Made by a program: the position numbers and the translations under genes
The notes under the pieces: generated by a model
Told to the model about the DNA's origin: nothing
Database searches by the model: none
What the model saw: the letters and a program-made list of their open reading frames with translations, nothing else
IMG/VR virus record: IMGVR_UViG_3300045125_000071
Coordinates: 1 to 64,000 of that record
Length of the DNA stretch: 64,000 nt
Reading direction: 5' to 3' (one strand)
Shown here: positions 1 to 64,000 of the stretch, piece after piece
How positions within the stretch are numbered: position 1 is the first letter of the stretch
Layout: every line of letters begins with the position of its first letter

Positions 1-80
1 AACACTTCGTTCAATTCATAAGAATTTGGTGTTTAGCGTTTTCGCATTTATCGTGAAACGCTTTCGCGTTTTCGTGCGCC
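1..80 (+). other. Oxford Nanopore Rapid adapter (MuA transposome end); technical artefact
   Basis: 38-80 GTTTTCGCATTTATCGTGAAACGCTTTCGCGTTTTCGTGCGCC matches the recalled ONT rapid adapter apart from one T; 1-37 resembles the noisy leader (CTTCGTTCA...TTGGTGTTTA). GC-rich against AT-rich flanks. Confidence 0.93.
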
Positions 81-100
81 CATAAATGGGGCCATCGAAC

Positions 101-130
101 CCTTACTATTCCATAACTGCCAACACTCAT
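101..130 (-). CDS. 5' stub of a virion/baseplate-region gene, truncated by the read start
   Basis: ATG at 130 (MSVGSYGIVR), preceded by TATTTAT at 161-167; runs into adapter sequence. Confidence 0.45.
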
Positions 131-160
131 TTATTTTGTTTTTAATTGTTTAACTTATTA

Positions 161-167
161 ATAAATA
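161..167 (-). promoter_or_regulatory. TATTTAT late-promoter candidate
   Basis: 30 nt upstream of ATG at 130. Confidence 0.5.
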
Positions 168-172
168 TAATT

Positions 173-1297
173 TTATTGTTTTTTTATTTCAAAATATTCA
201 TTTTGATACACAGATAATTCTCCAATACTTTCAATATCACCCAATCTAAAAATTTTCTCCATGACACTTTGTTTTCCCCGTTGGACAAAAATGTCCGAAT
301 ATATTGTTGGTTCATCAACAAACCCAAGAAAATGCTCATTTCTTGTTATTATTTGATTAAAAACATCCTCTTTGTATATCCAGTTGTTGTACCAGTAATC
401 ATAGTATAACCATCTGAATAATCTTTATAGTATAAACCATTTATTGTATATGCGCTATAGTTACCTACGGAATCTGTGCCAGTTGTTATGCCAGAATAGG
501 TATTTGAACCATATAATTTAAGTGACGATATTTGACTTTTCCCTATTGCTAAATATGTGAAACCATTCAAAGTGTATCCTGTATTATTGGTATAATCTAA
601 ATCATTTAAATAATTTTGTGTTTGACCTGTTAAATTTGAATACGCTGGTATCGTAATCCCAGTAAAAGTTCCCAATTCATTTTCAACTTCCAAATTACCA
701 GGTACTTGTATTTTTTGATAATTTTTCATTAGACCATGGCGATTGTAAGGAAATTGTTATTGTATATCCAGAATTTACTAAGTATGTATGTGAAACACTT
801 GGTAAATTCGTATTTGATTTGCCGCTGTTTACATCAATTTGGGATGTATGTCCATCACCCCAATTTACAGTATATGTTTGTTGAACAATTAACCTTAATT
901 TATCTGGATTTACTGTGTTATAGACAGTAACAGTATTATTAGATTGTTTGTATGTAAAATTTACTATTTGTTCAATTTGCTCGATATTACCGTCAAAACC
1001 AACCATTACACCAAATTCATCTGTATGTGATTCTAAGTACACAGGTATGTTGTAACTGAAATAAGTATCTTCTTTATCTATATTAACCCATTTGGTACCA
1101 TTCCAATTATAGTAACCTTCAGACAATGTTCCACCAGTGTTATAATATACATCATTAATATTTGGACCATAATAGATGCTACCTGACCACGCAAATAATT
1201 GATTATTTGAATCATACCAATTCTGGCTAGTTTCAGATACTAATATTGTTTTTGGTATGTTGTTTATCAGTATTTTATAATCATTTTTATTTAACAT
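173..1297 (-). CDS. virion structural protein with PKD/Ig-like domain (ORFs 695-1297, 349-729 and a C-terminal piece joined across indels)
   Basis: YTVNWGDG...SHTY PKD-type motif; reading continues across frame changes to EIKKQ* at 173. Confidence 0.6.
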
Positions 1298-2101
1298 GTT
1301 GCACCTCCTTTCTCATAGAATTTTATAGGATTCTGTCTTGTTCCCGCTCTCACACCTTTTTCACCATCGTATTCGTATATTTTATAAGAATAGTTTGCCA
1401 TGTCAATATCCATTTGATAATAAATGTCATCAGATTCTGAAATTTCTGTAGTTGGGGAAAGACATTTATTAGTAAAATCTAACACATCACCATTTTTAGC
1501 GTTAAAATATTTTGCGGTTACCCAAAAAGTGTTTCCAGTATATAGCGTTTCATCATATGGTGTTGTATCTTGGAACCAATAGATATACATATTTTCTTTA
1601 TTCCTATAATTATTTCCAGTAAAAACTGGTACAAAGACATAATCATTTAAATTATTTTTTGTTGTATAAAACTTTTCTCCTGAGGTAAAAACTAGATTTT
1701 TAGCAAATACTAATTTTCTATTTGCTCTTTCTGGAGATTCGTTATTTGGAGTTTTATAAAATTCTAGTCGAAAAAAACTTTTTGTTGCTTGTGATAATAA
1801 AGATTTATTTTCAGAATTTGATAACTCTGTTGCTTCATAATTTTGAACATATGTGTTATTATTTATAAAGTAAAAATAAAACCATATATCAGTTTGTAAT
1901 AAATTAATATCACTAGTTATACCAGAATATGCTTCATGTATATATCTAACAGTTTCATAATTTTCTGGGTCATTAGTTACGACCTCTAACATATCGTTTT
2001 CATATTCAGAAAAAACTTTCAGACCAACCCAAATTGTTTTGGAATGGTTGTGTGTTAGTAAAAACAATATTATTATTTTCTGTTATTCTTAATGTTTTCA
2101 T
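1291..2101 (-). CDS. hypothetical virion protein of the baseplate cluster
   Basis: ORF 1291-2067 plus frameshifted start MKTLRITENNNIVF at 2101. Confidence 0.6.
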
Positions 2102-2102
2102 A

Positions 2103-3868
2103 TTAACAATCAATAATTCTTGTTAAGAATTCTTTAAACCATCTGATTTATTTGTGTAATTTTTTTCATTACGTAAATAAAAATTTATACTTTTTCTACA
2201 TAATGTATATCGTTTGCAAATGGAAAATCTGTACCATATCCATCAGTATCTACATATCCATGGTCATATAAATCTCTCCATTTCCATAAACCTTCTTGTT
2301 CGAAATATTTTGTGTTTTCTGGTAAATTCAAAACATCATTTGTTTTTGAACTTTCAATATATGGTGATAATTGTCTAATTTTAATAGAATAATGTGGTTG
2401 ATAATATAAACCATATAAATTTGTCGATGATGCTCCAGAATAATTTGCTGGGTCATCTTGACCATGATAAAATATAGATGTTGGTATTGTTAATTTGTGA
2501 TATGCTTCACTAATAACACGCTCTTTCATTTCAGATGCATTGTATTCAACAAACGCACCAGTTAATATTGTTCCTTTTTCAAGTGTTGTTCCACTTTTAA
2601 ATGAATATGTTGTGGTGTTTTGTGTTTTAGTAAATGTTGAATATGATAACGTATTTTCATTAGATTTTGGTCCATCAAAATGATTATCAATCCAGGTATC
2701 ATGAAAATTAAATTTCCAGCCGACTTTTAATGGATAATCAAAATACCCATTACCATTTTTAAATATAATTGATGATATATATCTCTGTTGGTGTATATCC
2801 TAAATTATTTGTAATTCCAGATAAAATAAAATGGTGTTTTAAAATCATATATTAAACTTTCCATTTTATTTTTTTCAACTAAAACATTATTTTCACCTGA
2901 GTAATTTTCATATAATAATTTTTTTCATCTCTCCATATTGGAGATTCAAATCCCACTTTATCTAATAGATAATCATTTGCATCTGTAATTGTTTTATGTT
3001 TATGTACATAATATTGTGATGTTGTTCCGCTAATATCTCTAACATTTAAACATCTTTTACCAAGATAAACATAATTATCTGTTAGAGTTAAGCCGCTTTT
3101 CATTTGTTTTTTTGAAATTTTTACAACATAGTTTTCTGAATCATATGTGTTATTCCCAATTGAATTAATGTAAAACGTTTTATCTTTTATATCTAATGTA
3201 TTGTTAAATGTTCTTCCGCTAATAACAATATATTCACCAGAATTCATACCATGTTTAACTGGTGATGTTAAAATATAATAATCATCATCAGAAGTTATCC
3301 TAAACGGTATTCCATCTCCAGAATTAAAACTATATACAGTGTTACCAGAATAAGTGTATATTTCATCAAATTTTGTATCACCAAAAAACGTATGATAAAT
3401 AAATGTTCCAGTTCTGATATGGTGCTTGTATATCAGTAATAGTTGTGTGGCCTGTATATTGTGTTGTTAATTGTATATTTTTGACTAAAATTTGAAATTG
3501 AAAATCCGCTTTGTGGTATATTTATTTCTCTTAATATATCATTTCTTAAAAACGCAAATTCATTATATGGTAAATAACCTTCATAATTATTTCCTATTGT
3601 ATCATTTTTAAATACAGATTATTTTTTAAATAAACATAATCAGTATTACCAGGAATAATCATTATCAAAATCATTTTTATTTTACCAAATATTTTATATT
3701 TAATACTTTTATTCTTTTCTTTTTGATATAAATCAGCAACATCTAATACAATATTCCTATCATTTTCTCTAATATTGTTTCATTATTATATAATTCTAAT
3801 AATGTTTTGATTTCTTCTAGGCGCATTAAAATATTTTTTACTTGGTAAAATAATTTTTTGTTTTTCAT
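2103..3868 (-). CDS. hypothetical virion protein (~590 aa, frameshifted)
   Basis: Fragments 2879-3247 and 2185-2529 join through intervening open frames; start near 3868, end IIDC* at 2103. Confidence 0.55.
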
Positions 3869-3869
3869 T

Positions 3870-6800
3870 AGACACATTTATAAAGCGTTTCTTGAGGCCA
3901 AAATATTTTATTAATAAGTCAAAAGCGGTTTTGTTAGGTGTTATACCAATGTAAAATAAAAATGGTGTGGATAACACTTGCTTTGAGCCGCTATAGTTTT
4001 TTTCAGTTTGAAATAGAAACATTTCATATTTGCTCATTAACAAATCCTTGAGATTGTTTAACCCAGGTTTTGTTTACTACAACATATATATCACCAGTTA
4101 TTGGTTTGCTTTCTATAATCAATACCAACATATGTTTTAACATGTAACCACAAATCACCATCAATAAATGACAATGCACCATTTACAGATGTATCAGGTG
4201 ATTGATTACTAATAACTTCATATCTTTCTAAAGTTCCAACTTGATAATTTCCTTCTAAATTGTAAGTTGGGTGTGTTATGGTCATAGGTTTTGGTAAGTA
4301 TTCTTCCTCAGCGTCAGCCATTAAATAATTTGTTGTGGTTGAATTATGTGATGAAACTGAAAATATTCCTTGTAATTTCATAGTCGCAATATTTTGCCTG
4401 TCCCATTTTTGTATGTCAGATAGATTTCCATAATTACCAAAATAGCCTTCATTACCTTTATCCATAAATAAAAGTACTTTTGTGAAAAATCGCCAAGTCT
4501 ATAATTTGAACAACCTCTAATAAAACTGCCATTTCATCAAAATTTAAAATCTATTGGTAATGGACTATATAAATTACTGTTTTTAAAATATGTTGCGTAA
4601 TAAGGGTCATCTATGGGTCCAAAAATCCATTATTAAACATAAAGTAATGCATGGACTCTCTAAATCAAAAGCTTCGATTCAGCTTCACAATTAAATAGAC
4701 ATGAGTTGATAATATGTCGCCATCCAAACCTTGTATGTTTGGTCCATAATCGTCCTGCCACTAAAAAAATCACCAATATCTACTTTACCGTTATATATAA
4801 TCAAGCTTATAATTTAAACGCATATTCAATAATATTGCTCAGGTCTTGATATGATGTCTGAGATATATCTCTGGCTACAGAACAATTTGGGTCTACTGTT
4901 GGGTCTGTACAAATTTCATTAAAGAAAATATCTCCTGTCACCTAAATGCATAAATGTTGTTGGATCTTAATATTTGTCTTTAGATAAACATTATTAATTT
5001 TAAAGAAACTTTGACCAATAAATTACCCCACTTTTGTTTTCATATTTAATATGTGTACTCTATAATAGAAATTTTCATCCAATATGTTAAAAATATAATT
5101 CTCTTATAATTTGAAACCTTGGTTTAAATCATAATTTTGTAAATCATCCCATTTAATTCTTTATCAATTTAAAAAATACAAGACACCATTAAGCCAGGTA
5201 TCACCAAATGAATATTTACGATACACCACAAAAATGATAACATAACTCTTTTTCTTCTATACACACACATTCTTTAATGACGTCCATATTTTTTTACGTG
5301 TATAATTTTTAGTATAATTGTAAAAACACCATCTCTAAATTCAGATAATCCAGATTTTGTTCTCTATCATATGTTGCGTTTGGTATTTTTGTTATATGAT
5401 TTTTTATATGGTAATCATACTATTATTGGCACCAATTAGCATTGTTGAGATTAAAATTTTATTAAATGGTTTCGTTAAAGATTCTTCATAACCTCCAGTA
5501 TATGTAGGTGGGTTTAGCGGGTCTGTTGGGCTTCCGTAATCAGATGTTGTGTTCCCCATAAATATGTTTTTATTATTGACTCATCAAATACTGAATCCAT
5601 ATTTAGAACAACCTTAATTCAATTTCTATTCCATTATTTGACGTTGATGTTGGCGTATCAACTAAAACATGCCTATAAAGTTATGTATAAGTGTTTTCAT
5701 CATCAATAGATTGCAATTACTATAATCAATTCAGTGAGTCTAAACCATTTATCATAAGAAAATTCAATATATTTTCCTGGACTAAACCAGCATCGGTCAT
5801 TTTCAGACGTAATCAACATTAAATTTAATATCGGTATCATTAATGTTAATATCGTTGAAAAAACCAACAAAATTATTAGTAATACTATTCAAATCCGATG
5901 ATGAATATACTTCAAGCATAATATTTTGAAGTGTTATTATCATTTGGTATGTTTACAGAATATGTATGTAAATTATTCAACTCAGAATAAACCATAACTG
6001 GAATATCTTCACATTCTGAGTTATTTGACTTAGAAGATTCATTTGGAAAAAGACATTATTAGAAGTTGTCCCAATATCCGAATCGCTACTAAAATTAGTA
6101 ATACTATTCGAATCTTTAATATATAATAAAACAACATTTTCACTATTAATTGTAAAATTGTCAACTTTTTTAATTTTACTTCAGCAACTCTACAGTATGT
6201 GTTAGTATAATTTATATTTTGTAGCTATAGCATCAACATCTTGGGAACACTCTTCACAATCTGGATAAATTATTAACGGTAATGTTTTTGTAAAATTTGA
6301 TTGTATTTTATATGATGCATCTAATAATTTTTTCAGAAAATCTTTTGAATAATTCTTTTTCCAATAAAAATGTATCGGCAAAAAGTCTATGTAAATCATA
6401 AAGTATTGAGCCAAGAATCTCACCAACTTTTACTGATACTGTTGTGAATATGTATTGAAAAGTGAGTACAATGTTCAGATCAAAATTATTGAAAAAATTT
6501 CTTATATTATTAAAAGCAAAATTTGTTGGAAAGAATTTACTTTTGATGTGCAATCACTTCCTCATCTTTTGGTCTTATTTGTTTTACACCCAAAACGCAT
6601 CTTTGGATTCTCTCCTTAAAAATGAATTTATAGCAATTGCACCAGGTGTAAATGATGGTAATTGAGGTGCCGATTGATAATGTGTTCCTTGAAATGAAGA
6701 AACGGTATAGACTTTTCCATATACGAATTTATAGAAATAGTCTTCTGGTACACCATTATTAAAAGTACCAAGCATTAAATCTTTTTATGGTTTTTAACTG

Positions 6801-8119
6801 CTTGAGAATAATTTGTTGTGTTGAACGTAACAGACGATAGCGGCGGTAAGACATTTATATAATCCTCAAAAACATCTGAGAACTGATATGTTGCAAAGCA
6901 TACCCATACTATACTCATATCTGGTATTCAATCCTGTGACAGTATCTGGATTAAATTCTCTAATATTTGGTACTAGATACTTTGCTGTTGTTTTTTCTAT
7001 CTTCAAAAAGTAAACTAAATCTAAATCTTGCAGTGGTTGTTGTTGGTACTCCTTTAGATGAATCGTTAGTTATTTCTTGCTCCCCAAATTCGTTTGTGTA
7101 AACATAATCCATGTTCATGGGTAATGGTGCCATAGCAACACCATCCTCATCTATAACATCAGTGATGGTTAAATATTCTAATTCAGGGTAAACCGACTTA
7201 CCATCAGAACCTGTTACTTTTTTTCCAGTGTATCTGACACATTCAATGGTTCCTGGTGCAGTTTGTAAATTACATTTATAACCAGACCTTGGCCTAATTC
7301 TACCATTTCTTTTATAGCATCACTGTTATCATCTGTAAAAGATGAAACTAAAATTAATGATACTGGTTCAATTTCAATTCCAACAGTAGTTAAATCAAAA
7401 TCTGTTCTAGTGATACCAATTTCACATAGATTTTGATTACTCCAAAATGGATAAACATCTATTGTTTTGAAATTTACAATTTGTGGTAACCCGTCAATAT
7501 CGCTACTTGGATTTAAAATTATGAAAACCTATCGAAATTTTCTTCATTAATCCCTTTTTATAAAATCATATGGTCGTAATTGAAAACAACCTAGTACGGA
7601 TAAATCAATATCAATATGTATAGTCTGAGAACCAACAGGAACTCCCATATCATAAAATCGCCAGCATCATTTGTTTTTACAGTATAATTGTAATATTTTT
7701 CATATACTTCTAAAACCTCTTCCCTGGTTAAAATATCTTTCTTGGCTTGAGGAATGTTCCAGTTGGTGTGTGGACCACCATGTTGTTTTTCTGATGGTAA
7801 TAAATTATACCGATACCCATTTTCATTTTTATCTGAAATTTGTAGTGTAGGGATATGACGCATTTATTACTGGGTCGTCAGAATCATTGGCATCTTGCTC
7901 TATAAAAATTGAAACTTTGGCATTTGGTATACCAAGACCATTATTTGCGCTTATGCGACCTACAACCACGCCATAATCAGGAACACAATGACGAATAGAT
8001 GTCTTTTTGTGTAAAATTTCAAAGACAAGATTTCTAATAAATCATAGTCTTGTTTAAGTTCTACCAAAATCTTTTGGTCTCTACCAATACTTAGTTGAAA
8101 TTCTATGTTTTTGTATCAT
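3870..8119 (-). CDS. very large baseplate-associated structural protein (~1400 aa, many indels)
   Basis: Start MIQKHRI at 8119 after TATTTAT; fragments 7591-7863, 6584-6775, 6202-6426, 4091-4465 and 3786-4043 are collinear; follows the gp6-like wedge gene. Confidence 0.5.
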
Positions 8120-8126
8120 TACTATA

Positions 8127-8133
8127 ATAAATA
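8127..8133 (-). promoter_or_regulatory. TATTTAT late-promoter candidate
   Basis: 7 nt upstream of ATG at 8119. Confidence 0.6.
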
Positions 8134-8174
8134 GAAAAAATGAAATTTTCTTATTATTATAATTAAAAAAGATG

Positions 8175-10007
8175 TTAAAATGAAGTCGTACCTAATGTTT
8201 TAACCCTAATTTTAATATCTTTATTTGGAAATCTTATTTGATAAATTTGATTAGACTTCATATATATTGTCATATCAGATTGTTGAACTTCTTTTGTTAT
8301 GTTATCTTTATATGCTTGGGCAACTTCTGAACTAGAATATTCCCCGCCAATAAGATTAAAAACCCTAACATCAACAACGTTCACAATTCCATTTATATTA
8401 CCAAGAATCCTATATAAATCACCAACAAACAATGGGTCACCCATTTTTCTTCTATTAATTGAAAAATATTCCGTGACATCATCTATAGTTGTTCTCAACA
8501 CTTCTGTTTGGTTTATATTTTTATCGACAACTAAATCTATTTCTAATTTAAAATCTATGACTTCTCCGCTTTCAATATCTAAATAATCATTTAGCATTCT
8601 ATATTGTGACAAATATTTTATTATATTATTTTTTAAAGTATTTGAAACAACATTTGTAAGATTACCTCTCTCATCATAAGATAATATTTTAATTCTAACT
8701 TTATTATCTTCCTCGGTAACATTAACCTTTGCTGGTGCACCAAAAACAGATGGCATATTTTCTATCATTGATTTATAGTCATTTAAGGTAACCGCCCGAT
8801 TTTGTGCTGCAAAATTGTATGCGACCATATTTCTAATTTCTTCTATAGATGGTTGGTCAGCGCCACCTATTGCTGGTGTTACATTTGTAACTCTTAATGA
8901 TTGTTCAACTTGGGTATTAATTGTTGAGTTTGGACCAAGAATAATAAAATCAATATTATCAACACTAGTTATAACATTTACACCCAAATTAGAATCTTGT
9001 CCTCCACCAATTCTATATTTTACAAATAGCGTAGTATTAGATTTTGGTGTCATTCCAAGTGACATATTATTTAGATAACTTGATAACGAAACCTTTAAAT
9101 TATTTGTCATAAAATTGTCCAAATTGTCCATAGGGTCAACAACGCCAGAACCAAAAGTTAATGAGAAAAATCCTTCTGGTGTATATTCCGTTATAAATTT
9201 ATTTGATATTTTCAAATAAACACCAGCAGTATAGTTATCCCTATCTGATACTGATGTTGGGTCTGGAATAAAAACACTATCCTCAACTAAAGATTTAACT
9301 TCATACCATCTATTTGTTACAGATTCAAATTCAGAAGGTAAAGGGTTTGCACCAAAATTTGTGCCTTCTTTATGGATTACTGAGGTAACACCTAATACAT
9401 TTTGTTCAGGTAAAAATAATTTTAAAAATGGTTTTTGGTCTGACTGATTTATAACCCTTCTATAAATTCTTGTTACACCATTTACAACAGCATCTCTTTT
9501 AACAATTGTATATGAAATGAGTCTATTGTTAGCATCAAAATTTGGTATTTTTAATCTGTTTGGTTCTCCTTTACTATTAAAGGGATTTGAAAAATCAATA
9601 TCTTCAATTGTTTCAAATATTTGTCCTCCACCAGATACTTGTGCACCACTTTTTAAAACACCCAAGTATCTTTCATCTTCTTTATCACCCCTGACAGGTA
9701 CGTTAACAGAAAAATCACATAACGCTACTGATGGCCTATTTCCAGGTATCTCTTAATCCATATGTTTTTGCAATATGAAATAAAGATTGGCGTTGTTGTG
9801 CAAAATCTAAAATAGTTTCTTGCCAAACTCTGTCTATATGAAAGTGCATATTATCCGCAACAGCAGCATTCATATCTAATAAAACAGAAAAATAGACGCG
9901 TCATTAGTATTGGTTGCTAAATCTGGATAATATTGTTTTGTTAAATTAACAAGTTCTTCCCTTAACCCAGCGAAATCCCTTGTTGCGTAAGATATCTTTT
10001 TACTCAT
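8175..10007 (-). CDS. baseplate wedge subunit (T4 gp6 / baseplate J-like)
   Basis: N-terminus MSKKISYATRDFAGLREEL; motifs YRIGGG, GGAD.PSIEEIR, QNRAVTLNDY; adjacent to gp25-like gene. Confidence 0.85.
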
Positions 10008-10008
10008 T

Positions 10009-10461
10009 TTATATGTTTATAATTATGAAATCAGAGGTTGAAAATGCTCCGTTATTGACAGTATAATCTATTTTAACCTTAGCTGTATATGGTTTTGTAG
10101 AGTAATTTGAAACTCTAAATAATCTTTCGTCTTCAAGCTCATTTACACTCATAACGTCGCTTGGGTCATCTTCTGCTGATGTAACAGTTATAGAATTAAT
10201 ATCGAGATTTGGAATGTATTTTTTTACACTTTCTCTAATCTCTTCTTCAATTAATCCCCACGTCACAAAATCATTTTGGTCAAAAATAAATTCATATATT
10301 CTTGTTCCAAAATCTGGTAAATAATAACGAGAACCTCTTCTTGTTAATATCAAATGTATTAAATTAGCCCTAACTTCTCTTTCGGGAATTTCGGTCATAC
10401 TTAAAAAATCACCTTTTTGACTGTCCCTAAAAGGAAAATCTATACCATATTTAACTGCCAT
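10009..10461 (-). CDS. baseplate wedge / sheath-initiator protein (T4 gp25 / GPW family)
   Basis: GIDFPF...NLIHLILTRRGSRYYLPDFGT.IYEFIFD; intact 150-aa ORF. Confidence 0.9.
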   Translation of the reverse strand: MAVKYGIDFPFRDSQKGDFLSMTEIPEREVRANLIHLILTRRGSRYYLPDFGTRIYEFIFDQNDFVTWGLIEEEIRESVKKYIPNLDINSITVTSAEDDPSDVMSVNELEDERLFRVSNYSTKPYTAKVKIDYTVNNGAFSTSDFIIINI

Positions 10462-10465
10462 ATCA

Positions 10466-10472
10466 ATAAATA
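10466..10472 (-). promoter_or_regulatory. TATTTAT late-promoter candidate
   Basis: 4 nt upstream of gp25-like ATG at 10461. Confidence 0.65.
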
Positions 10473-10500
10473 TAATGATTGATGAAATGTATATAAATAA

Positions 10501-10529
10501 GAAAACCCAGATTATTGGTCTGAGTTTTC
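10501..10529 (-). terminator. intrinsic terminator closing the accessory island
   Basis: GAAAACUCAGA-7 nt loop-UCUGGGUUUUC, 11-bp stem followed by UUAUUU. Confidence 0.6.
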
Positions 10530-10694
10530 TTTTATTTTAGTATTACCCCTTTCTCCCTTTGGTTCATATGGACAATGTCTACATCCGTCTTTCTTTGAAC
10601 CACAACAATATCCTCTTTCGATGTGGTATTTTTCGGTGAATACCACTCTATCACCATCTAAATAATAATGAACTTCTTTTATAAATTCTTTCAT
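10512..10694 (-). CDS. small Cys-rich protein, DUF5522-like
   Basis: YYLDGDRVVFTEKYHIERGYCCG....CRHCPY. Confidence 0.7.
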   Translation of the reverse strand: MKEFIKEVHYYLDGDRVVFTEKYHIERGYCCGSKKDGCRHCPYEPKGERGNTKIKENSDQ

Positions 10695-10705
10695 GGTATT
10701 ATTTT

Positions 10706-11535
10706 TTATAAACTAATAATAGATTGAAGATACTTTTTATATTCTCCCAATCCATTTTCTAAATTATATTTTGGTTCCCACCCATCCATCCATAAAATTT
10801 TATTTGAACATGTGTAGAACTGGTATCCAAATGGTATTTTATTTTCTTCATGATATGTAAATGGAATATCCATAATATCCAATATATCTTCGAATGTTCT
10901 TGATTCACCATAACCAACATCATAAAATTTTCCTTTAAGTTTTACATAATTGTCTTCAGCATATAAATTAGCATTTACAACATCTTTAACATATATAAAA
11001 TCTCTTTTAGGTTTTAATGGGAATAATTTACATTCTTCATGTTTTCTATGTTTAATAAACGACTGATATGCGACAGATGACATCCGTCCTTTATGTTCTT
11101 CCCCTGGACCATACACATTAAAATATCTAAGTGCAATACCATTGTTTGATATTACATATTTCTCTGCAACGTATTTGCTCCACCCATAAAGATTAGATGG
11201 ATATTTCCCATTATCACCATAATTCGCTGCCGATGATGAATAAATCATTTTTGTGTTAGTCTTTACACAATAATCAGTTAAAATCTTTGTGAATTCAAAA
11301 TTTAACTTCATCATGTAATTAACATCTGTCTCTAATGTATCAGAACATGCCCCAACATGAAAAATAACTTTTGGGTTGTTCTTTTTAAGAATACCTAAAG
11401 GTTTTCATCCCAATCAGAATCATCAAATATATCTTCGTTTATTTCAATAACAAAATATGAAGACATTCTTCTAATTGTGTTAGCTAAATTTTTTCCTATG
11501 AACCCTTTTGCCCCTGTTACTATAACATTTACCAT
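10706..11535 (-). CDS. hldD: ADP-L-glycero-D-manno-heptose 6-epimerase-like extended SDR (one indel region)
   Basis: VTGAKGFIG Rossmann motif at 11535 start; YSSSAANYG, YGWSK (YxxxK), LRYFNVYGPGEEHKGRMSSV, RDFIYVKDV. Confidence 0.85.
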
Positions 11536-12268
11536 GGTGTTACTACTCCTCTTTTTGATACTACTATTGATGACATTTCATTTTGCAACTACAATAGAGT
11601 CTAAAATGTTTTTGTTTGATGATATTTTAAAATAAACGATGCTGTAAATGTATCTCCAGCACCACTAACATCTATAGTTTCCTTTGGTGATGGTGATGGG
11701 AATATATCATTTTTGTATTTGACACCTTTAGACCCTAATGTGATTAAAATATTATCAAAATTTTTAAACCTTGATTATTTTTCGCTTCGTTTTCATTTAA
11801 CTTAACAAATGTGAATTTACTTATTGTTTCATCATCAAGTATTTTTTTTGAATCAAGTATAGATAACTTAGAAAGATTACCGATAATATTTAATGATTTA
11901 ATATTTAAAAACCCTTTATCATAATCACTTACAATTACAATGTCGTATTTTGGTATTTTTTCTAATAATTCGTTAGTTAGATTTATACCAGATATATTTT
12001 CCTCACCTTCATCTAATCTTAAAAACATATGATTACTTTTTTTATCAACGTATCTTGTCTTTGTAATTTTTTCATTTTGAAAAATTTGATTGATATTCAA
12101 TGATTTATCAAGTGATTTAAGATTGTTTAAAACATTACCTGACATTCCTTTATTTCTTATAATTTCTATTGGATTTAAAACAGGTACAGGTGCTTCTGGT
12201 GATAATCTTTTACAATCCCCATAAATAAAAACATCATCACAAACCTCACCTATTATTAATATTTTCAT
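11529..12268 (-). CDS. hldE: D-glycero-D-manno-heptose-7-phosphate kinase (stand-alone HldE/RfaE PfkB domain)
   Basis: RLSPEAPVPV, SDYDKG, KLNENEA and (after a frameshift) DVSGAGDT; stop overlaps the hldD start. Confidence 0.85.
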
Positions 12269-12330
12269 TTAAAAAAAATATCAATTTTTTTGCATATTCG
12301 AAAGCGTAAATATTTTTTGTAATTTATGAT

Positions 12331-12825
12331 TTAATTCTTAATATTGTCGATTGAAATTATATATTTTGATATGTTATCAATACCGTCATCTATATTTTTA
12401 AAATAAATCCTTTCTTCTTGCTCATCATAATCCGCCAGTTTGATTAAAAAATCTCTCACAACATTTTCTGGTTCATTTTCTAACCAATCGTATTCCCAAC
12501 TATTTTCATAATTCCACCCTGGCATGTAGGCAAATGGTTTAATTTTATATTTATTAGATAATTTATCCCCATCTAATGTAATTCTATAATCAGTTTTAAC
12601 TTGCCAAGTCGTATTCCTTTTATGAAAATTTTTATTTCTTGTAAAAGAAATATAGTTTAGTTGATGTCCTCTATAAAATTCTTCTGAAGTATTTAATTTA
12701 TTTGTTTTTAAAATGTTTTCTAAACCAGTTTTAGAAGTATAATGGTACAATAATCCGACTTGCTTTGATTCATTCAAAACAATAATCATGGATTTAATTC
12801 TTGATATTTGTTCTTGTAAATTCAT
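12331..12825 (-). CDS. putative ADP-ribosyltransferase-fold protein with an N-terminal pro-peptide
   Basis: MNLQEQISRIKSMIIVLNE leader, then LYHYTS, YISFTR and DEQEERI, in the order expected for ART catalytic motifs. Confidence 0.45.
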   Translation of the reverse strand: MNLQEQISRIKSMIIVLNESKQVGLLYHYTSKTGLENILKTNKLNTSEEFYRGHQLNYISFTRNKNFHKRNTTWQVKTDYRITLDGDKLSNKYKIKPFAYMPGWNYENSWEYDWLENEPENVVRDFLIKLADYDEQEERIYFKNIDDGIDNISKYIISIDNIKN

Positions 12826-12829
12826 AATA

Positions 12830-12836
12830 ATAAATA
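12830..12836 (-). promoter_or_regulatory. TATTTAT late-promoter candidate
   Basis: 4 nt upstream of ATG at 12825. Confidence 0.65.
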
Positions 12837-13628
12837 TTATACCACCATTGATTTATCTTCAATTGGTTTGTAGTGTATAATTTCTATTTTACCATCATCA
12901 TGAATCAATATTGCTGTCATTGATTCGACCCAGTCACCTGAATTTAAATAATGAACATTATCAATAATTCTATCCATTTCTTGGTGAATATGTCCACATA
13001 TTACTCCTTGACATCCATGATATTCGGCCATTTTTGCTGCGGTATTTTCAAAATCATTGACATAGTTTGTGGCGGTCTTTACTTTTTGTTTCAATGGTTT
13101 TGATATTGATTTATATTTAAAACCTCTGAATTTTCTCCATTTATTATATTGCGTATTCATCCATAACGCAATATCATAACCAACACTACCAATTTTTGAT
13201 AACCATTTATATTTTAACATGAAAATATCGATTTCATCGCCATGAAAAACAAAGTATCTTTTATTTTCAAATTTATCTTGGGTAATCCATTTATTAATAT
13301 TTATAACATGATTTTTTACTATTTTTATATTACCCATGTTAAAACCAATGTAGTCATCTAAGAATTCATCATGGTTTCCTCTAACCCATATGACTTCAGT
13401 TGTTTCAGATATTTTCAATAGTTTATTTACAACTTTAGTATGTTTTTTCTTCCATTTTGAACCTCTTTTCAATGCCCATCCATCTATTATATCTCCATTC
13501 AAAATTAAAGTATTACAAGAGGTATTGTCTAAAAATTCTATTATTTCATTTGTCTTTGAATCTCTTGTACCCAAATGTAAATCAGAAATTACAATCATAT
13601 TAACCATTCTATCAGTTTTATAAAACAA
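12837..13628 (-). CDS. metallophosphoesterase of the LpxH2/PlcP (phospholipase C) type
   Basis: All five motifs: ISDLHLG, NGDIIDGW, RGNHDEF, FHGDE, ICGHIH; C-terminal YLNSGDWVESMTA. Confidence 0.85.
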   Translation of the reverse strand: MFYKTDRMVNMIVISDLHLGTRDSKTNEIIEFLDNTSCNTLILNGDIIDGWALKRGSKWKKKHTKVVNKLLKISETTEVIWVRGNHDEFLDDYIGFNMGNIKIVKNHVININKWITQDKFENKRYFVFHGDEIDIFMLKYKWLSKIGSVGYDIALWMNTQYNKWRKFRGFKYKSISKPLKQKVKTATNYVNDFENTAAKMAEYHGCQGVICGHIHQEMDRIIDNVHYLNSGDWVESMTAILIHDDGKIEIIHYKPIEDKSMVV

Positions 13629-13680
13629 ATGGTTAGTAACACCGTACTAACAATTATTAATTCTAAATTTATTTTCCTTT

Positions 13681-14355
13681 TCATGACCAATAATTATGTG
13701 ATTTGTAAAACCAAGATTTATTATTTCTATTAAACCAACTTTTTATGATTAGTACATACATCCACATAACACCTTTTTTATCAAATCGTCTGCCAGATGT
13801 ATATATATACTTTTTAACTAACTTATGTCTATCTTTAAGTATCATCCTACTTAATAACCAATCTTCGGCAACTTTTACGTTTTCGTTAAATTTTCCACAT
13901 TCGATAAATTTTTTTGTTCTCCATAATTGAAATCCACCTATTACAAAAGTCTCTGGTAGTATTTTTTGTAATAAATGAAACCCATTCCATAACCAATCAT
14001 ATTTTTTATCATCACATCGATATATACAAGAAACCAAATCATATTCGTCAATCGATTTTAAACAAGTTTCAATTAACTTTGTATCATATATCATCATATC
14101 CGCATCTAAAAATAAAACGAAAGGGGTTTGACATAAATCAAACCCCTTGTTTCTTGCAATAGATGGCAATCCACCATCGATTATTTTTATATGATTTTTG
14201 TTTTTAACATAATCATGTAATTCAACGTCTTTAATATCTGAAGAATCTGCAATAATTATATCAAAATTTATAGATTGTAATTCTAATAATTTTAAGCATT
14301 TTATAAGTGTATGACCTTCATTTTTTGATGGTATAACAATTGTTAGAATATTCAT
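13681..14355 (-). CDS. family 2 glycosyltransferase (GT-A)
   Basis: IVIPSKNE, IIIADSSD, ARNKG, LFLDADM (DxD), AEDW, TSGRRF. Confidence 0.9.
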   Translation of the reverse strand: MNILTIVIPSKNEGHTLIKCLKLLELQSINFDIIIADSSDIKDVELHDYVKNKNHIKIIDGGLPSIARNKGFDLCQTPFVLFLDADMMIYDTKLIETCLKSIDEYDLVSCIYRCDDKKYDWLWNGFHLLQKILPETFVIGGFQLWRTKKFIECGKFNENVKVAEDWLLSRMILKDRHKLVKKYIYTSGRRFDKKGVMWMYVLIIKSWFNRNNKSWFYKSHNYWS

Positions 14356-14360
14356 CTATT

Positions 14361-14367
14361 ATAAATA
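14361..14367 (-). promoter_or_regulatory. TATTTAT late-promoter candidate for the GT2-phosphoesterase pair
   Basis: 5 nt upstream of ATG at 14355. Confidence 0.65.
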
Positions 14368-14383
14368 TCATATATTTTTTTGT

Positions 14384-17300
14384 TTATATGCGTGTAATTT
14401 CGCAACTTGACCCAGAACAAGCCATTGAACCATATTCTCCAATGTCCTTATATTGTGGTTTATCAAGAATTTCGCCAAAGTTAACTTCCTTGAACTGACG
14501 AGTAACGGTTTCCCACTTGTGGAAAAGATGCACATCCTTCAAGCAATATACCATTTTTCTCATGTCACCCTTAAAGTAATTCTTAGCGAATTTCTTTGCC
14601 CTATCTAACCAATATTTCTTCAATAATACTTGTTCCCTTGTTCCTGTAATTGGTAGAGCATATTCTGTGCCCATATTAATTAAAGTATCACAAGCTAACC
14701 AAAGGTTGTTGTCGAAGTAATGGAGACCATCTACAACCAATCCAGAAGCCAATACAGCGCCTTTTCCATATTCCTCGACAAGTTCTTCGAGGTTAAGTAC
14801 TGAGGTGAATGGTGCTTGGTTAAAATCCTTATCGCCGTAGTCTGACATGAATGATACCGCAGTAAATTCTTCTTTATTATCCCAAATGTAATCTACAATA
14901 ACATCCTTGTCATCAATGATTACAGTGCAACTGGTATTGTGGTTTACAGGATTATATATACATTTTTCTGGATTTGTACCAGCATTAACCCAGTTTTGTT
15001 GGACTAATTTGATAAGTTCAAGGTGTTTAATACCCTTCATATCTTTTTTGAACAACCCTTTTTTAGGGTTCTCAACAGGGACGAATACAACATAATCACT
15101 TTTTGTTTGCGACCAAACACTATCTTCTAATAAGAAGTCCATATTATCAACCAACCATTTAGCAGTATTGGATTCTTTGTTTAATTGCATGACTCTGAAA
15201 TATTTTTCAGAATGTTCTGGATGAATACCAGATGCTGTACCAAGAACTACAGATGCATTACCTGAAGGTTTAACGCAAGTGGTTCTTGCTGCCTGATTAA
15301 TATCAATAACTTCTGCAAGTTCCTTATTTGTTTTCTTAACAATCTCAGCACCTTCTTTAAGAAGTTCGGCGTTGAATAACATCGGATTATTCATCCAACC
15401 AGTTATGCTCACACCAAGCAACGCCTCTCTTGCAAAAATCTTTTCACTAACCTCTCCAAGATATGGGAAACTGTTATATCCCGCCTGAAGTGTACCAAGG
15501 ATTGTCGCGTCTTTACATGCCTTAAAGAATTTCTCTTTTGTTGTACATTTTTCAGCATTAATCTCTGATAGGTTGCATTGTTTAGTTAAAACATTATTAA
15601 ATAACCCTTGATGTTTATATTGTTCTTCAAAACAATATGAATTGTGGAATCCTTCTAATTGTACAATACTATCAATACATTGATATTTACCCTTATATTT
15701 TACTTCACTTGGCTGAAACCTAGTTTTGGTTGACCATAATTCTCCACAATCACTAATTTGAACATACCAAACATCTCTATTTCTTGTTCCAAAGTTTGTT
15801 ACCTCGCCCTTTTTGCTACAAAGATTAACAGTAGAATTTACCCCAATTTTAGTTAATAAAAGTTGTAAATCCCTAATCTTGTTTTCTTCACCATAAATTC
15901 TGGCTTTGTTATTATATGTAATTGTTCCATCGGTATCTATCCAACCAGCAATAAATGCAAGAATTGATTTTTTACTCCAACTAAAAATTTCAGAAGGTAA
16001 ACCATCTTCATATTTTAATTTATGAGATAGTTCCTTATCTAACTTATTAAAAGTAACATTATAATATTCTGTTTCAATTCCATTATAAGATTCTTTTAAT
16101 TTTTTACCAATTGTACCATCAACAAAAGGATATTCATTAGAAAAATTACTTTCATAGACAGAAGCAAAGGGGGTTCTGTATTTATCACCTATCTTAGGAC
16201 AAGTACCATCGCCTAAAACAAAACCATAATCATAAGCATAAATTTCATCGTGACCAAAATCAAAATCATTTACATTACTTCTTGGTACTTGAAGTTTATA
16301 TTTGGTAGTTTTTAGCAATTCAATTAAATCTTTTGTCTCGATTTCTTTAAATTGTTTTTCAAATCTATTTTTAACTAACCATTTATGGTTTTCAGTACAA
16401 TCCAAATATGAACCATCATTTAATTTTACCCTAAAAAGTTTTCTATTTGTACCAGTAAGAATAGGTTTGACTTTTGACCAATTTTCTCCATTCCAAATTT
16501 CAACCTCCCTATTTTCATCAACTACCTTACCAATCATTTCAATTCCATCCTTAGTAATTAATTTTGTTTCATATGAAACACACCCTTGGATACCAAACTT
16601 ATGTTTGTTCACACTCACATAATGCTCAACATCTTCATAGTCGATTTTTGAGAAATCAACCTCATCGAGTATTGGTAATTTCAATATTTCAAAACATGGG
16701 TTGAACATATCAAACCAAGAATTTGCGAATACAAAACCAATATCGTTTGCACCATCGTTTAGTTTAACAAGATAATCAAACTGGTCTTTAGTCACTTTAC
16801 CCCTTAACAAGAGAACCGAATTGTTCGACCTTGCTCTTTGTGGATTTTCTTCTCTCCAATTACCCGTTTTAGCATGAATCATTTCGGTATCATTTGGGTC
16901 AACAATCATATTTAATGCTGACCTTCTAACCCCGCCAGACAATACCGCATCAGATGCATGACAAATGATGTCAAATGCCAAGATTGGCCTGATTTTATTT
17001 CCTTCCTTATCAATCCACCTTTCGATTAATTGTTCGATTTTTTCAAGGGATTGTTTAAGTCCATCGGGACCAGGAGCCTTGAATCCGCCACTAATGAATG
17101 TACCCTTTTCTCTAACTTGTGAATAATCAAATTTAACCTCATATCCTGCATATTCAGGGAATGGTTGGTTGTCAACAAAATATGATGACAAAAGAACGCC
17201 GAGTGAGTCCGCCCAACCTTCAATAGAGTCAGGTACAACAAATGTCTTAGCACCTAAAACCCTTTTCTGAATACGACTAAGATTATTAACAAATGGGATT

Positions 17301-17656
17301 AACAATCCGCCACCAACACCGCAACCAGATAAACCAAGATAAAATATTTCTTGGAATACTCTATTCCTCATTATGTGTGTACTAGTACAGTTATACATCC
17401 TTGTGTTATGTCTCAAAATTTCAGTATGTCTATACTGCAAATTTCTTTGAGATGCTAACACAACCTGGTCTTCCATACTTTCAAGAGCAGATTGTAGATA
17501 TTCTTCAATCTGATAATTAGAGTATTTTTGCCTATGACCATTTATAATGTCTGCACAAGCCTCTTTCCAATTTTCGTACCTTCCAATTTCATCCCTCCAT
17601 TTGAAGTAATCGGAATACAATTTTAAGTCGCTAAGAAATTTCTTACCTTTTTGCAT
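14384..17656 (-). CDS. nrdJ: class II (B12-dependent, monomeric RTPR-type) ribonucleotide reductase with intein
   Basis: YNCT, GGVRRSA, NPCFEI (radical Cys), CNLSEIN, TTCVKPSGNAS, C-terminal ACSGSSCEI; intact 1090-aa ORF. Confidence 0.93.
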   Translation of the reverse strand: MQKGKKFLSDLKLYSDYFKWRDEIGRYENWKEACADIINGHRQKYSNYQIEEYLQSALESMEDQVVLASQRNLQYRHTEILRHNTRMYNCTSTHIMRNRVFQEIFYLGLSGCGVGGGLLIPFVNNLSRIQKRVLGAKTFVVPDSIEGWADSLGVLLSSYFVDNQPFPEYAGYEVKFDYSQVREKGTFISGGFKAPGPDGLKQSLEKIEQLIERWIDKEGNKIRPILAFDIICHASDAVLSGGVRRSALNMIVDPNDTEMIHAKTGNWREENPQRARSNNSVLLLRGKVTKDQFDYLVKLNDGANDIGFVFANSWFDMFNPCFEILKLPILDEVDFSKIDYEDVEHYVSVNKHKFGIQGCVSYETKLITKDGIEMIGKVVDENREVEIWNGENWSKVKPILTGTNRKLFRVKLNDGSYLDCTENHKWLVKNRFEKQFKEIETKDLIELLKTTKYKLQVPRSNVNDFDFGHDEIYAYDYGFVLGDGTCPKIGDKYRTPFASVYESNFSNEYPFVDGTIGKKLKESYNGIETEYYNVTFNKLDKELSHKLKYEDGLPSEIFSWSKKSILAFIAGWIDTDGTITYNNKARIYGEENKIRDLQLLLTKIGVNSTVNLCSKKGEVTNFGTRNRDVWYVQISDCGELWSTKTRFQPSEVKYKGKYQCIDSIVQLEGFHNSYCFEEQYKHQGLFNNVLTKQCNLSEINAEKCTTKEKFFKACKDATILGTLQAGYNSFPYLGEVSEKIFAREALLGVSITGWMNNPMLFNAELLKEGAEIVKKTNKELAEVIDINQAARTTCVKPSGNASVVLGTASGIHPEHSEKYFRVMQLNKESNTAKWLVDNMDFLLEDSVWSQTKSDYVVFVPVENPKKGLFKKDMKGIKHLELIKLVQQNWVNAGTNPEKCIYNPVNHNTSCTVIIDDKDVIVDYIWDNKEEFTAVSFMSDYGDKDFNQAPFTSVLNLEELVEEYGKGAVLASGLVVDGLHYFDNNLWLACDTLINMGTEYALPITGTREQVLLKKYWLDRAKKFAKNYFKGDMRKMVYCLKDVHLFHKWETVTRQFKEVNFGEILDKPQYKDIGEYGSMACSGSSCEITRI
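15578..16582 (-). mobile_element. 335-aa intein with LAGLIDADG endonuclease, ending in Gln
   Basis: GIQG|CVSYETKLIT...CTENHKW...YGFVLGDG...FIAGWIDTDG...YCFEEQYKHQGLFNNVLTKQ|CNL; removal leaves a 755-aa RNR. Confidence 0.92.
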
Positions 17657-17677
17657 TTTTTAGTTTTATTTATTTAT

Positions 17678-19045
17678 TTATTTATTATTTAATTCCTGTC
17701 TTTTAAGAAAGGCTTTCTTTGCCAATTCTTGTTTGTTTTGAACTTGTTGGTTTTCAAAACCAAGTAGTGTATTTTGTGATTCGGTATCTATATCGAGATA
17801 TTCGTTATTAAATTTACAGTTTTGGAATATGATACCATCTTTTCCTACTCTTGATTTAACTAAAGTCATTGTTGCTAAGTTGTGTTCCTTTTGTTCTAGT
17901 GTTTTACCAAGCGATAATATGACATGCGCTATTTGTGCTTTTTTGATTGAACCACCCATTTGGTCTGTACTAACAACTTCAGATGATATTGACTCTCTAT
18001 TGCCTTGGGTTGCTGTCCATATAGCAATTTCGAATTCATCTGTCATCGCCTCAAGTCTTCTCATTATTGAACCCTCACCCTTCCATTCATCACCATTGAT
18101 TGATTTTTCTGGTGCAATACAATCAACATAATCAAGAACAAGTAGGTCTATATTAAAACCATCCGAAATCATTTTTCTGATTTTTGACTTGATTTCAGAA
18201 ATAGATACATCACTACTAGCCAATTTCAATAATTTCAATTGACCAGATGATTGACTCTGTTTTTCTCTTGCAACACTTAAAACCTCTTCTTTATTTTCTG
18301 GCTGGTCATCAGGTGCTACACCACTCCAAATAGTGTAGTGTTTTCTTTTGATATCCCCTGGATTATCTTCAAAAAATATTTGAAGAACATTGTAACCACA
18401 GTTAAATGCTGTATTTGCCATTTTTGTAAGCAAGGTTGTTTTACCAGTACCTGTAGGTGCAAGTACAACCCCCAATTCACCTCTTCCTAAACCACCTTTA
18501 AGCAGATTATCAACCCCAACAATACCTGTCGGTATTGGGTGTCTATAGTCCTTCTGGAGAGCATCTTCCATGTTTTCAAACACATCAGATATCTCATCTT
18601 CTTCAAGACCAACTTGTAAAGCATCATTAAATAAACCTTCAAGTTTTTTGTATTGCTCAAAATCACCACCTTCAATGATTTTTTCCGCAATTTTTATAAC
18701 CCGTTTGAGATTTTGTTGTTTACAGAAATTCATCGCGGTTTCCTGAACATAATCAGGGTTACCATTTAAACCTTTTAATATTTCTAAGGTATCTAAATGG
18801 ATTTTGATGCCGAATCTCCGTTTTCGTTAATAAGTTTTTGTGCTAATGTCACATAATCAGGAATTCTTTCAAATTGAGAATAGAATTCCTTTATATTTTC
18901 CATTATAAATCTAAAGGAAGCATTTTCAAAATACTTACTTTCGATTAACTCGATTATTTGCTCAGCATATTTCCTATCTTCAATGATAGTCTTGATTAAT
19001 GTTTTGTTGAAAATCAAAACCAAGATATCCAAAGTTCTTTTCCAT
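17678..19045 (-). CDS. dnaB: replicative helicase, DnaB / T4 gp41-like (frameshifted)
   Basis: APTGTGKT Walker A, LLVLDYVD Walker B, IWTATQGNR, KSRVG; N-terminal part in 18793-19045. Confidence 0.9.
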
Positions 19046-19049
19046 CTTA

Positions 19050-19506
19050 TCAATTTAATTGTAAATCATGCCCCAAATAATTTGTCTCCAAATCTTTAGA
19101 AGACAGTGTATCTGTCAATGCAGACAACATGTCTTTAAGTTTTGGACGAATATCTACCGTATATCTAACCTTAGGATGATAGAAGTATGCGGGAAATATT
19201 CTTGAAATAAATACGTTGTCATCTTGTTTAATTTCAAGTAAAAAATATTCTTCTTTTTCATCATTTAACATGTTCCACATCTTCATAAGATAACAAAAAA
19301 TTTTGATTTTCACATAAAAAATCGGAACTTTTTATTTTCAAATCTTCTGAAATTTCTTCACAAATATTTTTTACTCTTTCATGAAGATTGATAGAACGCT
19401 TTGATTTTGGATTATGATTTTTTACATTAAAAAATCTTTGACAAATAATATTGCCTTCTAGCGTCAATACAAACTCAAATTTTGTCACATCTTGTTGATT
19501 ACTCAT
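19050..19506 (-). CDS. hypothetical protein of the replication block (two fragments, one indel)
   Basis: ORFs 19261-19506 and 19050-19313 overlap and read as one ~150-aa protein. Confidence 0.6.
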
Positions 19507-20522
19507 GATTTCTAATTTTAATGTTTCTCTTATTTTTTTCTTTTCTGGTTAATCTTAAAAACGGATTTAAAAAATTAACCCAGGCATCGTCTGATTTAGG
19601 TAGGACATTAAATAAACCATCTTCCATCATCATTTTCATGGTATTCTTATATGACCTACCATCTGGGTCTAATTCTTCATTTATTAATGACAATATGTCA
19701 GCTTTAGCCTCTTCAGTTAAGAATGGTTTTTCTAAACTTACAATAGTCTCGTTTACAATGAAAAATTCATCACCTAAAACACCTTCTTTTGTTACGCCAG
19801 TTAGAAGGTTTGCGATTGTTTTATTGTTTTTATCTTGTTCAAAAATGTTGTTTGACTTCTCAATAACTTCCAATACCGAAAGTTTTTTTGTTTTTATTTC
19901 AGGGAAAAACGTTATCATTTTTTGATACCCAAACCCCTTATTCCGTAAATGTTGTCAGACTTGTCACCACATATGATTTTCGCAATTTTTAAGGTTATCA
20001 ACTAAGATTTCTTCTTTGTCATAGGTGATTAGCTCACCATTTTTGATAATTCTACCCTTTGAAGGATTGTACAATATGTACCTTATCAGAAATAAGTTGA
20101 GCCAAATCACCATCGGAAGAATATATTATTACTTCTTCGTTTTTGACATTTTGTGTGTAAAAAGCAATGGAATCGTCTGTTTCACAATATTGGAACTCGC
20201 CTTGTCTAACATAAAGTTCTTCCAAGTATTGTTTTACCCTGGTTCTTTGATAATTGTATGAACTGATTTCTTCCTCTGTTCTTAATCGTCTTGCGTCCTA
20301 TTGACTTTATACTGATGGTATATTTTCTTTCTTGTCATTTGACAATCTTCACCATCCCAAAAAACAACGACTTTATCTAAATCGATATGTTTCAATCGCT
20401 CTTCGGATAGTATTAAGAAAATGAAAAATTGCTCCAATGTGTTTTCCCTTATAAAAATGGTTTTTGAGACCATAGAAACCAATCGTAAGTAAATTGTCAC
20501 CATCAATTAATAAAACAGACAT
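19499..20522 (-). CDS. 5'-3' exonuclease / flap endonuclease (PolI 5'-nuclease, T4 RNase H-like)
   Basis: MSVLLIDGDNL, VVVFWDG, YHQYK..R, GDKSDNIYGIRGLGIK helix-hairpin-helix; frameshifted. Confidence 0.85.
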
Positions 20523-20546
20523 TAATTATTATTACAGAGTTAAAAA

Positions 20547-21534
20547 TCAATCTTCATCTTCTTCGTCAAAAACAACAGTTTCTTTCAATTCAAAATCACC
20601 ACCGCCTAATTTTTGATTCCAAAAATCGGAATATTCTTTTTGTATTGTTCTAACGCCTCTTTCGTATCAGCAATATAACCGTTATGTACAACAATAAGCT
20701 TACCATCTTTGTAACCCAATCCATTTACATGATTTTTTAATACTGAAACTTTTGTTCTAACAGCATATAGAAATCTTCCTTCCGTTTTTAACAGCATCAA
20801 TGTGATTGATTCCAGACTTCTTTTGATTACCGAACAAGAAAACAAGAGCAGATGCCAACCAAATTAGCTTCACCGCCTTTAGCTTTAATTTCTAGGTTGA
20901 CCAAATGGATTATCAGGTAATTCAACCCATGGCTGGTTCACAATAATCATTGTGACGAAATACGGATAGTCCTCTTTCTTCGATTTTGTAATTCGAGCAT
21001 GGATACCCATCCCGATTTTATCTGCCAATGTTGATGCGTTATGCTGCTTACCGCCCTTACCTTCAAAAGTCATTTTACAAGGAATCAGAACCAATTGAAT
21101 CCCAACAAATCTGAATATGCCTTGGTATTTCACCTTTTGCATGTAAATCTAAAATTTCATTGATAAAATCGGTTTAGCTTGTTCAATATAATCAAATGAA
21201 TCGTTGAAAATAAAATCACCAATCCATTCACCATTTTCATCTTGTTCTGCTTGAAAACCAAGTTCAATTGCGTGTTCCCATTTCCATTTTCTTTCGGTGA
21301 TAATGAGGATTGGTAGATGTCCTTTTCTTTGTGCATCAACAGCAGCAAGAATCATTGCTGTTGTCTTTGATGAGTTTGTGTGTCCAAGGAACATATTAAT
21401 ATTGCCCATTACTGGACCTGGAAGACCACAAGCATTACTGAAAGCTTCACCACAATAATAAAAGCTTTCAGGTTTATATTTTGTTTTACTTGAAAACTTG
21501 GATATATAATCAAATTCTTTTTCTTAATTGCCAT
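20547..21534 (-). CDS. recA: RecA/UvsX-like recombinase (frameshifted)
   Basis: GPVMGNINMFLGHTNSSKTT P-loop, IITERKW, MIIVNQPWV, KGGEAIWL-like segment, acidic tail FDEEDED*. Confidence 0.8.
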
Positions 21535-21564
21535 ATATTAATTTTATTAAATTTTAGAGAAAAG

Positions 21565-21614
21565 GAACCCCCACTCATTATTATTGACCAATTAATAATT
21601 CCGAGTGAGGGTTC
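21565..21614 (-). terminator. long hairpin/terminator between ssb and recA
   Basis: GAACCCUCACUC/GAGUGGGGGUUC 12-bp outer stem, AU-rich inner stem, followed by CUUUUCU. Confidence 0.6.
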
Positions 21615-21628
21615 ACTAATTTTAATAA

Positions 21629-22480
21629 TTAGAATGGTAAATCTTCATCAGTATCATCTTCCTCCTGGGGGTCAACTATTGTTGTTGATTTGCTTGCACC
21701 GCCACCAACAATAGTGTCTTCTGAAGTAGAATTAGATACCCATTTCCCAGTCACTGAGTCCCAACGGGGAACTTCACCTTTAGCTACCATTTCAAGGTAA
21801 TCTTTCAGCTTTTCCTTGAATATACATCAGACCAAACAAGTGAATCATCGAGCCATTCTTTAGCAATCGATTCGTCATCATGCAAAGGAGATGGGTCTTC
21901 TGGAAGAATTGAATTAATTGCGGTATATTCTCTTCCGTTTCCAGATTTTGTGAGAGTAAGAATAAGTGTTAAATCCCTACCTTTTTCTGGGTCCATGATA
22001 TTTGCCTTTCTTTTGGAAAATTGGAAAGACCTTATCAAGAATTCCGTCCTGTTTTGCATTATGCTTAAACCTCCAAAACTTTACACCATCTTGCTCATTA
22101 TCCCTATCAATAACCTTAACAATATAAAACTTTCTAGACCTATATTGTTTTGCAAGTTCTTTACTTTGTTCGTCACCTTGCATCATAAGACCTTCCCTAA
22201 CTTCATTTAGAGGTGAACGCTTACCTTCTTGTGCTGGGTCGTAAAGCTTTACCCATTTTCCATCAACTTGAATTTCGTGGAAAAACACTTCTTTGAATGG
22301 TGAAGAACCATCTTTTTGTTGGAAGAATACGAATTCTTCTTTCTTCTCCCTTTGACCCTTTAGGAAGAACAGTTGTAAAATACTTTTTCATCCTGTCCTC
22401 TTGGGACACTGCTGACCTGTTGCCGCTTGCGGCTTGTTTGTTTTTTCGTACTGTGCGAGCACTGCTTCAAATGAACCCAT
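21629..22480 (-). CDS. single-stranded DNA-binding protein, T4 gp32-like (frameshifted)
   Basis: RIRILP, FFHEIQV, KFYIVKVIDRD, FWRF, DPEKGRDL; acidic C-terminus EEDDTDEDLPF*. Confidence 0.8.
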
Positions 22481-22520
22481 AGTTTAAATGTTTAAAATGT
22501 TTGTTATATAGAAAATATAG

Positions 22521-22550
22521 AAAAAAAGTCGGATAAAAAAATCCGACCTT
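22521..22550 (-). terminator. intrinsic terminator
   Basis: GUCGGAU-U6-AUCCGAC followed by U7, just after the ferritin-like gene. Confidence 0.8.
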
Positions 22551-22569
22551 AATTTTTTTGAAAATTTTT

Positions 22570-22941
22570 TTAGTCTTGAGTTAAGAGGTATGCCGTCTTA
22601 TAAACAAGACCAAGCATCTCATCTCTGATGTTTAAAAGATTCGTATCTGATGGGTCTAGTTCACTTGTAAATTGTTCAAGTGCTTGACCAACATTTTTAC
22701 AAAAACTTTTAACATCTATATCTTTTAAATTTTGTATTGTAAAATTTGATGTTTCATCATCTAATACAAATCTTCCGTATTTACCCATATATTGTTCAAC
22801 GTATTCGTCGATTAATGGGTCCAATCCTTCATATAGCATTCCGAATGCACTATGACGTGCATGACCTTTAGTTTGCCAATGACAAACACGAATTTGTGAT
22901 TGTAATGATAAAAAGAAATTAATGTTAGAACCTAGTTTCAT
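22570..22941 (-). CDS. ferritin/Dps-like four-helix protein (DUF5856-like)
   Basis: CHWQTKGHARHSAFGMLYE...DEYVE; NIRDEML..VYKTAYLL. Confidence 0.7.
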   Translation of the reverse strand: MKLGSNINFFLSLQSQIRVCHWQTKGHARHSAFGMLYEGLDPLIDEYVEQYMGKYGRFVLDDETSNFTIQNLKDIDVKSFCKNVGQALEQFTSELDPSDTNLLNIRDEMLGLVYKTAYLLTQD

Positions 22942-23546
22942 CTTGATATGTTTCTGGGTTAAAGGTATCTCTTATGGTATCTTTTGAATAATTTTCAACA
23001 TCATTTTTGTTAAAACGTATTCATTTTTACCTGTTTGTCTCATTTCGTCATGTTTATTAGCAAAAATTGTTGTGGATTTTGATTAAAAGGATATGAATCC
23101 AAAGACCTCATTTCTAATTTTTCCTCAGGTGTTTTTGGTCTGACATTATCGATTTTTGTGCTTAACATATCAATTTTTGCCATAACATTATCCATAGCTG
23201 CGAGTTTTTGTTCCAAATCATTTAATTTGGTAAAAACATCATCCATTTTGGTTATTACACCTGAATTATCCCCCTTACTCGCATCCAATTCTTTTTTTAT
23301 ACTTTTAGTCATATTAACTAAATCTGTAATATCAACCTCCTCAACTTCATTTTCTGGCATTGCTGGTACATCACCACCAGGAGCTGGTACATCACCTTCT
23401 GTGGGTGGTGGAACATCTCCACCAGGTAATGGGGGTACATCACCTTCAGCAGGTGGTGGGGGTATTTCTTGCTCTGATATAATATATTTGTACTTATAAA
23501 TTTGATTAAACCTATTTAATTCTTCCTGTAATTTTTTCTTATTCAT
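22925..23546 (-). CDS. putative head-associated/scaffold-like protein with Pro-rich GDVP repeats and coiled coil
   Basis: Starts MNKKKLQEELNRF; four GDVP repeats; coiled coil LNDLEQKLAAMD; one indel near the C-terminus. Confidence 0.55.
23358..23462 (-). repeat. four tandem (E/G)GDVP Pro-rich coding repeats
   Basis: AEGDVPPLPGGDVPPPTEGDVPAPGGDVPAMP. Confidence 0.8.
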
Positions 23547-23550
23547 AGTA

Positions 23551-23748
23551 TTAATCTTGTAATAATTGTCTTCCGTCTTCTGTGACGTATTTTTTATTAA
23601 TTCTTTCAACAATACCGTCTTTTTCTCTTACAATATAACATTCACCAGTTACTAAATCACACTCTTCGCGCTCTTTATTGTTTATGTTTTTTGTAACTTT
23701 TGGATTTAGAAATTGATTTATGCTATTTTCTATTTTATTATTGTTCAT
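23551..23748 (-). CDS. small hypothetical protein
   Basis: MNNNKIENSINQFL...ECDLVTGEC...GRQLLQD; start chosen after TATTTAT at 23760-23766. Confidence 0.6.
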   Translation of the reverse strand: MNNNKIENSINQFLNPKVTKNINNKEREECDLVTGECYIVREKDGIVERINKKYVTEDGRQLLQD

Positions 23749-23759
23749 ATACTTTTTAT

Positions 23760-23766
23760 ATAAATA
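23760..23766 (-). promoter_or_regulatory. TATTTAT late-promoter candidate
   Basis: 11 nt upstream of ATG at 23748. Confidence 0.55.
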
Positions 23767-23789
23767 TACAGAAATTATCATTTTTACTC

Positions 23790-26700
23790 CATTCTAAAAT
23801 AAACAATATTTCCAGGATTAACTCTAATTGTTTCATCAAGGAATATGATAGTGCCAATCCAAAATTATCAATAATCCTAGTGTCAATAGCTCCAGTAAAT
23901 TTTCTACTACCAATTTCACCCGTTACAGTAGGTAAAACTTTTACTATTTGTTTTTGTTTCTGGATTTATAAATGTTGTAATTGCTGAACGGATTTTTTCG
24001 AACGTGACTTCATTTTTATTATCACCATAACCAAAGGGCACGGAATAAAAATTATGTGTTTTGTTGTTCCACTAATTTCTTCCCATAATACGTTTTTATT
24101 GTTTTTTAATTGGGATAGAATCACCATGACATTATTTTTTGGGTTAACTAAATCACCATTAAATTCATAAATTCTGGCCCTTAACCATTCTCTTTCAACA
24201 TCACCAGGGTGCGTATATTTAACAAGTTGTACATTTTCATTATTGTTATAACCATTATATGATATACCGAATTCATTATATCCAGCTTTACTAACTTTAA
24301 TTTTGTCAAAATCTTCCCCAAAAGCTTCTTGTCCAATATTGACTCTATATGTTTTTCCATCCGTACTTGTAATAGTTGCTGATTCGTTAATTGAGCCTGT
24401 GCTTGATTTGTTTTGTTTTTTAATAACATCTCTTCTCAATTTATCAAATAAAACTCTATAACTTGATATAAATGAATCTTTTGGGTCTGGTAATGATGAT
24501 TGTGGTATTCTTGTACCTTTGAATGTTGTTGTAAAATTATTACCTCTAATTTGATGTGTTACTTCAGTTATCCAATAGGAACCCTTGAACATAGGAATAT
24601 TTTTCAAATAAAAAAACATTGTTGGTTTGTATCATTGCATTACCCATACATGTTACATCACAGGTATATGATGCCTGTCTATAATAATCAAATAAACTTA
24701 TATCAACGTTATATGCGCCAGCACCAGATTCAGACCTTGCCAAGTTTTCTAAAACAACAAAAGATTCAGTTGTGTTTTTTAATGTTGTTTGGTCCAATGT
24801 GACACCTTTAAATATGCCCTGGTTTTGGTCACCAAAACTAACTTCAAACGTAACAGCCCTATTAGATTTAGATAAATCAATATTATTAAAAACATCTGGT
24901 TTTGTTATAATGATTGGATTTTATTCGGGTCGGCTATGTTAAAACTATCATCGGCAAATTTATATTTCTTACTTATAATATCTGGGTGTTTAGAAGTGTT
25001 ACCAACTAATTGTAATATGATTTTAGGTGAAGAATCCTGATAATCAACATCCAAGAACATACCAAATAAATCATTAGCAACTTTTTTCGATGGTGTAATT
25101 TTATTTTTACTTTAGCATTATTACCATAAAAATTTATATATGCTGGCATTGGTCTCATATCTACACCAGTATCCTTTATTAAAAGAGATATAATACCATA
25201 TAAGTTTGTTTTATCAAAATCTTGTTTACCAAGAGATATTATTTTACTTAAATTTAAAAATAATTCATCACCTATATCTTTATTTGCTTTATCAAAAAAT
25301 AAAAATTCCTCTAATAATAGTCTCTGACCAATAGAATTTCCACCAACCCATTTATCATTAAAAGATTTAAAATAATTATATAATTCAATTTTTAATTTAT
25401 CATTTTCATAACCACTTACAATATTGTTAAATGTGCCTGTTATAGGTGTAATTGTCAGTTTAGAAAAATTCCTAATTAATTGTGTTAAAAAATATTTTCT
25501 TCTTAGAATTGAGCCGCTTGTTTTTCTAATATTTTCATTATAATTAAAAATATTTGTTCTCAAATAATTTTTAAAAGCCTCTGATGTGTCATCACCACCG
25601 CTTTTTACATATCCTGCATATATCTGTATTAACGGTCTAAATTGTAAAATATTATTTTCATTTAGTTTGACATTATTTTTTCAAAGAAACTTTGATAGTA
25701 TCCGTCAATATCCTCACCAAGATATAATTTGATTAGTTGTTTATTACTATCTGTTAATTGTGATGAAAAATAGTTATCGGTGGTAAAAGTATTTACATTA
25801 TCTACATCAGCAAATCCATACCATAAATGATAATCAATTTCTTTTGGATTTGAGATTGTAAATTTCAATGTATTTGTAGATAACAAAATATTATCACTTA
25901 TATCTTTAAGTTTTTTTGCTGTCTTGTTTTTAATTTTTGTATTAATTCGTCTGGAGATAATAAATCATCACCACTTTCTTTATTAAATGAACAAATTTCC
26001 TTTAATAGTGATTGGAAATTGATATACTTTATATTTGGAAATCTTGAATTATTATAATTTTTATATGTTTGTGATGAAAATTCTAAAAATATATTTTCAA
26101 AATCTTCTAAAATTTTGGACTAAAAACCGCAATTAAATCTATAACTTTTTTATTATTAGCATCTAATGTGTATAAATTATTCCCAGTTGTTCCTGTTGAA
26201 TATGATTTAATATATTCATCATATGCTGGAAATGTTTTACCAGTAAATGCATCATTTATATATCCGTCTTCCCAAATAATTTTAAAATAAGATTGTGAGG
26301 CACTAATAAAATCTTCAGTATTTGTTGATATTTGTGCTCCAGTAATTAAATTTGGTATTTGTACCGTTCTATTAATATTAATATCCCCACCATCACAAGG
26401 TAAAATTGTTAACCTATTATCTGCTGGGTCGAATTTACTATTATCAACATATGTTGTCCAGTAATTTAAATTATTGGATTGTTTTCTTATTCTTGGATTA
26501 ATAGCTTTTTCGTTAACGTTTGTTGAAAAAGATGTGTTTCCAGATATTATATTATAATGCGCGTAATCATTTATTACTTGGTGAAATATTGCATCATAGA
26601 AAGGATGTATAGCAACATCTTTGCTTTCTGAATATGTAATCGTATTTCCACTTGCTGTAAATCCAGTGTATTGTGCACCAGTTTCATTATTATTAAAGAA

Positions 26701-29571
26701 CTTTAGCCCATCAATAGCTTTTGTTTTATTATTAGTATCCAAGAAACCATCCAATATATCAACACCATCTAAGATATATTTTTATAACGATGATACATTG
26801 CACCCCATTTACATATTAAATGATATGGTACATAATGTGTAGAACCAATTTCTTTAAATAATGCTATTAGATTTACATTATCGTATGGTCGCGTATCATC
26901 ACCAAATTGAATACTATCTTCTAAATCAAGAAAAGGTAATGAGGTCAATAACAAATATGAAGAACCTGCATATCTCGCATAATCAGATATTTTTCAAAAT
27001 CATTAAATAATTGATTATGAAAATATGATTGTGTTTATTATATGGGTATTTGTTTTGTTAATTTTTAATTTATTAGAAAATAAATGTTGACCAGCAAAAT
27101 TTTGGTTTACCCAGGCTTTTGGGTCCATTATTGATGCTATAAAACCTTCTTCTAGCTTATGTTGTAAAACACTATTAAAATTGAAAAAATCTGGTGTTAA
27201 TTTATTTAAGCCAAGATAACTCAAATATAAATCAGAATTATAGGGATATATGTTTACCCTATAATCTTCTGGTTTATAAAAATTTAAATTATCTATGAGA
27301 CCTGAAATTAATGTTGTTGCAACTTTTCTGTTTTTTACATTATATTCCGTTATTTCGTGTGATGTTTCTAAAGAACTTTTTATATATGGAACTGTTGGTA
27401 ATTGGTCTTGATAATATGGATACCTTTCAAAAGGTGAAAAAGATTTTAGAATATCATAAAAATCTGGTTCACTTTTTACCAATTCTTTTAATATTGTAAT
27501 AATTTGATTATCTTCCTTAATAGCATTTGAAATATTTTCAAACTCAATATTTGCTAATTCATTTAATGTTACATTACTAAAAGAATCAAATGCAGTAAAA
27601 TAATTTGCTCTTTCATATATTTCATATAAAAAAGATGATGGTGCAGTATCAATATATGGAATTGTATTTGCAACATATCCTAACGTACTAATTAATCTAG
27701 TGTTATCTAAATTATCATCATTTTCATACCCAGCAGTAACTGGACTTGATGTATGTTCTTTTCAGCGAGCGGGTCAACTTTGTTTGTTGCAACTTCAATA
27801 AATCCTTCAACAAATTCTACTTCTGGCCATAATGTTGCATTATTAGAATTTAATTTAGTTATTAAATCTTTTTCACCTGGATATGCGATAACTCTATTTT
27901 TTTCATTATCAGAATCTTTTTTAATTTCTGGCCACGGATATATTGCTGGGTCGCCTTTGGTTTCTTTAGAAAGTTTTTCTAAAAGCTTTTTTCTATTATT
28001 TGCTTGGTCAAAAGCTCTTTTGTGAACATCTTTCATTAATCTAATATAAACCTCAGCATTAGCTAATATTATTGCAAATATGTTTCTGATTGTTGGTTGA
28101 AAACCAAAACCGCTTTTTCCATTTTTGACAATATTATTCATTTCCTCCTCAATATTCTTCTCTAACTTGTCCCTTTCTTCTATAAATACTTTATAAATCT
28201 CATTTAAATCTTCGATTAGAACATCAAACTTTACTTGAAGTGTATCTTGTTTATAATATTTGTCAATTTTACCAGCAAATTTTGATAACAATTTATCTTT
28301 TTTGAAATCACCACCGCCTGTTTTTCCATCAGATGCCGCTTTTACTAACTCTTCAGTAAAAAGACTACTATTTTGTAATGCTTTATTATTTTCAATAATT
28401 AAAAATTCTAATGTTCCTGGTCTATCAGAGCCAACAATTTTTTCATTTGTGGTTGCACCAGTAATACCTTTTAAAGAATAATATTCAACACCATTTTCTG
28501 TCGTTGAATTATTTTTTAAATTTTGTTTAGCCCACGCTATTGCAGCTTTTATAAAATCATCAATCTTTTTTCAAAATCTTGCAAACCTATGAAAATATCT
28601 GGATGTAACTTTTGATATAAAATCTCTCTTTCTAATATTTTATCTAAAGATTGCGCTTTTACAATCAATTCTCTTAATGTAATAACTGGGAAATCTTGAG
28701 GTACTAAATTCTTTTTTTGTATTCTGAATATATGTTCTTCAAAATCAAATACCCTCTTGATGTTTTTCCAACATTTTTACTTACATTTTGTGTAGTTTTC
28801 GTTTAATGTACCATCAGTAAGATTATCTAATGGAAACATATATGGCGCATTCATAATGACTTTTAAAGATAAATCATTTAAGAAAGCAAAAGTTGACCCA
28901 ACAAAACTGTCGTTACTTCAAAATTTCCATTCGTATCATTGAATTTAGATGAAAATTTAACAAGATGTAATCTATAACGTATTGCTTTACCATAATATCC
29001 CTTTTAATGTTAAATAAAATATTAGGCTAAGGAACATGAAAAAAAGCATTATATGGTGAATTTTCAGCCGCTTCAAATAATGTTTTACCTCTAACATCTA
29101 TAAAATTAATAGTTACTTGTGGTATTAATTTGCGCCTTTAATTGTAACATATGATATTATCTATACCAAAGATTGTCCAGAATCCATCTGATGTGGTATA
29201 TTTATCAGCTAATTTGTATGGAAATATTGTACCTGGAATATTTTCAGTTTTGGCAAATTTTGGTGTTGTGTTTGTATATGAATCAGTCCATGCAGAATCA
29301 TAATCTCTACCATTCTGATTAGACATGAAAATTTGAAGTCCCTTTTGCTAATAGAAACAAGTGTATCCTGGTCATTATGTTGCTTTGAGAATCGGACGTA
29401 GGTACAATATCCGCTTCTAAATTTACGTAAATAACCAAATTTCCTGGATACACCTCTTGGATGTATATTACCATCCTTATCAATAACACTATTTGGGTCG
29501 ATATATACTAAATTATTTTGGTCGACTTTAACTAAAATATTTTCATTATTCGATAAATCATTGTTCACCAT
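23790..29571 (-). CDS. giant baseplate hub-like protein (gp27/gpD-type C-terminal region), ~1900 aa, many indels
   Basis: Collinear fragments from MVNNDL (29571); near the C-terminus CDVTCMGNAMIQ...FYLKNIPMFKGSYWITEVTHQI....TTTFKGTR, a hub-type signature. End position approximate. Confidence 0.55.
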
Positions 29572-29886
29572 AATATAAATTATATAAATCTACAGCTCTT
29601 TTGTAATCTTGTAAAGTGCTTATCAAAGGAAAATGGTATTCTAAGTAAAGAATTATCTGGTATTTCGTATTCTACACCGCCAACAGATGGATTCGTCAAT
29701 AAAATTAACCAACCGAAAACTGGTGTATTATAATATTCCTTGAGATATTTTATCTAACCTAGTTTTACCTACTTTATAAAATATGTATTTATCAGTTCCC
29801 TTTATTGGTAGTTCAATACCTGGAACAATTCTAAAAGTTCCGTCTTGTTCAAAGTATTGATATCTGTCAAAATAATCTCTACTCAC
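29558..29886 (-). CDS. LysM-like / tail-X-type baseplate protein (not in ORF track; indels)
   Basis: GTG start, SRDYFDRYQYF...TRLDKISQ.YY..PVFGWLIL...EIPDN..LRIPF. Confidence 0.6.
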
Positions 29887-32800
29887 TATGCTGTTTTTAA
29901 TTTTATAAAAATTTAAATTAGTCTTAGCATCAACAATTGATTGAATTTATTTTTTTACCATCAGATATTAAATCTTCATCTGTTGTTTCTGTTTCAGTTA
30001 ATATTATATATTCAAATTTCTTTTCATTTTTTCTATCTTTAAATTTATCGAATTTGAAGATTTTTTCTTTTGGTATACTAATAAAAGAATCTAATTTATA
30101 TGATAATCTTTTTTATTGTTTTTTCATCAAATTCATTTTTAAATAAATTTAAAATATTTTCTTTTATCCTTTTGAATCAACACAGATAAAATATCTGATA
30201 AATCTGATGTTGTGATTGTTGGATTCAAGAAAATTTATACTGTTATCTAAATCACTATATAATGTTGTTGATTTTGATGATATATAATCAATACAATATG
30301 AATATTCATTATAAAGTAAATTTCTAGTAAACCAGACAATTCTATTTCATAATTTTTTCTTTATTAATTTTGAAATCTCTTTCATGTTTAACAATAAAAT
30401 TAACTTTTATCCAATGATGTTATTAATAAATTCCTTTTTATTTTCAAAATTTTAATTCCAATATTTTCATTTAATTGTATAGTTTATTATCAACTAATGT
30501 TTTGATAAAAGGTTTTAACAATCTATTTGCCCTACTATGTTTTGTGTCGGTATTTCTTTATCAAATCCAAATATCTCACAAAGATTTGCGTTATCAATCT
30601 ATTCAAACATTTTTTATTTTAAATGTTTGAATCAATCTGCTCAATTCAAAACCTTTTTTATATATCCCAAACAAACTTAAATTAGTAGTTGTATTATCAC
30701 CTTTAGTAATTACATATTGATTTATTTGCCTATATTCAGTTGATAAAACCATATTGGCAATTTTATTACCATAATTTAGTACTATTATATTATATAATGT
30801 TTGATATTCTGTAAAGTAATTTTTTGTATTTGTATAAACATCATTGATTAATGATGCGTAACCTAATTTATTATCAATAATTTCACCAATATATTTACCT
30901 TCAGCAACAACATTTGTTGGTGAAATAGCTTCTGGTTTTACTGTTTTATTTTTTAAATCAAAACTTTCTAAAAATTCTTTTGTGAATTTATTAGCATCTT
31001 GACCAGCAATTTTAGTATTTGTTGGTATTGACCTTTCATCATATATTTCTGTATTTGCATAGAAATTAGATGATAAAGCATTTTGTAACCTTGATACTGG
31101 TTCTTCCAAACCTTGACCACCAATAAAATTAAGTGATAATGTTACACTCGCTAACATTGGTTGCATACCAATTCCCTCTGGGTTAAAATCCCATGGAGAA
31201 TCTTCATATGATATTTGCACATCTCTGATTACAACTTTAGAATGATAAAAATCACCAATTCTTAAAATACAAATCGGTGGGGGACCAAATGTTGTGTTTC
31301 TTGCATCAACATCAACATCATCAACTCTTCCCTTTATTGGTATTGTATCTCCTGGTCTAATACATTGATGTAAAAATGTTAATCTTGAATTTAAACCCTC
31401 TGGTGTTGTTGAATGAAAACCTGGATGGAAATATCTTAATTTTTCTCTTAAAGATTTAAAAACTAATGGTGAATCTTCTTCAAGTTTTTTAAAGTAATAA
31501 CATTCAGATAGCGTTTTCATAATGATTCGCTTCATTACATCTACTAGGCGGTTTTTTTACTTTGGACTGTCTTGTTACTGTTACCAGATTCAACAATTCT
31601 ATTCTTTGTGGTACGACTTTTTCTGGTTCTGGATTTATTGGTTTTACAGCTTCATCTTTAATTTTATATTTAAAATCAATTTCAGCTCTTCTACAATAAA
31701 AAGATATCGGTGAATACTTGTTTAGTTCAGGAACACTTTTAAAGTCCTTATTCCAACAGTCATTATCAACACCACCATTTGTATTTAATGAATTATTTTC
31801 ACCAACAGATTGAACTTTAATTTTAATTGTTGTATTGTAATCGGTCCACCCCAAATCTTTTAAAGAATATTCATACTCCTTAGTTAATTAAAATCACGAG
31901 TAAGTTCATTCATCATGAAATCCATTTTATTGCTTGATGGTAAAGTATTATCTTTACTAATTCTTTTTAAGAAATCAATCATAACACTATAACATCTTCA
32001 ATGATAATAAAAAATTATATTGGTCGGAATCTGATGATGATGTTGATGCATTAATGTTTACAACAATTTCTTGTGCTTTTTTTCTGTGATTTTTGTTTTT
32101 AAATCTGCTGTTTTTGTTGAATATGTATTGAAATTATTTGTCAAATTTGTAAAATAATTTGTAATTTGACTTGTTACAGCCGATGCGTTTCCTGTTGTTG
32201 AATTAAACAAAATTTTTCTATCCGAATTAGCATCTTTATCATTTGCTGGTTTAGCATTTAATTGATTTACACTGGTTGTTAATCTATCAATAAATGTTGT
32301 TTGGTTATTGGAACTTGTATAATCGTTATATAATGTTGTATAATCTGATTGCGTCTTTGATTGCCCTGGAACACCAGGAATCGCATTTGAAAAATTTAAT
32401 GATATTGTTTGTAAACTTCACTTTCCGTAGTTTTCGGTTCTGATGGTGTTATAACATTAGATTTAGGTTTTTCAACTTCCTCAGTAACAACATTGTATTG
32501 TTTTATTTGTTCTGGTGAACCACCCTTATTTAAATATGCTAATATATACTCAACATCTGATTTATCAAGTGTTGTGTATCTTTTAATTAAATCATAAAAA
32601 TCATAATTTTCACATCCAGCAAATAAAGCGTTTATATAATTATCAGCTTCCTCATCTGACATATTTTTAAACTCTTCCCGAACCATTAAGTTAAGTATAC
32701 TAGGATGGTCAACAACAATTTTAAAACTTAATTGACCAGTTCTTTCTGTGCTTGAATAGGTATATATTGGTTCTGGTCTACCTAAAAATTTGTTTGCTTC

Positions 32801-34617
32801 CCAAGTACGCTTGGTTGTTTTCACTTACTTTCAAATCATATGGTGGAAACCACATAACTCTACCGCCATTCGGTCCTCTTTCACAATATGGTAAATCTAA
32901 AACTGTAAATCCAGATTTGTCAGATGTTCTCCATGCAAGGTTTTCAATAGAAAACATGTATTTTTTCGCATAAAAACTTTTACCATCAGAATCTGGCCCA
33001 TACTTATAGCCTTCAACAATATTTGAATCTAGAGGAAAATCCTTTTTACCATTTGACATATGGTGCAATGCTAAGATTCCAAGGGTCTTTAACAACAGTA
33101 CCATCAAATTTCCTAATATTACCACCCTTTTTCATTGTATCTGAATGTGTAATATATGGTCTGTCTTTAGTCCATACTCTACAATATTCCACACCACTTT
33201 GCTGACCATACGAATCGACATATTGAATAGCAGAACCTCTAGAAATAAAAGTATTACCTTCTCTAAAATTCTTGTTGTTTGGTCAATAACATTTGCAACG
33301 TGAGACCTTGCTTCACCACCATTTGTGGGCATACTATCAAGAATATCTTGGGTATAACCTAATAGTGAATCATCCCTAAAATCAAATCTTGTAGATAGTG
33401 AACCTCAAGTTGTGAGCGTTGTGAATCATACTCTGAGTTATTAGCACCTAATGCATTTTTTGAATTAATACTAATCCAAGTTAATTTACCACTAATTTGC
33501 CCACCTTCACCTATGTTCTTTTTCTTTCAAATAATTCAGTTTGTACTGGGTCAAATAAAAGACTTAAATAATATGGACTTCTAACTGGTCTATCATTGAA
33601 GTCATTCATTGCATATTTTACATCATTACCTCTATCATCACCTATATATGCATTACTATTAGGTGCTTCAACACCTAACAAATTTTTTGCACTTTGAGCA
33701 AATTATCTACAAAATTGAATAATTTTGATGTGTTTTGTGACCTTGCTGTTGTTGTATAATTTGGAGCATATTTTGAATAGGATAATAAATCATAAAGTGT
33801 TTGTTTCTGACCACTACCCATATATTCAATAAACAAATCTGATGGTTTTCTTTCACTTGTAGGTCTTCTTTGTATTCCTAAAATGAACCTAGAGCACCTG
33901 TAGTGTCTTGAAATATTTTACCATATTCACTATTTGGTACTGGTTTTACATTTATCGGATTAGAAGGATTAGATAAATAATCACCAGGTATTTCTGCCCA
34001 TGGAAATTCTATACCCAGAAACAGTTTGAATGAAATCAATTCCTTTACCTATTGGTGTTTTCGCGACAGTAATTTGATAGTTTGATTCAACTAATGGTTC
34101 TTTTCCTGTAATAATATTTGTTGCTGTTGCTAAATTACCATTTAATGCATCTAATATTCTAACTCTACCAAATAGTTGCTTTATATAAATTTTGTTCAAT
34201 TCTTGAATATACAGGACCTTTTTGATTTTTATCTTGAATATATGAAGCTGCAAATTTGAATAATTCAGATTCATTATCATAATTCTGATTACTCATTATA
34301 CCAACTAAAGTATGTTTTTCAGCAACAAAATATGGAGTTCCATTATAATATAATGAAAGATTCGCTTTTCTTGGAATAACATTTAATTCCTCAACAATAT
34401 TATATTTTAATGGTTTAAAAACATTAGCGTTTTGAGATTTTAATAAATCATTATCTCTATTTGTATCTACAGCGCCAGGGTCTACATTTGGAAAATCATT
34501 TAAGTTTTTTACTGCATAGTTATTTTCATTAAATGTTTGTGGACCATTTGGTACTTGTAATGTTTTTGATAGTACAAAATCCCTAAATCTTTTTGTTGTA
34601 TTAAAATCTAAAGGCAT
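29887..34617 (-). CDS. very large tail/baseplate protein with tube-initiator-like segments (~1570 aa, many indels)
   Basis: MPLDFNTTKRF start after TATTTAT; RVMWFPPYDL, FLGRPEPIYTYSSTERTGQLSF, PPICILRIGDFYHSKVVIRDVQISY. Confidence 0.55.
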
Positions 34618-34633
34618 TAATATGTTTTATACT

Positions 34634-34640
34634 ATAAATA
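34634..34640 (-). promoter_or_regulatory. TATTTAT late-promoter candidate
   Basis: 16 nt upstream of ATG at 34617. Confidence 0.6.
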
Positions 34641-34675
34641 GATAAATAATAAAATTGTTAATTTATAGATTGAAA

Positions 34676-37169
34676 TTAAACATATGAATTAGATAAATAA
34701 GACAACCTATCAACTAATTTACCACCCAATTCGGATGACGATAATAACATTTCATTTACTGCCCTACCAACTTTATCTACCGAACCATCATTTGCAGCTA
34801 ATAAAATTTTAACCGTGTGAGTTGTTTCAGTTTTATTTTTTTCCATTGTATTTTCTGGTGTTGGTTTTTCAATTATTTTTTCGCGTAATTCCAATGGTTT
34901 TATGGTTGATGCGAAACTAACTAAATTATCTTTTGTAACTAAATTTTTATTTGGTTCTTCTGGTTCTACATTTGGTTTTGTTTGGTTAAACTTAGCAAAT
35001 ATTCCAAATTGATTATTTATTAAGTCTAATGTTTTTGTTGTATTTGATGTATTCATCATAATACCATCATTTTGCTTGATTAATATGTCTTGACCATTAT
35101 TAATTTAGAATATGCATCAATTAAAATTACTTACTAAGGTGTTTGATGTTGAATCAGTAAACCATTTGTTGATTTAGTTTGTGAAGCAAACGTATTCAAA
35201 TAATTTAATAATTGGTTATTTAAACTAAGAATATTATTAGAAGTATTTTGTGTGTTTTGTGCTATATTCAACGTATTTGTAACTAAACCATCTTGTTTTG
35301 TATTTAAACTTGTTAAGTTAGTAATAGCATCATTGTTAAATGAAAAATTTATACTACTTAAATCAACACCAGTTAGTGTGCTAGTAGTTTCTGATTTTTT
35401 TGTTGTTTTAGTTGGTTTTTCACCAGTTTCTGGTGATTCGGGAGTAGTTAACTAGATGTTTTTTCGGGTTTTTTTCCTCTATTCATAATATCAGACATAG
35501 CTCTTTTCATTTCATCAGCGAGTTCTTTACCTTTACCTGTCATATTGGCAATATACTCTTTAAGCCATAGGTCCAGTCATATCTGAAAACCTTTCATATT
35601 TACCGCCTGTTGTTGCTTGAACAATTGATTTACCTTGTTCTCTTATAAAAACACCAACCTTGTTTAGCTGCAATTGATAAAATTGCTGATACATCTCTTT
35701 AAGATTTTCAACATCTGAAGCTTGTTTTCTGACAATTTCTTCGGATGACATTTTTACAAATTCATCTTGAAATTCAGTTAATCTTACCAATTGTTTTTGA
35801 TGTCAAATCTTCTAATGCAACTTCTTTTGCACCAAATTCTTTTTGTAATTGTTCGCTGTTTAATTCAATTGTCATTTTACCACCTTTCATTTGAGAGATG
35901 TTGGTGATAAACTCTCTTTGACTATCTGTTAACGTTAATCCACGAGCTGCTAAATCAGAAGCTGCTTTGCTTCTTTCTGCGGCTGCAATTGCTACCTTTG
36001 AGAACTCTTGATAACTAACACCTAAAGCATCTGCCATTGCTTTAGCTTTTCTTAAATTAATTCCAGTTATTTCAAATCTACCCTGTTCTTCATTATATAA
36101 TGCTAAACCACCTGTTGCACCTATCAACGCATCTTGCAAACCCTCAACATTGTTTGTTGCCATATACATTAATTCTGGGGGTCATTAAAATCACCAATTG
36201 CACCACCAAGAACTTGTAAGTTAGCTGACAAATCTAAAGCACCTTCTGGATTGATTACTTTATCAGCAATTTTAAAACATCATCCATGCTCATTCTAAAT
36301 TCAGTGGCTTTTCTTGTCATAGCCGCTAAACCATCAATACCATTTTTAAAACCATATTCATTTAACTTACTAATATTTGTCGATAAATCCTTTGTCGCTT
36401 TTTGTGCTTGTAAACCAAGACCTAAAGCCGCTTTACCAGCTGCTCCTATCCTTTCTTGTGCATCTGCGGCCCCTAAACCAACTTTTTCAAATTCAGGGTA
36501 CATTGCAACTAAATTTTCTAAAGAACCAACATACGCTTTAGCTAATGCGCCAGCTCTTGTCCAAGTATCAGCGTTAATTGTTGCGAATCTACCTGATTGT
36601 GTTACTAAATTTTGTGCAGATTGTGCTAATTCATCGAACCCGATACCTAATTGTAATAATCTTGGATTTGCTGTTGTTAATTCTTCTCTAAATCTTTCAG
36701 CATAATCTCCAGTCATTCCAGCCTTTTCATTAATCATTGTTAATAAAGCAGACTGTTGTTGAAAATATGTCTCAAGAGATTCTATTGCGGTTTTAATGAG
36801 TTTACCCATTATTTCTCTTGGACTCATTAACTTATCTTGCTCATTGAATATTAAACTATACGCTTCCTTAATAGATAATAATTCATCATTACAGGCCTGG
36901 CATATATTCCCTTTTTTCTTGAGCAAGAAATCATGGTTTGGAATAATTCTGGAACACTTAATTTTGATACTTCAGATTTTATTGGTTTTACTCCAGAAGG
37001 AGTATACGTTCTTGATGATAATTTAGCACTCTTTATATTACTAATATCGTCATTTAATTCTCTCGATGTTTTGTTTGGATTCGAAGATTTCCACAAATTT
37101 ATTGCAGCTTCCTCTGATACACCACTATCTAAACATGCTTGAATAAAATTTCTTTAATTCGTTATTCAT
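34676..37169 (-). CDS. tape measure protein (~830 aa, frameshifted)
   Basis: Ala/Leu-rich helical fragments 36255-36926, 35774-36169, 35560-35790 and 34676-35059; directly after the tail chaperone. Confidence 0.75.
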
Positions 37170-37173
37170 AATA

Positions 37174-37180
37174 ATAAATA
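37174..37180 (-). promoter_or_regulatory. TATTTAT late-promoter candidate
   Basis: 4 nt upstream of tape-measure ATG at 37169. Confidence 0.6.
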
Positions 37181-37185
37181 CATAA

Positions 37186-37344
37186 TTACTGTTTTTCCAA
37201 CTCCATTATGTATTCTTATGTAATATCGCCTAATGAAGACTGGCATACTGATTACATCGCTGTAACTAAAATTTCTGTTGACTAAGATACAGATATTTCA
37301 GATAATTGGTTCTTCTTATACTCCGAAGAAAGGGCGAAAAATTC
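37186..37344 (-). CDS. tail-assembly chaperone extension ('T' part), no obvious upstream start
   Basis: FALSSEYKKNQLSEI..LVNRNFSYSDVISMPVFIRRYYI; overlaps the chaperone end at a T-run. Confidence 0.55.
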
Positions 37345-38062
37345 AACCCCAAAGCCGATATAATATTCGACCTTTTCTCCTGATGGGGCTGTTGCTGTTT
37401 GCTTTTAATTCTATACCTGGTTTATGTTTGTTAACATACTTTCTAAATTCTTGTAGAATCTTTGATTGGTAATGTATCGATGAAATTTTTAATATTCATC
37501 ATATCCCTATTACCCTTAACTGATTTAATCATAAACTCAAGTTCTTTTGTTTTGACTGGCGGAACACCTAAACCATTCCAACTTTTTTAATTTCTTCCAA
37601 CTCTTTTTCTTGTTTTTGATTCAAAACTTGAATGTGATATCAATACCAGTTTTAACCATTGTATATGAATATTCACCCATAGCATCTGCAACCAATTCAA
37701 ATGGTTTGAAGTCAAGAGAACCTAAATCACACTTTGCAGTAAATGTTTCATCTGTTTTTGGGTCGGTTAACGTTAATTCGTATTCTGAACCAAATGCGGT
37801 GTTTCTTAAAAATATCAAAATTGCTCGAACATCCTCATCAACCAATTCTTCAGTATTGATATCTCTATCAATTACTTTTCTTTTATAATTTCTGTAATGA
37901 GATTATTGGATTGTATTAAATTGGGTGCCGATAATATGTTTCATCTGCTGCTGTCAAATATGCAACACGAACAGATTTTTTATTATTAGCATAATAAATT
38001 CCTCTACTTAGTAATTCAACTACATCATATGCGATGTTTGGGTCAATTCTATATTCTTCCAT
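37316..38062 (-). CDS. tail-assembly chaperone / T4 gp26-like protein (frameshifted)
   Basis: YDVVELLSRG..Y, YLTAADEN, DVRAILIFLRNTAFGSEY, C-terminal GFGVEFF(RPFFGV*); between tube and tape measure. Confidence 0.75.
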
Positions 38063-38102
38063 ATCTATAATTTAAAACAATAATTATCAGAAAATCAAGT
38101 TT

Positions 38103-38134
38103 AAAAAAAGAACCCACCAAAATTGGTAGGTTCC
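38103..38134 (-). terminator. intrinsic terminator after tail tube
   Basis: GAACCUACCA-AUUU-UGGUGGGUUC followed by U7. Confidence 0.85.
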
Positions 38135-38158
38135 AATAAACAAATGCAACAAATATAA

Positions 38159-38646
38159 TTAGTATACCTGTATACAACGGTCCATGCGTAATGTGCAGTC
38201 GATACTTGCCAAATCATCCCTGGAATAATCCAAATCACCGAAGTTCAAATCTGTGATAAAGCAACCAACAAGAATCCATTTTTCCACAACAACACCAGTT
38301 GGGTCGAGCATTTCAAGCTCCACATCCTTCTTATAGCCCGCTGCATAGCCCATTCTGCCCGTTACAGACTCAGCATGGAGTCTGAACCACTCCATCAATG
38401 CCTGAGATGCTGAAGGGCCTATTGGGTCTTTAAACTGTACTTTAATGGACTCCCAGTTAAATCTACCAGCTACGTATGTTGAAGTATTTAAAAGGGAATT
38501 TCTACATCCTTAATCTTTGCACTTGGTCTTGATGCCGATGTAACATACCATTCATTGATACCTAAACTTGATGGAAATCTTACAATAAGCCTATTTTTCC
38601 TCTTAGGTTCAAATGGTATTGGCATTTTCATTAGTAAATCCGCCAT
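38159..38646 (-). CDS. tail tube protein (T4 gp19-like; indels in the 5' half)
   Basis: MADLLMKMPIPFEPKRKNR, TYVAGRFNWESI, EKWILVGCFITDLNFGDLDYS, LRMDRC. Confidence 0.9.
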
Positions 38647-38686
38647 AATGTATTTTTTTAAAAATTTATTAGTTTATTATTTTATT

Positions 38687-38693
38687 ATAAATA
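38687..38693 (-). promoter_or_regulatory. TATTTAT late-promoter candidate
   Basis: 40 nt upstream of tube ATG at 38646. Confidence 0.6.
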
Positions 38694-38764
38694 TGTGGTT
38701 AAAAAAATAATTTTTGAGCACCTCTTGATTTTTTGATTTTTTTTTTAGTATTTTTTCCGAACAC

Positions 38765-38950
38765 CAATATACTAGTTACTAATACTACTAATACTAAATT
38801 AATATTATATAAGTAATAAAATATATACTAGTACTAATACTACTAGTACTACTAATATTAAATTAATATTACTATATAGTAATAACAATACATAGAATTA
38901 TATACATAGTAATAAAATATTAGTATAGTACTAGTATTATAATACTAAAA
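38765..38950. repeat. non-coding TACTA/TAGTA palindromic low-complexity island
   Basis: About 14 TACTA copies; TACTAGTA at 38826, 38841 and 38929; perfect 18-bp palindrome TATTACTATATAGTAATA at 38867-38884. Confidence 0.9.
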
Positions 38951-38952
38951 CT

Positions 38953-38983
38953 AAAAACCCCGAAAGAAATTTAGGGTTTTTTT
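38953..38983. terminator. probably bidirectional terminator after tail sheath
   Basis: AAAAACCC...GGGTTTTTTT inverted repeat with A/T runs on both sides. Confidence 0.7.
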
Positions 38984-38988
38984 ATTTG

Positions 38989-41877
38989 CTATACCGTTAT
39001 ATTATATATTTTCAAAACGATGCTCCAGTTGGATGTGATAATGAATTCAACATCTATGAATTCTAGCGCACGAGTGGGTTTAATATAAATCTTACCCCTC
39101 AATGTGTTAGCATCAATATCCTCTGGGTCATTTGATACTGTTACTCTGAAATCTGTTAAACCTCTTTCCTTTTTAATTGATTCAAGAATTGGGTTAACTA
39201 ATCTCAAGAATTCATTTCTAACTTGTTCATCATTTTGTTCGAACAACAATCTAACCGCAACTGCTGAAATGAGTTTTCTTGCTCTAAGTAACAATCTTCT
39301 AACATTCATTCTATCCAATGCTGATTCTTTAACTTGAAGTGTTTTATTACCCCAAATAATCGTACCAGTATCAGAGAATGTTGCAATTGGGTTAATTCTT
39401 GCTTGATAAAGGTCATCTCTTTCGTCAAGTGTAAGTTTCTTGTACGCTTTAACAGAATTAACAAGACCTCTTGAATAACCAGCAACAGAGAACCAAGGAT
39501 ATGCAACATTATCAGTCAATGCTATGTTTCTAACAACTTCACAAGTAGGTGGAACATATAAATTAGTACCACTATCAGCATCTTTTACTTGTATCCATGG
39601 CCAATATGTTGCAGAATAGTTTGAATCCAAATCAGCAGCTTCTAATTCAGCAATTACAACATCAGCTGATTCTGAATTTCTAGTGTTGATTATGTATAAA
39701 GAATCCGCTCTATCTGTTTCAACCATATCGATAGCTTGTTGTGTTAAAGATGTATGGTCATAAAAGTTAATACCTGGTGTTGCGAAAACATTGATATCAA
39801 CCGCTTCTGGGTTTGCAAATGTTTGAATACCAGTTAAATAAGCGTAGTAATCGGAATTACCAACTGTTGAACTGAATACACCACTTGTTGCAACGGCAGT
39901 TGATTGGTTTGCAGTATATGTGTTTTTACCAAAAATGTATGCATCATCGTATGTTCTAACATTTCTATAGATATCCCAACCATCAAAACCACCAGAACAA
40001 GCAAATGTGAATTTTCTATTTCCAATCGGTGCTAAAAGACCTTTTGATGTACCTTCCAAATCATAAGGTGTTGTTTCGAATTCATAACCTGTTGGGGTAT
40101 TTCCAGTAAATCCAGATGCGTTTACTGACAAATGGAAACCAGGAGTTACACCTGTTACTGACGCAGAACCTTTATAAGTAAATAAGTCATTATCAAATGA
40201 AAAACCAGCTTGAGTGGATAAACCAAGAGAAACTTTCTTAATTTTATCACCATTTGAAATAACTGCTGTACCGTCTGATTCATATCTAACAACGTCACCA
40301 GCACTTAAATAACTTTTCTTATATACAACTCCACCGAGTGTTTTAGCACCAAATGTATCATTAACACTAAATCCTCTGAAACCACTAGGTACAGCATCCG
40401 TTGGGTGATTATCGGCATAGACTAATCATGATATATTTAGAAACCAATGGATAATCACCATTTGATGTACCGATTTTTTTGCGATAAATCCTGGAACATC
40501 TGGATTCATAGAACATCTAGCATATCTTTCTATTACAACCATGTTATCGTCTGTATCATTAAAATCACGAACAATTACATCGAATTCCATTTTTCTAAAT
40601 CGATATTTTGAATCATGACCTTAACTTCAGTGTTTGAAGAATTACCATCTGATACAGTAACAACACGGAATAAATCAACCACTTTATTACCTCTAACTTC
40701 TGATACAACATATGGTGATTGTGCTGTTCTCCATTCTGAGACAAATTCACTTGCATCAAGATTTGTTGTTACAGTGGTACTTAAACCTCTTATATGACCT
40801 TGGTCATATAAATTTTTAACCAAATTGCTATAATTTTTCATGTACGTAAAGTGGAAAATCAGAATAATCTCTATCATAAACGTCACTACCTAAAACTTTA
40901 GAAATGAATTTGGTAGATGATGAATCTAATGAACAATTAAATGTTTTTTCACCACCAGTATATCCAGTAACATTTATAACAAACTCACCAAGAGCATTAG
41001 AATCTAAATTATCAACTTCTGATATTGTAACACTAGTTGCACCAGTAACTTCTCTAATCAAGGTTTGTCCATCATAATGTCCTCTTGACCTTAAAGCCAT
41101 AACAATTAAATCTTCATAATTTTCATTAACATATGCACCATATGAGTATCTTGTTACGTTAAAAGTCGAACCCGTTGTATACACAAATAAGTAAGCATAT
41201 ACACTTGTTAAACCTGATGAATATAATTTGTTATACCATTCTTTTCCATTAGTATTTTCATCATTATATAATCCAGTTAATGGTGAAACTAATTCAGTAC
41301 CAGTTAAGCTAGTTGTTCCTGATGATGGTACTTTTCCTAATACAAACCATTTATCAGCATCTGTTGTACCAGTAAAACCTGAAAAATTTGCAACTAAATA
41401 ATCAGTGATTGTTTCACCATCTATTGCAAGTTTATCAGATAATTCAGTATAAAATGTACTACCTGTTATAGATGATTCTGATGTCGCATCTAATGTTCCA
41501 GATGTTGTTGTTGGTGTTGTACCAGTAACAACTAAACCACCTAAAGTTGATAAACCATAAGTTCTATATGGTTTATAACCAGTTAATCCTAATACTCTTG
41601 TTATAAACAATTGATTAGATTCTTGCAAATATGATTTTGCAACATATGGTAATTCATATTTTGGATTACCATTACCATCTTTTAAAACGGAAGTGCCTCC
41701 GAAATAAGTCCTAAAGTCATCATAATTTGTTACTAAAACTGGTTCAAATGCTGGTCCTTTTAAGGTTTCACCAACAAGACCCAATGTTGTAACACCCACA
41801 CTCTGAGCTACAAACGTCAAATCTTTTTCCGATGTGTACACACCAGGTGATACAAATACTCTGTTAGAAGTTGCCAT
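38989..41877 (-). CDS. contractile tail sheath protein (T4 gp18-like; frameshifted)
   Basis: MATSNRVFVSPGVYTSEKDL, GLVGETLKGPAFEP, FATPG, YWPW, PWFSVAG..RG, WGNKTLQ, NVRRLL, IYIKPTRALEFI. Confidence 0.95.
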
Positions 41878-41914
41878 TGATTTTAATTATTTTAAAAAAT
41901 TTATTATCTACCTT

Positions 41915-41921
41915 ATAAATA
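41915..41921 (-). promoter_or_regulatory. TATTTAT late-promoter candidate
   Basis: 37 nt upstream of sheath ATG at 41877. Confidence 0.6.
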
Positions 41922-41997
41922 TCTTTATTTTGTTCAAAGATTTTTATATTATTATATTTGAAGATAGTTTTAGATAATTAATTATCTTTTTGTATTT

Positions 41998-42163
41998 ATG
42001 ATTCAAAAAATCTCATATAAGAATATAAAAATCAGTGAAAAACATCATAAAATGTTGAAAGACCACTGTGACAAGAACGGTTTAAAAATTCATAAAATTT
42101 TGGAAAAATGGATTGAAGAAAATTTAAAACCAAAGAAAAAAAGACATATATGGGGAAGATTAA
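41998..42163 (+). CDS. small ribbon-helix-helix-like DNA-binding protein
   Basis: KNIKISEKHHKMLKDHCDKNGLKIHKILEKWIEE (beta-strand plus two helices); divergent from sheath. Confidence 0.65.
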
Positions 42164-43414
42164 TGCAAATATGTGATTCCAATTTTAGAACCAACCATTG
42201 GTGTATAATTTAATTTTAAAACATAATCGCTCGTTATTTCATATCCGATATTTTCTTCTTCAACAAGACCATTAATATCCAATGATATAATATCTTTTAT
42301 AGCATTAATAACAGTAAATTCTAAACTTGTACCATCATAAGTGTAATATTCGGTAGCCACAAATAACGGTTTTCCGTAATTATCAATAAAATTTGTTGTT
42401 TTGTTTTTATAGTATGTTATTGTTATTACTACTACCCTCAAGTGGCGCTTCCTCAAATGTAATCTTTGAAGTACCAGCTATATGGTAATAATCATCATTC
42501 ATTTGTTGCAACAACCCGTTAACAGCAACACTAAATAATACAGATATTGTTTCACCAACACTAAATTGTGTTTGCATACCATCTGCTGTAAAGTTTGATA
42601 CTTTTATATCTATTGATTTATTTATAACTTTGGTTTCAATTGCTCTCCTATCAATAAATTCATTCATTAAGAAAAATCTACTTATTGCTGGTTTAACTTC
42701 AAACTCTTCTCTATCAATTAAAAAACCTAACATGATAAGTTTATAATTTTGAATATAAAATCTTCTACCATCAATAGTATCCATTGGTGTACTATCATCT
42801 ATTGTATCTAAAATAATTGGTATATAATGTCCCTTTACTGTTGTATATGCCTGTCTAGATGAAAATTTTTGTAAAACAATTTTATTGAATCTGTTTAAAT
42901 CCCTGAATTTATTACAAACTATTGTAATTTCATATGTTATGTCAACCGCAACAGGCTGTGGTATTTTATATATATCGGCACCCATTTGTGAACCATTCCA
43001 TGTTGGAACAGAAGCATAATAAAAGGTTTTTCTATCTGGTATTGTTCTTTGTGTTACTGGATTTGTTCCTGGCTGAACATCTGGTTTTCTAATTACAGCA
43101 ATAAATGGTAATTGCATATTACCATCATCATCAGCAAATTCCCAATTATTAGAAAATTCTGCCCATCTTTGTATTGTCAATATTTTATTTATGACTGGTA
43201 TTTTTTGACCATCTGATATTACAACAAATGATGTTTTAATAAAATCTAGCATACCCAAATCTAAATCGTCATGTAAAATAGAATCTGGTAAATAGGTATC
43301 TGATTTGGTAATTCTGTCAAGTAATTCTTGCCTCCTATTTTGTATATCCTTACCTAAAAAGTATGGTTTATTTCCATAAACCTCAATATTGTTTTTTCTT
43401 TTTGGATATGCCAT
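42160..43414 (-). CDS. tail terminator / sheath stabiliser (T4 gp15-like) with C-terminal extension
   Basis: ILHDDLD, LPFIAVIR, PQPVAVDITYEITI; frameshift into 42160-42456. Confidence 0.65.
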
Positions 43415-43423
43415 TTTTTATGT

Positions 43424-43935
43424 TTATATTCCTCTAAATTCACTGTCTTGTACATAAGCACAAGTTATTGTTGTATAATGTGGTTTATAACCAAACATTT
43501 TATGTTTATTGTCTGCAATTACTCGACCATCATTTGTTACACTATAAAATCTTAATTTTTCATCTGATTCTGGATAACCAATATAGTCACCATATCTTAT
43601 ATCAATACCTAAATCTTCTAAATGGCTTAAATAAATATTAATAGTTAAATTTCCTGGCTCATTATAACGTAGTAATCCATTTTTGTATGTCGCATTTTTA
43701 GGGTCATCAATTTTTACTAAACCATTAAATTCAACTGGTGGTAAAAATTTTATTTCATCTTTACCCACTTCGCCATATACATTATCAATATCTGTTTTTT
43801 CCCTATCAACACGATATAAAACTAATCGCATATTTATATCTCCGTGCAAATATTCTTTGCCCAATTGAACTTGTAAAAAAAATCTTCTTCTGAGAAGAAT
43901 TTAGATAGTCTTGTTATAGGTAACCGATTATTCAT
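43424..43935 (-). CDS. neck / head-closure protein (T4 gp14-like)
   Basis: Start MNNRLPITRLSKFF (indel); DNVYGE..K..KFLPPVEF; DIRYGDYIGY. Confidence 0.7.
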
Positions 43936-44938
43936 TTTAAATGTTTTTTAATATATTTATTTATAATTTTTGGAGAACAATTATATATTTTAGATATCTC
44001 AACTTGTTTCATACCTTTATTTAAATATTCTTTAATATCTTCAATATTAAAAAAATATTTTTTTCTAACATGTTCACGACTCAATCCAAATTCTATAATT
44101 TTTTTTATTATTAACTGATATGAACATCCATAATATTCACTAATTTGTGTTACCGAATATTTTTTATTTATATATAAATCAATAAATATATTTTTATCAA
44201 TATCAAATTGATAATTTGGATTATTTTTTCCTTTGTATGTCCCGTTTTTTTTAACTTTTTCTGACCTTTTTAATAATGTTTCTTTTGATAATTGTTTTCC
44301 AAACATTGGATTATTTTGACCACTATTTAAAATACTCATCAATTTTTTTGTTTCATTGGAGTGAAAAAATTTATTTTTATGTGGGTAATATTTAATTTTT
44401 CTATTTTTATTTGATTCCGAAATTTTTTCTTCGTTTCTTCAGAATGACTAAACCCAAACCTTTTTTTTCTATTTAAAAATTTTTCTCTAACAATATTTGC
44501 CCATTGTTCATCATTCCATAATTCTTTTAATCTTTCTTTCTGTTTTTTCTTTTCTTCAGAACTTCTTTTCCTACCTTTTTGAATTATAGATATTTTTTCT
44601 TTACTTTCTTTGGTATGGTGTTTACCAAACATTGGATTTATATCTCCGCCATCTGAAATATTATATAAAAAATAATTACTTTCTCTACATTTTTTTATTT
44701 CTAAAATTTCAGATTGTAATAAATCATCATATGTTTTACATTCTTTTTATTAATAAAATATTTGGTTTTAAACTTTTTCTTGCAGTTCTTCGAACCAATT
44801 TTTAATATATAGATTGGTTGGTTTTTTTAAATGCGCATTCAATCTACTTTTTAAACTACCAGTAGTTATACCAATATATTTCAAATCATTATATATTGGA
44901 CAATATAAACCATATAAATAAAATTTCTTATTGTTCAT
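43932..44938 (-). mobile_element. free-standing GIY-YIG homing endonuclease with NUMOD3 repeats and two C-terminal HTH motifs (indels)
   Basis: FYLYGLY...KYIGIT...RL..H; NPMFGKHHTKESKEKIS, HSEETKKKIS, NPMFGKQLSKET; C-terminal SVTQISEYYGCS and KQVEISKIYNCS. Confidence 0.85.
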
Positions 44939-44945
44939 ATAATAT

Positions 44946-44952
44946 ATAAATA
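44946..44952 (-). promoter_or_regulatory. TATTTAT late-promoter candidate
   Basis: 7 nt upstream of endonuclease ATG at 44938. Confidence 0.6.
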
Positions 44953-44996
44953 GTTGAAAATGACATTGTAATTATATATATTTAATATGTTTTATT

Positions 44997-46736
44997 ATGA
45001 TACCTGAAATTGAAGCAAAAGAAATTTTAGAAAGTTACGATGGAAGTAATAACCAGTTGTTGGAATGGAAATTAAAATTTACAAATATAAAAAATTTTAA
45101 ATTAACAAGACCACAGGCGGATTATGTTTTGAAATACCATAATCAACAACCAAAAGTTGCGAAAAAATACCTTAATATTGTAGAAGGATTTGGTAAAAAA
45201 ATTATGGAAGATAAATTATTACCAGAACCACCAGAAAAAATATGGTGTGAAAAATTATTATGCGAAAGCGAAAAAGCATATCATTTATGGGGTCGAGTAA
45301 TTGAATCTGAAAAAAACTATGCATTCTGGATACCTAAAACAGCAATAATACAAGAAGAAAAAAATTAGATAGGGAAGTGGACTACAATAAATATTCTGCA
45401 AGGCCGCCATTGGAACATCAAAAAGTTGCGATAGAAAAGTTATTGGCGAATAATAGATATATTTTAGCTGACGATATGGGGGTGGGTAAAACGACCTCTG
45501 CTGTTATAGCATCACTTGAAAGTGAGGCGAAAAAATATTAATAGTATGTCCAGCATCATTGAAGATAAACTGGAAAAGGGAAATTGAAAATTACACTGAT
45601 AAAAGAATTTTTATAATTGAAGGTAGAAAATGGGGTTCTACTTTTGATTATTACATAATAAATTATGACATCATAAAAAATTACCATAGTACAGATAAAT
45701 CAGAAGATAGTGATGATTACAAATTATTGGTAAATGCTGGATTTGATTTAGCCATTGTTGATGAAGCGCATTATTTATCAAATCCGCAAGCAAATAGAAC
45801 AAAATTATTAAATGATGTTTTAAGCAAAATACCAAAAGTGTGGTTATTGACAGGTACTCCGATGACATCAAGGCCCATAAATTATTTTAATTTGCTTAAA
45901 ATTGTAAATTCTCCATTATCATTAAACTGGCAAACCTATGTTAAGAGATATTGTAAAGGTTATCAATTTAAAGTTGGTAATCGAAAAATATGGAATACAA
46001 GTGGTGCAAGTAATTTAGATGAATTAAGAGAATTAACAAAAAATATTGTATTAAGAAGAATGAAAACCGATATTTTGGATTTACCTGAAAAAATTATAAA
46101 TCCAATTTATTTGGAATTGAAAAGTACATTCTACGATGAAGAACTTGAAGAGTTTATGAGAATAAGTGAAGATAAGAAAAAGGATGAGAGTATAACTGTT
46201 ACATTAAATAGATTAATGAAAATTAGACAATTAATTGCAATGGAAAAAATTCCATATACTTGTGAATTAATTGATAAAGTTTTAGAACAAGATAAAAAGT
46301 AATTGTTTTTACAAATTTTACTAATGTTCTTGATAGTTTACATGAAAAATATAAAAAAAATTCTGTAGTTCTTGATGGTAGAATGTCAAAGGAAAAAAGG
46401 CAAGATAGTGTAGATAAATTTCAAAATAACGATAAAATAAAAATTTTTATATCAAATATCATAGCAGGCGGTGTTGGCATAACATTAACTGCTGCCGAAA
46501 CCGTAATTATGAATGATTTGTCTTTTGTTCTCCGCACATCATTCTCAAGCAGAGGATAGGGCGTATAGATATGTGGCAAAAAATTCTGTTCTTGTTTACT
46601 ATCCAATATTTGAAAATACAATAGAAAGGATTGTTTATAATATCTTACAAAAGAAAAAAATATTATCGACCAAGTTATGGGTGATAGTGAATACTCTGAA
46701 TCATTTACCAGGGAGTTGATTGATGAAATTTTTTAA
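44997..46736 (+). CDS. SNF2-family helicase (HARP/SMARCAL1-like; homopolymer frameshifts)
   Basis: LADDMGVGKT, IVDEAHYL, LLTGTP, LRRMK, QAEDRAYR; ends ELIDEIF*. Confidence 0.9.
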
Positions 46737-46931
46737 ATTTATAAACCCATCATCAATAATTTTATCCAAGTTTTTGTCTTTTGGATTACAAATGAATACG
46801 GTAAAAATATATTTACCATCTACCATTTTATAATGTGTAGAATTAATATCGGATTGTGTATCAATTTCAAATATTATTTTTTTATCAAAACAATATGTGG
46901 CTATTTCATTTATGGTTTTTTCTGATAACAT
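46701..46931 (-). CDS. small hypothetical protein
   Basis: 76-aa ORF with TATTTAT upstream on the minus strand. Confidence 0.45.
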   Translation of the reverse strand: MLSEKTINEIATYCFDKKIIFEIDTQSDINSTHYKMVDGKYIFTVFICNPKDKNLDKIIDDGFINLKNFINQLPGK

Positions 46932-46947
46932 AATGTTAAATATAAAC

Positions 46948-46954
46948 TATTTAT
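46948..46954 (+). promoter_or_regulatory. TATTTAT late-promoter candidate (overlapping divergent pair)
   Basis: 16 nt upstream of ATG at 46971; an opposite-strand copy lies a few nt downstream. Confidence 0.6.
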
Positions 46955-46970
46955 TGTAATAAATAAAGTT

Positions 46971-48099
46971 ATGAGTACAGTAATCACACAGACAGAAAAA
47001 GAGAAATTATATACACAAATCTTCCATTTGCTTGGTATGCCAGTTCGTGGGGTTGAATTGACGGAAGAACAAATGGACTCATTTTTTAGAATTATCTATG
47101 AATGATTATGAGCAATATGTACATAATTGGCTTATTGAATCTCAGTGGTCTTCTTTGGTAAATGTCGATGTTGATACAATATCATTAACGAGGGCGTTTA
47201 CCACAAGAAGCCCCTTGATTATGAAACACAATACTCTTATGCATATTCTAAAATTGTCGGTCTTCAGGCTGGTGGACCATGGGAATTAAAAGATTACATT
47301 GAATTAAGTGCGAACACACAAACATATATTATACCAGCTGGAAGAGAAATTAATGAACTCTTATGGTTTACAAGAGCAGAATTGACAGATAGTATCGTAG
47401 ACCCCTTTTTAGGCGGTTTTGGCGGTCTTGGTGGCGTTGGATTTGGTGGTGTGGGTGGTTTTGCTCAGATTGGTACATCGGGCTCTTATTTCATGCTACC
47501 AGCGTTTGATTTGTTATTGAGAATGCAAGATAGAAGCATGAAAAATAAATTGATTGGCGGTGAATTAACGTACAGAATTACTGCTGGACCAAATGGTACT
47601 AAATTGGTTCATTTATATAACACACCTGGCGGTAGATTTGACTTCGGTTCAATACAACAACATAATTATAAAGTTTGGTATTGGTACTATGAAACCACCG
47701 ATAATAGGGATGAATGTTTGGCCCAAAATAAAGATATTGTAAAATTACCCTCAGATGTACAAACAGAAGGGATATTGTGGTCTGATTTAAATAGACCTGC
47801 ACAAAACTGGGTTAGAAGATATTTGATGACCTATGCCAAAGAAGGTTTGGCAAGAATTTGGGGTAAATTCTCTGGTGAATTACAAGTTCCAGACAGTACT
47901 GTTAAATTAGATTACAATAGTTTGTTGACTGAAGCCTAAAGACGACAGAATGAAATTAATTGAAGAGCTTATAGGTGCTGAAGGTATCTTAACAAGACTC
48001 AGACCCGAAAAACTCATGGAAAGAAGAAAGTTAGAGGCAGAGAATCTGAATGGTGCAATGAAATTCAGAGCAATGCCTGTTCCTATCATTCCTATTTAA
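46971..48099 (+). CDS. neck protein / head-tail adaptor (T4 gp13-like; frameshifted)
   Basis: LGMPVRGVELTEEQM, YLMTYAKEGLARIWGKFSGELQVPDSTVKLDY, MKFRAMP..I*. Confidence 0.75.
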
Positions 48100-50992
48100 A
48101 CGAAAATAGCGTGTGCAATAGTGTCGCTATTTTCTTCATTAAAAATTTCATCTTCATTGTTTTTAACATGGCTTTGATTATTATCCAATAGTTTTCTATT
48201 ATGGTCAATCCATGATTGGTCAATATATTTTAAACTATCTTCTACATACATAAAATATGGGTCTATACCCATTTTATTCCAAAACAAAACTTCACTATCC
48301 GACAATGTTAAAACCTCATCCAACTTGTCTTGGTTTTCAGGTTTTAATGGATGACCATTCACCAATTTGCACTGGTGTTTTGTGAAATATTGTCTGTTTT
48401 TAGGGTCATCAATAAGTATATCTTCTCTTATTTCGGGTTTAAATACCACGAGCAGAGGTTCGATTCTTTTATTGAAAATTTCAATATATCTTGCAACATT
48501 ATAATCACCTTTCATATCGGGATTTTCCATGATTTCTTTTTCTGGAATCATATAGAGAATTAATCTCTAATACCCTATAATTATCTGGCATAGGTATCCC
48601 ATGAGTTGACTCATATTCTTTTTTCTCTTTTTTTGTCCACTTATTTTTCATGTTGACATCACCAGAACCTTTTTTGTTCCGTTATTAACATAGAATATGG
48701 TTTCACCCAAATTTGCTGGGTAGTTATTTTGTATTACTAATTCCATATGTGCTTGCCTGGACATTGGTGTTCCCGCTTTTGTTACTTTCTTAATATGTTT
48801 TCCGTAATCATCAACTGATTGTTTCACACGAGCTTTGTTAGCAATTTTAGCCAATGGTATCTCTTTGTTATGAATCTTTTCGATGTATGAATAATACAAT
48901 TCAATGAATGATAAACCATCACCATTTAACAAGTGCTTTAATCCTTCATCCAAAAAGTCTGCAACATATTGTTGTAACTTCTTTGACTTAATAGTATTAC
49001 CTGTAAGTTTAATTTTTTCTTTACCTTTTTTAACAATCTTAATGATGTAGTTTTTCTTTGAAACATTTATTGTTGCTGGGGCAATATAGTCAATATCTAA
49101 ACCCATTTCATCTCTCATGAATATGTCATTGAATTCAGCAACATCAGCAGCAATTCCTTCATATAACTTACCATTTTCAACCAATTCATTCAACCCCTTT
49201 CCAATATATGTGTGTGTTTCAACGTCTGGTGGTGTTTCAAAGTTCACACCATCAGTGTCCATAACCAATGCTTTATAACCTTTTTTCATGAAAAACATAA
49301 TCATCATCCTCAAGCATTGTCTTCCAATACAAGTTGTCATTTCACCAAGATTCATATCACCCCATGGGAATACGTGAGGTGCCGACAATGAGCCGAAAAA
49401 CGCGTTGATGAAGATTTTGATTGGTAATTGTTTTCTATCATACATTTCTGACATTGTGGGGTCAGAATCTTTTAATTCGGAAGTTAACCTTTTATATTTG
49501 ATACGAATGTTTCTAAAATAACCCAGCATTGTTTTTAGTGCACCCAAGATATCACAATCAGGAAATATGTCATAGTACAGCTCAATAGACGGGTATAGAG
49601 AAGCAAAGTCAAACTTTACAATATTTTTAGAATATCCAACATTCAGTAACCTAGATAGACCACCAGTAATCTTTCTTTTTCATCTTTAAGTGGAATCGGT
49701 AAATTATTCTCGTAAGACCAAGCAACCATAATTAGTCTCCACAATGACGCTGTACCCATCGTGGCAACTTTTTCATATGTTGTTGGGACAAGTTTTGAAA
49801 GCAAAAAAGTTGATTGACTAAAAGAATCGTCAACAATCATTGTTTCATACAAGTCGTCATCAAGATATTGTTCTACAATTTTTTGACCTGACCATATTTC
49901 ATATGATTTCGGATACTTTTGTAGTAAGTTTTCAGTACCAGGGGTACCAATCTTTTTGTATTTACCTGTTTTAGGATTTACATAATAACTCTCATCATCC
50001 AAATAAATTTTGCTGATTTTATCACCATCAACATATACACGATTTGGTTTTTCTTTTTCAAGAAACTTTGTAACGTACTTTAACCCCCAAGATTTAATTT
50101 CTGAATTTATCGCTTGTGCTCTTCTAACTGAATGTGCGATATCTATAATGTTAAAACCAAATAAAATATGTTGGGTGTATTTTTCAACTTCATTACCTAA
50201 TTTTAATACACCCTCTCTTTCTTTAATTGGTTTATTGGTTATAATACTTGTTAATTTGTCAACATCCAAACCTAACAATTCTGCTCTTTTTAAAATAAAA
50301 GGCAAGTCAAAAGAGGCGGAGTTGTAACCACCAATAATTGTTGGTTTTAATAATCTAATAGATTCAAAAATTCTATTATACATAATTTTTCACCATTTTC
50401 ACCATACGCTGGTATTGTTTTTTTGTACCCTCTATTATCTTTAACACCAATTAATATTATTTTATTGACATTAGGGTCTAGTCCAGTTGTTTCAATGTCA
50501 TATACAAATCGATGAACATCTGAATAATCTTCTATCCCCTTAAATAACTTTTTTCTTTTGAATAAGAAATTGTTCAACTGGAGATAATATTGTGAAATGT
50601 TTTTTATAATTTTCATTCCACGGGTCAATACCACCATTCTTAAAAAATTAATCATGTGGGTATAAGTTTTAATACATTTAATTAAAAACTTATGCCCATT
50701 TTCTAACCTTTTGTCACCATGAGTATTTAATTTTTCAATTAAAATACCATAATGACTCATCATTTTTTTAATTCGGATTTATTTCCTCTGTAAAAATTTA
50801 ATTCAGACAAATCCCCACACACATAAATGGTGTAAATGTGTCTGGTTTTGTTATCTTACCTTGTTCTGGGTCCTGAATGATTTTATGAATTAGATGATTC
50901 TTATAGTCATATTCAACACCAACAATATATTTTTCATTATCCTCACCATCCAAAAATTTTTCAATAATTTCTTGTGAAATGACATTAGACAT
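48096..50992 (-). CDS. polB: family B DNA polymerase with 3'-5' exonuclease (~965 aa, frameshifted)
   Basis: ExoI YDIETTG, ExoII GYNSASFDLPF, ExoIII YLDDDL; DFASLYPSI, KIFINAFFG, MDTDG, KKNY. Confidence 0.93.
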
Positions 50993-51062
50993 AAATAATT
51001 CAATATTTTATATAAAAACCAAAATAGTTAGAACATGCAATCTAAAGAAAAATATTCGCAAA

Positions 51063-51431
51063 TCAAACAATGTTGATAAACAATTTTTCTCTAATTGGTA
51101 AAATCAATTTTGTTGTTGGATTTTGGTCTGTATCAAGGAATTGAATAATTATTTTTCCTTCAAAACGGCCTTTTTCTGCTGTCTGTAATTCAGTAAATCT
51201 GTATACAATATAATACTCGTCTGTTGTATTTTGGAATTTTTTTGTTCTTGTTGTGATACTACATTCTTCATCTAATATAACAGGAATATCTGTTTTAATA
51301 TCATACATTTCAAATGTTATATTAGCATTTTCTAACATATCATTCATAGATGATTTATCATTTTTTCCATCATCAATCATTCTTAATTTCAGTATGGGGT
51401 CACTAGCACCCTGTCTAATAAAAAATTCCAT
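51063..51431 (-). CDS. Ig-fold virion protein, BppU N-terminal-like
   Basis: FFIRQG..DPILKL, VYRFT...TAEKGRFEGKI; late motif upstream. Confidence 0.5.
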   Translation of the reverse strand: MEFFIRQGASDPILKLRMIDDGKNDKSSMNDMLENANITFEMYDIKTDIPVILDEECSITTRTKKFQNTTDEYYIVYRFTELQTAEKGRFEGKIIIQFLDTDQNPTTKLILPIREKLFINIV

Positions 51432-51436
51432 ATACT

Positions 51437-51443
51437 ATAAATA
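51437..51443 (-). promoter_or_regulatory. TATTTAT late-promoter candidate
   Basis: 5 nt upstream of ATG at 51431. Confidence 0.6.
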
Positions 51444-51501
51444 TAGCACCTAATGGATATTTTTTTAATATTTTTATGATAAACTTATACAAAAGAACAC
51501 A

Positions 51502-51534
51502 GGAAGGGTAAGGAGGCCTTTCACCCCATTTTCC
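51502..51534 (-). other. GC-rich intergenic RNA hairpin (terminator or small RNA)
   Basis: GGAA/UUCC, GGGU/ACCC and AAGG/CCUU stems; TATTTAT at 51550-51556 just upstream; U-rich tail downstream. Confidence 0.45.
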
Positions 51535-51580
51535 GTAGATTTGGATATTATAAATAAATATTGTTAAAAAGTAAATTGTT

Positions 51581-51718
51581 TTATAATGATGATTCTATAG
51601 TAAACATAGTAGCATCACCATTATTATTTATCCAATTTATTGCATCAGTTATGTTATCAAATTCCAAATTTGGAACTACCAATGGTGTTTCTTTTCTTAA
51701 ATCAATTATATAGTACAT
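51581..51718 (-). CDS. 45-aa hypothetical protein (not in ORF track)
   Basis: MYYIIDLRKETPLVVPNLEFDNITDAINWINNNGDATMFTIESSL*, directly after the TPT-repeat gene. Confidence 0.5.
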   Translation of the reverse strand: MYYIIDLRKETPLVVPNLEFDNITDAINWINNNGDATMFTIESSL

Positions 51719-51719
51719 G

Positions 51720-52649
51720 TTATGAGAATGTTATTGTTATTGTTTGTGTTGGGGCATTGCAAGTTGATTGGTTTGTACCACCCCAGTTTGCGTTTCTTAT
51801 AAATGGTCTCATTGTATATTTCCCAGCGCCACCACAAGCACATAAACCATCGTTGGTAAACTCAATAGCATTGGCTGGTGTTGGAGATGTTACACTACAG
51901 TTTTGTGCTACACGCCAAGTATTGCTGCCGATTACAACCGATACGCTTGTGCCTGTTGTGCCTGTCCTAAGTGCATTTGCTAATGTTTGTACATTACTTG
52001 CGTGTGATACCGTTATACTACTACCATTTGAGCTTGACCATACAAATTGTGTGTAAGTTCCTGTTAATTGTCCCCTAAATGTTGTCCACGCATTTTCTAT
52101 TGTTGTACCAGGACTTACACCATTTGTAAATGTTTGCGGAAAAGTTACACCCGTACTTTGTGTTGGTGTCACACTTGGTGTTGGTGTATTGGTTGTTGTA
52201 ACAGTTGGTGTTACGGTTGGTGTTGGCGTATTTGTCCTAGTTTGTGTTTGTGACGGTGTGACAGTTGGAGTTGGTGTGGCAGATTGTACTGGTGTACTGC
52301 TTGGTGTAATATCAAATATATCAGATGTTGTCAAATCAGATGATGTTACCCACATATTTGATTGATTGTCTGCCCAAGCCAATACATCAGATATTGTACT
52401 ACCAGTTGAACCAAAGATTTCAAAAAATAAATGCATTGTAAATCATCATTTGCAACATGAATACTTGGTCCCTGGAACTCTTTTGCGACATATATTGTAT
52501 ATCCACCTACTGGTGGAGTAATCCCATTATAAAATCCAGTTATATTTGTTGGGCCATAATCCGCAGCACCACTTACACCAACACGAAAATTTTCTCCTTG
52601 TTGTGGATAAGATACTACTTGTTGTACCTGATTTTATGTAATTGGGCAT
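51720..52649 (-). CDS. virion decoration/fibre-like protein with Thr-Pro linker
   Basis: Start MPNYIKSGT (indels); TPT repeat stretch; Cys-containing C-terminal domain. Confidence 0.6.
52150..52310 (-). repeat. Thr-Pro mucin-like coding repeat
   Basis: TPSSTPVQSATPTPTVTPSQTQTRTNTPTPTVTPTVTTTNTPTPSVTPTQST. Confidence 0.85.
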
Positions 52650-52665
52650 GTTAAATTTTATAAAA

Positions 52666-52710
52666 ATAAATATCTTAATAATTTTTATACTATACTTAAA
52701 AGATATTTAT
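52666..52710. promoter_or_regulatory. divergent pair of TATTTAT motifs
   Basis: ATAAATATCTT at 52666 and AAGATATTTAT ending at 52710 form an 11-bp inverted repeat between divergent genes. Confidence 0.65.
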
Positions 52711-52733
52711 TAATGACAAAAAAATAATATAAC

Positions 52734-52925
52734 ATGGAAAACGGAAAATTATTTAGTTTTATTGGTTCTTTTATTAGTCATGGCTATTGCCATCGGAATC
52801 TTCTTTATGTTAATGGAAAAGGAAATGCCCCAGTCAAATAGGGAATTATTAATTGCCTTTGTTCTGTATTATTCGGTGCAATGGCCACATCAATTAAAAA
52901 AATAACTGGAGACAATGAAAAGTAA
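52734..52925 (+). CDS. small two-TM membrane protein, holin candidate (two indels)
   Basis: Reconstructed FIGSFLLVMAIAIGIFFML-MEKEMPQSNRE-LLIAFVSVLFGAMATSIKK. Confidence 0.45.
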
Positions 52926-53223
52926 GGAATTTATCATTATGACTATTGCATCCCTATTATTATTAGGGTTTGTAGTGTATATGTTTAATTATTCATTCAA
53001 AATGACAAAAACAGGATTAATTCGTCAAGATTTACAAAACGATAGTGTCTTGATGATACAAAACAATCAATTAAAATCATCAGATTCTTTGTTAAATGTT
53101 AATGATGACCAATTAAATATCAAATTGGACAACCATGAAACAAGATTAAGAAAATTGGAAACCAGAAAACCAATTGTTAGAAAAGACACCGTGTTTTTAG
53201 TCGGTGAACAAATTGGGGAATAA
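52915..53223 (+). CDS. N-terminally anchored coiled-coil membrane protein, spanin-like candidate
   Basis: TM FIIMTIASLLLLGFVVYMF, then coiled coil LDNHETRLRKLE; overlaps the preceding gene. Confidence 0.45.
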   Translation: MKSKEFIIMTIASLLLLGFVVYMFNYSFKMTKTGLIRQDLQNDSVLMIQNNQLKSSDSLLNVNDDQLNIKLDNHETRLRKLETRKPIVRKDTVFLVGEQIGE

Positions 53224-53252
53224 TCTATATTAGGTTATTCCCCATTTATTTT
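53214..53252. terminator. terminator at the convergent junction
   Basis: TGGGGAATAA...TTATTCCCCA 10-bp stem, T-rich tail on the + strand. Confidence 0.7.
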
Positions 53253-54154
53253 TTAAGTAAGTTTCTGTATTTGTTATTTCAGTATTTGTTAATGCTTTTG
53301 TATAAAGTAATAATTCACCAATATAACCATCTAAATCTTCTGTTGCATCTGCGGTTTCACCTATGTAGAATACAGATGTATCAGAACTTGTTTGTTCCAC
53401 TTGGATTTTGTGAAAATGTCAATGTTCTATCTACACCATCAATTCTAAATTTCAACCTATTACTTATTTCCTGTTTGTGTCCCATCAAATACTGCGGTAA
53501 ATACATGAAACACTGTTGTTATTGTAACACCACTTGTTTTCCCAAACCTTGGCCCATACCAATTTGATAATCACCGCTTCTTATTGATAACCAATTTGCG
53601 TTTCTTTGTGCATTATTAGTACCTAATTGAGTCAAGGTATTTGTTGCAGATGCGTTGTTAAATCTACCCACAATAATCATGGTTGCACCTGTCAATGATT
53701 GGAAATTTGTTATTGGATTAATGGTAAACAAATCATTATCACCATCGAAATAAGCAACATCTTTCCCATTTTGAAAACTTGTTACCTGTTTTGGTCTTTT
53801 ACCACCAGTTGAGTTAGCTGGTTTAACAGTACCCGTAGATTTGTCATTTACAGAGTTAATATCTGTACCTGTCCCTAATGTAATGGTTGTGTTGTCAGAA
53901 AAATCATACCAAACTTCCAAAGTTGGGTCATTAGCAACAGGTGGTGGTATTGTACTTGTTGATGGTGTAATTGTTGGAGTCACTGTATTGGTCGGTGTAA
54001 CACTTTGTGTTGGAGTCACTGTATTGGTCGGTGTTGGAGTAGGAGTGTTAGTCGGAGTATTGGTAGGTGTTGCAGTAGGTGATATCACCTGGTTTGGTTT
54101 TCTTTTTCCAAATCTATTACTGCTACCCCTAAATGATGATATTCTATTTATCAT
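53230..54154 (-). CDS. LamG/concanavalin-A-like lectin domain protein with Thr-Pro linker (tail fibre/adhesin)
   Basis: LEVWYDFSD..TIT, YFDGDNDL, and after a frameshift YIGELLLYTKALTNTEI..TETYLKNKW. Confidence 0.7.
53955..54085 (-). repeat. Thr-Pro coding repeat
   Basis: SPTATPTNTPTNTPTPTPTNTVTPTQSVTPTNTVTPTITPST; TGGAGTCACTGTATTGGTCGGTGT occurs twice. Confidence 0.85.
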
Positions 54155-57100
54155 GACCCAAATGATGATAAGGAACCTAAAACATCCCAAGTTGAACCAA
54201 CTCTAAATGCTGTAAGACCAATTATTTCTGTTTTATTTGCACTACCAGATGGTACAATACTATCGGCCCATTTAATCGTCACATTGCTTGAATTAAATTG
54301 ATATGCCGATGCACTATATGGAGTAACACCTTGTGTAACAACAAACGTCATCGTTAATGCTTTATTATTTGTTGTTGGAACATTTGTTATGTTCCATGTT
54401 CCATTACCAGTCAATCCTGTAAGATAAAATATTGAACCACTTGTATAATCAAATGTATTTCCACTGAACCCGCCACTGACCGCTAAATTCTCACTAACTC
54501 CCCCTTATATCCAATGAACCAGTTATTGTTAGCCCATTTGTATAGTTGCCAGAACCACTAACATCTAAAGAATAGATTGGTAAAGGTTGATTTATACCTA
54601 TTCTACCATTAGCTGAGCCCAAAAATGGTGATAATGAAGATGTTTCAAAATACGAACCAGTACCAAATATTAAACCACCCAAGTTAATACTATCTTTTCT
54701 TCCGTTTTCAAGTGATATATTTGTACCAATAATTATATTATTAGAATTAACACCTGTATTATCGGGTGATTTACCAACTTGGTATCCTATAAAAGTAGAA
54801 AAAGAAGCACTTCTTGCATATTGACCAGTATGATATCCTATAAAATTTGAATACGATGCGCTATATGCCGATTCACCAGCATATTCACCAATTAAAACAG
54901 AATATTTTCCATGTTCAGAATCTAAACCAGCACGACTACCTATAAAAATACTTCCAGTCACAGACCTTACACTATACCCAGCGTATGTTCCAATAAATAC
55001 AGATTCAAACGCACTTGCATATTCTCCAGCATTATTTCCTATAAACGTAGAAAAACTTGAACTCAAAGATTCTCTACCAGAAGCATAACCAACAAAAACC
55101 GAAACTCTTGAATTTCTTGTTCTCCATCCAGATTGGTATCCAATAAATGTATTTATATCTGATACTCCTTGTATTTCCATACCCGCTTCTCTTCCTATAT
55201 ATTGTGAAAGATAACTATTTGATGAACTATACCCAGCGTTTTGTCCAATAAAAATTGAACTATTATTGTTTACTAAAGATGTGTTATATGTGTACAATGA
55301 ACTTCCTGTTACTGCAAATGGATATGATGAACTAACTGCATTATTTGCCCAACTTGATGTTCCTTGTAATGAACCTGTAAAATTAGTTGCCTCAATAGAA
55401 CCTGTAACTGTTAATCCATTTGTATAGTTACCAGAACCACTGACATCTAAAGAATAGATTGGTAAAGGTTGATTTATACCTATTCTACCATTAGCGGAAC
55501 CAGAAAAAGGATTACCTGTTGTTGTTGCATATGACCCAGTACCGAATATTAAACCGCCTAAATTAATACTATCTTTTCTATCATTTTCAAGAGTGATATT
55601 AGTACCAATTATTGTGTTATTGCTTCCTATACCATTACTACTAACTCTAGCACCAACGTTATAACCAATCAATATTAAATCTCTCTTTAATGTTACTGAT
55701 ACGCCATTTATTCCAACACCAGCACCATTTCCTATTATATTTGAATGTATAACATTGGTAGTTTTAGCACCAGCAGAAAGACCTATCATTGTGTTCGGGC
55801 CCTTATCATCCATAACTGAACCAGACCCTGCATTTGTACCTATTAAAATAGTATTTTGTAATCCTTGAGAATATATTCCCGCATTAGTTCCTATTGCAAT
55901 AATATTAGTAGAAGGTGATGAATTTTGACCCGCTGAAGTACCTATTAAAATAGCATCATTTGTAGTACTACCTAAATTAGAACCCGCTTGATAACCTATT
56001 ATATTAGAATTAGATAATGCTCTAGTTTGATACCCCGCTTGATAACCAAAAATATTACTATTTTGTACAGTAAAGAATTGATTTGCTCGTCCAGCATCCA
56101 CACCAACTACAATATTGTTTGTTGTTACACTTGTATCTGATGGTGTTTTTGGTATCCATGAATTTAATGAATATATTGCGCTTCCTGTTACTGCAAATGG
56201 ATATGATGAACTAACTGCATTATTTGCCCAACTTGATGTTCCTTGTAATGAACCTGTAAAACTATTAGCAACAACAGAACCAGTGACTATCTGATTACCA
56301 TTAAATTGATTTGAACCTGTCGTTACTAAATTTGTAGGGATTCCTGTAAATGCGGTTGTTTGTATTGTTGAATCTGGAAATGATATTGTTCCTTCAGGAT
56401 TAAACGACCAAAGATAATTATTTGATACAATATTGATTTGTGGATTTTCACCACTTGGTATACTAACATTACTATTTTCGCCACCCAAATATAAAGAGGC
56501 ACTTGAATTATCTTGAACACCACCAGCCCTTATATGGATATGATTTGGATATGTCGGGTCAATTATCAAATATTGGTCATATTCAGTGTCTTTTCTGGTT
56601 TCAATTCAATTGTTGTAAAACCATTACCATCACCCGAACTATTTGGAACAAAACGTAAACTACCTGAACCACCAATAATATCATTCGGAATAGTTAATGA
56701 ACCAGACCTATCAAAAGTAAAAGTATGACTACCTGAAAACCAATTTGTTCCAATGTATGCAGCCGTATCATCAACCCACATATATTGATTTGAATCACTA
56801 CTTTGTAACTCAGCCCATCCACCTTCAGCAGCTTTTAAATCAATACTACCAGAATTACCACTATCATTTGCGATTATTTGTGCACCACCATCAAAAGTGA
56901 TAGACCCCGTAACAACAATATCTGATTCTCCATTTATTATTAAAGAACCTGTTATTTTAACGGAACCTGTAAAGTTGTGGGTATCATCAAATGAATTACC
57001 GAATTGAGTCGAACCACTTATTGTTTCTATAACAATATTTGATACGGATGAACTTAAAATATATTGTTGTGCGGTTAATGAACCGCTTATAATCAAATCT

Positions 57101-57276
57101 CCATTTATTGTTTGACTACCTGTAAACATATGTGAACCACTATTTACCAATACTTGTCTTAAATGATTTAATGTGTGTTGAAATGTAACACCAGAATAAA
57201 CTACGGTTGTCACACCACTTAAAGGTAAATTAGATAACGAACCGCTTGTTAATTCTGTAATTTTCTTTGTTGCCAT
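54151..57276 (-). CDS. long tail fibre/adhesin (~1040 aa) with two Gly-rich repeat cassettes
   Basis: ORFs 56566-57276, 54494-56569 and 54151-54414 joined across indels; ~14-aa N.(F/I)IG..AG repeats typical of trimeric adhesin/fibre beta-rolls. Confidence 0.7.
54539..56261. repeat. tandem ~880-bp cassette duplication inside the fibre gene
   Basis: Identical 81 bp at 55302-55382 and 56181-56261 (offset 879); identical 53 bp at 54561-54613 and 55443-55495 (offset 882); interiors divergent. Confidence 0.9.
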
Positions 57277-57280
57277 TTAC

Positions 57281-57287
57281 ATAAATA
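57281..57287 (-). promoter_or_regulatory. TATTTAT late-promoter candidate
   Basis: 4 nt upstream of fibre ATG at 57276. Confidence 0.65.
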
Positions 57288-57288
57288 T

Positions 57289-58389
57289 TTAATATACTAA
57301 TATGTTATTATCTTCTGTTAATATTATTTCATCTAATTCTGTCATTATTGCAAATTCTGAAAATTGCATTATTATGTTTATACACTCATCTTGACATTCA
57401 TTCACATTATAATATGGAATAATTTCTGTTTTGTAATAATGTTTTATATTTGGATAACCTAATGGTTCTTCAAAATATTTTATTTGTTTTAAATTAAACT
57501 CAGTTGTTCCAGTATGAATATTTGTAGAACCAGATGTACCGCCACCCCATATTTGTACAATATTATTATCAGAACCCCTAACAGAAGGAACAACTTCTTC
57601 CCAATCTTTTACTTTATATATTAATCTACCATTTAGGTATATCTTTAAAGTACCTAATCTATAATCTCTTTCGGATAACCAATTTTTGTTTAATGTTTCG
57701 ATTATTGTATATTCTTCAGTGGCCCCTGTAATTACATCAATTGGATTTGTAACCGTCCATCCCGTTATATAATCGTTTGAACCGCCTCTATTTAAAATGT
57801 CACAATTATCCAAATAATTGTTTCGTTTAAAAACTATTGTAATATCAAAATCATTTGATGTACCACCACTACATAAAACATTTGTTTGTCCAGAAGCAAT
57901 ATAATTCAATTCCGTATATCCTGATGTTGTTTCACAATATCCCGAAATGTGATAAGATTCCCATTTAATTCTACCATCATCAGTAAAACTGAACGAAAGG
58001 TTATTATCTAAATAAAATCTTTCGTTTGTTTCATTTTCAATACCCCAGTAATAAAATGTACTACCACTTGTCCAGGGTAACGTTTCTCTATTGAAAACAA
58101 AATCTAAAGTCCACCCATATTCTGTTCTTTTTCTAATTGTAAAATCACAAGTATTTCCCGTATAAGGCTCTGTAATATTTATAGACCATGGTTTAATACT
58201 ATCTAATGTTACATCTAAACAAGAAGAATCTATTGTTAACCCAGTATAAGTAATTTGATTGTTAAAATCTAAAACATCTGTATCAAAATCAATTTCTGAC
58301 GTACCAAATTCATAATCATAGAATTGAGATGAATCTAATCTTAATTTTAGTCTTTGACCCCAGTATCTTAAAATATTTTGACTATTCAT
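57289..58389 (-). CDS. virion protein, possible lectin-like fold
   Basis: Intact 366-aa ORF; GWTLDFVF, GTLKIYLNG, LKQIKYFEEPL; late motif upstream. Confidence 0.55.
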   Translation of the reverse strand: MNSQNILRYWGQRLKLRLDSSQFYDYEFGTSEIDFDTDVLDFNNQITYTGLTIDSSCLDVTLDSIKPWSINITEPYTGNTCDFTIRKRTEYGWTLDFVFNRETLPWTSGSTFYYWGIENETNERFYLDNNLSFSFTDDGRIKWESYHISGYCETTSGYTELNYIASGQTNVLCSGGTSNDFDITIVFKRNNYLDNCDILNRGGSNDYITGWTVTNPIDVITGATEEYTIIETLNKNWLSERDYRLGTLKIYLNGRLIYKVKDWEEVVPSVRGSDNNIVQIWGGGTSGSTNIHTGTTEFNLKQIKYFEEPLGYPNIKHYYKTEIIPYYNVNECQDECINIIMQFSEFAIMTELDEIILTEDNNILVY

Positions 58390-58395
58390 GTATTA

Positions 58396-58426
58396 ATAAA
58401 TATCTTTCATAACATTTGATATTTAT
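58396..58426. promoter_or_regulatory. divergent pair of TATTTAT motifs
   Basis: ATAAATATC (58396) and GATATTTAT (ending 58426) inverted between divergent ATGs at 58389 and 58442. Confidence 0.65.
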
Positions 58427-58441
58427 ATAAAAAACGATTTG

Positions 58442-59221
58442 ATGAATAATTTTATAAAACAAGTTATAGAAGAAAAATTCGCATCAAAAGCACAACAGAG
58501 GTATTTTTATGCACAAGCTGGAAAAGGTGGTAAAAAGGGTAAAAAATGGGCTAAATGGGCAAAAGAATTTTCTGATGATACCGATTTTGAAAAAATACCC
58601 GAAAAAGTAGAGGAAGAAGAGATTGATGAAATTGTTGATGAGAAAGGTAATATTATGAGAAAAAATACCATTATCATTAAAGAAAAGCGGAATAACGCAA
58701 AAAGACATAACAGATAGAGTAGTGAAAACTGGCGCAGCATCTATGGGTACTCACGGTGTACACGGTACACACACATCATTGAGATATTGGGCCGAAAATA
58801 GACAAGAATTAAAAAAACTTATTGAAAATACAATTGATGAAATAGAAATGGATGATGCTCTTGGATATGATGAAACATTAGGTAAAGACGCTTCTTATGA
58901 TGAGGCGTACAAATATTTTAGAAAAATTTAAATTTATCTGATGAAGAAACTATAGAAAGACTAAAAAATTTAGGATATGATGAAAAATTAAAAGGTAATA
59001 AAGTTAGATTGATTGAAAACCCTAAAAAATTTATTGAAGAATTTATTGAAAGTATATTATCTAGAAAAAATTCAGATTATGAACTGGTAAATTCGTCAAA
59101 TAAAGAAATTAAAGAAATTAACCCAATTATAAAAAGACAATTAAAATCATTTAAAGAAACGTTAGAAAATAATAATTTATCTATAGAAGATGTTTTAGAA
59201 TATTTAAAAAACAATGAATAG
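58442..59221 (+). CDS. acidic/basic hypothetical protein, possible head-internal protein (three fragments)
   Basis: ORFs 58439-58717, 58722-58931 and 59009-59221 are collinear; FASKAQQRYFYA basic motif. Confidence 0.55.
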
Positions 59222-59711
59222 CCAATTAAAAAATAGAATTTTTGATATACCAAAAAATGTTTTAGATTTAATAAATCATACTGTATCAGGTTTAAGCGGG
59301 AAAAGAACATCAGGTATTCAAAGAGCTGAAAAACTTTTATCAGATAAAAAAGTAAATTATGGTCAATTAAAAAGAATTATCCACGATTTACAAAATATGG
59401 ATAAAAATAACCAATTGACAAAATATAATTTAGCTGGTGGTGATACTATGTTAAATTGGGGAAGTAAATTTTTAGATGGTGAAAGAAATTTAATAAGTAA
59501 TAAAAAAGATTCTAAAAAAAGAGCTGATGAAATTTCTGGGTTGTCTGGTGAAAGAAAAAATACACATATAAAAAAACATAAAAAAAGATTTGATTTTAAT
59601 GTAAAACCAAATTTAATAAAAAATTCTTCACATAAATCATCAATAAAGCCAATAATGTCTTTAGGTTTATTTGAAGAAATAAATAAAATAAAAAAATTAA
59701 TACTATACTAA
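59214..59711 (+). CDS. basic hypothetical protein with C-terminal LFEEINKIKKLI motif
   Basis: Intact 165-aa ORF. Confidence 0.65.
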   Translation: MNSQLKNRIFDIPKNVLDLINHTVSGLSGKRTSGIQRAEKLLSDKKVNYGQLKRIIHDLQNMDKNNQLTKYNLAGGDTMLNWGSKFLDGERNLISNKKDSKKRADEISGLSGERKNTHIKKHKKRFDFNVKPNLIKNSSHKSSIKPIMSLGLFEEINKIKKLILY

Positions 59712-59712
59712 T

Positions 59713-60087
59713 ATGACAGAGTTAGAAAAATTAGCGAATCAATATCGCATAGAACATTTGGCGAGAAATGCTTATGACTATAATGACCTTTATAGCTCAA
59801 CAAATAAAAACGCATTATCTGATGGTGATGATAAAGGTAAAGGAGATAACAATGGTAGCGTTGGTTCAAGCGTAGATATTCAAACAAGAATTGAAACTAT
59901 GGCAAAAAATCAATATAAGTCTGAAAATGAATATTCATCAAATAATAAAAATGCTCTTTCAGATGGGGATGAGAAAGGTAAGGGTGATAATAACGGTAAT
60001 GTGGGTGGTTTAACAGATATAAAAACAAGGGTCGAATCGGTTGTGAGAAACAAATACGGCGAAAATAACAAGTATCCTAATTTTTAA
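59713..60087 (+). CDS. hypothetical protein with two and a partial ~47-aa repeats
   Basis: YSSTNKNALSDGDDKGKGDNNGSVG / YSSNNKNALSDGDEKGKGDNNGNVG. Confidence 0.7.
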   Translation: MTELEKLANQYRIEHLARNAYDYNDLYSSTNKNALSDGDDKGKGDNNGSVGSSVDIQTRIETMAKNQYKSENEYSSNNKNALSDGDEKGKGDNNGNVGGLTDIKTRVESVVRNKYGENNKYPNF

Positions 60088-60089
60088 CA

Positions 60090-60808
60090 ATGAATGATAG
60101 TATTCTTTTTCAAATACTGGTTGAACAAAATATTCTTAAAACAACGCAAACTAAACCAATAGTAAATGCTATTAAGAATAAAAGAAAAATCACCTTTGAT
60201 TATTATGGGCCAAGAAAACCAAAAAAGATAGTGTAAGACCTGGAAGAAGAATAAAAGCGGAACCGTATGCTATTGGTTTAAGTAAAAAAGGTAAATTAAT
60301 TATTAGAATGTGGGTTGAACCACCATCAATCTCAAAAAAGGTTTTGCAAAAACCAACTGGAGAACATTTATGGGTGTTAGAATGAGAAATGTTGTAATAA
60401 CAGATGAAACATTTACAGGCGATAGACCAGGTTATAAACAAGGAAATGATAATTCAATGACTGTTACTTATGTTAGTTTAGATAAATCTACACAACCAAA
60501 ACCAGTTAAACAAAAGACACCAATAGAGAAGAAACCCGAAATTAAAAAACCAGTAAAATTACCTACAGCGACAAAACCACCAGTAACAGTTAAAGAACCC
60601 GAAAAATTACCACAACCTAAACCAGAAAAAAACCAGAAGAAATTAAAAAAGAACCTGAGGTTGAAAAACCTGAAGATTTAACTAATAAAGAAAGGAACTA
60701 CCACAACCAAAACCAGAAGATAAACCATCAGATGATGTTTTAGATAATAATTTGAAAGAAGAATTAATAAGAATGAAAGCTTTAATGTTTTCACAAAAAT
60801 TCATATAA
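60090..60808 (+). CDS. stand-alone WYL-domain protein with Pro/Lys-rich tail (frameshifted)
   Basis: NAIKNKRKITFDYYG...R.IKAEPYAIG...GKLIIRMW...WRTF...RMRNVVITDETF. Confidence 0.7.
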
Positions 60809-60821
60809 TTAATAAAAAATT

Positions 60822-61394
60822 ATGTCACAACAGCAAGGTACAATATCACCAAATGAATTAATGACACGTTTGGTACAAGCAAAAAAAGTAATGAATAAAG
60901 TCGAAACAGGTAATTTTGAAAAAGGTCATGTAAATGAACAAATTTTAAAATCAAATCCTGAAGATTTAGTCAATATTCAAAATATCCAACCGTCACAAAA
61001 ACCAGTTGCACATCAATTAAATGCAGATAAAATTAATAGTTCCAAATTACCTGATGCAATTAAAAAAGCGATGATTGAAAATCCAATACCACAAATCACA
61101 TTAAATGATAATATCAATATGGATTTTATTCAGGGTGCTAAAAAATTAATGGAAAAGGAAGGATTATCAAAAAAACCATCACAAAAACTTTATGAAAGTC
61201 AACAGAATTTTTCAAATATTGATATGAGTTCTTTAACCACATTGATTGAAAATACAATTCGTAAAGTGTTGGATGAAAAATTAAATCAAATTTTAACAGC
61301 TCAACAAACAGCAACTATTAATGAAAATTTAGTTCTTAAAGTTGGTGATTCAATATTTAAAGGAAAAATTACTGGCGTAAATAAAGCCAAATAG
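60822..61394 (+). CDS. hypothetical protein
   Basis: Intact 190-aa ORF; KLPDAIKKAMIENPI. Confidence 0.7.
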   Translation: MSQQQGTISPNELMTRLVQAKKVMNKVETGNFEKGHVNEQILKSNPEDLVNIQNIQPSQKPVAHQLNADKINSSKLPDAIKKAMIENPIPQITLNDNINMDFIQGAKKLMEKEGLSKKPSQKLYESQQNFSNIDMSSLTTLIENTIRKVLDEKLNQILTAQQTATINENLVLKVGDSIFKGKITGVNKAK

Positions 61395-61441
61395 TTTATT
61401 TTTTTATTTTTTTACTATTATTTAGACATAATATTATATTA

Positions 61442-62656
61442 ATGTCTAAAATAAAATTATTAGCAATCCCGTCAGATACACACGGCGTAGGTAAGTTTAG
61501 AATTCTTGACCCATTCAAATATATTGGGGATAACTTTTCAGATGATATCCATGTCGATATTATGTTTGATGCACCAGACCTGGATAGTACATTTGATGGT
61601 TATGACATCGTATATTTACATTCTTTTATTCACAAAACATCACACGAGGCTAATGTAAAAAGAATTAAATGGTTAAAATCAAAAGGTATCAAAGTTATTG
61701 TGGATATCGATGATTTATGGTTTGTTGACCAAAGACATCCAATGTATCATCAAGTTATTGCAACAAAAGTACCAGAAAAGAAAATTGAATTACTGAAATT
61801 AGCAGATTATGTAACAACAACAACACCAGTATTCAGTAAAACAATAAAAGATAGATTAAATCTAAAAAATGTAATTATTTTTCCGAATGCAGTAAATGAA
61901 GACGAGGAACAGTTTAAAGTAAACAAAATACCTTCTGAAAAAATTAGATTTGGGTGGCTTGGCGGCAGTAGTCATTTACATGATATTGAATTATTAGAAC
62001 AAGGAATATCAAGCATACATGCATCTTATAAAGATAAAGTTCAATTTGTTCTTTGTGGTTTTGATTTAAGAGGGACGGTAACAGAAATCAAAAAAGAAAC
62101 TGGCGAGCAAGTACAAAGACCAATACAACCACTAGAAACTGTTTGGTTTAAATATGAAAGCATATTCACAGACAAATATAGAACATTAGACCAAGAATAC
62201 AAAACATATTTGTTTAATTTCACAGAAGCACCGTATAATGATACTAATAAACCATATGTTAGAAGATGGACAAAAAACATTAATACATATGCAACGAATT
62301 ACAATCATTTTGATGTTTCATTGGCCCCTCTTGTAGAATCAATGTTTAACGCTAACAAATCACAGTTAAAAGTTATCGAAGCTGGTTTCCATAAAAAAGC
62401 TATTATTGCAAGTGAAACAAATCCTTATACCATAGATTTGGTAAATTCAATAGAAAATGGTATATTTAACAACAAGGGCAATGCGCTTCTTGTTTCATCG
62501 AGAAAAAACCATAAACAATGGGCGCAACATATGAAAAAATTAATCGAAAACCCTTCCATGATTGAAGACCTGGGAAATAGATTATACGAAACAGTAAAAG
62601 ACACATATTCATTAAAAAAGTGTGTAACGATAGAGTTCAATTTTTTAAAACCATAA
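61442..62656 (+). CDS. GT-B fold glycosyltransferase (GT4-like)
   Basis: VIVDIDDLW, ADYVTTTT..F, FPNAVN, RFGWLGG, DVSLAPL...FN..KSQLKVIEAG...IIAS. Confidence 0.85.
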   Translation: MSKIKLLAIPSDTHGVGKFRILDPFKYIGDNFSDDIHVDIMFDAPDLDSTFDGYDIVYLHSFIHKTSHEANVKRIKWLKSKGIKVIVDIDDLWFVDQRHPMYHQVIATKVPEKKIELLKLADYVTTTTPVFSKTIKDRLNLKNVIIFPNAVNEDEEQFKVNKIPSEKIRFGWLGGSSHLHDIELLEQGISSIHASYKDKVQFVLCGFDLRGTVTEIKKETGEQVQRPIQPLETVWFKYESIFTDKYRTLDQEYKTYLFNFTEAPYNDTNKPYVRRWTKNINTYATNYNHFDVSLAPLVESMFNANKSQLKVIEAGFHKKAIIASETNPYTIDLVNSIENGIFNNKGNALLVSSRKNHKQWAQHMKKLIENPSMIEDLGNRLYETVKDTYSLKKCVTIEFNFLKP

Positions 62657-62670
62657 TAAACAAGTAAACT

Positions 62671-62904
62671 ATGCATTATTTAGTAACAATCGGCTACGAA
62701 ACGGAGCAAATGGACAGAAATGGAAATCCAAGACTCCAGAAATTAAAGTATGTTATTGAGGCAGAATCTGTTGAGGAAGCGACAATAATTGCTTCTAAAT
62801 ACAGAGCAGAAGACATTAGGTCATCTGAAAGTATCTCTATTATGAAATTGCCAATAGAGTGTGTTATTGATTCAAAAAATACCCCGCAATACTATAAATC
62901 CTAA
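62671..62904 (+). CDS. DUF4494-like small protein
   Basis: YLVTIGYETEQMDRNGNPRLQKLKYVIEAESVEEA resembles the Bacteroidota DUF4494 N-terminal pattern. Confidence 0.5.
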   Translation: MHYLVTIGYETEQMDRNGNPRLQKLKYVIEAESVEEATIIASKYRAEDIRSSESISIMKLPIECVIDSKNTPQYYKS

Positions 62905-62908
62905 TAAA

Positions 62909-63121
62909 ATGGAATTCTACAACAGAGACATCCAAATTTTACGTCAGTCACAAAGCAAAATGGCTTTGGAATTTGTCACTCACATGGGTTTGACAATCAC
63001 ATTCGCAGAATTACAAAGAATTACCGATGTATTTGTGGAATGTTGTTTACGAGCCCAGGATGATGAATTAAAAGAAAGAATAAAAAAATTAGACGTTTGG
63101 TTAAAAAATAAAAAGATAACA
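62909..63121 (+). CDS. small hypothetical protein (fused to dUTPase in the read, probably a lost stop)
   Basis: MEFYNRDIQILRQSQSK...IKKLDVWLKNKK. Confidence 0.45.
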
Positions 63122-63688
63122 ATGAATAACATAAATTTAGAAGAACTAATCTCAAAATTAAGAGATGTTGAATCATCAATAAATGATGATACTGAGAATA
63201 GTACATCTTTTATGAAAGAATTAGATGACATTATGTTATTTTTAAATCCAAAAAATAACATTGTAAATGTCAATATCAAAAAACTCCATAAAGACGCTGT
63301 AATCCCTTCATACGCTAAAGATGGTGACGCTGGTTTGGATATGACAGCAACTGAAATTATATCAGAAACTGATGAAGATATAACGTATGGAACTGGTCTT
63401 GCTATGGAAATTCCAAGAGGATATGTTGGATTGGTATTTCCAAGGTCATCAATTAGGAAATATCAATTAAAGTTATCCAACTCAGTTGGTGTTATTGATA
63501 GTGATTATAGGGGTGAAATACAAGCAACATTTAAAAAGACAAGTGGATTTTTTAGCAAAGCGTATTTAGCGGGTGAAAGAGTTTGTCAAATTATAATTTT
63601 ACCATATCCACAGATAAAATTTAATGAAGTACAAGAACTTTCTGAAACTAATAGAGGGACTGGGGGTTTTGGAAGTACTGGTTTGTGA
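63122..63688 (+). CDS. dut: trimeric dUTPase
   Basis: All five motifs: AGLDM, PRSS, GVIDSDYRGEI, ERVCQII, RGTGGFGSTG. Confidence 0.95.
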   Translation: MNNINLEELISKLRDVESSINDDTENSTSFMKELDDIMLFLNPKNNIVNVNIKKLHKDAVIPSYAKDGDAGLDMTATEIISETDEDITYGTGLAMEIPRGYVGLVFPRSSIRKYQLKLSNSVGVIDSDYRGEIQATFKKTSGFFSKAYLAGERVCQIIILPYPQIKFNEVQELSETNRGTGGFGSTGL

Positions 63689-63728
63689 TATTTAATAATA
63701 TAATAAGTTATATTAAATTTTTAATTTC

Positions 63729-64000
63729 TTGAGAACAAAAACTAGGGTAGTTTCAGCGGAAGAAGAAAAAAGAACACCAAATAAAGAAAGAATTAGAGAA
63801 ATCATAAAAAAACCAAAAGAAAAGTTTTTAACAAAATCTCAAAAAGATTATTGGGATATTTTGGGTGAAAATGAAATAACAATTTGTATTGGACCAGCAG
63901 GAGTCGGAAAATCATATATTGCAATGAAAAAAGCAATTGATTTATTGCATGATGATAAAAACAAATATGAAAAGATTATCATTGTTAGGCCAGCAGTAGA
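63729..64000 (+). CDS. phoH: PhoH-family ATPase (5' part, truncated by window end)
   Basis: TTG start; TKSQKDY, ICIGPAGVGKSYIA, KIIIVRPAV. Confidence 0.9.
   Translation, partial: MRTKTRVVSAEEEKRTPNKERIREIIKKPKEKFLTKSQKDYWDILGENEITICIGPAGVGKSYIAMKKAIDLLHDDKNKYEKIIIVRPAV

What the first reader, a model, noticed from the sequence alone, without database searches (positions are those of the whole stretch)
10706..12268. Phage-encoded partial ADP-heptose pathway (HldE kinase and HldD) next to the baseplate genes
Seen: overlapping, probably translationally coupled kinase and epimerase genes. Known: these make ADP-L-glycero-D-manno-heptose, the donor for LPS inner core and for AAH/TibC protein heptosylation, and an ALPK1 agonist. 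GmhA, GmhB and the nucleotidyltransferase are not in this window. Inference: many Bacteroidota may not make heptose, so the sugar could be for phage use (virion glycan, DNA modification or receptor masking).
Basis: partly seen in the sequence, partly recalled or inferred. Interest (0 to 1): 0.62.

Follow-up and report, generated by a model that had tools for sequence, protein, structure and literature searches.

The report
Phage heptose kinase and epimerase genes
A large T4-like phage carries virus-type copies of two of the five enzymes that make the sugar donor ADP-heptose; this is a known kind of phage gene set, the copies look broken here almost certainly because of sequencing errors, and the same phage record also holds a TibC-like enzyme that could attach heptose to proteins.

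Summary
On the minus strand of 10706-12268 lie homologues of the heptose-7-phosphate kinase (HldA / HldE domain I) and ADP-heptose 6-epimerase (HldD). Neither is an intact ORF as sequenced. The kinase has three single-base frame breaks and the epimerase one, all within 11398-11765. Read through, both are collinear with intact relatives (58% and 76% identity), and the kinase stop overlaps the epimerase start (ATGGTAA).

The breaks are most likely assembly errors. The same density of breaks hits the DNA polymerase, prohead protease, tail sheath and tail tube of this record, a 251-kb IMG/VR contig rated 75% complete.

The genes belong to a virus-specific clade with more than 2,400 metagenomic homologues. 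In relatives, and in cultured cyanophages such as P-SSM2 and S-CAM3, they form a modular cassette: cupin, HAD phosphatase, adenylyltransferase, kinase, epimerase. This record has only the last two. It has no SIS isomerase, HAD phosphatase or adenylyltransferase, so the phage must rely on host enzymes or on the unassembled quarter.

A new lead lies outside the window. The record (249.1-250.1 kb), and three relatives right beside their cassette or epimerase gene, encode a TibC/BAHT-like protein heptosyltransferase domain. DNA heptosylation finds no support.

Verdict: a new member of a known kind, of moderate interest.

The parts
11529..12268 (-). [quoted passage not shown]
   Evidence: TIGR02198 is the best hit on all three pieces, and Pfam PfkB hits the piece with the DVSGAGDTF motif. 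The frameshift-aware alignment gives 58% identity to the intact 246-aa kinase of L010 with no stops. The N-terminal RLSPEAPVPV motif aligns with HldA 4E84 in the relative.
10706..11535 (-). HldD-like ADP-glycero-manno-heptose 6-epimerase, about 273 aa when read through; one single-base frame break
   Evidence: TIGR02197 scores 175 bits on the 232-aa piece. PDB AGME entries 4EJ0 and 1EQ2 match at about 1e-31, against 1e-10 for GalE. Identity to the intact P0002 is 76% over 273 aa. The Rossmann motif GAKGFIG is in the N-terminal piece, and the SSSAA, YGWSK and HKGRM motifs are conserved.
11396..11775 (-). Patch of about 370 bp that holds all four indels (near 11756-11765, 11613, 11582 and 11398); most likely assembly error
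   Evidence: The same kind of break occurs at about 2.4 per kb in other genes of the record, including essential ones. Long-ORF coverage is 33%, against 58-95% in eleven comparison phage stretches.
11529..11535 (-). Seven-base overlap (ATGGTAA) of the kinase stop and the epimerase start
   Evidence: Read directly from the sequence. Relatives overlap by 4 nt.
10512..10694 (-). Small Cys-rich DUF5522 protein (60 aa) directly after the epimerase
   Evidence: Pfam PF17653, 6e-15.
10499..10531 (-). Terminator-like hairpin followed by a T-rich tail, between DUF5522 and the baseplate genes
   Evidence: This is a consensus scan only: 4 sites found against 1.0 expected.
12331..12825 (-). 164-aa protein of unknown function directly upstream of the kinase; weak ADP-ribosyltransferase-like leads only
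   Evidence: Pfam Tox-ART-HYD1 at E 0.0097, below the cut-off. Atlas neighbours are virus-only hypothetical clusters, with DarT/PARP and Arr clusters at 0.87-0.90.
12837..13628 (-). Calcineurin-like metallophosphoesterase (weakly LpxH-like)
   Evidence: Pfam Metallophos 2e-16. NF003743 scores 40 bits against a cut-off of 134.
13681..14355 (-). Family-2 glycosyltransferase
   Evidence: Pfam Glycos_transf_2 1e-15.
10009..10461 (-). Baseplate wedge protein, gp25-like
   Evidence: Pfam GPW_gp25 and PHROG baseplate wedge.
8175..9665 (-). Baseplate wedge protein, gp6/J-like
   Evidence: PHROG 219 and 6, Pfam Baseplate_J.

Best explanation
Shown: the two genes are virus-lineage versions of the first committed enzyme (heptose-7-phosphate kinase, HldA type) and the last enzyme (ADP-heptose 6-epimerase, HldD type) of the ADP-L-glycero-beta-D-manno-heptose pathway. 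They sit head to tail with overlapping stop and start in a T4-like jumbo phage. They are a two-gene version of a modular cassette (cupin, HAD phosphatase, adenylyltransferase, kinase, epimerase) that is common in large aquatic myoviruses.

Inferred with good support: the four frame breaks are homopolymer-type assembly errors, and the genes are intact in the living phage.

Inferred: during infection the kinase and epimerase work with host enzymes, or with genes in the unassembled quarter of the genome, for the isomerase, phosphatase and adenylyltransferase steps. Together they raise the supply of ADP-heptose and set its C6 configuration.

Inferred, least certain: the sugar is used by phage glycosyltransferases. 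The best candidate is the TibC/BAHT-like protein O-heptosyltransferase domain at 249.1-250.1 kb of the same record, which would heptosylate a protein, possibly a beta-helical tail-fibre or baseplate protein.
For: Identity of the genes:
- The top family and structure hits are the heptose enzymes by wide margins.
- In relatives three neighbouring genes each hit a different ADP-heptose enzyme best: TIGR02199, TIGR02198 and TIGR02197.
- The catalytic motifs are kept.
- The epimerase falls in a virus-only clade (24 rows, SH-aLRT 100), separate from 78 cellular HldD sequences that are at most 43% identical.

The breaks are artefacts:
- The record has 24 breaks in 9.9 kb of other aligned genes, against 4 in 1.56 kb here. 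The other genes include the prohead protease, sheath, tube, a ClpB-like ATPase and the TibC-like gene.
- The DNA polymerase is split into at least 3 frames.
- Both +1 and -1 breaks occur, beside A or T runs.
- There is no excess of substitutions and no nonsense codons other than those the shifts create.
- ORFs of 200 aa or more cover 33% of the record, against 58-95% in comparison phage DNA, including two stretches of the same GC.

The cassette is modular: relatives carry five-, four-, three- and one-gene versions.

A candidate consumer exists:
- The TibC-like domain in L012 matches PDB 4RAP at 2e-46.
- The homologue in the own record matches at 1e-22 to 1e-5 in pieces.
- It keeps the Asp110, Thr226/Lys230 and Trp305 equivalents and four Cys matching the iron finger, and has Ser at the Pro300 position (residue roles from PMC4358343).
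- It lies beside the epimerase in L012, L013 and L014.
- It lies 17-490 nt from a full cassette in 4 further viral loci.
Against: - No reads could be examined, and no second assembly of this phage exists in the protein collection: the nearest epimerase is 78% identical. The breaks are therefore not directly shown to be errors. They are also clustered in 370 bp, while the flanking 5 kb is clean.
- All family scores, even for intact relatives, are below NCBIfam equivalog cut-offs (epimerase 196-201 against 274.6; kinase 114-120 against 345). Both proteins are 40-70 residues shorter than the cellular enzymes, so the substrate could differ.
- Only 4 of the 80 best viral TibC-like loci have heptose genes within 10 kb.
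- Cultured cyanophages with the cassette gave no TibC-like match, so the link is not obligate.
- The host is unknown.
- The TibC-like gene lies at the far end of the record, not beside these genes.
Confidence: 0.6

Rival explanations
1. Classic auxiliary-metabolic reading. The kinase and epimerase boost or redirect the host's own LPS inner-core heptose synthesis, to keep the envelope intact during infection or to mask receptors against superinfection. No phage-specific acceptor is involved.
For: This is how the homologous genes are annotated and discussed for cyanophages and aquatic viromes (PMC7378029, PMC9611531, PMC10747093). A partial pathway fits a booster of host flux. The neighbouring GT2 and LpxH-like phosphoesterase are also envelope-type functions.
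Against: The record and its relatives carry a TibC-type rather than a WaaC/WaaF-type heptosyltransferase; no LPS heptosyltransferase appeared among the PDB matches. The cassette sits in phage glycan islands with methyltransferases and multidomain glycosyltransferases, next to tail-fibre or baseplate genes. There are no functional data either way.
Confidence: 0.25
2. The two genes are true pseudogenes: a decaying remnant of a five-gene cassette whose other three genes have already been lost.
For: Four indels lie in 370 bp while the immediate neighbours are intact. The cupin, HAD and adenylyltransferase genes that flank the pair in relatives are absent from the whole record.
Against: Indispensable genes of the same record are broken in the same way and at the same density. 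Natural decay would also add substitutions and nonsense codons, yet identity to relatives is even across the patch and every catalytic motif is kept. Reduced cassettes with intact genes exist in relatives.
Confidence: 0.12
3. The enzymes act on a related but different sugar, for example another phosphosugar or NDP-sugar. The virus clade would then have drifted away from heptose chemistry.
For: Scores are below the equivalog cut-offs and both proteins are shortened. The clade is at most 43% identical to any cellular HldD. There is no SIS-type GmhA in any relative; a cupin stands in its place.
Against: Three separate cassette genes each match a different ADP-heptose enzyme best, 30-150 bits ahead of the next family. 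The HldD catalytic Ser, Tyr-x3-Lys and second Lys motifs are invariant in the clade. The heptokinase-specific N-terminal motif is kept. A heptosyltransferase-type GT is linked to the cassette.
Confidence: 0.1
4. The heptose is used to hypermodify phage DNA, as heptosylated 5-hydroxymethylcytosine.
For: There is a precedent: a reconstituted phage gene cluster put one or two heptoses on 5hmC (bioRxiv 10.1101/2023.12.21.572611).
Against: The 251-kb record has no Tet/JBP dioxygenase and no C5 cytosine methylase. Its ThyA-family gene scores as an ordinary thymidylate synthase: 318 bits on NF002495, just under that model's 327-bit equivalog cut-off. The linked GT is TibC-like, not T4 beta-GT-like. 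Caveat: a quarter of the genome is missing.
Confidence: 0.03

Closest known systems
[quoted passage not shown]
   Same: Extended short-chain dehydrogenase fold. It has the N-terminal GxxGxxG motif and conserved SSSAA, YGxSK and HKGxM motifs. From my own knowledge of the E. coli enzyme these correspond to Ser116, Tyr140/Lys144 and Lys178. HldD is the best family and best structure match.
   Different: About 272 aa instead of about 310-340, and at most 43% identical to any cellular homologue. It forms a separate virus-only clade and scores below the TIGR02197 cut-off. It is broken by one frame shift in this record.
HldA / kinase domain of HldE (Burkholderia 4E84)
   Same: PfkB fold with the DVSGAGD anion-hole motif and the heptokinase N-terminal RxSPEAPVPV motif. 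TIGR02198 is the best hit.
   Different: About 245 aa instead of about 315. It is a separate gene, not fused to an adenylyltransferase domain, and no adenylyltransferase is found anywhere in the record. It scores well below the cut-off and has three frame breaks here.
Heptose cassette of cultured T4-like cyanophages (P-SSM2 PSSM2_309-313; S-CAM3 C421010_107-110; also S-SM2, S-CAM1, P-TIM68)
   Same: Homologous kinase (35-41% identity) and epimerase (about 30%) in a T4-like phage. They sit in a variable region next to tail-fibre or baseplate genes and are annotated as LPS heptose genes (PMC7378029).
   Different: The cyanophages carry all five genes: adenylyltransferase, kinase, HAD, cupin and epimerase. 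The window record has two. The cyanophage epimerase is on the opposite strand, and no TibC-like domain was found in those phages.
TibC / AAH bacterial autotransporter heptosyltransferases (BAHT; PDB 4RAP, 4RB4)
   Same: The C-terminal domain of the relatives' multidomain protein, and the homologue at 249.1-250.1 kb of this record, align over TibC 61-381. They keep the catalytic Asp, the Thr/Lys and Trp sugar-binding residues and four Cys matching the iron finger (PMC4358343).
   Different: It is fused behind methyltransferase and GT1/GT4 domains in a protein of about 1,100-1,200 aa. It is encoded by phages, and its acceptor is unknown. It has Ser where TibC has Pro300, as in AAH, which accepts both ADP-D,D- and ADP-L,D-heptose. 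The Arg286 equivalent is not clearly conserved. It lies outside the 64-kb window.
Phage gene clusters that put heptose on 5hmC in DNA (bioRxiv 10.1101/2023.12.21.572611)
   Same: A phage-encoded route to an activated heptose used by a phage glycosyltransferase.
   Different: That system uses a HAD/APH fusion, a cytidylyltransferase and a T4 beta-GT-like DNA glycosyltransferase beside C5-methylase and TET-like genes. None of these partners is present here.

Membership tests
HldD / ADP-glyceromanno-heptose 6-epimerase (TIGR02197) | Extended SDR fold with an N-terminal GxxGxxG dinucleotide-binding motif | tested here: met
   GAKGFIG lies in the N-terminal piece 11395-11577. Pfam Epimerase matches both pieces.
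HldD / ADP-glyceromanno-heptose 6-epimerase (TIGR02197) | Catalytic Ser, Tyr-x3-Lys and the second catalytic Lys | tested here: met
   SSSAANYG, YGWSK and HKGRM align with the same motifs of 4EJ0. They are invariant in 14 clade members. The residue roles are from my own knowledge of the E. coli enzyme.
HldD / ADP-glyceromanno-heptose 6-epimerase (TIGR02197) | Score at or above the curated equivalog cut-off (274.6 bits) | tested here: not met
   The window fragment scores 174-175 bits. Intact relatives P0002 and P0007 score 196-201 bits. It is still the top hit, with GalE next at 44-53 bits.
HldD / ADP-glyceromanno-heptose 6-epimerase (TIGR02197) | Uninterrupted reading frame | tested here: not met
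   One -1 break lies near 11398. It is judged an assembly error.
HldD / ADP-glyceromanno-heptose 6-epimerase (TIGR02197) | Interconverts ADP-D,D- and ADP-L,D-heptose | not testable with these tools
   This needs an enzyme assay or complementation of an hldD mutant.
HldA / HldE domain I heptose-7-phosphate kinase (TIGR02198) | PfkB fold with the DxxGAGD motif | tested here: met
   DVSGAGDTF lies in piece 11601-11774. Pfam PfkB matches at 1e-7, above its cut-off.
HldA / HldE domain I heptose-7-phosphate kinase (TIGR02198) | Heptokinase-type N-terminal segment (GD..D.Y..G...RxSPEAPVPV) | tested here: met
   IGEVCDDVFIYGDCKRLSPEAPVPV is present. The same segment of the L012 relative aligns with HldA 4E84 residues 55-103.
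HldA / HldE domain I heptose-7-phosphate kinase (TIGR02198) | Score at or above the curated cut-off (345 bits) | tested here: not met
   The best piece scores 85 bits. Intact relatives score 114-120 bits. It is the top hit, ahead of ribokinase at 46-48 bits.
HldA / HldE domain I heptose-7-phosphate kinase (TIGR02198) | Uninterrupted reading frame | tested here: not met
   Three breaks lie near 11756-11765, 11613 and 11582.
Complete ADP-heptose pathway (GmhA, HldA/E, GmhB, HldC/E, HldD) | Sedoheptulose-7-P isomerase (SIS-type GmhA, or the relatives' cupin) | tested here: not met
   PF13580 finds none in the record. A profile of the relatives' cupins finds nothing below E 0.3. The record is 75% complete.
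Complete ADP-heptose pathway (GmhA, HldA/E, GmhB, HldC/E, HldD) | Heptose-1,7-bisphosphate phosphatase (HAD) | tested here: not met
   TIGR01656 finds none. A profile of the relatives' HAD proteins finds nothing below E 0.7.
Complete ADP-heptose pathway (GmhA, HldA/E, GmhB, HldC/E, HldD) | Heptose-1-P adenylyltransferase (HldC / rfaE domain II) | tested here: not met
   PF01467 finds none. A profile of the relatives' transferases finds nothing below E 0.35.
TibC/AAH-type protein heptosyltransferase (BAHT), for the gene at 249.1-250.1 kb of the record | Catalytic Asp110, sugar-binding Thr226/Lys230/Trp305 and four iron-finger Cys | tested here: met
   SLGDT, STAQAKYW, GLSSGLSW and four Cys (CHGC, WCP and a final C that aligns only with a one-residue gap) appear in the read-through alignment. 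The same residues in L012 align to TibC. Residue roles are from PMC4358343. The Arg286 equivalent is unclear.
TibC/AAH-type protein heptosyltransferase (BAHT), for the gene at 249.1-250.1 kb of the record | Transfers heptose from ADP-heptose to Ser of a beta-helical protein | not testable with these tools
   The acceptor is unknown. This needs co-expression and mass spectrometry.

The most novel reading that the evidence does not exclude
Large environmental phages run their own protein O-heptosylation system. A phage-made or phage-boosted ADP-heptose supply (this kinase and epimerase, or the full five-gene cassette in relatives) feeds a phage-encoded TibC/BAHT-like heptosyltransferase domain. 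That domain decorates a phage protein, most plausibly a beta-helical tail-fibre or baseplate protein, given the repeated placement of the cassette beside such genes. Heptosylated virion proteins have not been described in any paper my searches found.
Probability: 0.3. Interest if true: 0.7.

Novelty: new member of a known kind. Interest (0 to 1): 0.4.

Why it matters
On its own the finding adds one more, reduced, example of the heptose auxiliary genes already annotated in T4-like cyanophages. It also warns that this record's gene calls are damaged by indel errors.

The useful outcome is the context:
- The enzymes belong to a large virus-only clade.
- The cassette is modular.
- The isomerase step seems to be covered by a cupin rather than GmhA.
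- In several genomes the cassette is tied to a TibC-like protein heptosyltransferase, which is itself common in viral contigs (at least 579 loci).

This turns the vague label of 'LPS genes in phages' into a testable idea: do phages heptosylate proteins, and which ones? It can be tested directly with cultured phages that carry either part, such as Mel-JY01, P-SSM2 and S-CAM3.

Tried and rejected
- DNA-level search of the locus in the phage collection found no match.
- Another genetic code: the two in-frame TAGs at about 11603 and 11591 first suggested TAG recoding. I rejected this because a compensating -1/+1 pair gives a much better match to relatives, and TAG or TGA readthrough does not rescue genome-wide coding density.
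- Promoter scan: no more sites than in shuffles.
- PHROG scans of ten ORFs at 349-7528 gave no hits.
The control genomes of the genome search do not say which ones pass, so whether Bacteroidota make heptose was not tested.
- Ser at the TibC Pro300 position as a marker of co-occurrence with the epimerase: rejected, because 76 of 80 viral TibC-like loci have Ser whether or not heptose genes are nearby.
- Searching 12 relatives' full records for TibC-like domains was uninformative, because 11 are fragments only 3-32% complete.
Full report
**What is in the sequence**

The window is the first 64 kb of a single 251,358-bp contig with 31% GC and five tRNA genes. It is an IMG/VR virus record classed as linear and about 75% complete. 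It is a T4-like myovirus. It has an intact T4-type portal, sheath, tube and major capsid genes, and gp25 and gp6/J-like baseplate genes. Its portal is closest to Microcystis phage Mel-JY01 (43%) and Flavobacterium phages (39%).

On the minus strand of 10706-12268, table 11 does not give two ORFs. It gives pieces in three frames:
- 12268-11744, 174 aa
- 11774-11601, 57 aa
- 11577-11395, 60 aa
- 11404-10706, 232 aa

The first two pieces match the PfkB-type heptose-7-phosphate kinase best (TIGR02198, 6e-24; Pfam PfkB on the DVSGAGDTF piece). The last two match ADP-glyceromanno-heptose 6-epimerase (TIGR02197, 1.8e-51).

**The frame breaks**

I aligned the DNA to intact relatives, allowing frame shifts. 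The kinase needs three single-base corrections: -1 near 11756-11765, -1 near 11613 and +1 near 11582. It then reads as a collinear protein of about 245 aa, 58% identical to the 246-aa kinase of viral contig L010, with no stop. The two apparent in-frame TAGs come from the compensating middle pair, not from a recoded stop. The epimerase needs one correction (-1 near 11398). It then aligns over 273 aa at 76% identity to P0002.

All four sites lie within 370 bp, in or beside A or T runs of 3-5 bases. With the frames restored, the kinase ends at 11529 and the epimerase starts at 11535 (ATGGTAA). Intact relatives overlap by 4 nt.

**Are the breaks real?**

I could not look at reads, and no second assembly of this phage exists in the protein collection. 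The only 100% match is the window's own fragment, and the next is 78%. The indirect evidence points strongly to assembly error:
- The same alignment method finds 24 frame breaks in 9.9 kb of other genes in the record. This covers the ClpB-like ATPase (8), prohead protease (1), tail sheath (3), tail tube (1) and TibC-like gene (11). The rate is 2.4 per kb, against 2.6 per kb in the heptose genes.
- The family-B DNA polymerase is split over at least three frames.
- Both insertions and deletions occur.
- ORFs of 200 aa or more cover only 33% of the record. They cover 58-95% of eleven comparison phage stretches, including two with the same GC.
- The heptose genes show no extra substitutions and no independent nonsense codons, and they keep every motif that is invariant in the clade.

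A phage with broken polymerase, protease, sheath and tube genes would not be abundant enough to assemble. The simplest reading is patchy indel error. I put true pseudogenisation at about 0.12.

**What the genes are**

The epimerase fragment's nearest solved structures are all AGME/HldD (4EJ0, 1EQ2, 2X6T, 3SXP; 1e-31 to 1e-27), against 1e-10 for GalE. The SSSAA, YGWSK and HKGRM motifs line up with the catalytic Ser, Tyr/Lys and second Lys. The relatives' kinase is nearest to HldA 4E84.

Even intact relatives score below the NCBIfam equivalog cut-offs: epimerase 196-201 against 274.6, kinase 114-120 against 345, adenylyltransferase 94-97 against 181.5. Both proteins are 40-70 residues shorter than the cellular enzymes.

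The family is large and viral. More than 2,400 proteins match at E of 1e-10 or better, most about 270 aa and 60-78% identical. The best of 572 matches in 185,579 species genomes is 43% identical. In a tree, the 24 viral sequences including the window's form one side of a branch with 100% SH-aLRT support, apart from 78 cellular HldD sequences. Two cyanophage sequences sit beside them, with a long-branch caveat.

I therefore describe these as virus-clade HldA-like and HldD-like enzymes. They very probably have the same chemistry, but they are not formal equivalogs.

**Context in relatives**

In IMG/VR, ENA and JGI contigs the two genes are the end of a cassette: cupin (118-128 aa), HAD phosphatase (100 aa), cytidylyltransferase-fold adenylyltransferase (130-139 aa, best hit TIGR02199), kinase, epimerase.

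The same five genes are present in cultured cyanophages P-SSM2 and S-CAM3, next to tail-fibre genes. They are listed as heptose LPS genes in a cyanophage genome note (PMC7378029). gmhC, kdsD and lpxH appear among the viral auxiliary genes of Lake Baikal (PMC9611531). So the kind is known.

The cassette is modular. I found versions with five, four (no HAD), three (no cupin or HAD) and one gene (epimerase alone).

The window's record has the kinase and epimerase only. There is no SIS domain, no CTP_transf_like domain, no GmhB-type HAD, and no homologue of the relatives' cupin, HAD or transferase anywhere in 251 kb. Two enzymes cannot make ADP-heptose. The missing steps must come from the host or from the unassembled quarter.

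**Who uses the sugar**

Locally, the minus strand reads in this order: ribonucleotide reductase, GT2 glycosyltransferase (13681-14355), metallophosphoesterase (12837-13628), a 164-aa unknown protein, kinase, epimerase, DUF5522 protein, a terminator-like hairpin (10531-10499), then gp25 and the J-like baseplate protein.

The far end of the record (238-251 kb) is rich in glycosyltransferases.

In relatives the epimerase is followed by a methyltransferase and a protein of 765-1,139 aa whose C-terminal domain passes the Pfam GT9 threshold. That domain in L012 matches TibC, the dodecameric autotransporter heptosyltransferase, at 2e-46 over TibC 61-381. No LPS heptosyltransferase appears among the PDB matches.

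The window's record has a homologue at 249114-250147 on the minus strand. Pieces match at 1e-22 to 1e-5, and the read-through alignment gives 41% identity with at least seven frame breaks. It keeps the equivalents of TibC Asp110, Thr226/Lys230 and Trp305 and four Cys matching the iron finger. It has Ser where TibC has Pro300. That is the AAH state, which tolerates ADP-L,D-heptose (PMC4358343).

TibC-like domains are common in viral contigs (at least 579 loci). Only 4 of the 80 best have heptose genes within 10 kb, though in those four the gap is 17-490 nt. The cultured cyanophages with the cassette gave no TibC-like match. The link is therefore real but not obligate.

It makes protein O-heptosylation the best-supported specific use. 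I rate that step at about 0.4, and the full novel reading, which also names a phage protein as the acceptor, at about 0.3. Host LPS or receptor remodelling is the main alternative (about 0.25).

DNA heptosylation has a precedent but no support here. There is no Tet/JBP and no C5-methylase, and the ThyA homologue scores as an ordinary thymidylate synthase (318 bits on NF002495, just under its 327-bit cut-off).

**Host**

There is no Shine-Dalgarno enrichment upstream of 207 long ORFs (4% against 5.5% background), and the upstream tracts are A-rich. This fits Bacteroidota or cyanobacteria. The host is not established, and whether it makes heptose was not testable here.

**Verdict**

This is a new, reduced member of a known kind of phage auxiliary gene set, in a low-quality assembly. 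Its main value is the lead to phage-encoded TibC-like protein heptosyltransferases.

Noticed in passing
whole record; in the window e.g. 48096-50778 (DNA polymerase B), 38989-41877 (tail sheath), 5703-7528: The assembly carries frequent single-base frame breaks in patches. The DNA polymerase is in at least 3 frames, the sheath has about 3 breaks, and about 1.9 kb at 5703-7528 is split into about ten short same-strand open frames. ORFs of 200 aa or more cover only 33% of the record. Gene calls from this record should not be trusted without correction.
   Followed up: yes
record 249114-251140 (outside the window), minus strand: Homologue of a multidomain FkbM-methyltransferase/GT protein whose C-terminal domain is TibC/BAHT-like (a protein heptosyltransferase). 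It is heavily frame-broken. TibC-like domains occur in at least 579 IMG/VR loci, and in Mel-JY01 plus three huge uncultured phages (LR756501, LR756503, LR756504).
   Followed up: partly
L022 (P-SSM2) 6719-7400; L021 (S-CAM3) 5713-6370: GenBank labels look misplaced. The 106-114-aa 'phosphoheptose isomerase' is the homologue of the HAD-type phosphatase (42-50% identical to the L012 HAD). The neighbouring 'cysteine dioxygenase' or 'glucose-1-P adenylyltransferase related' protein is the cupin (weak D-lyxose and mannose-6-P isomerase hits), which is the more likely isomerase. No SIS-type GmhA is in any cassette.
   Followed up: partly
window 12331-12825 (-): The 164-aa protein just upstream of the kinase belongs to virus-only hypothetical clusters. 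It has only weak ADP-ribosyltransferase leads (Tox-ART-HYD1 at E 0.01; DarT/PARP and Arr clusters at 0.87-0.90).
   Followed up: partly
record 86414-89323 (outside the window), minus strand: The large terminase matches Mel-JY01 in two same-frame blocks separated by about 1.8 kb of extra DNA. This suggests an intron, intein or homing-endonuclease insertion.
   Followed up: no
record 229596-231244 (L104 3552-5244): A thymidylate synthase gene lies next to an ORF that matches a group I intron endonuclease (TIGR01453, 4e-12).
   Followed up: no
window 14384-17656 (-): The 1090-aa ORF matches ribonucleotide reductase over residues 15-325, then gives weak primase and terminase PHROG hits at 357-581. 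It may be an inserted intein or endonuclease, or a fusion.
   Followed up: no
whole record: There is no Shine-Dalgarno enrichment upstream of long ORFs. Positions -13 to -10 and -6 to -5 are A-rich, as in Bacteroidota or cyanobacterial translation starts.
   Followed up: partly
record 104886-112927: A cluster of five tRNA genes, one of which ARAGORN cannot assign (anticodon loop read as 'ca').
   Followed up: no
window 10512-10694 (-): A DUF5522 Cys-rich 60-aa protein sits between the epimerase and the baseplate genes, followed by a terminator-like hairpin. Its function is unknown.
   Followed up: no

What the first reader, a model, noticed from the sequence alone, without database searches (positions are those of the whole stretch)
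10706..62656. Possible virion glycosylation system: sugar-nucleotide enzymes, two GTs and mucin-like Thr-Pro virion proteins
Seen: HldE/HldD, a late-promoter GT2 (13681-14355) and a GT4-like enzyme (61442-62656), plus two late genes with long Thr-Pro linkers (52150-52310, 53955-54085) and a Ser/Thr/Gly-rich adhesin-like fibre. Known: Thr-Pro linkers are classic O-glycosylation sites, and some mycobacteriophages glycosylate their virions with their own GTs. Inference: this phage may O-glycosylate or heptosylate its fibres for protease resistance or receptor/antibody evasion. The link is circumstantial.
Basis: inference. Interest (0 to 1): 0.6.

Follow-up and report, generated by a model that had tools for sequence, protein, structure and literature searches.

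The report
Scattered sugar genes beside Thr-Pro fibres
A large freshwater phage carries several sugar-handling enzymes and tail-fibre proteins with long Thr-Pro spacers, but they are separate, independently inherited pieces, and nothing yet shows that the enzymes put sugars on the virus particle.

Summary
The listed genes exist, with corrections. The window is the first 64 kb of a 251-kb freshwater jumbo-phage contig. The contig is full of one-base homopolymer deletions, so even the DNA polymerase reads as five or more pieces. 'HldE' is only the kinase half, 'HldD' is an epimerase, and both are frame-broken by these errors. No adenylyltransferase, isomerase, GmhB or heptosyltransferase was found in the 251 kb. 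The closest relatives of the kinase and epimerase are the 'LPS cluster' genes of T4-like cyanophages. The GT2 is real and travels as a fixed pair with a metallophosphoesterase. The GT4-like enzyme is a core gene of a very abundant lineage, at about 70% identity in 80 of 80 related loci. The two Thr-Pro stretches are linkers inside larger, frame-broken fibre genes. One of these genes is the Ser/Thr/Gly-rich fibre itself, which ends in a lectin-like domain. Thr-Pro tracts are a hallmark of the lineage: 51 of 56 loci have them, up to 212 aa long. The heptose genes and GT2 are accessory, each found in 2 of 12 relatives. Heptosylation is unsupported. O-glycosylation of fibres by the core transferases is neither supported nor excluded. 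Host-surface glycan remodelling plus plain linkers is the most likely reading.

The parts
10706..11526 (-). ADP-heptose-6-epimerase-like (HldD-like) SDR gene, read in two frames (11526-11410 and 11389-10724)
   Evidence: TIGR02197 positions 1-25 and 64-314 fall in different frames. It is 64% identical to the intact 269-aa gene of relative G005 and 29-32% identical to the cyanophage T4-GC308 epimerases. The break lies between 11368 and 11410, a stretch that holds short A/T runs.
11538..12268 (-). Heptose-7-phosphate-kinase-like PfkB kinase (HldE domain I only), with a frame change near 11760-11771 and two in-frame stops near 11590
   Evidence: TIGR02198 matches in three pieces. It is 53-62% identical to the intact 254-aa kinase of G005 and 35-43% identical to the cyanophage 'putative carbohydrate kinase' T4-GC305. 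The GAGD motif is present.
12331..12825 (-). 164-aa ORF of unknown function between the kinase and the phosphoesterase
   Evidence: No family match in Pfam, NCBIfam or PHROGs beyond a chance-level hit.
12837..13628 (-). Calcineurin-like metallophosphoesterase (weakly LpxH-like), the fixed partner of the GT2
   Evidence: PF00149 E 2e-16 and NF003743 E 2e-10, the latter below its cut-off. It lies next to a GT2 homologue in five different contexts.
13681..14355 (-). Small soluble GT-A family-2 glycosyltransferase with an invariant DxD motif
   Evidence: PF00535 E 1e-15. 699 homologues at 43-78% identity. D84-A85-D86 are invariant. The profile matches K4CP, TarP, GalT1 and TarS in the PDB.
14360..14367 (-). 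Lineage-specific upstream motif (GA)TATTTATA, 4 nt before the GT2 start codon
   Evidence: Sequence read. The motif is about 10-fold enriched upstream of genes in G005.
51720..52633 (-). Fibre-island protein 1: N-domain (52346-52633, another frame), TP tract (52150-52310) and Cys-containing C-domain
   Evidence: Frames seen. The intact 358-aa counterpart in relative L041 has the same three parts, and its C-domain is 91% identical. The break is at a T6 run at 52427.
53230..56569 (-). One long fibre gene in at least five frames: Ser/Thr/Gly-rich repeat shaft (54494-56569), middle domain (54151-54504), TP tract (53955-54085) and C-terminal ConA/LamG-like domain (53230-53950)
   Evidence: Overlapping frames. 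A G5 run sits at the first junction. Laminin_G_3 positions 112-150 lie at 53275-53391. The repeat shaft has no family or PDB match.
56566..57276 (-). 236-aa fibre-associated protein
   Evidence: Homologues in 17 of 80 loci. Its N-terminus is 60% identical to the start of an 885-aa TP-tract ORF in relative L055 and 43% identical to the N-terminus of a 1200-aa ORF in G005.
57289..58389 (-). Conserved 366-aa module that borders the variable fibre island
   Evidence: Homologues in 67 of 80 loci. In 29 distinct ORFs of relatives the same module is fused, through a TP tract starting near residue 370, to variable C-domains.
58420..58427 (+). TATTTATA motif at the head of the conserved plus-strand block that contains the GT4-like gene
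   Evidence: The equivalent gene in G005 also carries the motif.
61442..62656 (+). Core GT-B (GT4-like) glycosyltransferase
   Evidence: phrog_7162 E 3e-40. At least 8000 database relatives, hundreds of clusters near 70% identity. Present in 80 of 80 related loci within a conserved block with dUTPase and PhoH. The AF2 model (pLDDT 72.6) matches GlgM, MshA, BshA, TreT, PglA and SdgB.

Best explanation
The finding joins three unrelated things in a jumbo myovirus of a very abundant, uncultured freshwater lineage. The lineage has about 31% GC, and a full genome is about 335 kb.

1. **An accessory, mobile sugar-nucleotide cassette.** It holds a PfkB kinase and an SDR epimerase of the type found in T4-like cyanophage 'LPS' clusters. 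Here it lacks its nucleotidyltransferase and cupin partners, so it must lean on host enzymes. Next to it sits a conserved GT2 plus metallophosphoesterase pair. The most likely role is to redirect or decorate host envelope glycans during infection. This is an inference from what such clusters are held to do.

2. **Two core soluble glycosyltransferases.** These are the GT4-like gene and a GT2-like gene at 66.6 kb. They sit in a conserved block with dUTPase, PhoH and a sigma-like factor. Their acceptor is unknown.

3. **A hypervariable tail-fibre island.** Its proteins are beads on a string: conserved anchoring modules joined by Thr-Pro tracts to exchangeable distal domains, one of them a lectin-like LamG domain. 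I infer that the tracts act as extended, stiff spacers and as repetitive DNA at which domains can be swapped.

The frame breaks in all these genes are sequencing errors.
For: **Identity and kinship of the cassette.** The intact five-gene version in complete relative G005 holds a DUF6071-like gene, a cupin, an rfaE-II nucleotidyltransferase, the kinase and the epimerase. The published reading of such clusters is host LPS or capsule modification (PMC7824862).

**Accessory status and dispersal.**
- The kinase is in 2 of 12 relatives' records and the GT2 in 2 of 12.
- The two sit in different places in G005.
- The GT2-phosphoesterase pair recurs in five contexts, once beside a homing endonuclease gene.

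**Core status.** The GT4-like gene is in 80 of 80 loci and the 66.6-kb GT2-like gene in 73 of 80.

**The fibre island.**
- It is variable: 1-7 of 80 loci share the distal domains.
- TP tracts are nevertheless in 51 of 56 loci, and up to six tracts occur in one protein.
- The conserved 366-aa module is fused through a TP tract to variable ends in 29 ORFs.
- The C-end of a LamG domain is present.

**TP tracts without transferases.** They occur in complete viral genomes with no GT1 or GT2 hit.

**Sequence errors.**
Against: - Core transferases held at about 70% identity across a diverse lytic lineage are odd for host-specific surface remodelling. They fit a function on the phage's own material better.
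- The GT2 carries the same start-proximal motif as the sheath and baseplate genes.
- In one relative the GT2-phosphoesterase pair follows the portal and prohead-protease genes directly.
- TP tracts of 80-240 aa are far longer than a spacer needs and resemble mucin domains.
- 6 of the 14 most complete TP-tract viral records do have a GT1 or GT2 hit, which may be above background, but I had no baseline.
- No acceptor of any of these enzymes was shown. The host is unknown.
Confidence: 0.5

Rival explanations
1. Virion O-glycosylation. One or both core soluble glycosyltransferases (the GT4-like gene, the 66.6-kb GT2-like gene, possibly the GT2-phosphoesterase pair) add sugars in the cytoplasm to Thr residues of the mucin-like TP tracts of fibre proteins before assembly. 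This would stiffen and protect the tracts, as mycobacteriophages glycosylate capsid and tail-tube ends.
For: - Both the transferases and the TP tracts are lineage-wide.
- Tracts reach 212 aa in the 80 related loci. In G005 tracts span about 200-240 aa, with six in one protein.
- The GT4 fold class includes cytoplasmic protein O-GlcNAc transferases such as SdgB, and GT2 profile hits include GalT1 of the Fap1 pathway.
- The GT2 shares the upstream motif with structural genes, and in one relative it follows the head genes.
- The precedent is cited in PMC12619734 and PMC12363180.
Against: - The co-occurrence is a single lineage-level event.
- The fold matches are generic. The best are small-molecule transferases (GlgM, MshA, BshA, TreT).
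- There is no sequence kinship to mycobacteriophage transferases. The GT4-like gene has no Mycobacterium phage among the named genera of its 141 hits (five minor genera were not named in the output), and the GT2 matches nothing in 50,697 phage records.
- The GT4-like gene sits among dUTPase, PhoH and sigma-factor genes, not structural genes.
- TP tracts exist in complete viral genomes without GT1 or GT2 genes.
Confidence: 0.2
2. Heptosylation of fibres. The phage makes ADP-heptose with HldE and HldD and transfers heptose to Ser/Thr of the fibre, as TibC and AAH do for autotransporter adhesins.
For: The kinase and epimerase best match the heptose-pathway models. The fibre shaft is Ser/Thr/Gly-rich and repetitive.
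Against: - No GT9/BAHT-type transferase was found. The only hit scores 11.7 bits at E 0.012.
- No adenylyltransferase, GmhA or GmhB is present in 251 kb.
- All scores are far below the equivalog cut-offs, even for the intact G005 genes.
- The kinase is absent from 10 of 12 relatives' records, 9 of which carry TP-tract fibres.
Confidence: 0.03
3. DNA hypermodification. The nucleotide-sugar genes and one or more transferases glycosylate a modified base in phage DNA to escape restriction, as in T-even phages.
For: - The GT2 lies directly after the ribonucleotide reductase here, and next to ThyA, Dam and an intein-containing gene in a 324-kb relative.
- The GT4-like gene lies beside the dUTPase, and its phi92 homologues sit near the DNA polymerase.
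- DNA glycosylation is one reading offered for core transferases of another jumbo lineage (PMC12619734).
Against: - The only ThyA-family gene scores as ordinary thymidylate synthase: 310 bits on a trimmed sequence against a cut-off of 327.
- The 'two' ThyA genes of the relative are one gene split by an insert.
- dUTPase plus ThyA point to ordinary thymidine.
- No hydroxymethylase, base kinase or known DNA glucosyltransferase family was seen.
Confidence: 0.08
4. The sugar-nucleotide genes are decaying pseudogenes, a relic of a lost cyanophage-type module with no function.
For: Both genes carry frame breaks and stops. The module lacks two or three genes present in G005.
Against: - Essential genes such as PolB carry the same kind of break.
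- The PolB breaks coincide with one-base homopolymer deletions relative to close relatives with intact genes.
- Outside the breaks the genes keep 53-64% identity to intact homologues, with their motifs preserved.
Confidence: 0.05

Closest known systems
Heptose-type module of T4-like cyanophage 'LPS' clusters (P-SSM2 PSSM2_309-313; S-SM2 SSM2_200-207; T4-GC 304/305/306/308)
   Same: The kinase is 35-43% identical and the epimerase 29-32% identical. Both share the shortened domain lengths of about 250 and 270 aa. Relative G005 has the same four-gene set with a nucleotidyltransferase and a small cupin 'isomerase'.
   Different: This genome has only the kinase and the epimerase. Their neighbours are a metallophosphoesterase, a GT2 and a ribonucleotide reductase rather than a large 15-gene cluster. 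The phage is not a cyanophage relative: its PolB is 25-28% identical to Salinibacter phage PolB.
Mycobacteriophage virion glycosylation (Che8 gp110, Corndog gp38, Myrna; Freeman et al. 2023, as cited in PMC12363180 and PMC12619734)
   Same: Phage-encoded cytoplasmic glycosyltransferases occur together with Ser/Thr-rich stretches on virion proteins. The transferase genes need not be next to the substrate genes.
   Different: There is no detectable sequence kinship. In mycobacteriophages the targets are C-terminal extensions of capsid and tail-tube subunits. Here the candidates are internal TP linkers of fibre proteins. No chemical evidence exists here.
phi92 / Justusliebigvirus gp163-166 glycosyltransferase cluster (PHROG 7162)
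   Same: The GT4-like enzyme belongs to the same PHROG and is 28-29% identical over about 80% of its length.
   Different: phi92 has four adjacent transferases of unknown role, whereas here there is a single gene in a different block. No function is known for either, so the match gives no mechanism.
Pro/Thr linkers of bacterial multi-domain glycoside hydrolases (established knowledge)
   Same: Long (T/S)P-rich tracts join a conserved module to a carbohydrate-binding or lectin-like end domain (LamG here). In some native hosts such linkers are O-glycosylated, yet they also work unglycosylated.
   Different: These are cytoplasmically assembled virion proteins, so any glycosylation must be cytoplasmic. 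The tracts are much longer and multiple, up to six per protein and more than 200 aa.

Membership tests
ADP-L-glycero-D-manno-heptose pathway (GmhA, HldE/HldA, GmhB, HldE/HldC, HldD) | Heptose-7-phosphate kinase (rfaE domain I) above the equivalog cut-off | tested here: not met
   The best model is TIGR02198, but the score is 85 bits for the fragment and 129 bits for the intact G005 gene, against a cut-off of 345. It is kinase-like, and its substrate is not established.
ADP-L-glycero-D-manno-heptose pathway (GmhA, HldE/HldA, GmhB, HldE/HldC, HldD) | Heptose-1-phosphate adenylyltransferase (rfaE domain II) | tested here: not met
   No hit in the 251 kb with TIGR02199, or with the cyanophage or G005 proteins. 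It is present in relative G005. The record is estimated 75% complete.
ADP-L-glycero-D-manno-heptose pathway (GmhA, HldE/HldA, GmhB, HldE/HldC, HldD) | GmhA isomerase and GmhB phosphatase | tested here: not met
   No hit for TIGR00441 or TIGR00213.
ADP-L-glycero-D-manno-heptose pathway (GmhA, HldE/HldA, GmhB, HldE/HldC, HldD) | ADP-heptose 6-epimerase (HldD) above the equivalog cut-off | tested here: not met
   The best model is TIGR02197: 174 bits in the six-frame read and 203.5 bits for the intact G005 gene, against a cut-off of 274.6.
Autotransporter heptosyltransferases (BAHT: TibC, AAH) / GT9 | A GT9-fold heptosyltransferase gene | tested here: not met
   PF01075 gives only 11.7 bits at E 0.012, at 249.5 kb.
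Mycobacteriophage-type virion glycosylation | Transferases homologous to Che8, Corndog or Myrna enzymes | tested here: not met
   tblastn of the GT4-like gene against 50,697 phage records lists no Mycobacterium phage among the named genera of its 141 hits (five minor genera were not named in the output). The GT2 has no hit at all.
Mycobacteriophage-type virion glycosylation | Glycans shown on virion proteins | not testable with these tools
   This needs mass spectrometry or glycan staining of purified virions. No isolate or host is known.
Mycobacteriophage-type virion glycosylation | Ser/Thr-rich acceptor stretch on a structural protein | tested here: inconclusive
   TP tracts lie in fibre-island proteins. 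One is contiguous with a fibre shaft and a LamG domain. Virion membership is inferred from gene order, not shown.
Cyanophage-type sugar-nucleotide ('LPS') cluster | Homologous kinase (T4-GC305) and epimerase (T4-GC308) | tested here: met
   35-43% and 29-32% identity over nearly the full length.
Cyanophage-type sugar-nucleotide ('LPS') cluster | Accompanying nucleotidyltransferase (GC304) and small isomerase (GC306) | tested here: not met
   Absent here. Present in relative G005.
Glycosyltransferase family 2 (GT-A) | PF00535 above the cut-off, with a DxD motif | tested here: met
   58 bits against a cut-off of 23.3. D84-x-D86 are invariant in 30 homologues.
GT-B fold / GT4-like transferases | Two Rossmann-like domains with fold matches to GT4 enzymes | tested here: met
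   Foldseek probability 1.0 to GlgM, MshA, BshA, TreT and PglA (E 5e-10 to 1e-7; TM 0.5-0.6) with a model of pLDDT 72.6. Pfam Glyco_trans_1_4 scores only 23 bits, below its cut-off of 27.

The most novel reading that the evidence does not exclude
A cosmopolitan, uncultured freshwater jumbo-phage lineage builds its host-recognition fibres as strings of domains joined by mucin-like Thr-Pro tracts. There can be up to six tracts per protein, and single tracts exceed 200 aa. Its two core cytoplasmic glycosyltransferases would O-glycosylate these tracts. To my knowledge (no literature survey was made), this would be the first mucin-type glycosylated virion appendage described outside the actinobacteriophages.
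Probability: 0.17. Interest if true: 0.7.

Novelty: new member of a known kind. Interest (0 to 1): 0.35.

Why it matters
If the ordinary reading holds, the window adds one more phage with cyanophage-type sugar-nucleotide genes and generic glycosyltransferases. Its main practical lesson is that this contig cannot be annotated without correcting homopolymer errors.

The lineage-level picture is of more interest. A very abundant freshwater jumbo-phage group has two strongly conserved glycosyltransferases of unknown acceptor. Its fibre proteins have an unusually high content of long Thr-Pro tracts.

Showing what the core transferases modify (virion, DNA or host envelope) would assign a function to genes seen thousands of times in metagenomes. 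It could also extend virion glycosylation beyond mycobacteriophages.

Tried and rejected
- **Public reads over the frame breaks.** Only one freshwater study holds the sequence, at low depth. Four short exact contigs were found and none spans a break, so this was inconclusive.
- **Single-protein scan of IMG/VR with the kinase fragment.** No relatives found. They were found later through the whole-record search.
- **T4 late promoter TATAAATA.** It occurs 20 times against 19.9 expected, and it is in the wrong orientation at the GT2. A strand- and position-aware analysis replaced this test and found TATTTATA.
- **'Moraphage' membership (PMC12619734).** Rejected: no DnaK here or in 12 relatives.
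- **Two ThyA genes in a relative as a sign of a hydroxymethylase.** Rejected: they are two halves of one split gene.
- **Family searches for the TP-tract proteins, the fibre shaft and the block around the GT4-like gene.** Pfam, PHROGs, NCBIfam, PDB sequence and ESM Atlas searches gave nothing beyond the LamG end.
- **Independent co-occurrence test.** I looked at viral contigs with (TP)6 tracts, but it has no baseline frequency of transferases. It only shows that tracts can exist without GT1 or GT2 genes.
- **Complex prediction.** Not used, because a disordered linker with an enzyme is not a suitable case.

Full report
**What the window is.** The 64 kb are the first quarter of a 251,358-bp IMG/VR virus record. 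It is linear, CheckV estimates it 75% complete, and its GC content is 31%. It carries myovirus genes: gp25-like and other baseplate wedge proteins, a tail sheath, a family-B DNA polymerase, a DnaB-like helicase, a ribonucleotide reductase, dUTPase and PhoH. The only public runs that hold pieces of it are freshwater metagenomes. No cultured phage is close. Its PolB is 25-28% identical to that of Salinibacter phages.

**The contig is full of frame errors.**
- The essential PolB gene (48096-51007, minus strand) reads as at least five overlapping frames. These carry ExoI, ExoII, motif A and motif C in order.
- Genome-wide there are 2.64 stop-to-stop pieces per kb with a median of 97 aa. Two cyanophage regions give 1.4-1.6 per kb. 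The complete relative G005 (335,630 bp, 31.2% GC) gives 1.37 per kb with a median of 169 aa.
- Aligned to the closest relatives (L022 and L041, about 80-85% nucleotide identity), the PolB breaks at 49676, 50366 and 50763 are single-base deletions in T6, A6 and T8 runs.
- The junction between the fibre ORF and the next piece is a G5 run.
- So the frame breaks in the genes of this finding are sequencing artefacts, not evidence of decay.

**The sugar-nucleotide genes.**
- On the minus strand, 12268-11538 is a PfkB kinase whose best model is rfaE domain I. 11526-10724 is an SDR epimerase whose best model is ADP-heptose 6-epimerase. Each is split over two frames.
- Their nearest named relatives are the 'putative carbohydrate kinase' and 'nucleotide-sugar epimerase' of T4-like cyanophages (P-SSM2, S-SM2, S-CAM1/3, P-TIM68). 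There they sit with a small nucleotidyltransferase and a small 'isomerase'.
- G005 has the whole set, intact and contiguous: a DUF6071-like gene, a cupin, an rfaE-II-like nucleotidyltransferase, the kinase (53% identical) and the epimerase (64% identical).
- This genome has only the kinase and the epimerase. No adenylyltransferase, GmhA, GmhB, cupin or GT9 heptosyltransferase was found in 251 kb.
- All scores, even for the intact G005 genes, are well below the curated equivalog cut-offs. 'Heptose' is therefore the best guess for the sugar, not a demonstrated fact.
- Jumbo-cyanophage clusters of this kind are read in the literature as host LPS or capsule modification systems (PMC7824862).

**The GT2 and its partner.**
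- 13681-14355 is a small soluble family-2 transferase with an invariant DxD motif.
- It has 699 database relatives.
- In every context examined it is next to a calcineurin-like metallophosphoesterase:
  - beside the ribonucleotide reductase here;
  - at 17.5-18.9 kb in G005;
  - beside a split ThyA, Dam and an intein-containing gene in a 324-kb contig;
  - directly after the T4-type portal and prohead-protease genes in another contig;
  - beside TonB-receptor genes in a possibly bacterial contig.
- Its profile matches polymer- and glycan-building GT-A enzymes (K4CP, TarP, GalT1, TarS) with no clue to the acceptor.
- Among 12 relatives' records it was found in two.

**The GT4-like enzyme.**
- 61442-62656 is sub-threshold in Pfam, but it belongs to PHROG 7162 together with the phi92 gp164 group.
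- Its AlphaFold model (pLDDT 72.6) is a GT-B fold closest to GT4 enzymes: GlgM, MshA, BshA, TreT, PglA and SdgB.
- The word search returned at least 8000 relatives. Hundreds of clusters are near 70% identity and 406-408 aa, on contigs of up to 335 kb.
- In 80 related IMG/VR loci the surrounding block is syntenic. The 366-aa module is in 67 loci, an upstream 190-aa gene in 79, dUTPase in 78, PhoH in 76, and a second GT2-like gene at 66.6 kb in 73. A sigma-like factor also lies in the block.
- It is therefore a core gene of a very abundant lineage.
- Further transferase-like genes lie at 239-244 kb: a GT1-like gene, a Glyco_tranf_2_5 gene split by a frame error, and an FkbM methyltransferase.

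**The Thr-Pro proteins.**
Both belong to larger genes.
- The first (51720-52633) is a frame-shifted copy of a 358-aa protein that is intact in relative L041. That protein has an N-domain, a TP tract at residues 139-216 and a C-domain 91% identical to ours.
- The second is part of one long fibre gene (53230-56569). It holds the Ser/Thr/Gly-rich repeat shaft, a 117-aa middle piece, the TP tract and a ConA/LamG-like end domain whose C-terminal third matches Laminin_G_3. The 'adhesin-like fibre' and one 'TP gene' are thus the same protein.
- The distal domains are hypervariable, with homologues in only 1-7 of 80 loci. The TP tracts are not.
- 51 of 56 loci with at least 9 kb of upstream flank carry one to three TP-tract ORFs. 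The median longest tract is 81 aa and the maximum 212 aa.
- G005 has at least eight such ORFs, including a 1901-aa protein and a 1114-aa protein with six tracts.
- The conserved 366-aa module (57289-58389) is fused, in 29 distinct ORFs of relatives, through a TP tract at about residue 370 to variable ends.

**Is it one system?**
- The GT4-like gene and the TP tracts co-occur, but both are fixed in one lineage. That is one event, not repeated association.
- The kinase and the GT2 are each in 2 of 12 relatives' records, whereas 11 of the 12 carry TP tracts near the GT4-like gene. Those records are incomplete, at 32-100%.
- In the complete relative the parts are tens of kilobases apart.
- Outside the lineage, a (TP)6 DNA pattern occurs in at least 120 viral contigs, including giant-virus bins.
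- Of 45 such records, five have a GT4-like homologue and appear to be wider kin of this lineage.
- Of the six that are at least 90% complete, none has it, and three have no GT1 or GT2 family hit at all.
- TP tracts therefore do not require a phage transferase. I had no baseline to say whether transferases are enriched among TP-tract viruses.

**Expression signal.**
- T4's TATAAATA is not enriched: 20 sites against 19.9 expected.
- The reverse word, TATTTATA on the coding strand and usually preceded by A or G, lies 3-22 nt before the start codon of 66 of 455 genes in G005. The reverse orientation gives 18 and the expectation is 6.7.
- In the window it precedes the GT2 (4 nt), the gp25-like gene, the sheath gene, the 51063-51431 gene and the first gene of the block that contains the GT4-like gene.
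- Sharing it with structural genes is compatible with late expression. The timing was not tested.

**Weighing.**
- Heptosylation of fibres fails on the missing transferase and missing activation steps.
- DNA glycosylation has only neighbourhood hints. It faces an ordinary-looking ThyA plus dUTPase.
- Virion O-glycosylation by the core transferases remains open. In its favour are the strong conservation of the transferases, the mucin-like length of the tracts and the motif shared with structural genes.
- I put host-glycan remodelling by accessory cassettes, plus TP tracts as spacers and recombination joints, at about 0.5. I put virion O-glycosylation at about 0.2. The remainder is spread over the other rivals and unknowns.
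- All functional statements are inferences. What is shown is gene identity at family level, gene distribution, architecture and the error nature of the frame breaks.

Noticed in passing
window 48096-51007 (-), and genome-wide: The contig has about one frame-breaking error per kb, mostly one-base deletions in A/T runs of 5-8. The family-B DNA polymerase reads as at least five ORFs. Any gene call on this record needs frame correction.
   Followed up: yes
G005 genome-wide; window 10492, 14360, 38686, 41914, 51436, 58420: The strand-specific motif (A/G)TATTTATA lies 3-22 nt (mode 4) before start codons of about 15% of genes. This leaves no room for a Shine-Dalgarno site, so it may be a promoter for leaderless or near-leaderless mRNAs, perhaps read by the phage's sigma-like factor at 67.3 kb.
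   Followed up: partly
window 14384-17656 (-): The 1090-aa ribonucleotide reductase reads (by eye; no family scan was run) as interrupted by an intein with an endonuclease-like insert. A relative has an Intein_splicing hit in the gene upstream of its GT2.
   Followed up: partly
G000 66588-67208 (+) and 239400-244500 (+): More glycan genes lie outside the window. A core GT2-like gene is in 73 of 80 relatives' loci. A second cluster holds a GT1-like gene, a Glyco_tranf_2_5 gene (frame-broken) and an FkbM-type methyltransferase.
   Followed up: partly
window 12837-14355 (-); L104/L108, L246-L250: GT2 and a metallophosphoesterase form a fixed two-gene cassette that moves between contexts. One context is next to a SegE-type homing endonuclease gene, and one may be a bacterial contig with TonB-receptor genes. 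What the pair does together is unknown.
   Followed up: partly
G000 1-120 and 251240-251358: The two contig ends carry a GC-rich inverted repeat of about 38 nt, unlike the AT-rich genome. It may be an adapter or library remnant, which would fit an error-prone long-read origin.
   Followed up: no
window 62861-63688 (+): The dUTPase carries an N-terminal extension of about 130 aa with no family match. The fusion is conserved in 78 of 80 related loci.
   Followed up: no
L247 1-2006: In a 324-kb relative the thymidylate synthase gene is split into N- and C-terminal halves by a 230-aa ORF, probably a mobile insert.
   Followed up: partly
window 61442-62656 and database: This lineage is very abundant in metagenomes. 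There are at least 8000 GT4-like proteins on contigs of up to 335 kb, the full genome is about 335 kb, and no cultured member or named host exists. It is not the 'moraphage' group, since it has no DnaK.
   Followed up: partly
window 60370-60681 (+); relatives' loci about 8500-9340 (+): A Pro/Lys/Thr-rich protein lies about 1 kb upstream of the GT4-like gene on the same strand. It is 254-279 aa in relatives and frame-broken here. It is also low-complexity and T/P-rich, and its role is unknown.
   Followed up: no
window 10512-10694 (-): A small Cys-rich DUF5522 protein lies between the gp25-like baseplate gene and the epimerase.
   Followed up: no

Follow-up and report, generated by a model that had tools for sequence, protein, structure and literature searches.

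Among phage weapons, proteins that are packed together with the DNA reach the host first, and finding them is difficult unless virion proteomics is available. In several viruses a C-terminal peptide takes the scaffold or the protease inside an HK97-fold shell, as is the case for herpesvirus protease and scaffold, the HK97 protease and the helix-turn-helix of the P22 scaffold. The herpesvirus proteins share a capsid-binding tail that the protease removes, and in the herpesvirus, HK97 and P22 systems such sharing results from overlapping genes or from a single gene. A tail of this kind is not known to be borrowed by unrelated cargo or used at N-termini. In bacteriophage T4, the prohead protease gp21 cleaves after L/I-x-E (PMC9026906) and the capsid-targeting sequence (CTS), a 10-residue N-terminal leader, is carried by four proteins, IPI, IPII, IPIII and Alt (PMC9026906, PMC5694885). 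The C-terminal propeptides of T4 gp21 and Alt, as well as the long propeptides of phiKZ and SPN3US, are removed by gp21-type proteases and were proposed to serve in prohead targeting (PMC9026906, PMC5694885). The cargo peptides of encapsulins are joined to their cargo by a Pro/Ala/Gly-rich linker and are mostly C-terminal, sometimes N-terminal (PMC8229669).

The DNA analysed here (the window, 64,000 nucleotides) is the first 64 kb of the 251-kb genome of an uncultured T4-like jumbo myophage. The phage encodes bS21, a capsid protein of the Gp23 type and an S77 prohead protease of the gp21 type, a combination that matches the freshwater Bacteroidetes phage group. Family matches reach 63–80 bits for Peptidase_S77 and 215–255 bits for Gp23, and LINE↓A is conserved at residue 60 of the capsid protein as the counterpart of LTE↓A at residue 65 of T4 gp23. 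When the tail region was compared with cultured phages by megablast, no match was obtained, and even the nearest proteases from cultured phages share no more than 44% identity, so that no cultured host system was found.

A first-pass annotation of the window had noticed a similar peptide at the ends of four otherwise unrelated proteins and proposed that it recruits cargo to the prohead. The peptides lie where they were placed, at 12784–12819 and 23496–23531 on the minus strand and at 59667–59702 and 60752–60787 on the plus strand. Three of them, in the genes at 12331–12825, 59214–59711 and 60090–60808, belong to one shared tag, but membership of the one at 23546 is doubtful (Table 1). A profile built from the four peptides was scanned against 1.05 million six-frame residues, relatives included, and gave 27 matches of at least 12 bits, as opposed to 0 in each of five shuffles; every such match that the scans list singly is at a protein terminus.

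Table 1. Tags, cargo regions and upstream elements in the window
Feature	Position	Strand	Description
N-terminal tag of P0001	12769..12825	-	residues 1–19: Met, NLQEQISRIKSMI, then IVLNE
P0001 cargo domain, predicted ADP-ribosyltransferase fold	12331..12768	-	VIA-align, Foldseek, weak Pfam match
ATATTTAT element	12830..12837	-	12 nt upstream of P0001 start
P0002 N-terminal helix, tag-like, doubtful member	23466..23546	-	followed by Pro-rich linker
ATATTTAT element	58419–58426	+	ahead of the 58439 operon holding both C-terminal carriers
P0003 body	59214..59666	+	conserved helical domain (residues 1–88) and basic disordered tether
C-terminal tag of P0003	59667..59708	+	LFEEINKIKKLILY, then stop codon
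WYL-domain gene body	60090..60751	+	WYL domain, then Pro/Glu/Lys-rich linker; split over three frames
C-terminal tag of the broken WYL-domain gene	60752..60805	+	LKEELIRMKALM and six residues, then stop codon

The tag has the consensus NLQExIxRIKx(L/M)M, which is invariant in orthologues, and the core (R/K)(I/M)Kx(L/M/V)(M/I), mostly with LxE before it; its hydrophobic residues at i, i+4, i+7 and i+11 make an amphipathic helix. When matches were collected blind to position, all 12 found genome-wide in two near-complete relatives were terminal, and so were 35 of the 38 found across IMG/VR, where two of the three non-terminal matches are short frames without Met. The C-terminal position accounts for 25 of these 38 matches and, in addition, for the entire P0003 family, while the N-terminal form is present on 73 distinct ORFs from at least 35 unrelated families, 70 of which ORFs contain [LIVM]xE within residues 13–30. 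As the first-pass annotation had proposed, the tag is portable, helical and used at either terminus. Literature searches with the tag strings returned irrelevant matches only. A weak tag-like N-terminus was also seen on an ORF downstream of the capsid gene (G000, 78174–78446), where synteny is lost in relatives.

The N-terminal carrier, P0001, begins with a leader of 19 residues that ends in an LxE-type site, LNE↓S. The same 19-residue leader is found on close homologues, and a leader ending in [LIVMF]xE is found in 111 of 117 homologues; the AlphaFold2 (AF2) model shows a helix at residues 3–16, followed by a low-confidence linker (17–24). Structural comparison by VIA-align gave Z-scores of 8.9 for Tpt1, 8.7 for KptA and 7.4 for Scabin and DarT, and all but a few of the 50 best-ranked chains have the ADP-ribosyltransferase (ART) fold. 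The top Foldseek matches were likewise of this fold (probability 0.98) and Pfam gave a weak match to Tox-ART-HYD1, so that, as judged from the predicted structure, the P0001 cargo has an ART fold. Residues H28, Y27, Y29, E135, E137 and E138, which vary little or not at all, are candidates for catalytic residues of the H-Y-E type. The leader slot of the family is occupied by the tag, by the 10-residue MIKLxDLLxE or by MKSFKEFITE, the last of which is identical in 6 of 10 residues to MKTYQEFIAE, the leader of T4 IPII/IPIII, and all variants end in xE↓A/G/S. The glutamate that precedes the conserved KQVG in this family could belong to the fold and not to a cleavage site, which speaks against a role in the head.

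The two C-terminal carriers are encoded close to each other. P0003 is a conserved basic protein of 165 residues (59214–59711), for which fold and family searches gave no match; the tag stands at the extreme C-terminus in 120 of 120 homologues among the matches listed, and in the AF2 model it forms a helix (residues 152–163) after a disordered basic stretch (89–150). The peptide at 60752–60790 had been described as a protein C-terminus, which is true of intact orthologues, but in the window the frame consists of 39 codons running from stop to stop without a start. When the gene at 60090–60808 is read in three frames against the intact L004 orthologue, at least four frameshifts at A-runs become apparent. 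The head genes of the contig contain frameshifts too, and in both places these may be assembly errors. An alternative genetic code was ruled out as a cause of the broken ORFs; because removing any single stop codon rescues none of them, the breaks are frameshifts and not in-frame stops. In relatives the orthologues are intact, 235–315 residues long, and end with the same tag, one to six residues ahead of the stop codon, so that an invariant tag lies beside a hypervariable linker. The L004 orthologue matches Pfam WYL with 31.7 bits (cut-off 21.8), whereas the window copy gives a fragment match only. The AF2 models of P0001 and P0003 are both made up of a helix, a disordered tether and a folded domain.

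The fourth peptide, at the N-terminus of P0002, is a doubtful member of the tag family, as judged by profile scores: with a profile built without it, the window copy scores 7–8 bits and its 80 orthologues have a median of −0.5 bits, and they keep a different N-terminal helix. Two further observations of the first-pass annotation were not borne out. Additional (I/L)xE sites are not enriched in the genes at 58.4–61.4 kb, since they occur at 1.68 per 100 residues versus 1.28 genome-wide (p = 0.18), and no general (I/L)xE enrichment was found at N-termini either. The late motifs said to lie near the carriers are at chance level for the T4 late promoter TATAAATA, which was found 20 times against 19.9 expected, and none was found upstream of any carrier on the correct strand. 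Another element, ATATTTAT, precedes the carrier genes (Table 1) and is also located directly upstream of the scaffold and sheath genes; 28 of its 81 genome copies lie 8–60 nt upstream of a same-strand ORF start, windows of this kind making up 4.9% of positions.

The connection of the tag with the head is provided by four indirect lines, i.e., the core shared with the scaffold and protease tails, adjoining protease-type sites, the T4-CTS-like leader in homologues, and the presence of a T4-type protease and capsid. The core, as (R/K)(I/M)Kx(L/M)M or more narrowly (R/K)MKxLM, ends the scaffold in 80 of 80 loci and the protease in 58 loci, the scaffold gene, which has no family match, being assigned by synteny (between protease and capsid genes) and acidic composition alone. 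RMKKLM is common to the protease tail and both C-terminal cargo families, and RIKEMM to scaffold tails and N-terminal tags. Against a profile built from cargo only, the scaffold and protease tails score 6–7 bits, a value reached by just 0.5% of internal 25-residue windows. The match between cargo and these tails spans just 6–8 residues and was noticed post hoc, and T4 gp22 is without such a tail; both points count against a head role.

Since the tail core is common to scaffold and protease, (L/I/V)xE lies between tag and cargo, and a CTS-like leader occurs in the ART family, the tag is best read as a probable head-targeting, or prohead-loading, address for cargo, to which we assign a probability of about 0.6. 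The head-targeting interpretation of the first-pass annotation is retained in this form, although one of its examples is doubtful and another resides in a frameshifted gene. From the sequence pattern we infer docking, cleavage, packaging and injection. The tag core would dock on a single receptor inside the head as it assembles, which would be the scaffold core or else the Gp23-type capsid protein, at its inner face or its propeptide. Any protein with the tag at a free end would then co-assemble into the prohead. A flexible linker would join the tag to the cargo, with the (L/I/V)xE site placed between core and cargo, and cleavage there by the gp21-type protease would release the cargo, which would remain with the DNA and probably be injected. 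The types of cargo, one of ART fold (compare T4 Alt) and others ParB_N-like, kinase-like or WYL, suit injected proteins.

One may ask if the tag serves a partner outside the capsid, for instance a chaperone or protease adaptor, the machinery of replication or transcription, or a protein of the host, its resemblance to the head tails being coincidental. Strict terminal position and portability would suit any short linear docking motif, most of the cargo is of unknown function, and one cargo contains a peptidoglycan-binding domain, which is not obviously capsid-internal and therefore also weighs against the head. Such a hub seems unlikely, as it leaves unexplained why the same core ends both prohead core proteins in every locus, why 70 of 73 ORFs have a protease-type site between tag and cargo, and why a T4-CTS-like leader takes the same slot in P0001 homologues. 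An improbable alternative is that the tag is a self-associating helix, a coiled-coil oligomeriser of its carriers that has no targeting role. The amphipathic spacing of hydrophobic residues and the modelling of the tag as a free helix agree with it; however, with twelve residues the tag is short for a stable coiled coil, and its near-identity in sequence across 35 unrelated families points to a single shared partner. If the helix were to bundle with the scaffold tail, the outcome would be head targeting by another route.

It is also conceivable, with quite a low probability, that selection acts mainly on the nucleic acid, the tag being either a translation-start context for mRNAs that are read by ribosomes with the bS21 of the phage or a patch of homology through which cassettes are exchanged. 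Synonymous usage at codons 2, 3, 6 and 7 of the N-terminal tag departs from that of gene bodies, which hints at common DNA ancestry or an extra mRNA constraint; tagged genes often occur in tandem arrays, and bS21 is encoded by the phage. On the other hand, the same peptide is found at the 3′ ends of genes and most codons of the tag follow background usage. No DNA-level repeat was found behind the four window peptides, which have no identity beyond the codon level; a repeat as their source was ruled out, as they share no DNA identity beyond that imposed by the peptide. Chance likeness of Lys/Ile/Glu/Leu-rich helices in an AT-rich genome is hardly credible as an explanation. The P0002 example behaves as chance, and within the single genome leave-one-out profiles rank each peptide only 3rd–7th among about 3,900 frames and so do not decide the matter; the window by itself does not exceed chance, but the comparative data do. 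The contrast of 27 profile matches with none in each shuffle, the invariance of the tag in orthologues next to hypervariable linkers and its confinement to termini contradict chance for three of the four peptides.

Going beyond prohead loading as such, a wider reading is that the tag constitutes a clade-wide loading code, usable at either end and copied from the scaffold/protease tail, that packs dozens of effector families for injection. This is put forward tentatively, at slightly below even odds, and it holds jointly that the effectors would include ART-fold enzymes, WYL, ParB-like and kinase-like proteins and that the phages using the code would form a widespread clade, uncultured and from fresh water, of jumbo T4-like phages. 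If true, sequence would suffice to read out the complete set of proteins that uncultured phages inject, and candidate injected proteins of uncultured jumbo phages could be listed from sequence only. It would also give a clue to how the prohead core recognises its parts, an open matter even for T4 gp21, and foreign proteins could be loaded into T4-type capsids by means of a second tag, orthogonal to the first.

Compared with the described systems, the tag resembles the herpesvirus tail in that one core ends both scaffold (80 tails, identity by synteny) and protease (58 tails). Encapsulin cargo-loading peptides, which dock inside an HK97-fold shell (PMC8229669), are likewise terminal, about 10 residues long and attached to cargo by a flexible linker, and the proposed docking of the tag would be analogous. 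However, their consensus differs from that of the tag, they are not proteolytically removed, and encapsulins are cellular compartments and not viruses, whereas the shell here is made of the phage Gp23 capsid protein. The tail of T4 gp21 ends with AEAMKKAL, close to RMKKLM of the protease of this clade, yet no common portable sequence has been defined for the propeptides of T4 gp21 and Alt, phiKZ and SPN3US, and those of the giant phages phiKZ and SPN3US exceed 100 residues, unlike the tag.

The closest counterpart is the T4 CTS, since in both cases a short leader with an (L/I)xE end is placed on otherwise unrelated proteins of a phage with a gp21-type protease, the carriers are small and fast-evolving with an ADP-ribosyltransferase among them (PMC9026906, PMC5694885), and a CTS-like leader takes the slot of the tag in P0001 homologues. 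In contrast to the CTS, the tag is unrelated in sequence to MKTYQEFIAE, about twice as long (19 versus 10 residues), present also at C-termini and carried by far more families (at least 35), and its core is common to scaffold and protease tails, which is not the case for T4 gp22. The tag is rated here as a probable variant of the T4 capsid-targeting sequence.

Four terminal peptides on unrelated proteins, proposed in the first-pass annotation as a portable head-targeting tag, were all located at the positions described (see table). The ART-fold protein P0001 starts with Met followed by NLQEQISRIKSMI, the basic protein P0003 (165 aa) ends with LFEEINKIKKLILY, and in P0002 an ATG precedes the peptide. 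The fourth peptide is present as described but sits in a short start-less frame of the broken WYL gene, which is one gene with at least four breaks (three frames read against an intact orthologue). No DNA likeness was found among the four copies beyond what peptide identity demands. With a profile from any three peptides the fourth ranked between 3rd and 7th among some 3,900 frames of the whole contig (G000), and peptide similarity inside this contig alone is not decisive. Comparative data retained three peptides as real members, but the P0002 N-terminus appears doubtful as a fourth: its orthologues (n = 80) carry a different conserved helix there, and their median score on the tag profile is -0.5 bits. 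In P0002 this helix is joined through a hypervariable Pro-rich linker to a coiled-coil region at the C-terminus; its relatives in IMG/VR number at least 256.

Coordinates of the features discussed
Feature	Location	Strand	Remark
P0001	window 12331-12825	-
P0002	window 23040-23546	-	ATG at 23546; peptide 23496-23531
P0003	window 59214-59711	+
WYL gene	window 60090-60808	+	peptide 60752-60787
Ribonucleotide reductase, 1,090 aa	window 14384-17656	-	intein with LAGLIDADG domain; B12-dependent RNR insertion domain
Tail sheath	window 38989-41877	-	frameshifted
First gene of operon with both C-terminal carriers	window 58439-58717	+	weak match to phage clamp-loader A subunit, E = 4e-4, below cut-off
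ATATTTAT	window 10466, 12830, 14361, 41915, 51437, 57281, 58396	-	plus 58419(+) and further sites in G000
Gp23-type major capsid protein	G000 79.1-80.9 kb		beyond window
Scaffold and protease genes	G000 80.87-82.9 kb	-	frameshifted
Peptidase_S77 (T4 gp21-type) prohead protease	G000 about 82.1-82.9 kb		beyond window
Ribosomal protein bS21	G000 83456-83596	+	adjoins head module, opposite strand; beyond window
Second leader	G000 150327(+), 151069(+), 150279(-), 79104(-); locus L060 6249-7172		5/5 directly after start Met

About 300 metagenomic P0003 homologues (163-166 aa) were found, and LFE(E/Q)-x-x-(K/R)IKKL(I/M) forms the extreme C-terminus in all 120 of those listed. Directly downstream, 14 related loci carry an intact gene of 235-315 aa with a Pfam WYL domain and a hypervariable Pro/Glu/Lys-rich linker, whose product ends L(Q/K/N)E-x-(I/L)-x-(R/K)(I/M)K-x-LM with 1-4 residues to the stop; on sequence comparison, the broken WYL gene is its frameshifted orthologue. 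A profile of the four peptides, as suggested in the first-pass annotation, was scanned over the genome and relatives and gave 27 matches of at least 12 bits in 1.05 million six-frame residues and 0 in each of five shuffles. A 13-row profile (A5) run over two near-complete relatives (287 and 311 kb) gave 12 matches, nine immediately after the start Met, three one or two residues before the stop and none internal. A position-blind DNA pattern for LQExIxRIKxLM met 38 matches across IMG/VR, 25 C-terminal and 10 N-terminal, the others being two in Met-less short frames and one 74 residues before the end of a 707-codon frame. The pattern Met-NLQExIxRIK recovered at least 119 stretches; the first 80 loci among the matches listed yielded 73 distinct complete ORFs (105-321 aa) of at least 35 families, with similarity undetectable outside the tag. 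Use from either terminus on unrelated proteins was thus borne out.

The core is also found on head proteins. An acidic gene between the capsid and protease genes of G000 holds the position of T4 scaffold gene 22; in 80/80 related loci this gene (about 400-490 aa, intact) ends AYENPQF-x-R(M/I)K(D/E)(L/M)M plus four residues, and the S77 protease adjoining it upstream ends (D/N)(R/K)MK-x-LM, with a short helix after it, in the 58 loci recovered. Both tails are present in G000, in shifted frames. The core (R/K)(I/M)K-x-(L/M/V)(M/I) is common to all five classes (scaffold, protease, P0003, WYL and N-terminal tags), and some six-residue cores are identical from class to class, RMKKLM being found in protease tails and the WYL and P0003 families, and RIKEMM in scaffold tails and N-terminal tags. 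Against a profile of cargo tags only, median scores are 6.2 bits for scaffold and 7.4 bits for protease tails, a height attained by only 0.5% of internal 25-residue windows of G000; the match was spotted post hoc, and these scores are a guide, not a test.

T4 gp21 cleaves after L/I-x-E (PMC9026906). Since the invariant LINE↓A of the clade's capsid protein (residue 60) matches its counterpart in T4 gp23, LTE↓A (residue 65), the clade protease likely resembles gp21 in specificity. In C-terminal carriers the tag-opening LxE sits between cargo and core, and N-terminal carriers have G(L/I/V)-x-x-E after the core; [LIVM]xE falls within residues 13-30 in 70 of the 73 N-terminally tagged ORFs from the loci listed, where composition predicts roughly a quarter. 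Sites of (L/I/V)xE type also precede the scaffold and protease tails. The additional (I/L)xE sites to which attention had been drawn in the 58.4-61.4 kb genes proved to be at background density.

In 111 of 117 alignable P0001 homologues, a leader ending [LIVMF]xE is followed by A/G/S and conserved KQVG-x-LYHYTS. The 19-residue tag leader occurs in P0001's nearest relatives and one distant homologue; the commonest leader is a 10-residue MIKLxDLLxE type, and MKSFKEFITE and like leaders are also found. MKSFKEFITE matches the T4 IPII and IPIII leaders (MKTYQEFIAE↓A, from the T4 record) at 6/10 positions. From these variants it follows that the tag occupies the slot that relatives fill with a capsid targeting sequence of T4 type. 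After the leader comes a domain with an ADP-ribosyltransferase fold, reminiscent of T4 Alt, a packaged and injected ART that carries a propeptide at each end (PMC9026906). AlphaFold models of P0001 and P0003 set the tag helix apart from the folded part, with a tether of low-confidence residues joining the two. A second recurrent leader, Met, 5 or 6 residues, then (I/L)(L/T)(T/K)E(S/T)(E/Q)L-x-x-II-x-x-II, may be another leader class, and similar helices head some P0001 homologues.

The contig is a single viral IMG/VR type record of 251,358 bp (31% G+C, CheckV completeness 75%, standard genetic code), and its first 64 kb, the window, carry genes for a tail sheath, a baseplate J-like protein, a DnaB-type helicase and an intein-bearing class II ribonucleotide reductase. 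No close cultured relative was found; because a bS21 gene, hallmark of jumbo myophages from freshwater with Bacteroidetes as predicted hosts, adjoins the head module, the phage was placed in that group (PMC9723584). Frameshifts at A-runs split the tail sheath, scaffold, protease and WYL genes; with several essential genes affected, the assembly probably carries indel errors, and the splits point to homopolymer errors rather than pseudogenes.

The best reading of these comparisons is a prohead-loading tag that would mimic the scaffold and protease tails and be clipped at a gp21-type site, with docking, cleavage and cargo packaging as its presumed steps. Three of the four peptides cannot be put down to chance resemblance. 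Docking on a hub other than the head would leave both the scaffold and protease tails and the cleavage-type sites without explanation, and simple oligomerisation is a further rival. A signal at the nucleic-acid level would suit the odd synonymous bias of N-terminal tag codons 2, 3, 6 and 7 (103 distinct copies) relative to gene bodies (AAC 74% vs 24% and CTA 44% vs 7%; at codons 6 and 7, AAC 68% vs 24% and ATA 93% vs 41%), but the C-terminal copies speak against it; the bias is suggestive of a common DNA origin of the module or of an additional mRNA-start constraint. On the coding strand, 28 of the 81 copies of ATATTTAT precede an ORF start by 8-60 nt, often just 12 nt from the ATG, the reverse orientation being far less enriched; the ORFs behind it include carriers and structural genes, and its role may be that of a late promoter or start-site element. 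The T4 late promoter sequence occurs at chance level.

Most cargo families gave no family match, the hints being a peptidoglycan-binding domain, a P-loop kinase-like protein, a ParB_N-like protein and a weak ART-PolyVal match, and among the sampled carriers no recognisable tail or replication protein bore the tag. The tag strings were not found mentioned in the papers searched. N-terminally tagged genes often stand in tandem, two or three together at a spacing of 0.5-0.8 kb (loci L192-L271), and the relative G001 has six within 9 kb (129-138 kb); such arrays recall the variable internal-protein loci of T-even phages. Unlike the T4 capsid targeting sequence, the tag is used at both N- and C-termini and on far more families, and on the prohead-loading reading it would therefore be a variant form of that sequence.

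Follow-up and report, generated by a model that had tools for sequence, protein, structure and literature searches.

A small predicted ADP-ribosyltransferase with a portable leader, proposed to be packaged in the head of a distant T4-like freshwater phage

Is a small gene of a distant T4-like freshwater phage the precursor of an ADP-ribosyltransferase (ART) that is loaded into the head of the phage and injected together with the DNA? The question arose from 64,000 nucleotides of IMG/VR record IMGVR_UViG_3300045125_000071 (positions 1 to 64,000 of the record; hereafter the window), in which the original prediction had read one open reading frame (ORF) as a packaged analogue of T4 Alt. The ORF encodes a protein here called P0001. 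It starts with ATG and its stop codon lies at 12331-12333 (window coordinates, minus strand).

The gene and its conserved motifs

The features of the locus, in window coordinates, are as follows.

12331..12825, minus strand: whole ORF of P0001, stop codon included; leader-tagged ART precursor of 164 residues (ORF call, more than 240 homologues)
12769..12825, minus strand: leader, residues 1-19, ending in L17-N18-E19; proposed capsid-targeting propeptide, cut after E19
12334..12768, minus strand: proposed mature enzyme, residues 20-164, ART fold, new N-terminus S-K-Q-V-G (AF2 model, VIA-align, conservation)
12736..12747, minus strand: Y-H-Y-T, residues 27-30, on strand beta-1, with invariant H28 (alignment, model)
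12637..12651, minus strand: I-S-F-T-R, residues 59-63, closing the second long strand; invariant T62 and R63, then K65
12424..12531, minus strand: variable acidic insertion, residues 99-134, directly ahead of the candidate catalytic glutamates (alignment gaps, pLDDT, charge)
12412..12423, minus strand: E-Q-E-E, residues 135-138, at a strand start; E137 and E138 invariant, E135 at least 90% conserved
12829..12837, minus strand: AT-rich ATATTTATT, positions -12 to -4 relative to the ATG, sharing letters with the upstream gene's stop codon (genome-wide upstream motif)

More than 240 metagenomic homologues of P0001 were found. In an alignment of 40 sequences, the invariant columns include K21, G24, H28, T62, R63, K65, E137 and E138, and E19, Q22 and Y93 are at least 90% conserved. 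Because of this number of homologues and these columns, the leader and the motifs are beyond chance. The ORF and the 19-residue leader with its LxE end are thus real, as had been described, and the YHYT, ISFTR and EQEE motifs are present as given and carry the family-invariant H28, T62, R63, E137 and E138. The family is unannotated, with "hypothetical protein" as the name in every source that lists a member. A PHROGs search gave no significant match for P0001, and cultured phages held no close homologue, the sole match among 50,697 phage records being 29% identical.

On alignment, H28 is the predicted NAD-binding histidine position of H-Y-E-clade ARTs; the Y-H-Y-T motif lines up with YH[FI]T in DarT chains and with the first positions of the Tox-ART-HYD1 profile of Pfam. 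I-S-F-T-R may supply the [RK] of the HYD1 signature and an arginine like R51 of DarT, an equivalence drawn without superposition. Many homologues lack the acidic insertion or have a short one (most distant members show gaps at alignment columns 128-165); in P0001 it has a pLDDT below 50 at residues 103-111 and carries a net charge of -8, compared with +9 for residues 20-99. By its place in the alignment, it appears to correspond in position to the ARTT-type substrate loop. E-Q-E-E holds the candidate catalytic glutamate.

The ART fold and its nearest relatives

The AF2 model of P0001 had a pLDDT of 79, with a helix at residues 3-17 and coil after it. When the model was compared with 48,161 chains using VIA-align, the best 50 rows were almost all ART or ART-like folds, with Z values of 9.4, 9.2 and 8.0 for Tpt1, 7.5 for CC0527, 7.2 for Scabin, and 7.1 and 6.9 for DarT (DarT range 6.2-7.1). 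A non-ART fold had been set as the refutation of the ART claim; every strong structural match proved to be an ART. Foldseek against the PDB also placed Tpt1 on top and returned Scabin, NarE and pertussis toxin, all at E values of 0.056 or higher. The model has the features of the ART superfamily, namely the split beta-sheet fold, H28 on the strand formed by residues 25-30, and E137/E138 starting the strand formed by residues 137-142.

The best sequence family was Tox-ART-HYD1 (PF15633), matched in 22 of the 40 family members. P0001 itself scored 17 bits, below the gathering cut-off of 25, and only profile positions 1-22 were aligned; eight homologues with 60-72% identity to P0001 (P0005, P0015, P0039, P0062, P0095, P0026, P0049 and P0038) scored 25.6-27.9 bits, above the cut-off. 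The signature of this family is H,[RK],[FY],[DE] (PMC3482391), and its residues are conserved in order as H28, R63/K65, Y93 and E137/E138, the last two positions being matched by order only, as the profile alignment reaches 72/97 at most.

These profile and model comparisons place P0001 in the H-Y-[EDQ] clade, where Tox-ART-HYD1, DarT and the NAD-binding lobe of Tpt1 come nearest to it, which makes it an analogue of T4 Alt and no homologue. Alt is a 682-residue protein of the R-S-E clade, whereas P0001 has 164 residues and H in place of R on strand beta-1, and the two have no sequence similarity (BLASTP E 0.37). "Analogue" was therefore the right word in the original label, as long as no kinship is read into it.

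The leader and the head genes

An HMM built from five non-ART proteins of a second phage locus, L008, matched the N-terminus of P0001 with 30.2 bits (E 3e-8), the second-best N-terminus in the genome reaching 10 bits, and the likeness of P0001 to the leader-bearing proteins of L008 stops near residue 20. At the DNA level, many lake-metagenome contigs match 12785-12826/37 only and diverge on either side. In L008 itself, the ART and at least four unrelated neighbours have a common MNLQE leader. At other loci MIKLKDILxE begins seven consecutive genes (L010), one leader is common to about 15 neighbouring genes (L006), and MKSFKEFITE is common to five genes, three of them tandem ART paralogues, which are placed between homologues of T4 gp14 and gp15 and upstream of terminase and sheath genes (L011). 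Five ART leader types were also found on 76 non-ART proteins in 49 clusters (84 loci). These sequence comparisons show the leader to be a portable N-terminal module, and in related phage contigs the ART bears whichever leader its unrelated neighbours bear. A neighbour-sharing test gave 17 of 59 loci, against 5-17 of 59 in a random-other-locus control; since the commonest leader type occurs across many phages, this control is uninformative, and the count of cargo clusters was used instead.

The capsid targeting sequence (CTS) of T4 is MKTYQEFIAE (PMC8442874). Scores against it were 26-30 for the L011 leaders, 17-36 for most L006 leaders and 3 for the P0001 leader, against a background of 592 N-termini whose 99th percentile was 16 and whose highest score was 26. 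The leaders of these two lineages thus closely resemble, in sequence, the T4 CTS. The leader of P0001 is unlike it and, at 19 residues, long; the modal leader length among the homologues is 10. P0001 does share with T4 CTS cargo a leader that ends in (L/I)-x-E and precedes a small residue. Of 113 homologues, 106 have L or I at P3 and 108 have A, G or S at P1', and about 95% have (L/I)-x-E and then A, G or S at the junction (L17-N18-E19 then S20 in P0001), and a GNAT-ART fusion keeps the rule with I-T-E then S. The T4 protease cuts C-terminal to Glu, and Alt is processed at ITE-6 (PMC5694885). The conserved E-x-K-Q-V-G could, however, be structural instead of a cleavage site.

Like the ART homologues, the internal proteins of T4 have a short leader on otherwise unrelated small proteins that are often arrayed. 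They differ from P0001 in that its enzyme fold is not known among them and in that they are highly basic (PMC8442874), whereas the mature form of P0001 would be near neutral; its pI of 6.3 counts against packaging. T4 Alt is likewise an ART-superfamily protein of a T4-type phage with an N-terminal propeptide ending in (I/L)-x-E, and its packaging, trimming by the prohead protease and injection are what is proposed for P0001. Alt is shortened by 6 residues at the N-terminus and by 63 at the C-terminus (PMC5694885); for P0001 the proposed loss is the 19-residue leader, and for most homologues 10 residues.

The leader type of P0001 occurs once in the 251-kb record, which also speaks against packaging. 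The genome has a leader family of its own, seven ORFs with L-T-E-x-Q-L-K-K-L-I...E leaders, from whose short N-termini an HMM was seeded. P0001 was considered as a member and rejected (3.9 bits, E 5.4, leave-one-out HMM), and the ART leaders of other phages gave no match to this HMM (6 bits or less). Both leader "dialects" of this genome are also found in L008. Synteny between L008 and this genome showed nothing in common besides the ART and the leader; the leader-plus-ART cassette may therefore be acquired, and could mismatch the scaffold of this phage. A count of [LIVMFY]-N-E near N-termini genome-wide showed no excess (0.0022 for N-terminal and internal positions alike).

The genome encodes head genes of the T4 type, with a gp23 match (PF07068) at 215 bits and a Peptidase_S77 prohead protease (PF03420) at 63 bits; a scaffold-like ORF was recognised by eye only. 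The capsid protein of this genome has an I-N-E then A site ahead of its conserved core. Against packaging, this assembly has the prohead protease gene spread over two frames, with the frameshift around position 82,650 of the record. The gene for P0001 shares with that of Alt a place on the strand of the early genes, close to genes for baseplate and replication, and because the T4 alt and ip genes are themselves placed among early-strand genes, this position is no objection to packaging.

The region upstream was less favourable to the late motif of the original prediction. The gap between P0001 and the upstream gene is 11 nt. No T4 late octamer TATAAATA was found near the P0001 start in the sense of the gene; the closest same-strand copy falls within the preceding gene, at a distance of about 470 nt upstream, and the octamer occurs in the window at chance frequency (20 observed, 19.9 expected). 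The motif that does stand upstream, ATATTTATT, is enriched about 5-fold ahead of ORFs genome-wide (22 observed, 4.2 expected), but it also precedes a tRNA nucleotidyltransferase and homing endonucleases and is therefore not specific to late genes. A T4 late promoter was thus rejected, as the octamer is missing and the enriched motif of the ATATTTAT type is not late-specific. The one metatranscriptome that holds part of the stretch covers 13421-13569 only, in the upstream gene, and so is silent on P0001.

Proposed function, alternative readings and wider meaning

With a probability of roughly 0.55, we infer that P0001 is a small mono-ART of the H-Y-[EDQ] clade that would be targeted to the head by its leader, trimmed there and injected. 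In this proposal, the 19-residue leader of the precursor would work like the CTS of T4 internal proteins and bring the protein into the prohead scaffolding core, where the T4-type prohead protease would cleave after L17-N18-E19. The enzyme of about 145 residues, starting S-K-Q-V-G, would remain in the head beside the DNA and be injected at the next infection, and would then draw on host NAD+ for the ADP-ribosylation of a macromolecule of the host, in the service of takeover or counter-defence. The target may be nucleic acid or protein, the nearest folds being mostly those of proteins acting on nucleic acids. The leader has the features of T4 head-loading tags, and P0001 therefore probably enters the host with the phage DNA. 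The idea of an Alt-like ART that is packaged and injected is supported by the portable leader, the likeness to the T4 CTS in two lineages, the junction fit of about 95% and the head genes, and loses the argument from a late promoter.

The ART could instead work solely within the infected cell and never be packaged, in the manner of T4 ModA and ModB, which are ARTs acting inside the infected cell; its N-terminal helix would then be a structural, regulatory or recombination-linker element. This would suit a gene that lies amid metabolic and surface-sugar genes, is co-oriented with its upstream gene at an 11-nt gap, has no late promoter found upstream and bears a leader type that is single in this genome, and the recurrence of the leader-coding DNA on many contigs would also fit a pure recombination joint. 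However, a structural helix should co-vary with the ART domain, and this leader instead tracks the phage and the unrelated neighbours of the ART; two leader types match an experimentally defined T4 CTS, and the protease rule is kept at the junction even in fusions such as GNAT-ART (I-T-E then S). We consider confinement to the cell unlikely, though deserving of some weight. That P0001 has the ART fold but transfers nothing to a macromolecule, and instead blunts NAD-dependent defences as an NADase or by binding immune signals derived from NAD, perhaps still after injection, seems to us improbable. Function is not proven by fold by itself, and ART-fold NADases are among the structural neighbours (e.g. 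Tne2, Z 5.6), but the invariant H, R and E-E, together with Y93 (at least 90% conserved) and the variable loop placed where the substrate is recognised, are reminiscent of transferases, DarT among them. The conserved H, R, Y and E of the family follow the same order as H13, R51, Y71 and E160 of DarT, matched by order and without superposition; the N-terminal strand-helix motif aligns, and the structural matches to DarT have Z values of 6.2-7.1. DarT, the ART of DarTG that modifies thymidine or guanosine of ssDNA, requires both R51 and E160 (PMC9967889). The profile reached PDB DarT chains only at E values of 0.2 and 1, over about 30 residues of the N-terminal motif, and in contrast to DarT, P0001 has no DarG-like macrodomain partner in the window or in L006, L008, L010 and L011.

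The remaining two alternatives follow from the nearest families. Tox-ART-HYD1 was defined in polymorphic toxins with dedicated immunity proteins (PMC3482391), and P0001 might accordingly be the toxin of a phage-borne toxin-immunity or toxin-antitoxin pair; a Salmonella domain of this family is listed in a recent review among predicted ARTs of as yet unconfirmed toxic activity (PMC12288458). The P0001 family shares the conserved H,[RK],[FY],[DE] with Tox-ART-HYD1, but P0001 stands alone as a leader-bearing phage protein; it does not form the C-terminal tip of an RHS or T6SS/T7SS toxin and has no immunity gene. The window and L006, L008, L010 and L011 contain no RHS, HINT, PAAR, secretion module, Imm-My6CBD, macrodomain or ARH neighbour, PADLOC gave no matches, and the neighbours vary among loci, the common leader aside. 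A toxin role is therefore very improbable. A Tpt1/KptA-type RNA 2'-phosphotransferase for tRNA repair is suggested by the best structural matches (Z 9.4, 9.2 and 8.0, the highest with an rmsd of 2.7 over 95 residues) and by the top rows of Foldseek, yet the match spans the NAD lobe of Tpt1 only (chain residues ~91-217). The N-terminal RNA lobe of Tpt1 bears most of the catalytic Arg-His-Arg-Arg tetrad; P0001 is without this RNA-binding lobe, only the leader preceding its ART core. In addition, the family has invariant glutamates at positions where Tpt1 has none, and no Tpt1 Pfam match was obtained for P0001. We give tRNA repair hardly any credence.

An earlier paper argued, on the strength of gene fusions and gene neighbourhoods, that myoviruses package ARTs (PMC9503650), and our finding therefore extends that idea and adds no new principle. 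P0001 would be a variant of the head-packaged, injected phage ARTs, with putative packaging, cleavage, activity and target, and in its family an ART domain resembling DarT and HYD1 is coupled to a putative packaging tag of the T4 type.

A wider reading, speculative and in our view doubtful, is that freshwater T4-like and jumbo phages have a large and modular set of effectors, packaged in the head and injected, nearly all of them uncharacterised and recognisable by their shared N-terminal leaders, that the conserved leader-coding DNA doubles as a recombination joint by which cargo is shuffled between phages, and that the ART is DarT-like and modifies host nucleic acid, not protein, at genome entry. 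The cargo clusters behind it, at least 49, were counted next to ART homologues alone. Injected proteins act ahead of any phage gene expression, and therefore settle how the encounter with host defences goes in its first seconds. To our knowledge, few are known beyond those of T4, P1, N4 and phiKZ-like phages. If P0001 is packaged and injected as proposed, an enzyme of the H-Y-E clade would join the set of injected phage ARTs, one leader on unrelated neighbouring genes would provide a sequence rule for injected effectors in uncultured phages, and the leaders would offer short natural tags to load foreign proteins into the heads of non-coli phages.

Conservation, fold and predicted activity of P0001

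The original prediction had described an ORF with a leader and three motifs, and reading of the sequence found all of them in place in P0001, the ART (ADP-ribosyltransferase) precursor:

12331-12825 (-): intact P0001 ORF, 164 codons
Residues 1-19 (-): leader, ending in L-N-E
Residues 27-30 (-): Y-H-Y-T
Residues 59-63 (-): I-S-F-T-R
Residues 135-138 (-): E-Q-E-E

A word-based search returned at least 240 homologues at E ≤ 0.01, from metagenomes or phage-like contigs, and none of the 240 carried a functional name. In a 40-sequence alignment (A1, identity down to 38%), K21, G24, Y27, H28, I38, T62, R63, K65, G86, L89, S90, P97, E137, E138 and Y155 were invariant, and E19, Q22, Y29, T30, S60, F61, N66, D85, D87, Y93 and E135 were conserved in at least 90% of sequences; the three motifs therefore rank among the most conserved blocks of the family. 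The P97-E135 stretch is highly variable in length, has a net charge of -8 in P0001 and is poorly predicted. It falls at the point in the fold where ARTs have their substrate-recognition (ARTT) loop.

P0001 scored 17 bits against Pfam Tox-ART-HYD1 (cut-off 25), over residues 26-47, and 22 of the 40 aligned members also matched. Eight homologues, 57-72% identical to P0001, exceeded the curated cut-off (25.6-27.9 bits), with at most 72 of the 97 profile positions aligned. Against solved structures, the A1 profile gave only weak matches; two of the four were DarT chains, aligned across the strand-helix motif around Y-H-[YF]-T. The AlphaFold2 model built on A1 had a mean pLDDT of 79 and a pTM of 0.67, with low confidence confined to residues 100-135. 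When it was aligned to 48,161 representative solved chains, almost all of the matches listed were ART or ART-like folds, in agreement with the fold originally proposed.

Structural matches to the P0001 model
Tpt1/KptA NAD lobes: Z 9.4, 9.2, 8.0
CC0527: Z 7.5
Scabin: Z 7.2
DarT: Z 7.1, 6.9, 6.3, 6.2
Rhs toxins TreTu and TreX: Z 6.3
Lower: pertussis, cholera-like and diphtheria toxins, PARPs

Foldseek against the PDB ranked the same families, at weak E-values (≥0.056). The best matches in a viral structure library were uncharacterised myophage proteins, and the nearest named clusters in a protein-language-model atlas were a viral "DarT domain-containing" cluster and Arr. On the predicted model, an ART fold for P0001 is nearly certain.

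The literature gives the HYD1 signature as H, [RK], [FY], [DE] (PMC3482391), and the catalytic residues of DarT are H13, R51, Y71 and E160 (PMC9967889). H28, R63/K65, Y93 and E137/E138, all conserved in the family, follow this order, and from it and the secondary structure we infer that they are equivalent. P0001 is likely, by prediction, to be a catalytically competent ART. Because it lacks sequence similarity to T4 Alt and carries H in place of the R of R-S-E enzymes, it falls in the H-Y-[EDQ] clade of ARTs; the earlier label "T4 Alt analogue" holds for proposed function and fails for sequence. Nucleic acids are the substrates of Tpt1, DarT and Scabin, and proteins those of TreTu and Alt. 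By analogy with the closest folds, we lean slightly towards a nucleic acid rather than a protein as the target of P0001.

The leader as a portable module

The decisive observation is that the leader tracks the phage rather than the enzyme. Four phage contigs carrying ART homologues illustrate this:

L006, 320 kb: one leader type, e.g. M-K-L-V-K-S-Y-E-Q-F-I-A-E, on roughly 15 genes surrounding the ART
L010, 182 kb: a run of seven adjacent genes, including the ART, starting M-I-K-L-K-D-I-L-x-E
L011, 83 kb: five consecutive genes, three of them tandem ART paralogues, starting M-K-S-F-K-[EQ]-F-I-x-E
L008, 38 kb: ART 72% identical to P0001 with the same leader; at least four unrelated neighbours starting M-N-L-Q-E-[QN]-I

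By BLASTP, similarity between P0001 and these L008 neighbours ends at about residue 20. An HMM seeded with five non-ART L008 proteins only found the P0001 N-terminus at 30.2 bits (E 3e-8); the runner-up among the genome's 1,825 candidate N-termini scored 10.1 bits, and internal control peptides scored at most 10.3. Against the T4 capsid targeting sequence (CTS), L011 leaders scored 26-30 and most L006 leaders 17-36, on a background of 592 N-termini from P0001's genome with a 99th percentile of 16 and a maximum of 26. Across 84 loci around ART homologues, five ART leader types also head 76 distinct non-ART proteins, which form 49 clusters once the leader is removed. The same pattern has been published for T-even internal proteins, in which cargo is diverse and only the CTS is conserved (PMC3012670).

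The leader-coding DNA (12785-12826/37, ~42-53 bases) alone matches many lake-metagenome contigs while both flanks diverge, and in some it occurs twice in tandem. Contigs of relatives break off there (12785-12837), which suggests a repeat that induces assembly breaks and is possibly a recombination joint for cargo shuffling.

T4 prohead protease cleaves C-terminal to Glu, with Alt sites at I-T-E-6 and L-T-E-619 (PMC5694885), and T4 internal proteins are cut once beside a ~10-residue CTS, MKTYQEFIAE (PMC8442874), a sequence that we verified in the T4 ipII and ipIII genes. Among 113 homologues with E-x-K-x-x-G-x-x-[YF]-H, L or I stands two residues ahead of the junction Glu in 106, and A, G or S immediately follows it in 108. 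In 52 of them the pre-Glu segment has exactly 10 residues (typically M-I-K-L-x-D-L-L-x-E); in most others it has 6 to 27, and it is longer in fusions to another domain. The invariant E-x-K-Q-V-G may be there for the fold instead of the protease. We put the probability that the family's leaders are capsid-targeting propeptides at about 0.7.

In P0081, P0118, P0074, P0068 and P0018/P0047/P0051/P0063 the N-terminus is greatly extended, for example by a GNAT acetyltransferase domain or by a weak DUF5872-like segment. These homologues retain [IL]-x-E then [GS]-K-Q-V-G ahead of their ART domain, as would suit a single precursor that yields two cargoes. By eye, an ORF at G000:C1:73544-74065, in the record that holds the window, resembles the DUF5872-like segment.

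For P0001 itself the balance is closer. The 251-kb record has a single instance of its leader type, and this leader is unlike the T4 CTS. A different leader of 20-25 residues, L-T-E-x-Q-L-K-K-L-I...[LIV]-x-E, heads at least seven ORFs of the genome that have no other relationship to one another and all lie outside the window (G000:C1 starts 76317(+), 78446(-), 79056(-), 126317(-), 145388(+), 150327(+), 150279(-)); these probably form another group of head-targeted cargo proteins. The P0001 leader was not detected as a member (3.9 bits in a leave-one-out test). L008 has no gene in common with this genome besides the ART and leader, and the leader-ART cassette could be a recent import. One L008 ORF (18525-18875) scored 24.2 bits on the HMM of the genome's own leader; both leader "dialects" are thus present in L008, which argues for a packaging system common to the two phages. 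Packaging of P0001 in its phage, with trimming after E19, is on balance slightly favoured.

Phage, gene neighbourhood and expression

The record (31% G+C, CheckV completeness estimate 75%) has the window as its first 64 kb, and the stretch was found in part among lake and freshwater metagenome sequencing runs. Among the genes of the record are those for a gp23-type major capsid protein (Pfam Gp23, 215 bits) and, beyond an acidic scaffold-like ORF assigned by eye, a T4 gp21-type prohead protease (Peptidase_S77, 63 bits). Over roughly half its length, the capsid protein shares 41-45% identity with its counterparts in Flavobacterium and Microcystis myophages and in uncultured jumbo phages. On these sequence grounds the virus is classed as a distant T4-like phage. 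The protease gene lies in two reading frames (G000:C1:82181-82869 (-), junction near 82640-82660, A-rich run), from either an assembly indel or a genuine frameshift.

The minus-strand order is DnaB-like helicase, class II ribonucleotide reductase, GT2 glycosyltransferase, metallophosphoesterase, ART, RfaE-like fragment, epimerase, gp25-like and Baseplate_J-like genes:

14384-17656 (-): 1090-aa B12-dependent class II ribonucleotide reductase with intein (Pfam Intein_splicing, LAGLIDADG_3, RNR-II_ins_dom)
10706-11314 and 11395-11535 (-): NAD-dependent epimerase/dehydratase, apparently in two pieces

The intein bears a LAGLIDADG homing-endonuclease domain. The ART sits within a surface-sugar gene cluster (10500-14400 (-)) of GT2 glycosyltransferase, calcineurin-like metallophosphoesterase, sugar-kinase-like fragment and epimerase, with the gp25-like and Baseplate_J-like genes directly downstream. 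The 174-aa fragment (phrog_8133) resembles the N-terminal half of a sugar kinase. Of the epimerase pieces, the one with the Rossmann GxxGxxG start is a 46-aa ORF, and the one that matches profile positions 88-240 is a 202-aa ORF; ~80 bases separate them and the mid-profile is missing.

The sequence upstream of the P0001 start reads TGGTATAATATTTATTATT-ATG and includes the stop codon that ends the metallophosphoesterase gene before it. The late motif claimed for this gene did not hold up: TATAAATA is absent upstream of P0001 and occurs across the window at chance frequency. Over the whole record, [AG]TATTTAT[AT] is 5-fold enriched in the 40 nt before ORF starts (22 observed, 4.2 expected; e.g. 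12829-12837, 10462-10480, 14356-14375), often exactly at -11 to -14, where the -10 element of a leaderless transcript would be expected. Genes that have it upstream include the scaffold-like, protease and gp25-like ones and also a tRNA nucleotidyltransferase and homing endonucleases, so the timing of P0001 cannot be read from sequence. The objection is softened because the L011 array (7279-9878) lies between T4 gp14 and gp15 homologues, upstream of terminase and sheath genes, in a late structural module, and because T4's own alt and ip genes are on the early-gene strand, adjoining ligase, baseplate and lysozyme genes. In L011 a reverse-transcriptase gene (RVT_1, 2974-4020) was also seen just upstream of the gp13 homologue.

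Relation to known head-packaged ARTs

The literature searches turned up no pairing of P0001's ART family with a CTS; T4, P22 and SPN3US were the only subjects of the papers found to contain both "capsid targeting sequence" and "ADP-ribosyltransferase". Head-packaged myovirus ARTs are already a known idea, proposed from MuF and portal fusions and gene neighbourhoods in a survey that names other viral ART families and leaves HYD1 unmentioned (PMC9503650). What is new is that, in freshwater T4-like phages, a small HYD1/DarT-like ART has an internal-protein-type leader and lies amid arrays of leader-tagged cargo.

What the first reader, a model, noticed from the sequence alone, without database searches (positions are those of the whole stretch)
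12837..14367. PlcP-like phospholipase C plus glycosyltransferase: a phage-borne membrane-lipid remodelling module?
Seen: an intact adjacent GT2-to-phosphoesterase pair under one late motif. The phosphoesterase has GNHD rather than the GNRD of E. coli-type LpxH, plus GDIIDGW, an amphipathic W/K-rich insert and YLNSGDWVES. Known: this architecture matches PlcP, which in P-starved bacteria (Sinorhizobium, SAR11, roseobacters) cleaves phospholipids to diacylglycerol that neighbouring glycosyltransferases convert to glycolipids, freeing phosphate. PhoH is also present (63729). Inference: the phage may swap host phospholipids for glycolipids to supply P for genome synthesis, or, given the late motif, alter the envelope for lysis or superinfection exclusion. 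I know of no description of this pair in phages.
Basis: partly seen in the sequence, partly recalled or inferred. Interest (0 to 1): 0.75.

Follow-up and report, generated by a model that had tools for sequence, protein, structure and literature searches.

The report
Phage PlcP phospholipase plus glycosyltransferase cassette
A large freshwater phage carries an intact two-gene cassette, a PlcP-type phospholipase C (not the lipid A enzyme LpxH it is usually labelled as) led by a virus-specific glycosyltransferase, that recurs in hundreds of uncultured phages and most likely turns host membrane phospholipids into phosphorus-free glycolipids.

Summary
The gene pair is real and intact on the minus strand: GT2 glycosyltransferase 13681-14355 and metallophosphoesterase 12837-13607 (ORF open to a TTG at 13628). 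Its 'late motif' is not: TATAAATA at 14360-14367 lies on the opposite strand and is no commoner in the window than chance.

The phosphoesterase belongs to the PlcP family, not LpxH:
- 42% identical to P. aeruginosa PlcP (E 1e-68), 20% to E. coli LpxH.
- 40 bits against the LpxH model (cut-off 134).
- His where every LpxH has Arg.
- In a 127-row tree it sits with verified PlcPs, inside a monophyletic phage clade next to Bacteroidota and Verrucomicrobiota PlcP-like genes.

Context points to lipid renovation. PlcP-like genes are paired with a glycosyltransferase almost everywhere: Agt GT4 in Proteobacteria, a GT-B in Bacteroidota, fused GT4-PlcP proteins in Verrucomicrobiota. In phages the partner is this GT2, seen in 60 of 80 IMG/VR loci. 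At least 572 viral contigs carry a PlcP-like gene.

The GT2 family is almost wholly viral and co-diverges with its partner (r = 0.66). Its acceptor, the enzyme activities and the benefit to the phage (phosphate supply or envelope change) remain inferred. I found no paper describing phage-encoded PlcP; virome surveys list it as 'lpxH'.

The parts
13681..14355 (-). GT2-family (GT-A fold) glycosyltransferase, 224 aa, with DAD and ED motifs and an aromatic/basic C-terminal tail. It is the upstream gene of the cassette.
   Evidence: - PF00535, 58 bits.
- AlphaFold2 model pLDDT 92, generic GT-A fold matches.
- Invariant D84/D86, E164/D165, R189/R190 in 31 homologues.
- C-terminal 39 residues hold 10 W/Y/F and 8 K/R.
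- Nearest Atlas clusters are 99-100% viral.
- No match in 50,697 GenBank phage records and none in 80 cellular PlcP loci.
12837..13607 (-). PlcP-family metallophosphoesterase (predicted Mn2+-dependent phospholipase C), 256 aa from the ATG at 13607. The ORF stays open upstream to a TTG at 13628.
   Evidence: - PF00149.
- LpxH equivalog model NF003743 gives only 40 bits against a cut-off of 134.
- 42% identity, E 1e-68, to P. aeruginosa PA3219 PlcP; 20% to E. coli LpxH.
- All metal ligands are invariant.
- Motifs GDIIDGW / GNHDE / CGHIH / GDWVES match the PlcP family.
- It falls in the PlcP clade of the tree.
- AlphaFold2 model pLDDT 89: phosphoesterase core plus helical insertion.
13608..13680 (-). 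Short spacer between the two genes, with no terminator-like site. In many relatives the two ORFs overlap.
   Evidence: Sequence; terminator scan; overlapping coordinates in L008, L012-L015 and others.
12800..14368 (.). Extent of the mobile two-gene cassette, as delimited by a roughly 90%-identical lake-metagenome contig whose flanks are unlike the window.
   Evidence: Records 14 and 19 in runs X2 and X4 cover 12800-14368, with loose ends at 12785/12800 and 14368. Flanking genes differ completely in the 94%-identical locus L006.
14360..14367 (+). It is on the strand opposite to the genes, so it is not a T4-type late promoter for the pair.
   Evidence: plus strand; 20 matches in the window against 19.9 expected.

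Best explanation
The pair is a virus-borne membrane-lipid renovation cassette.

Proposed mechanism:
1. The downstream gene encodes a cytoplasmic, membrane-interface PlcP-type phospholipase C. It has a dinuclear-metal phosphoesterase core plus an aromatic-rich helical lid.
2. During infection this enzyme cleaves host glycerophospholipids (PE, PG) into diacylglycerol and a phospho-headgroup.
3. The upstream gene encodes a small monotopic GT2 (GT-A, inverting) glycosyltransferase. It uses a UDP-sugar to glycosylate the diacylglycerol into a phosphorus-free glycolipid. This keeps the bilayer intact while lipid phosphorus is freed.
4. In this phage the cassette sits directly downstream of ribonucleotide reductase and the replicative helicase on the same strand. 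The likeliest benefit is therefore phosphate for synthesis of a genome of more than 250 kb in phosphorus-poor lake water.

What is shown: family membership of the phosphoesterase; intact catalytic residues in both proteins; the tight, co-diverging, mobile pairing; and the general PlcP-glycosyltransferase linkage, including fusions.

What is inferred: phospholipase C activity, diacylglycerol as the GT2 acceptor, timing of expression, and the benefit to the phage.
For: Family membership:
- Identity is 42% (P. aeruginosa PlcP), 37% (S. meliloti PlcP), 46% (Parabacteroides) and 23% (E. coli LpxH). Validated PlcPs are themselves only 46-47% identical to each other (PMC8528852).
- No PDB LpxH is hit by phmmer.
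- LpxH-model scores are 217-244 bits for true LpxH, 42-56 for PlcP-like paralogues in the same genomes, and 40 for the window protein.
- In the tree the PlcP clade has 99% support. The phage clade (32 rows) has 100% support and sits in a 96% subclade with Bacteroidota and Verrucomicrobiota.
- The window protein has His at the position where 'only in LpxH' there is Arg (PMC5016852).

Linkage to a glycosyltransferase:
- An Agt GT4 follows PlcP in Proteobacteria, a PF13528 GT-B follows it in about 28 Bacteroidota loci, and a GT4 precedes it in Verrucomicrobiota.
- GT4 and PlcP are fused in a single ORF in L034, L030 and L069.
- The GT2 is immediately upstream in 60 of 80 viral loci, and distant GT2 relatives are still next to PlcP-like genes.
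- Divergences of the two genes correlate, r = 0.66.
- The cassette boundaries are seen in metagenomes.

Other support:
- The characterised pathway is PlcP producing diacylglycerol, then Agt producing MGDG/GADG (PMC4796936, PMC9239053, PMC8528852).
- Phosphorus context: relatives come from lake water, the Mosig homologue is next to pstS, and PhoH is in this genome.
- Unpaired phage copies lie among primase, nuclease and ligase genes.
Against: - No activity data exist for any Bacteroidota, Verrucomicrobiota or phage member of the family.
- The GT2 is unrelated to Agt. Its fold matches are generic: TarS/TarP, PNAG synthase and phenolic-glycolipid transferases rank above beta-monoglucosyl-diacylglycerol synthase at rank 21. 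Diacylglycerol as acceptor therefore rests on context alone.
- This phage record has no pstS and no recognised promoter or timing signal for the pair.
- About 10 of 80 viral loci carry the PlcP-like gene without any adjacent glycosyltransferase.
- The host is unknown.
Confidence: 0.55

Rival explanations
1. Same chemistry, different purpose. The cassette does convert phospholipid to glycolipid, but it is selected because the altered membrane blocks superinfecting phages, changes receptor display or grazing susceptibility, or prepares the envelope for lysis. Phosphate release would be a by-product.
For: - Lipid-remodelled cells differ in membrane proteome and in susceptibility to predators and phages (PMC9457565, PMC9804370, PMC9938194).
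- The window also carries other envelope-related genes: heptose genes at 10706-12268 and a second glycosyltransferase at 61442-62656.
- This record has no pstS.
Against: - The only timing argument, the late motif, fails.
- The cassette here, and unpaired copies elsewhere, lie among nucleotide-metabolism and replication genes rather than lysis or tail-fibre genes.
- The Mosig copy neighbours pstS.
- The habitat is typically phosphorus-limited lake water.
Confidence: 0.17
2. The pair acts on another membrane-bound phosphodiester or pyrophosphate substrate. The PlcP-like enzyme would cleave, for example, CDP-diacylglycerol, undecaprenyl-pyrophosphate-linked sugars or a host-specific phospholipid. 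The GT2 would modify a polyprenol carrier or a cell-surface glycan, remodelling envelope glycans rather than bulk phospholipid.
For: - GT2 fold matches include polyprenol-phosphate and wall-polymer enzymes: GtrB, ArnC, TarS/TarP and PglI.
- The phage clade is separated from every tested PlcP by a long stem (1.02) and carries an 8-residue insertion of its own.
- No member of the Bacteroidota/Verrucomicrobiota/phage subclade has been assayed.
Against: - The helical lid and signature motifs are conserved with verified PlcPs.
- The GT2 has no transmembrane helices like those of GtrB or ArnC, and no gtrA/gtrC-type neighbours.
- Its nearest cellular look-alikes act on hydrophobic acceptors: GT21-like and carotenoid glycosyltransferases, and archaeal fusions with PF13528.
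Confidence: 0.2
3. It is a lipid A enzyme. The phosphoesterase is LpxH (UDP-2,3-diacylglucosamine diphosphatase), as databases annotate it, boosting or altering host LPS synthesis together with the neighbouring heptose genes.
For: - Automatic names of homologues.
- The closest solved fold is LpxH, TM 0.54-0.57.
- Heptose-pathway genes lie downstream.
- Virome papers file viral 'lpxH' under LPS biosynthesis.
Against: - 40 bits against the 134-bit cut-off.
- 20% identity to E. coli LpxH, and no phmmer hit to any PDB LpxH.
- His replaces the LpxH-specific Arg.
- The tree separates it from true LpxH with 99% support.
- Genomes with true LpxH carry a separate PlcP-like paralogue, and that paralogue is the phage protein's relative.
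- The heptose genes are not linked to the cassette in any relative and are frame-broken here.
Confidence: 0.03

Closest known systems
Bacterial PlcP-Agt lipid renovation pathway (S. meliloti SMc00171; Phaeobacter MED193_17359; SAR11 HTCC7211 PB7211_983/960; P. aeruginosa PA3219/PA3218)
   Same: - The phosphoesterase family is the same: 37-42% identity, the same four signature motifs and the same helical insertion.
- The operon logic is the same: PlcP next to a glycosyltransferase.
- The predicted chemistry is the same: phospholipid to diacylglycerol to glycolipid.
   Different: - It is encoded by a virus.
- The glycosyltransferase is an unrelated GT2 (GT-A, inverting) instead of the GT4 Agt (GT-B, retaining), so the product is probably a beta- rather than alpha-linked glycolipid. 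That is my inference from glycosyltransferase family mechanisms.
- The gene order is glycosyltransferase first.
- There is no Pho box context.
- The phage clade is a separate deep lineage with its own 8-residue insertion.
LpxH (UDP-2,3-diacylglucosamine diphosphatase, lipid A pathway)
   Same: Same superfamily and overall architecture: a calcineurin-like core with a helical insertion domain that holds acyl chains. It is the closest solved fold.
   Different: - 20% identity.
- GNHD instead of GNRD.
- A different lid sequence.
- Below the family cut-off.
- A separate clade in the tree.
Verrucomicrobiota / Acidobacteriota GT4-PlcP fusion proteins and Bacteroidota PlcP-like + PF13528 GT-B operons (uncharacterised)
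   Same: These are the nearest cellular relatives of the phage enzyme (44-49% identity). In the fusions the order is glycosyltransferase then PlcP, as in the phage cassette.
   Different: The glycosyltransferases are GT-B enzymes, not homologous to the phage GT2. They are cellular, and their function is also untested.
GT2 diacylglycerol glycosyltransferases (cyanobacterial beta-monoglucosyl-diacylglycerol synthase MgdA; Mycoplasma MG517; the latter from my own knowledge)
   Same: GT-A fold, DxD motif and a lipid acceptor at the membrane interface. MgdA appears among the fold matches (rank 21, TM 0.64).
   Different: The known enzymes are much longer (340-480 aa), with their own membrane regions. 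The match is no better than to many unrelated GT2 enzymes.
Phosphate-stress auxiliary metabolic genes of phages (pstS, phoH, phoA in cyanophages and pelagiphages)
   Same: The proposed benefit is the same: easing phosphorus limitation of phage genome replication. The Mosig homologue is adjacent to pstS.
   Different: The known genes act on uptake or regulation. This cassette would mine an internal host pool, the membrane phospholipid.

Membership tests
PlcP (metallophosphoesterase-type phospholipase C) | All calcineurin-like metal-binding motifs intact (D-x-H, GD, GNH, H, GH, GHxH) | tested here: met
   D16, H18, D46, N85, H86, H129, H213 and H215 are invariant in alignments A1 and A4.
PlcP (metallophosphoesterase-type phospholipase C) | Groups with experimentally verified PlcPs, to the exclusion of LpxH, in a phylogeny | tested here: met
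   The PlcP clade of 117 rows holds P. aeruginosa PA3219 and S. meliloti SMc00171 with 99% SH-aLRT support. True LpxH is the outgroup.
PlcP (metallophosphoesterase-type phospholipase C) | Family signature motifs GDI[IV]DGW, GNHD[ED], CGHIH, GDW[VI]E, plus the aromatic-rich helical insertion | tested here: met
   motif tallies by group; helices 124-196 inserted in the core; composition; PMC5016852 on the PaLpxH2 insertion.
PlcP (metallophosphoesterase-type phospholipase C) | Operon partner that makes a phosphorus-free lipid from diacylglycerol (Agt GT4, Pgt, BtaAB) | tested here: inconclusive
   A glycosyltransferase is adjacent and co-inherited. It is a GT2 of unknown acceptor, not Agt.
PlcP (metallophosphoesterase-type phospholipase C) | Mn2+-dependent phospholipase C activity on PE/PG/PC yielding diacylglycerol | not testable with these tools
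   Needs an enzyme assay or lipidomics.
PlcP (metallophosphoesterase-type phospholipase C) | Induction by phosphate starvation (Pho box) | not tested
   The host and its Pho box are unknown, and phage transcription signals were not identified.
LpxH | Score above the NCBIfam equivalog cut-off (NF003743, 134 bits) | tested here: not met
   40 bits. True LpxH scores 217-244 bits.
LpxH | Arg in the GNRD motif, which binds the beta-phosphate of UDP-2,3-diacylglucosamine | tested here: not met
   The window has GNHDE; the 4 true LpxH sequences have GNRDF. The role of the Arg is described in PMC5016852.
LpxH | Phosphoesterase core plus helical insertion fold | tested here: met
   The best PDB matches are LpxH, at TM 0.54-0.57 and 15-18% identity. 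The fold is shared by the whole LpxH/PlcP superfamily.
Agt (GT4 glycolipid glycosyltransferase) | GT4 / GT-B fold, homologous to A. tumefaciens, SAR11 and P. aeruginosa Agt | tested here: not met
   The window glycosyltransferase is PF00535, a GT-A fold. An Agt query finds nothing next to the window gene, although 6 other viral contigs do have Agt-like genes.
GtrB-type phage bactoprenol glucosyltransferase (serotype conversion) | GT2 domain followed by two C-terminal transmembrane helices, with gtrA and gtrC neighbours | tested here: not met
   224 aa with no long hydrophobic segment; the model ends in short amphipathic helices. The neighbours are RNR and the phosphoesterase. The GtrB match is only 31.6 bits.
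T4-type late transcription unit | TATAAATA on the coding strand upstream of the gene, enriched in the genome | tested here: not met
   The octamer is on the plus strand while the genes are on the minus strand; 20 observed against 19.9 expected.

The most novel reading that the evidence does not exclude
Phages of phosphorus-poor lakes, and some marine phages, carry their own lipid-renovation pathway. It would consist of a PlcP phospholipase C with a virus-specific GT2 diacylglycerol glycosyltransferase. During infection it would strip phosphorus from the host's membrane phospholipids to feed phage DNA synthesis, while replacing them with a glycolipid the host itself may not make. That would be a new class of auxiliary metabolic function, one that has been hidden in virome surveys under the label 'lpxH / LPS biosynthesis'.
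Probability: 0.4. Interest if true: 0.8.

Novelty: new variant of a known kind. Interest (0 to 1): 0.68.

Why it matters
- Membrane phospholipid is one of the few large phosphorus pools inside a starved cell. By my own rough estimate it holds millions of P atoms per cell, comparable with the roughly 0.5-0.7 million P atoms in one 250-335 kb genome. A phage that can tap this pool would partly free its replication from phosphate supply.
- If so, this adds an internal-mining strategy to the known uptake-type phosphate genes of phages (pstS, phoH).
- Virome papers that count viral 'lpxH' as LPS biosynthesis would need re-reading.
- It predicts glycolipid signatures of infection in lakes.
- It offers a compact, apparently self-sufficient two-enzyme lipid-conversion module, plus a new virus-specific GT2 family, for biochemical study.
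- A 2025 virocell study states that little is known about how lipid remodelling plays out in infected cells (PMC12282109).

Tried and rejected
- **LpxH assignment:** rejected on score, motif and tree.
- **T4 late promoter:** rejected; wrong strand and not enriched. The sigma-70-like and terminator scans are at or below shuffle expectation. The one good hairpin (14121-14148) lies inside the GT2 coding sequence.
- **Functional link to the downstream heptose genes and orf164:** rejected. Neither accompanies the cassette in any relative, and the heptose genes are frame-broken.
- **Reading the GT2 acceptor from structure:** uninformative. PDB profile search, Foldseek against PDB and Foldseek against Swiss-Prot models all gave generic GT-A matches.
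- **Near-identical DNA in GenBank phages:** none. The GT2 has no tblastn match in GenBank phages.
- **Rfam scan of the window:** nothing. No tRNAs either.
- **Sequencing runs:** only relatives, with shares of 0.05-0.08. One metatranscriptome holds two 100-nt identical pieces inside the phosphoesterase gene. That does not prove transcription.
- **pstS in the phage record:** absent.
- **One paper (PMC6052262, Mn dependence of PlcP):** not held.
- **Host identification:** not achieved. Low Shine-Dalgarno use (8 of 58 ORFs) and tail-sheath relatives (Microcystis and Flavobacterium phages) are only hints.
Full report
**What is there**

The window is the first 64 kb of a 251-kb IMG/VR virus record, about 75% complete by CheckV and about 30% G+C. 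It is a distant T4-like myovirus. It encodes baseplate wedge and tail sheath proteins, and the sheath is about 40% identical to those of a Microcystis phage and 38% to Flavobacterium phages.

The finding lies in a run of minus-strand genes:
- a DnaB-like helicase (17678-18733);
- a class II ribonucleotide reductase with an intein (14384-17656);
- a 224-aa GT2 glycosyltransferase (13681-14355);
- a calcineurin-like phosphoesterase (12837-13628 as the longest ORF);
- a 164-aa ORF with no family;
- two heptose-pathway genes.

The phosphoesterase most likely starts at the ATG at 13607, giving 256 aa like its 94%-identical relative P0001. Both genes of the pair are intact.

**Checking the observation**

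The insert is rich in aromatic and basic residues. PhoH is real, at 63828-64442, and runs off the window end.

The 'late motif' does not hold. TATAAATA at 14360-14367 is on the plus strand, while the genes are on the minus strand. The octamer is found 20 times in the window against 19.9 expected. No promoter or terminator signal stands out around the pair. The timing of expression is therefore unknown.

**PlcP or LpxH**

*Sequence scores.* The protein scores 40 bits against NCBI's LpxH equivalog model, whose cut-off is 134. It has no phmmer hit to any solved LpxH. It is 20% identical to E. coli LpxH (E 2e-5) but 42% identical over 251 residues to P. aeruginosa PA3219 (E 1e-68), lid domain included.

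*Identity of the reference proteins.* I identified PA3219 by its neighbours: the Agt1 glycosyltransferase, then an adenylate cyclase (PMC8528852). I identified S. meliloti SMc00171 (37% identical) by its position beside the sinR and sinI quorum-sensing genes. The locus numbering there is from my own knowledge. Verified PlcPs are only 46-47% identical to one another.

*The diagnostic residue.* Okada et al. showed that the Arg of GNRD is found 'only in LpxH ... in all species' and binds the beta-phosphate of the substrate. They also showed that the paralogue PaLpxH2 has a different, aromatic-rich insertion (PMC5016852). That PaLpxH2 is PA3219 is my own knowledge. The window protein has His at this position.

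*Signature motifs.* Tallies by group separate the two families cleanly:

| Group | Motifs |
|---|---|
| PlcP family, including all 32 phage sequences | GDI[IV]DGW, GNHD[ED], CGHIH, GDW[VI]E |
| True LpxH | GDLFE.W, GNRDF, HGHTH |

*Paralogues in one genome.* Genomes that have a true LpxH (217-244 bits), or a Bacteroidota LpxH-like gene (73-98 bits), carry a second, PlcP-like paralogue (42-56 bits). That paralogue is the phage protein's relative.

*Tree.* I built a 127-row maximum-likelihood tree rooted on true LpxH.
- The PlcP family, with both verified members, has 99% support.
- A subclade of Bacteroidota, Verrucomicrobiota and phages has 96% support.
- All 32 phage sequences form one clade with 100% support on a long stem (1.02).
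- No cellular sequence among 595 hits exceeds 49% identity to the window protein, whereas phage relatives reach 56-94%.

*Structure.* The AlphaFold2 model (pLDDT 89) has the phosphoesterase core with a helical insertion. LpxH is the nearest solved fold, but only at TM 0.54-0.57.

The protein is a member of the PlcP family in a deep, virus-specific lineage.

**The pairing**

The GT2 lies immediately upstream of the PlcP-like gene in 18 of 21 phage-like loci first collected. Their best 80 loci break down as follows:

| Arrangement | Loci |
|---|---|
| GT2 immediately upstream | 60 |
| GT2 downstream | 1 |
| GT2 one gene away | 1 |
| Agt-like GT4 downstream (the proteobacterial arrangement) | 6 |
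| A short GT-B (PF13528-type) match upstream | 1 |
| Too little upstream sequence to tell | 2 |
| No adjacent glycosyltransferase (neighbours: primase, PD-(D/E)XK nuclease, DNA ligase) | 9 |

Further points:
- The two ORFs often overlap.
- Flanking genes differ even in the 94%-identical relative.
- A lake-metagenome contig about 90% identical matches exactly 12800-14368 and diverges on both sides.
- Across 71 distinct pairs the two proteins' distance matrices correlate (r = 0.66, Mantel p = 0.001). The GT2 evolves faster.

The pair is therefore a co-inherited, mobile two-gene cassette.

The GT2 family behaves as a dedicated partner:
- Its nearest Atlas clusters are 99-100% viral.
- It has no match in 50,697 GenBank phage records.
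- It has no match beside any of the 80 cellular PlcP-like genes.
- Members as distant as 140-180 bits are still next to a PlcP-like gene, in either order.

**Why lipid renovation is the best reading**

In cells, PlcP cleaves phospholipids to diacylglycerol. The adjacent glycosyltransferase Agt then makes MGDG and GADG (PMC4796936, PMC9239053, PMC8528852).

I found that linkage of a PlcP-like gene to some glycosyltransferase is nearly universal, and that the glycosyltransferase has been replaced more than once:
- Agt follows PlcP in Proteobacteria.
- A PF13528 GT-B follows it in about 28 Bacteroidota loci.
- An Agt-like GT4 precedes it in Verrucomicrobiota.

In Haloferula, Luteolibacter and a Vicinamibacterales genome the GT4 and the PlcP-like domain are fused into one ORF of 648-659 aa. 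The order is glycosyltransferase then PlcP. These fused proteins are among the closest cellular relatives of the phage enzyme.

The phage GT2 fits a membrane-interface enzyme:
- It has a confident GT-A fold (pLDDT 92) with DAD and ED motifs.
- It has an aromatic/basic C-terminal tail.
- Its nearest cellular look-alikes act on hydrophobic acceptors, or are fused to PF13528.

Its acceptor cannot be read from the fold, because the matches are generic. Diacylglycerol glycosylation is therefore an inference from context.

**Purpose**

A role in phosphate supply is plausible but not shown. The points in favour:
- Relatives come from lake water. That lakes are typically phosphorus-limited is my own knowledge.
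- The Pelagibacter phage Mosig homologue is the divergent neighbour of pstS.
- The cassette here follows ribonucleotide reductase and helicase.
- Unpaired copies elsewhere sit among replication genes.

Against it, this record has no pstS, and nothing fixes the timing of expression. An envelope-alteration benefit with the same chemistry, or a different lipid substrate, remain open. They are listed as rivals.

**Comparison with what is known, and novelty**

The closest known system is the bacterial PlcP-Agt pathway. This cassette differs from it in three ways:
- it is viral;
- it uses a non-homologous, virus-specific GT2;
- it belongs to a separate deep lineage.

My literature searches gave the following:
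- 'PlcP' with 'phage' returned no paper on a phage-encoded enzyme.
- 'plcP', 'viral' and 'auxiliary metabolic' together returned nothing.
- A broader search returned only host-side studies.
- Virome papers list viral 'lpxH' under LPS biosynthesis.
- Isolated phages carry unpaired homologues annotated as LpxH.

I therefore rate it a new variant of a known kind. Its interest is fairly high for viral ecology and lipid biology, tempered by the absence of any biochemical evidence.

**Caveats**

- The tree was a quick search with SH-aLRT support only.
- The 80-locus samples are the best-scoring ones, not random.
- IMG/VR contigs may include some cellular fragments. The six Agt-type loci could be such.
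- The assembly seems to contain indel errors, since the essential tail sheath gene is split over frames. The frame breaks in neighbouring genes should therefore not be read as decay.

Noticed in passing
window 10706-12268 (-): The heptose-7-phosphate kinase (HldE domain I) and the ADP-heptose 6-epimerase (HldD) are each split over different frames with internal stops. Neither accompanies the cassette in related phages.
   Followed up: partly
window 38989-41877 (-): The tail sheath gene is also broken into at least three frame pieces. Because it is essential, indel errors in the assembly are likely, and the heptose-gene breaks may be artefacts too.
   Followed up: partly
window 14384-17656 (-): The class II (B12-type) ribonucleotide reductase is interrupted by an intein with a LAGLIDADG domain.
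   Followed up: partly
L034 4837-6783; L030 4840-6798; L069 4911-6890: In Verrucomicrobiota and one Acidobacteriota genome an Agt-like GT4 and the PlcP-like domain are fused in one ORF of 648-659 aa. This is a Rosetta-stone link that I did not find described in the papers I read.
   Followed up: partly
L111, L112, L122; L044, L046, L052 (about 5.7 kb upstream of the PlcP-like gene): Bacteroidota carry two LpxH-like paralogues. Even the more LpxH-like one (73-98 bits, below the cut-off) has GNHD rather than the 'universal' GNRD. B. thetaiotaomicron has no LpxI. Which gene does the lipid A step in this phylum is therefore unclear from these data.
   Followed up: partly
window 12331-12825 (-): A 164-aa ORF directly downstream of the cassette has no family. 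Its only hit is a sub-threshold match to a HYD1 ADP-ribosyltransferase model (17 bits, E 0.0097). It is absent next to the cassette in relatives.
   Followed up: partly
L001 4885-6720 (Pelagibacter phage Mosig): An isolated SAR11 phage has an unpaired PlcP-family gene, annotated as LpxH, as the divergent neighbour of a phosphate-binding pstS gene.
   Followed up: partly
L199, L201, L202, L208, L209, L211: Six IMG/VR contigs, one of them 338 kb, carry the proteobacterial arrangement of a PlcP-like gene followed by an Agt-like GT4. They are either other phage lineages that captured the whole host operon, or cellular fragments.
   Followed up: no
window 14121-14148 (-): A 12-bp G+C-rich hairpin followed by a T-run lies inside the GT2 coding sequence. 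It is probably not a terminator.
   Followed up: no
L129 3781-5705 (MT836169.1, 'Bacteriophage sp.', unverified): In this human-faecal scaffold the PlcP-like gene (42% identical) is followed by an overlapping 372-aa ORF, as in Bacteroidales chromosomes. The record may be bacterial rather than viral.
   Followed up: no
window 13421-13569: A metatranscriptome run (X5) holds two 100-nt contigs identical to this stretch of the phosphoesterase gene. DNA carry-over is not excluded.
   Followed up: partly
window 61442-62656 (+): A second, unrelated glycosyltransferase lies near PhoH and a dUTPase-like gene. It matches phrog_7162 and has a weak GT-B (Glyco_trans_1_4) hit.
   Followed up: no
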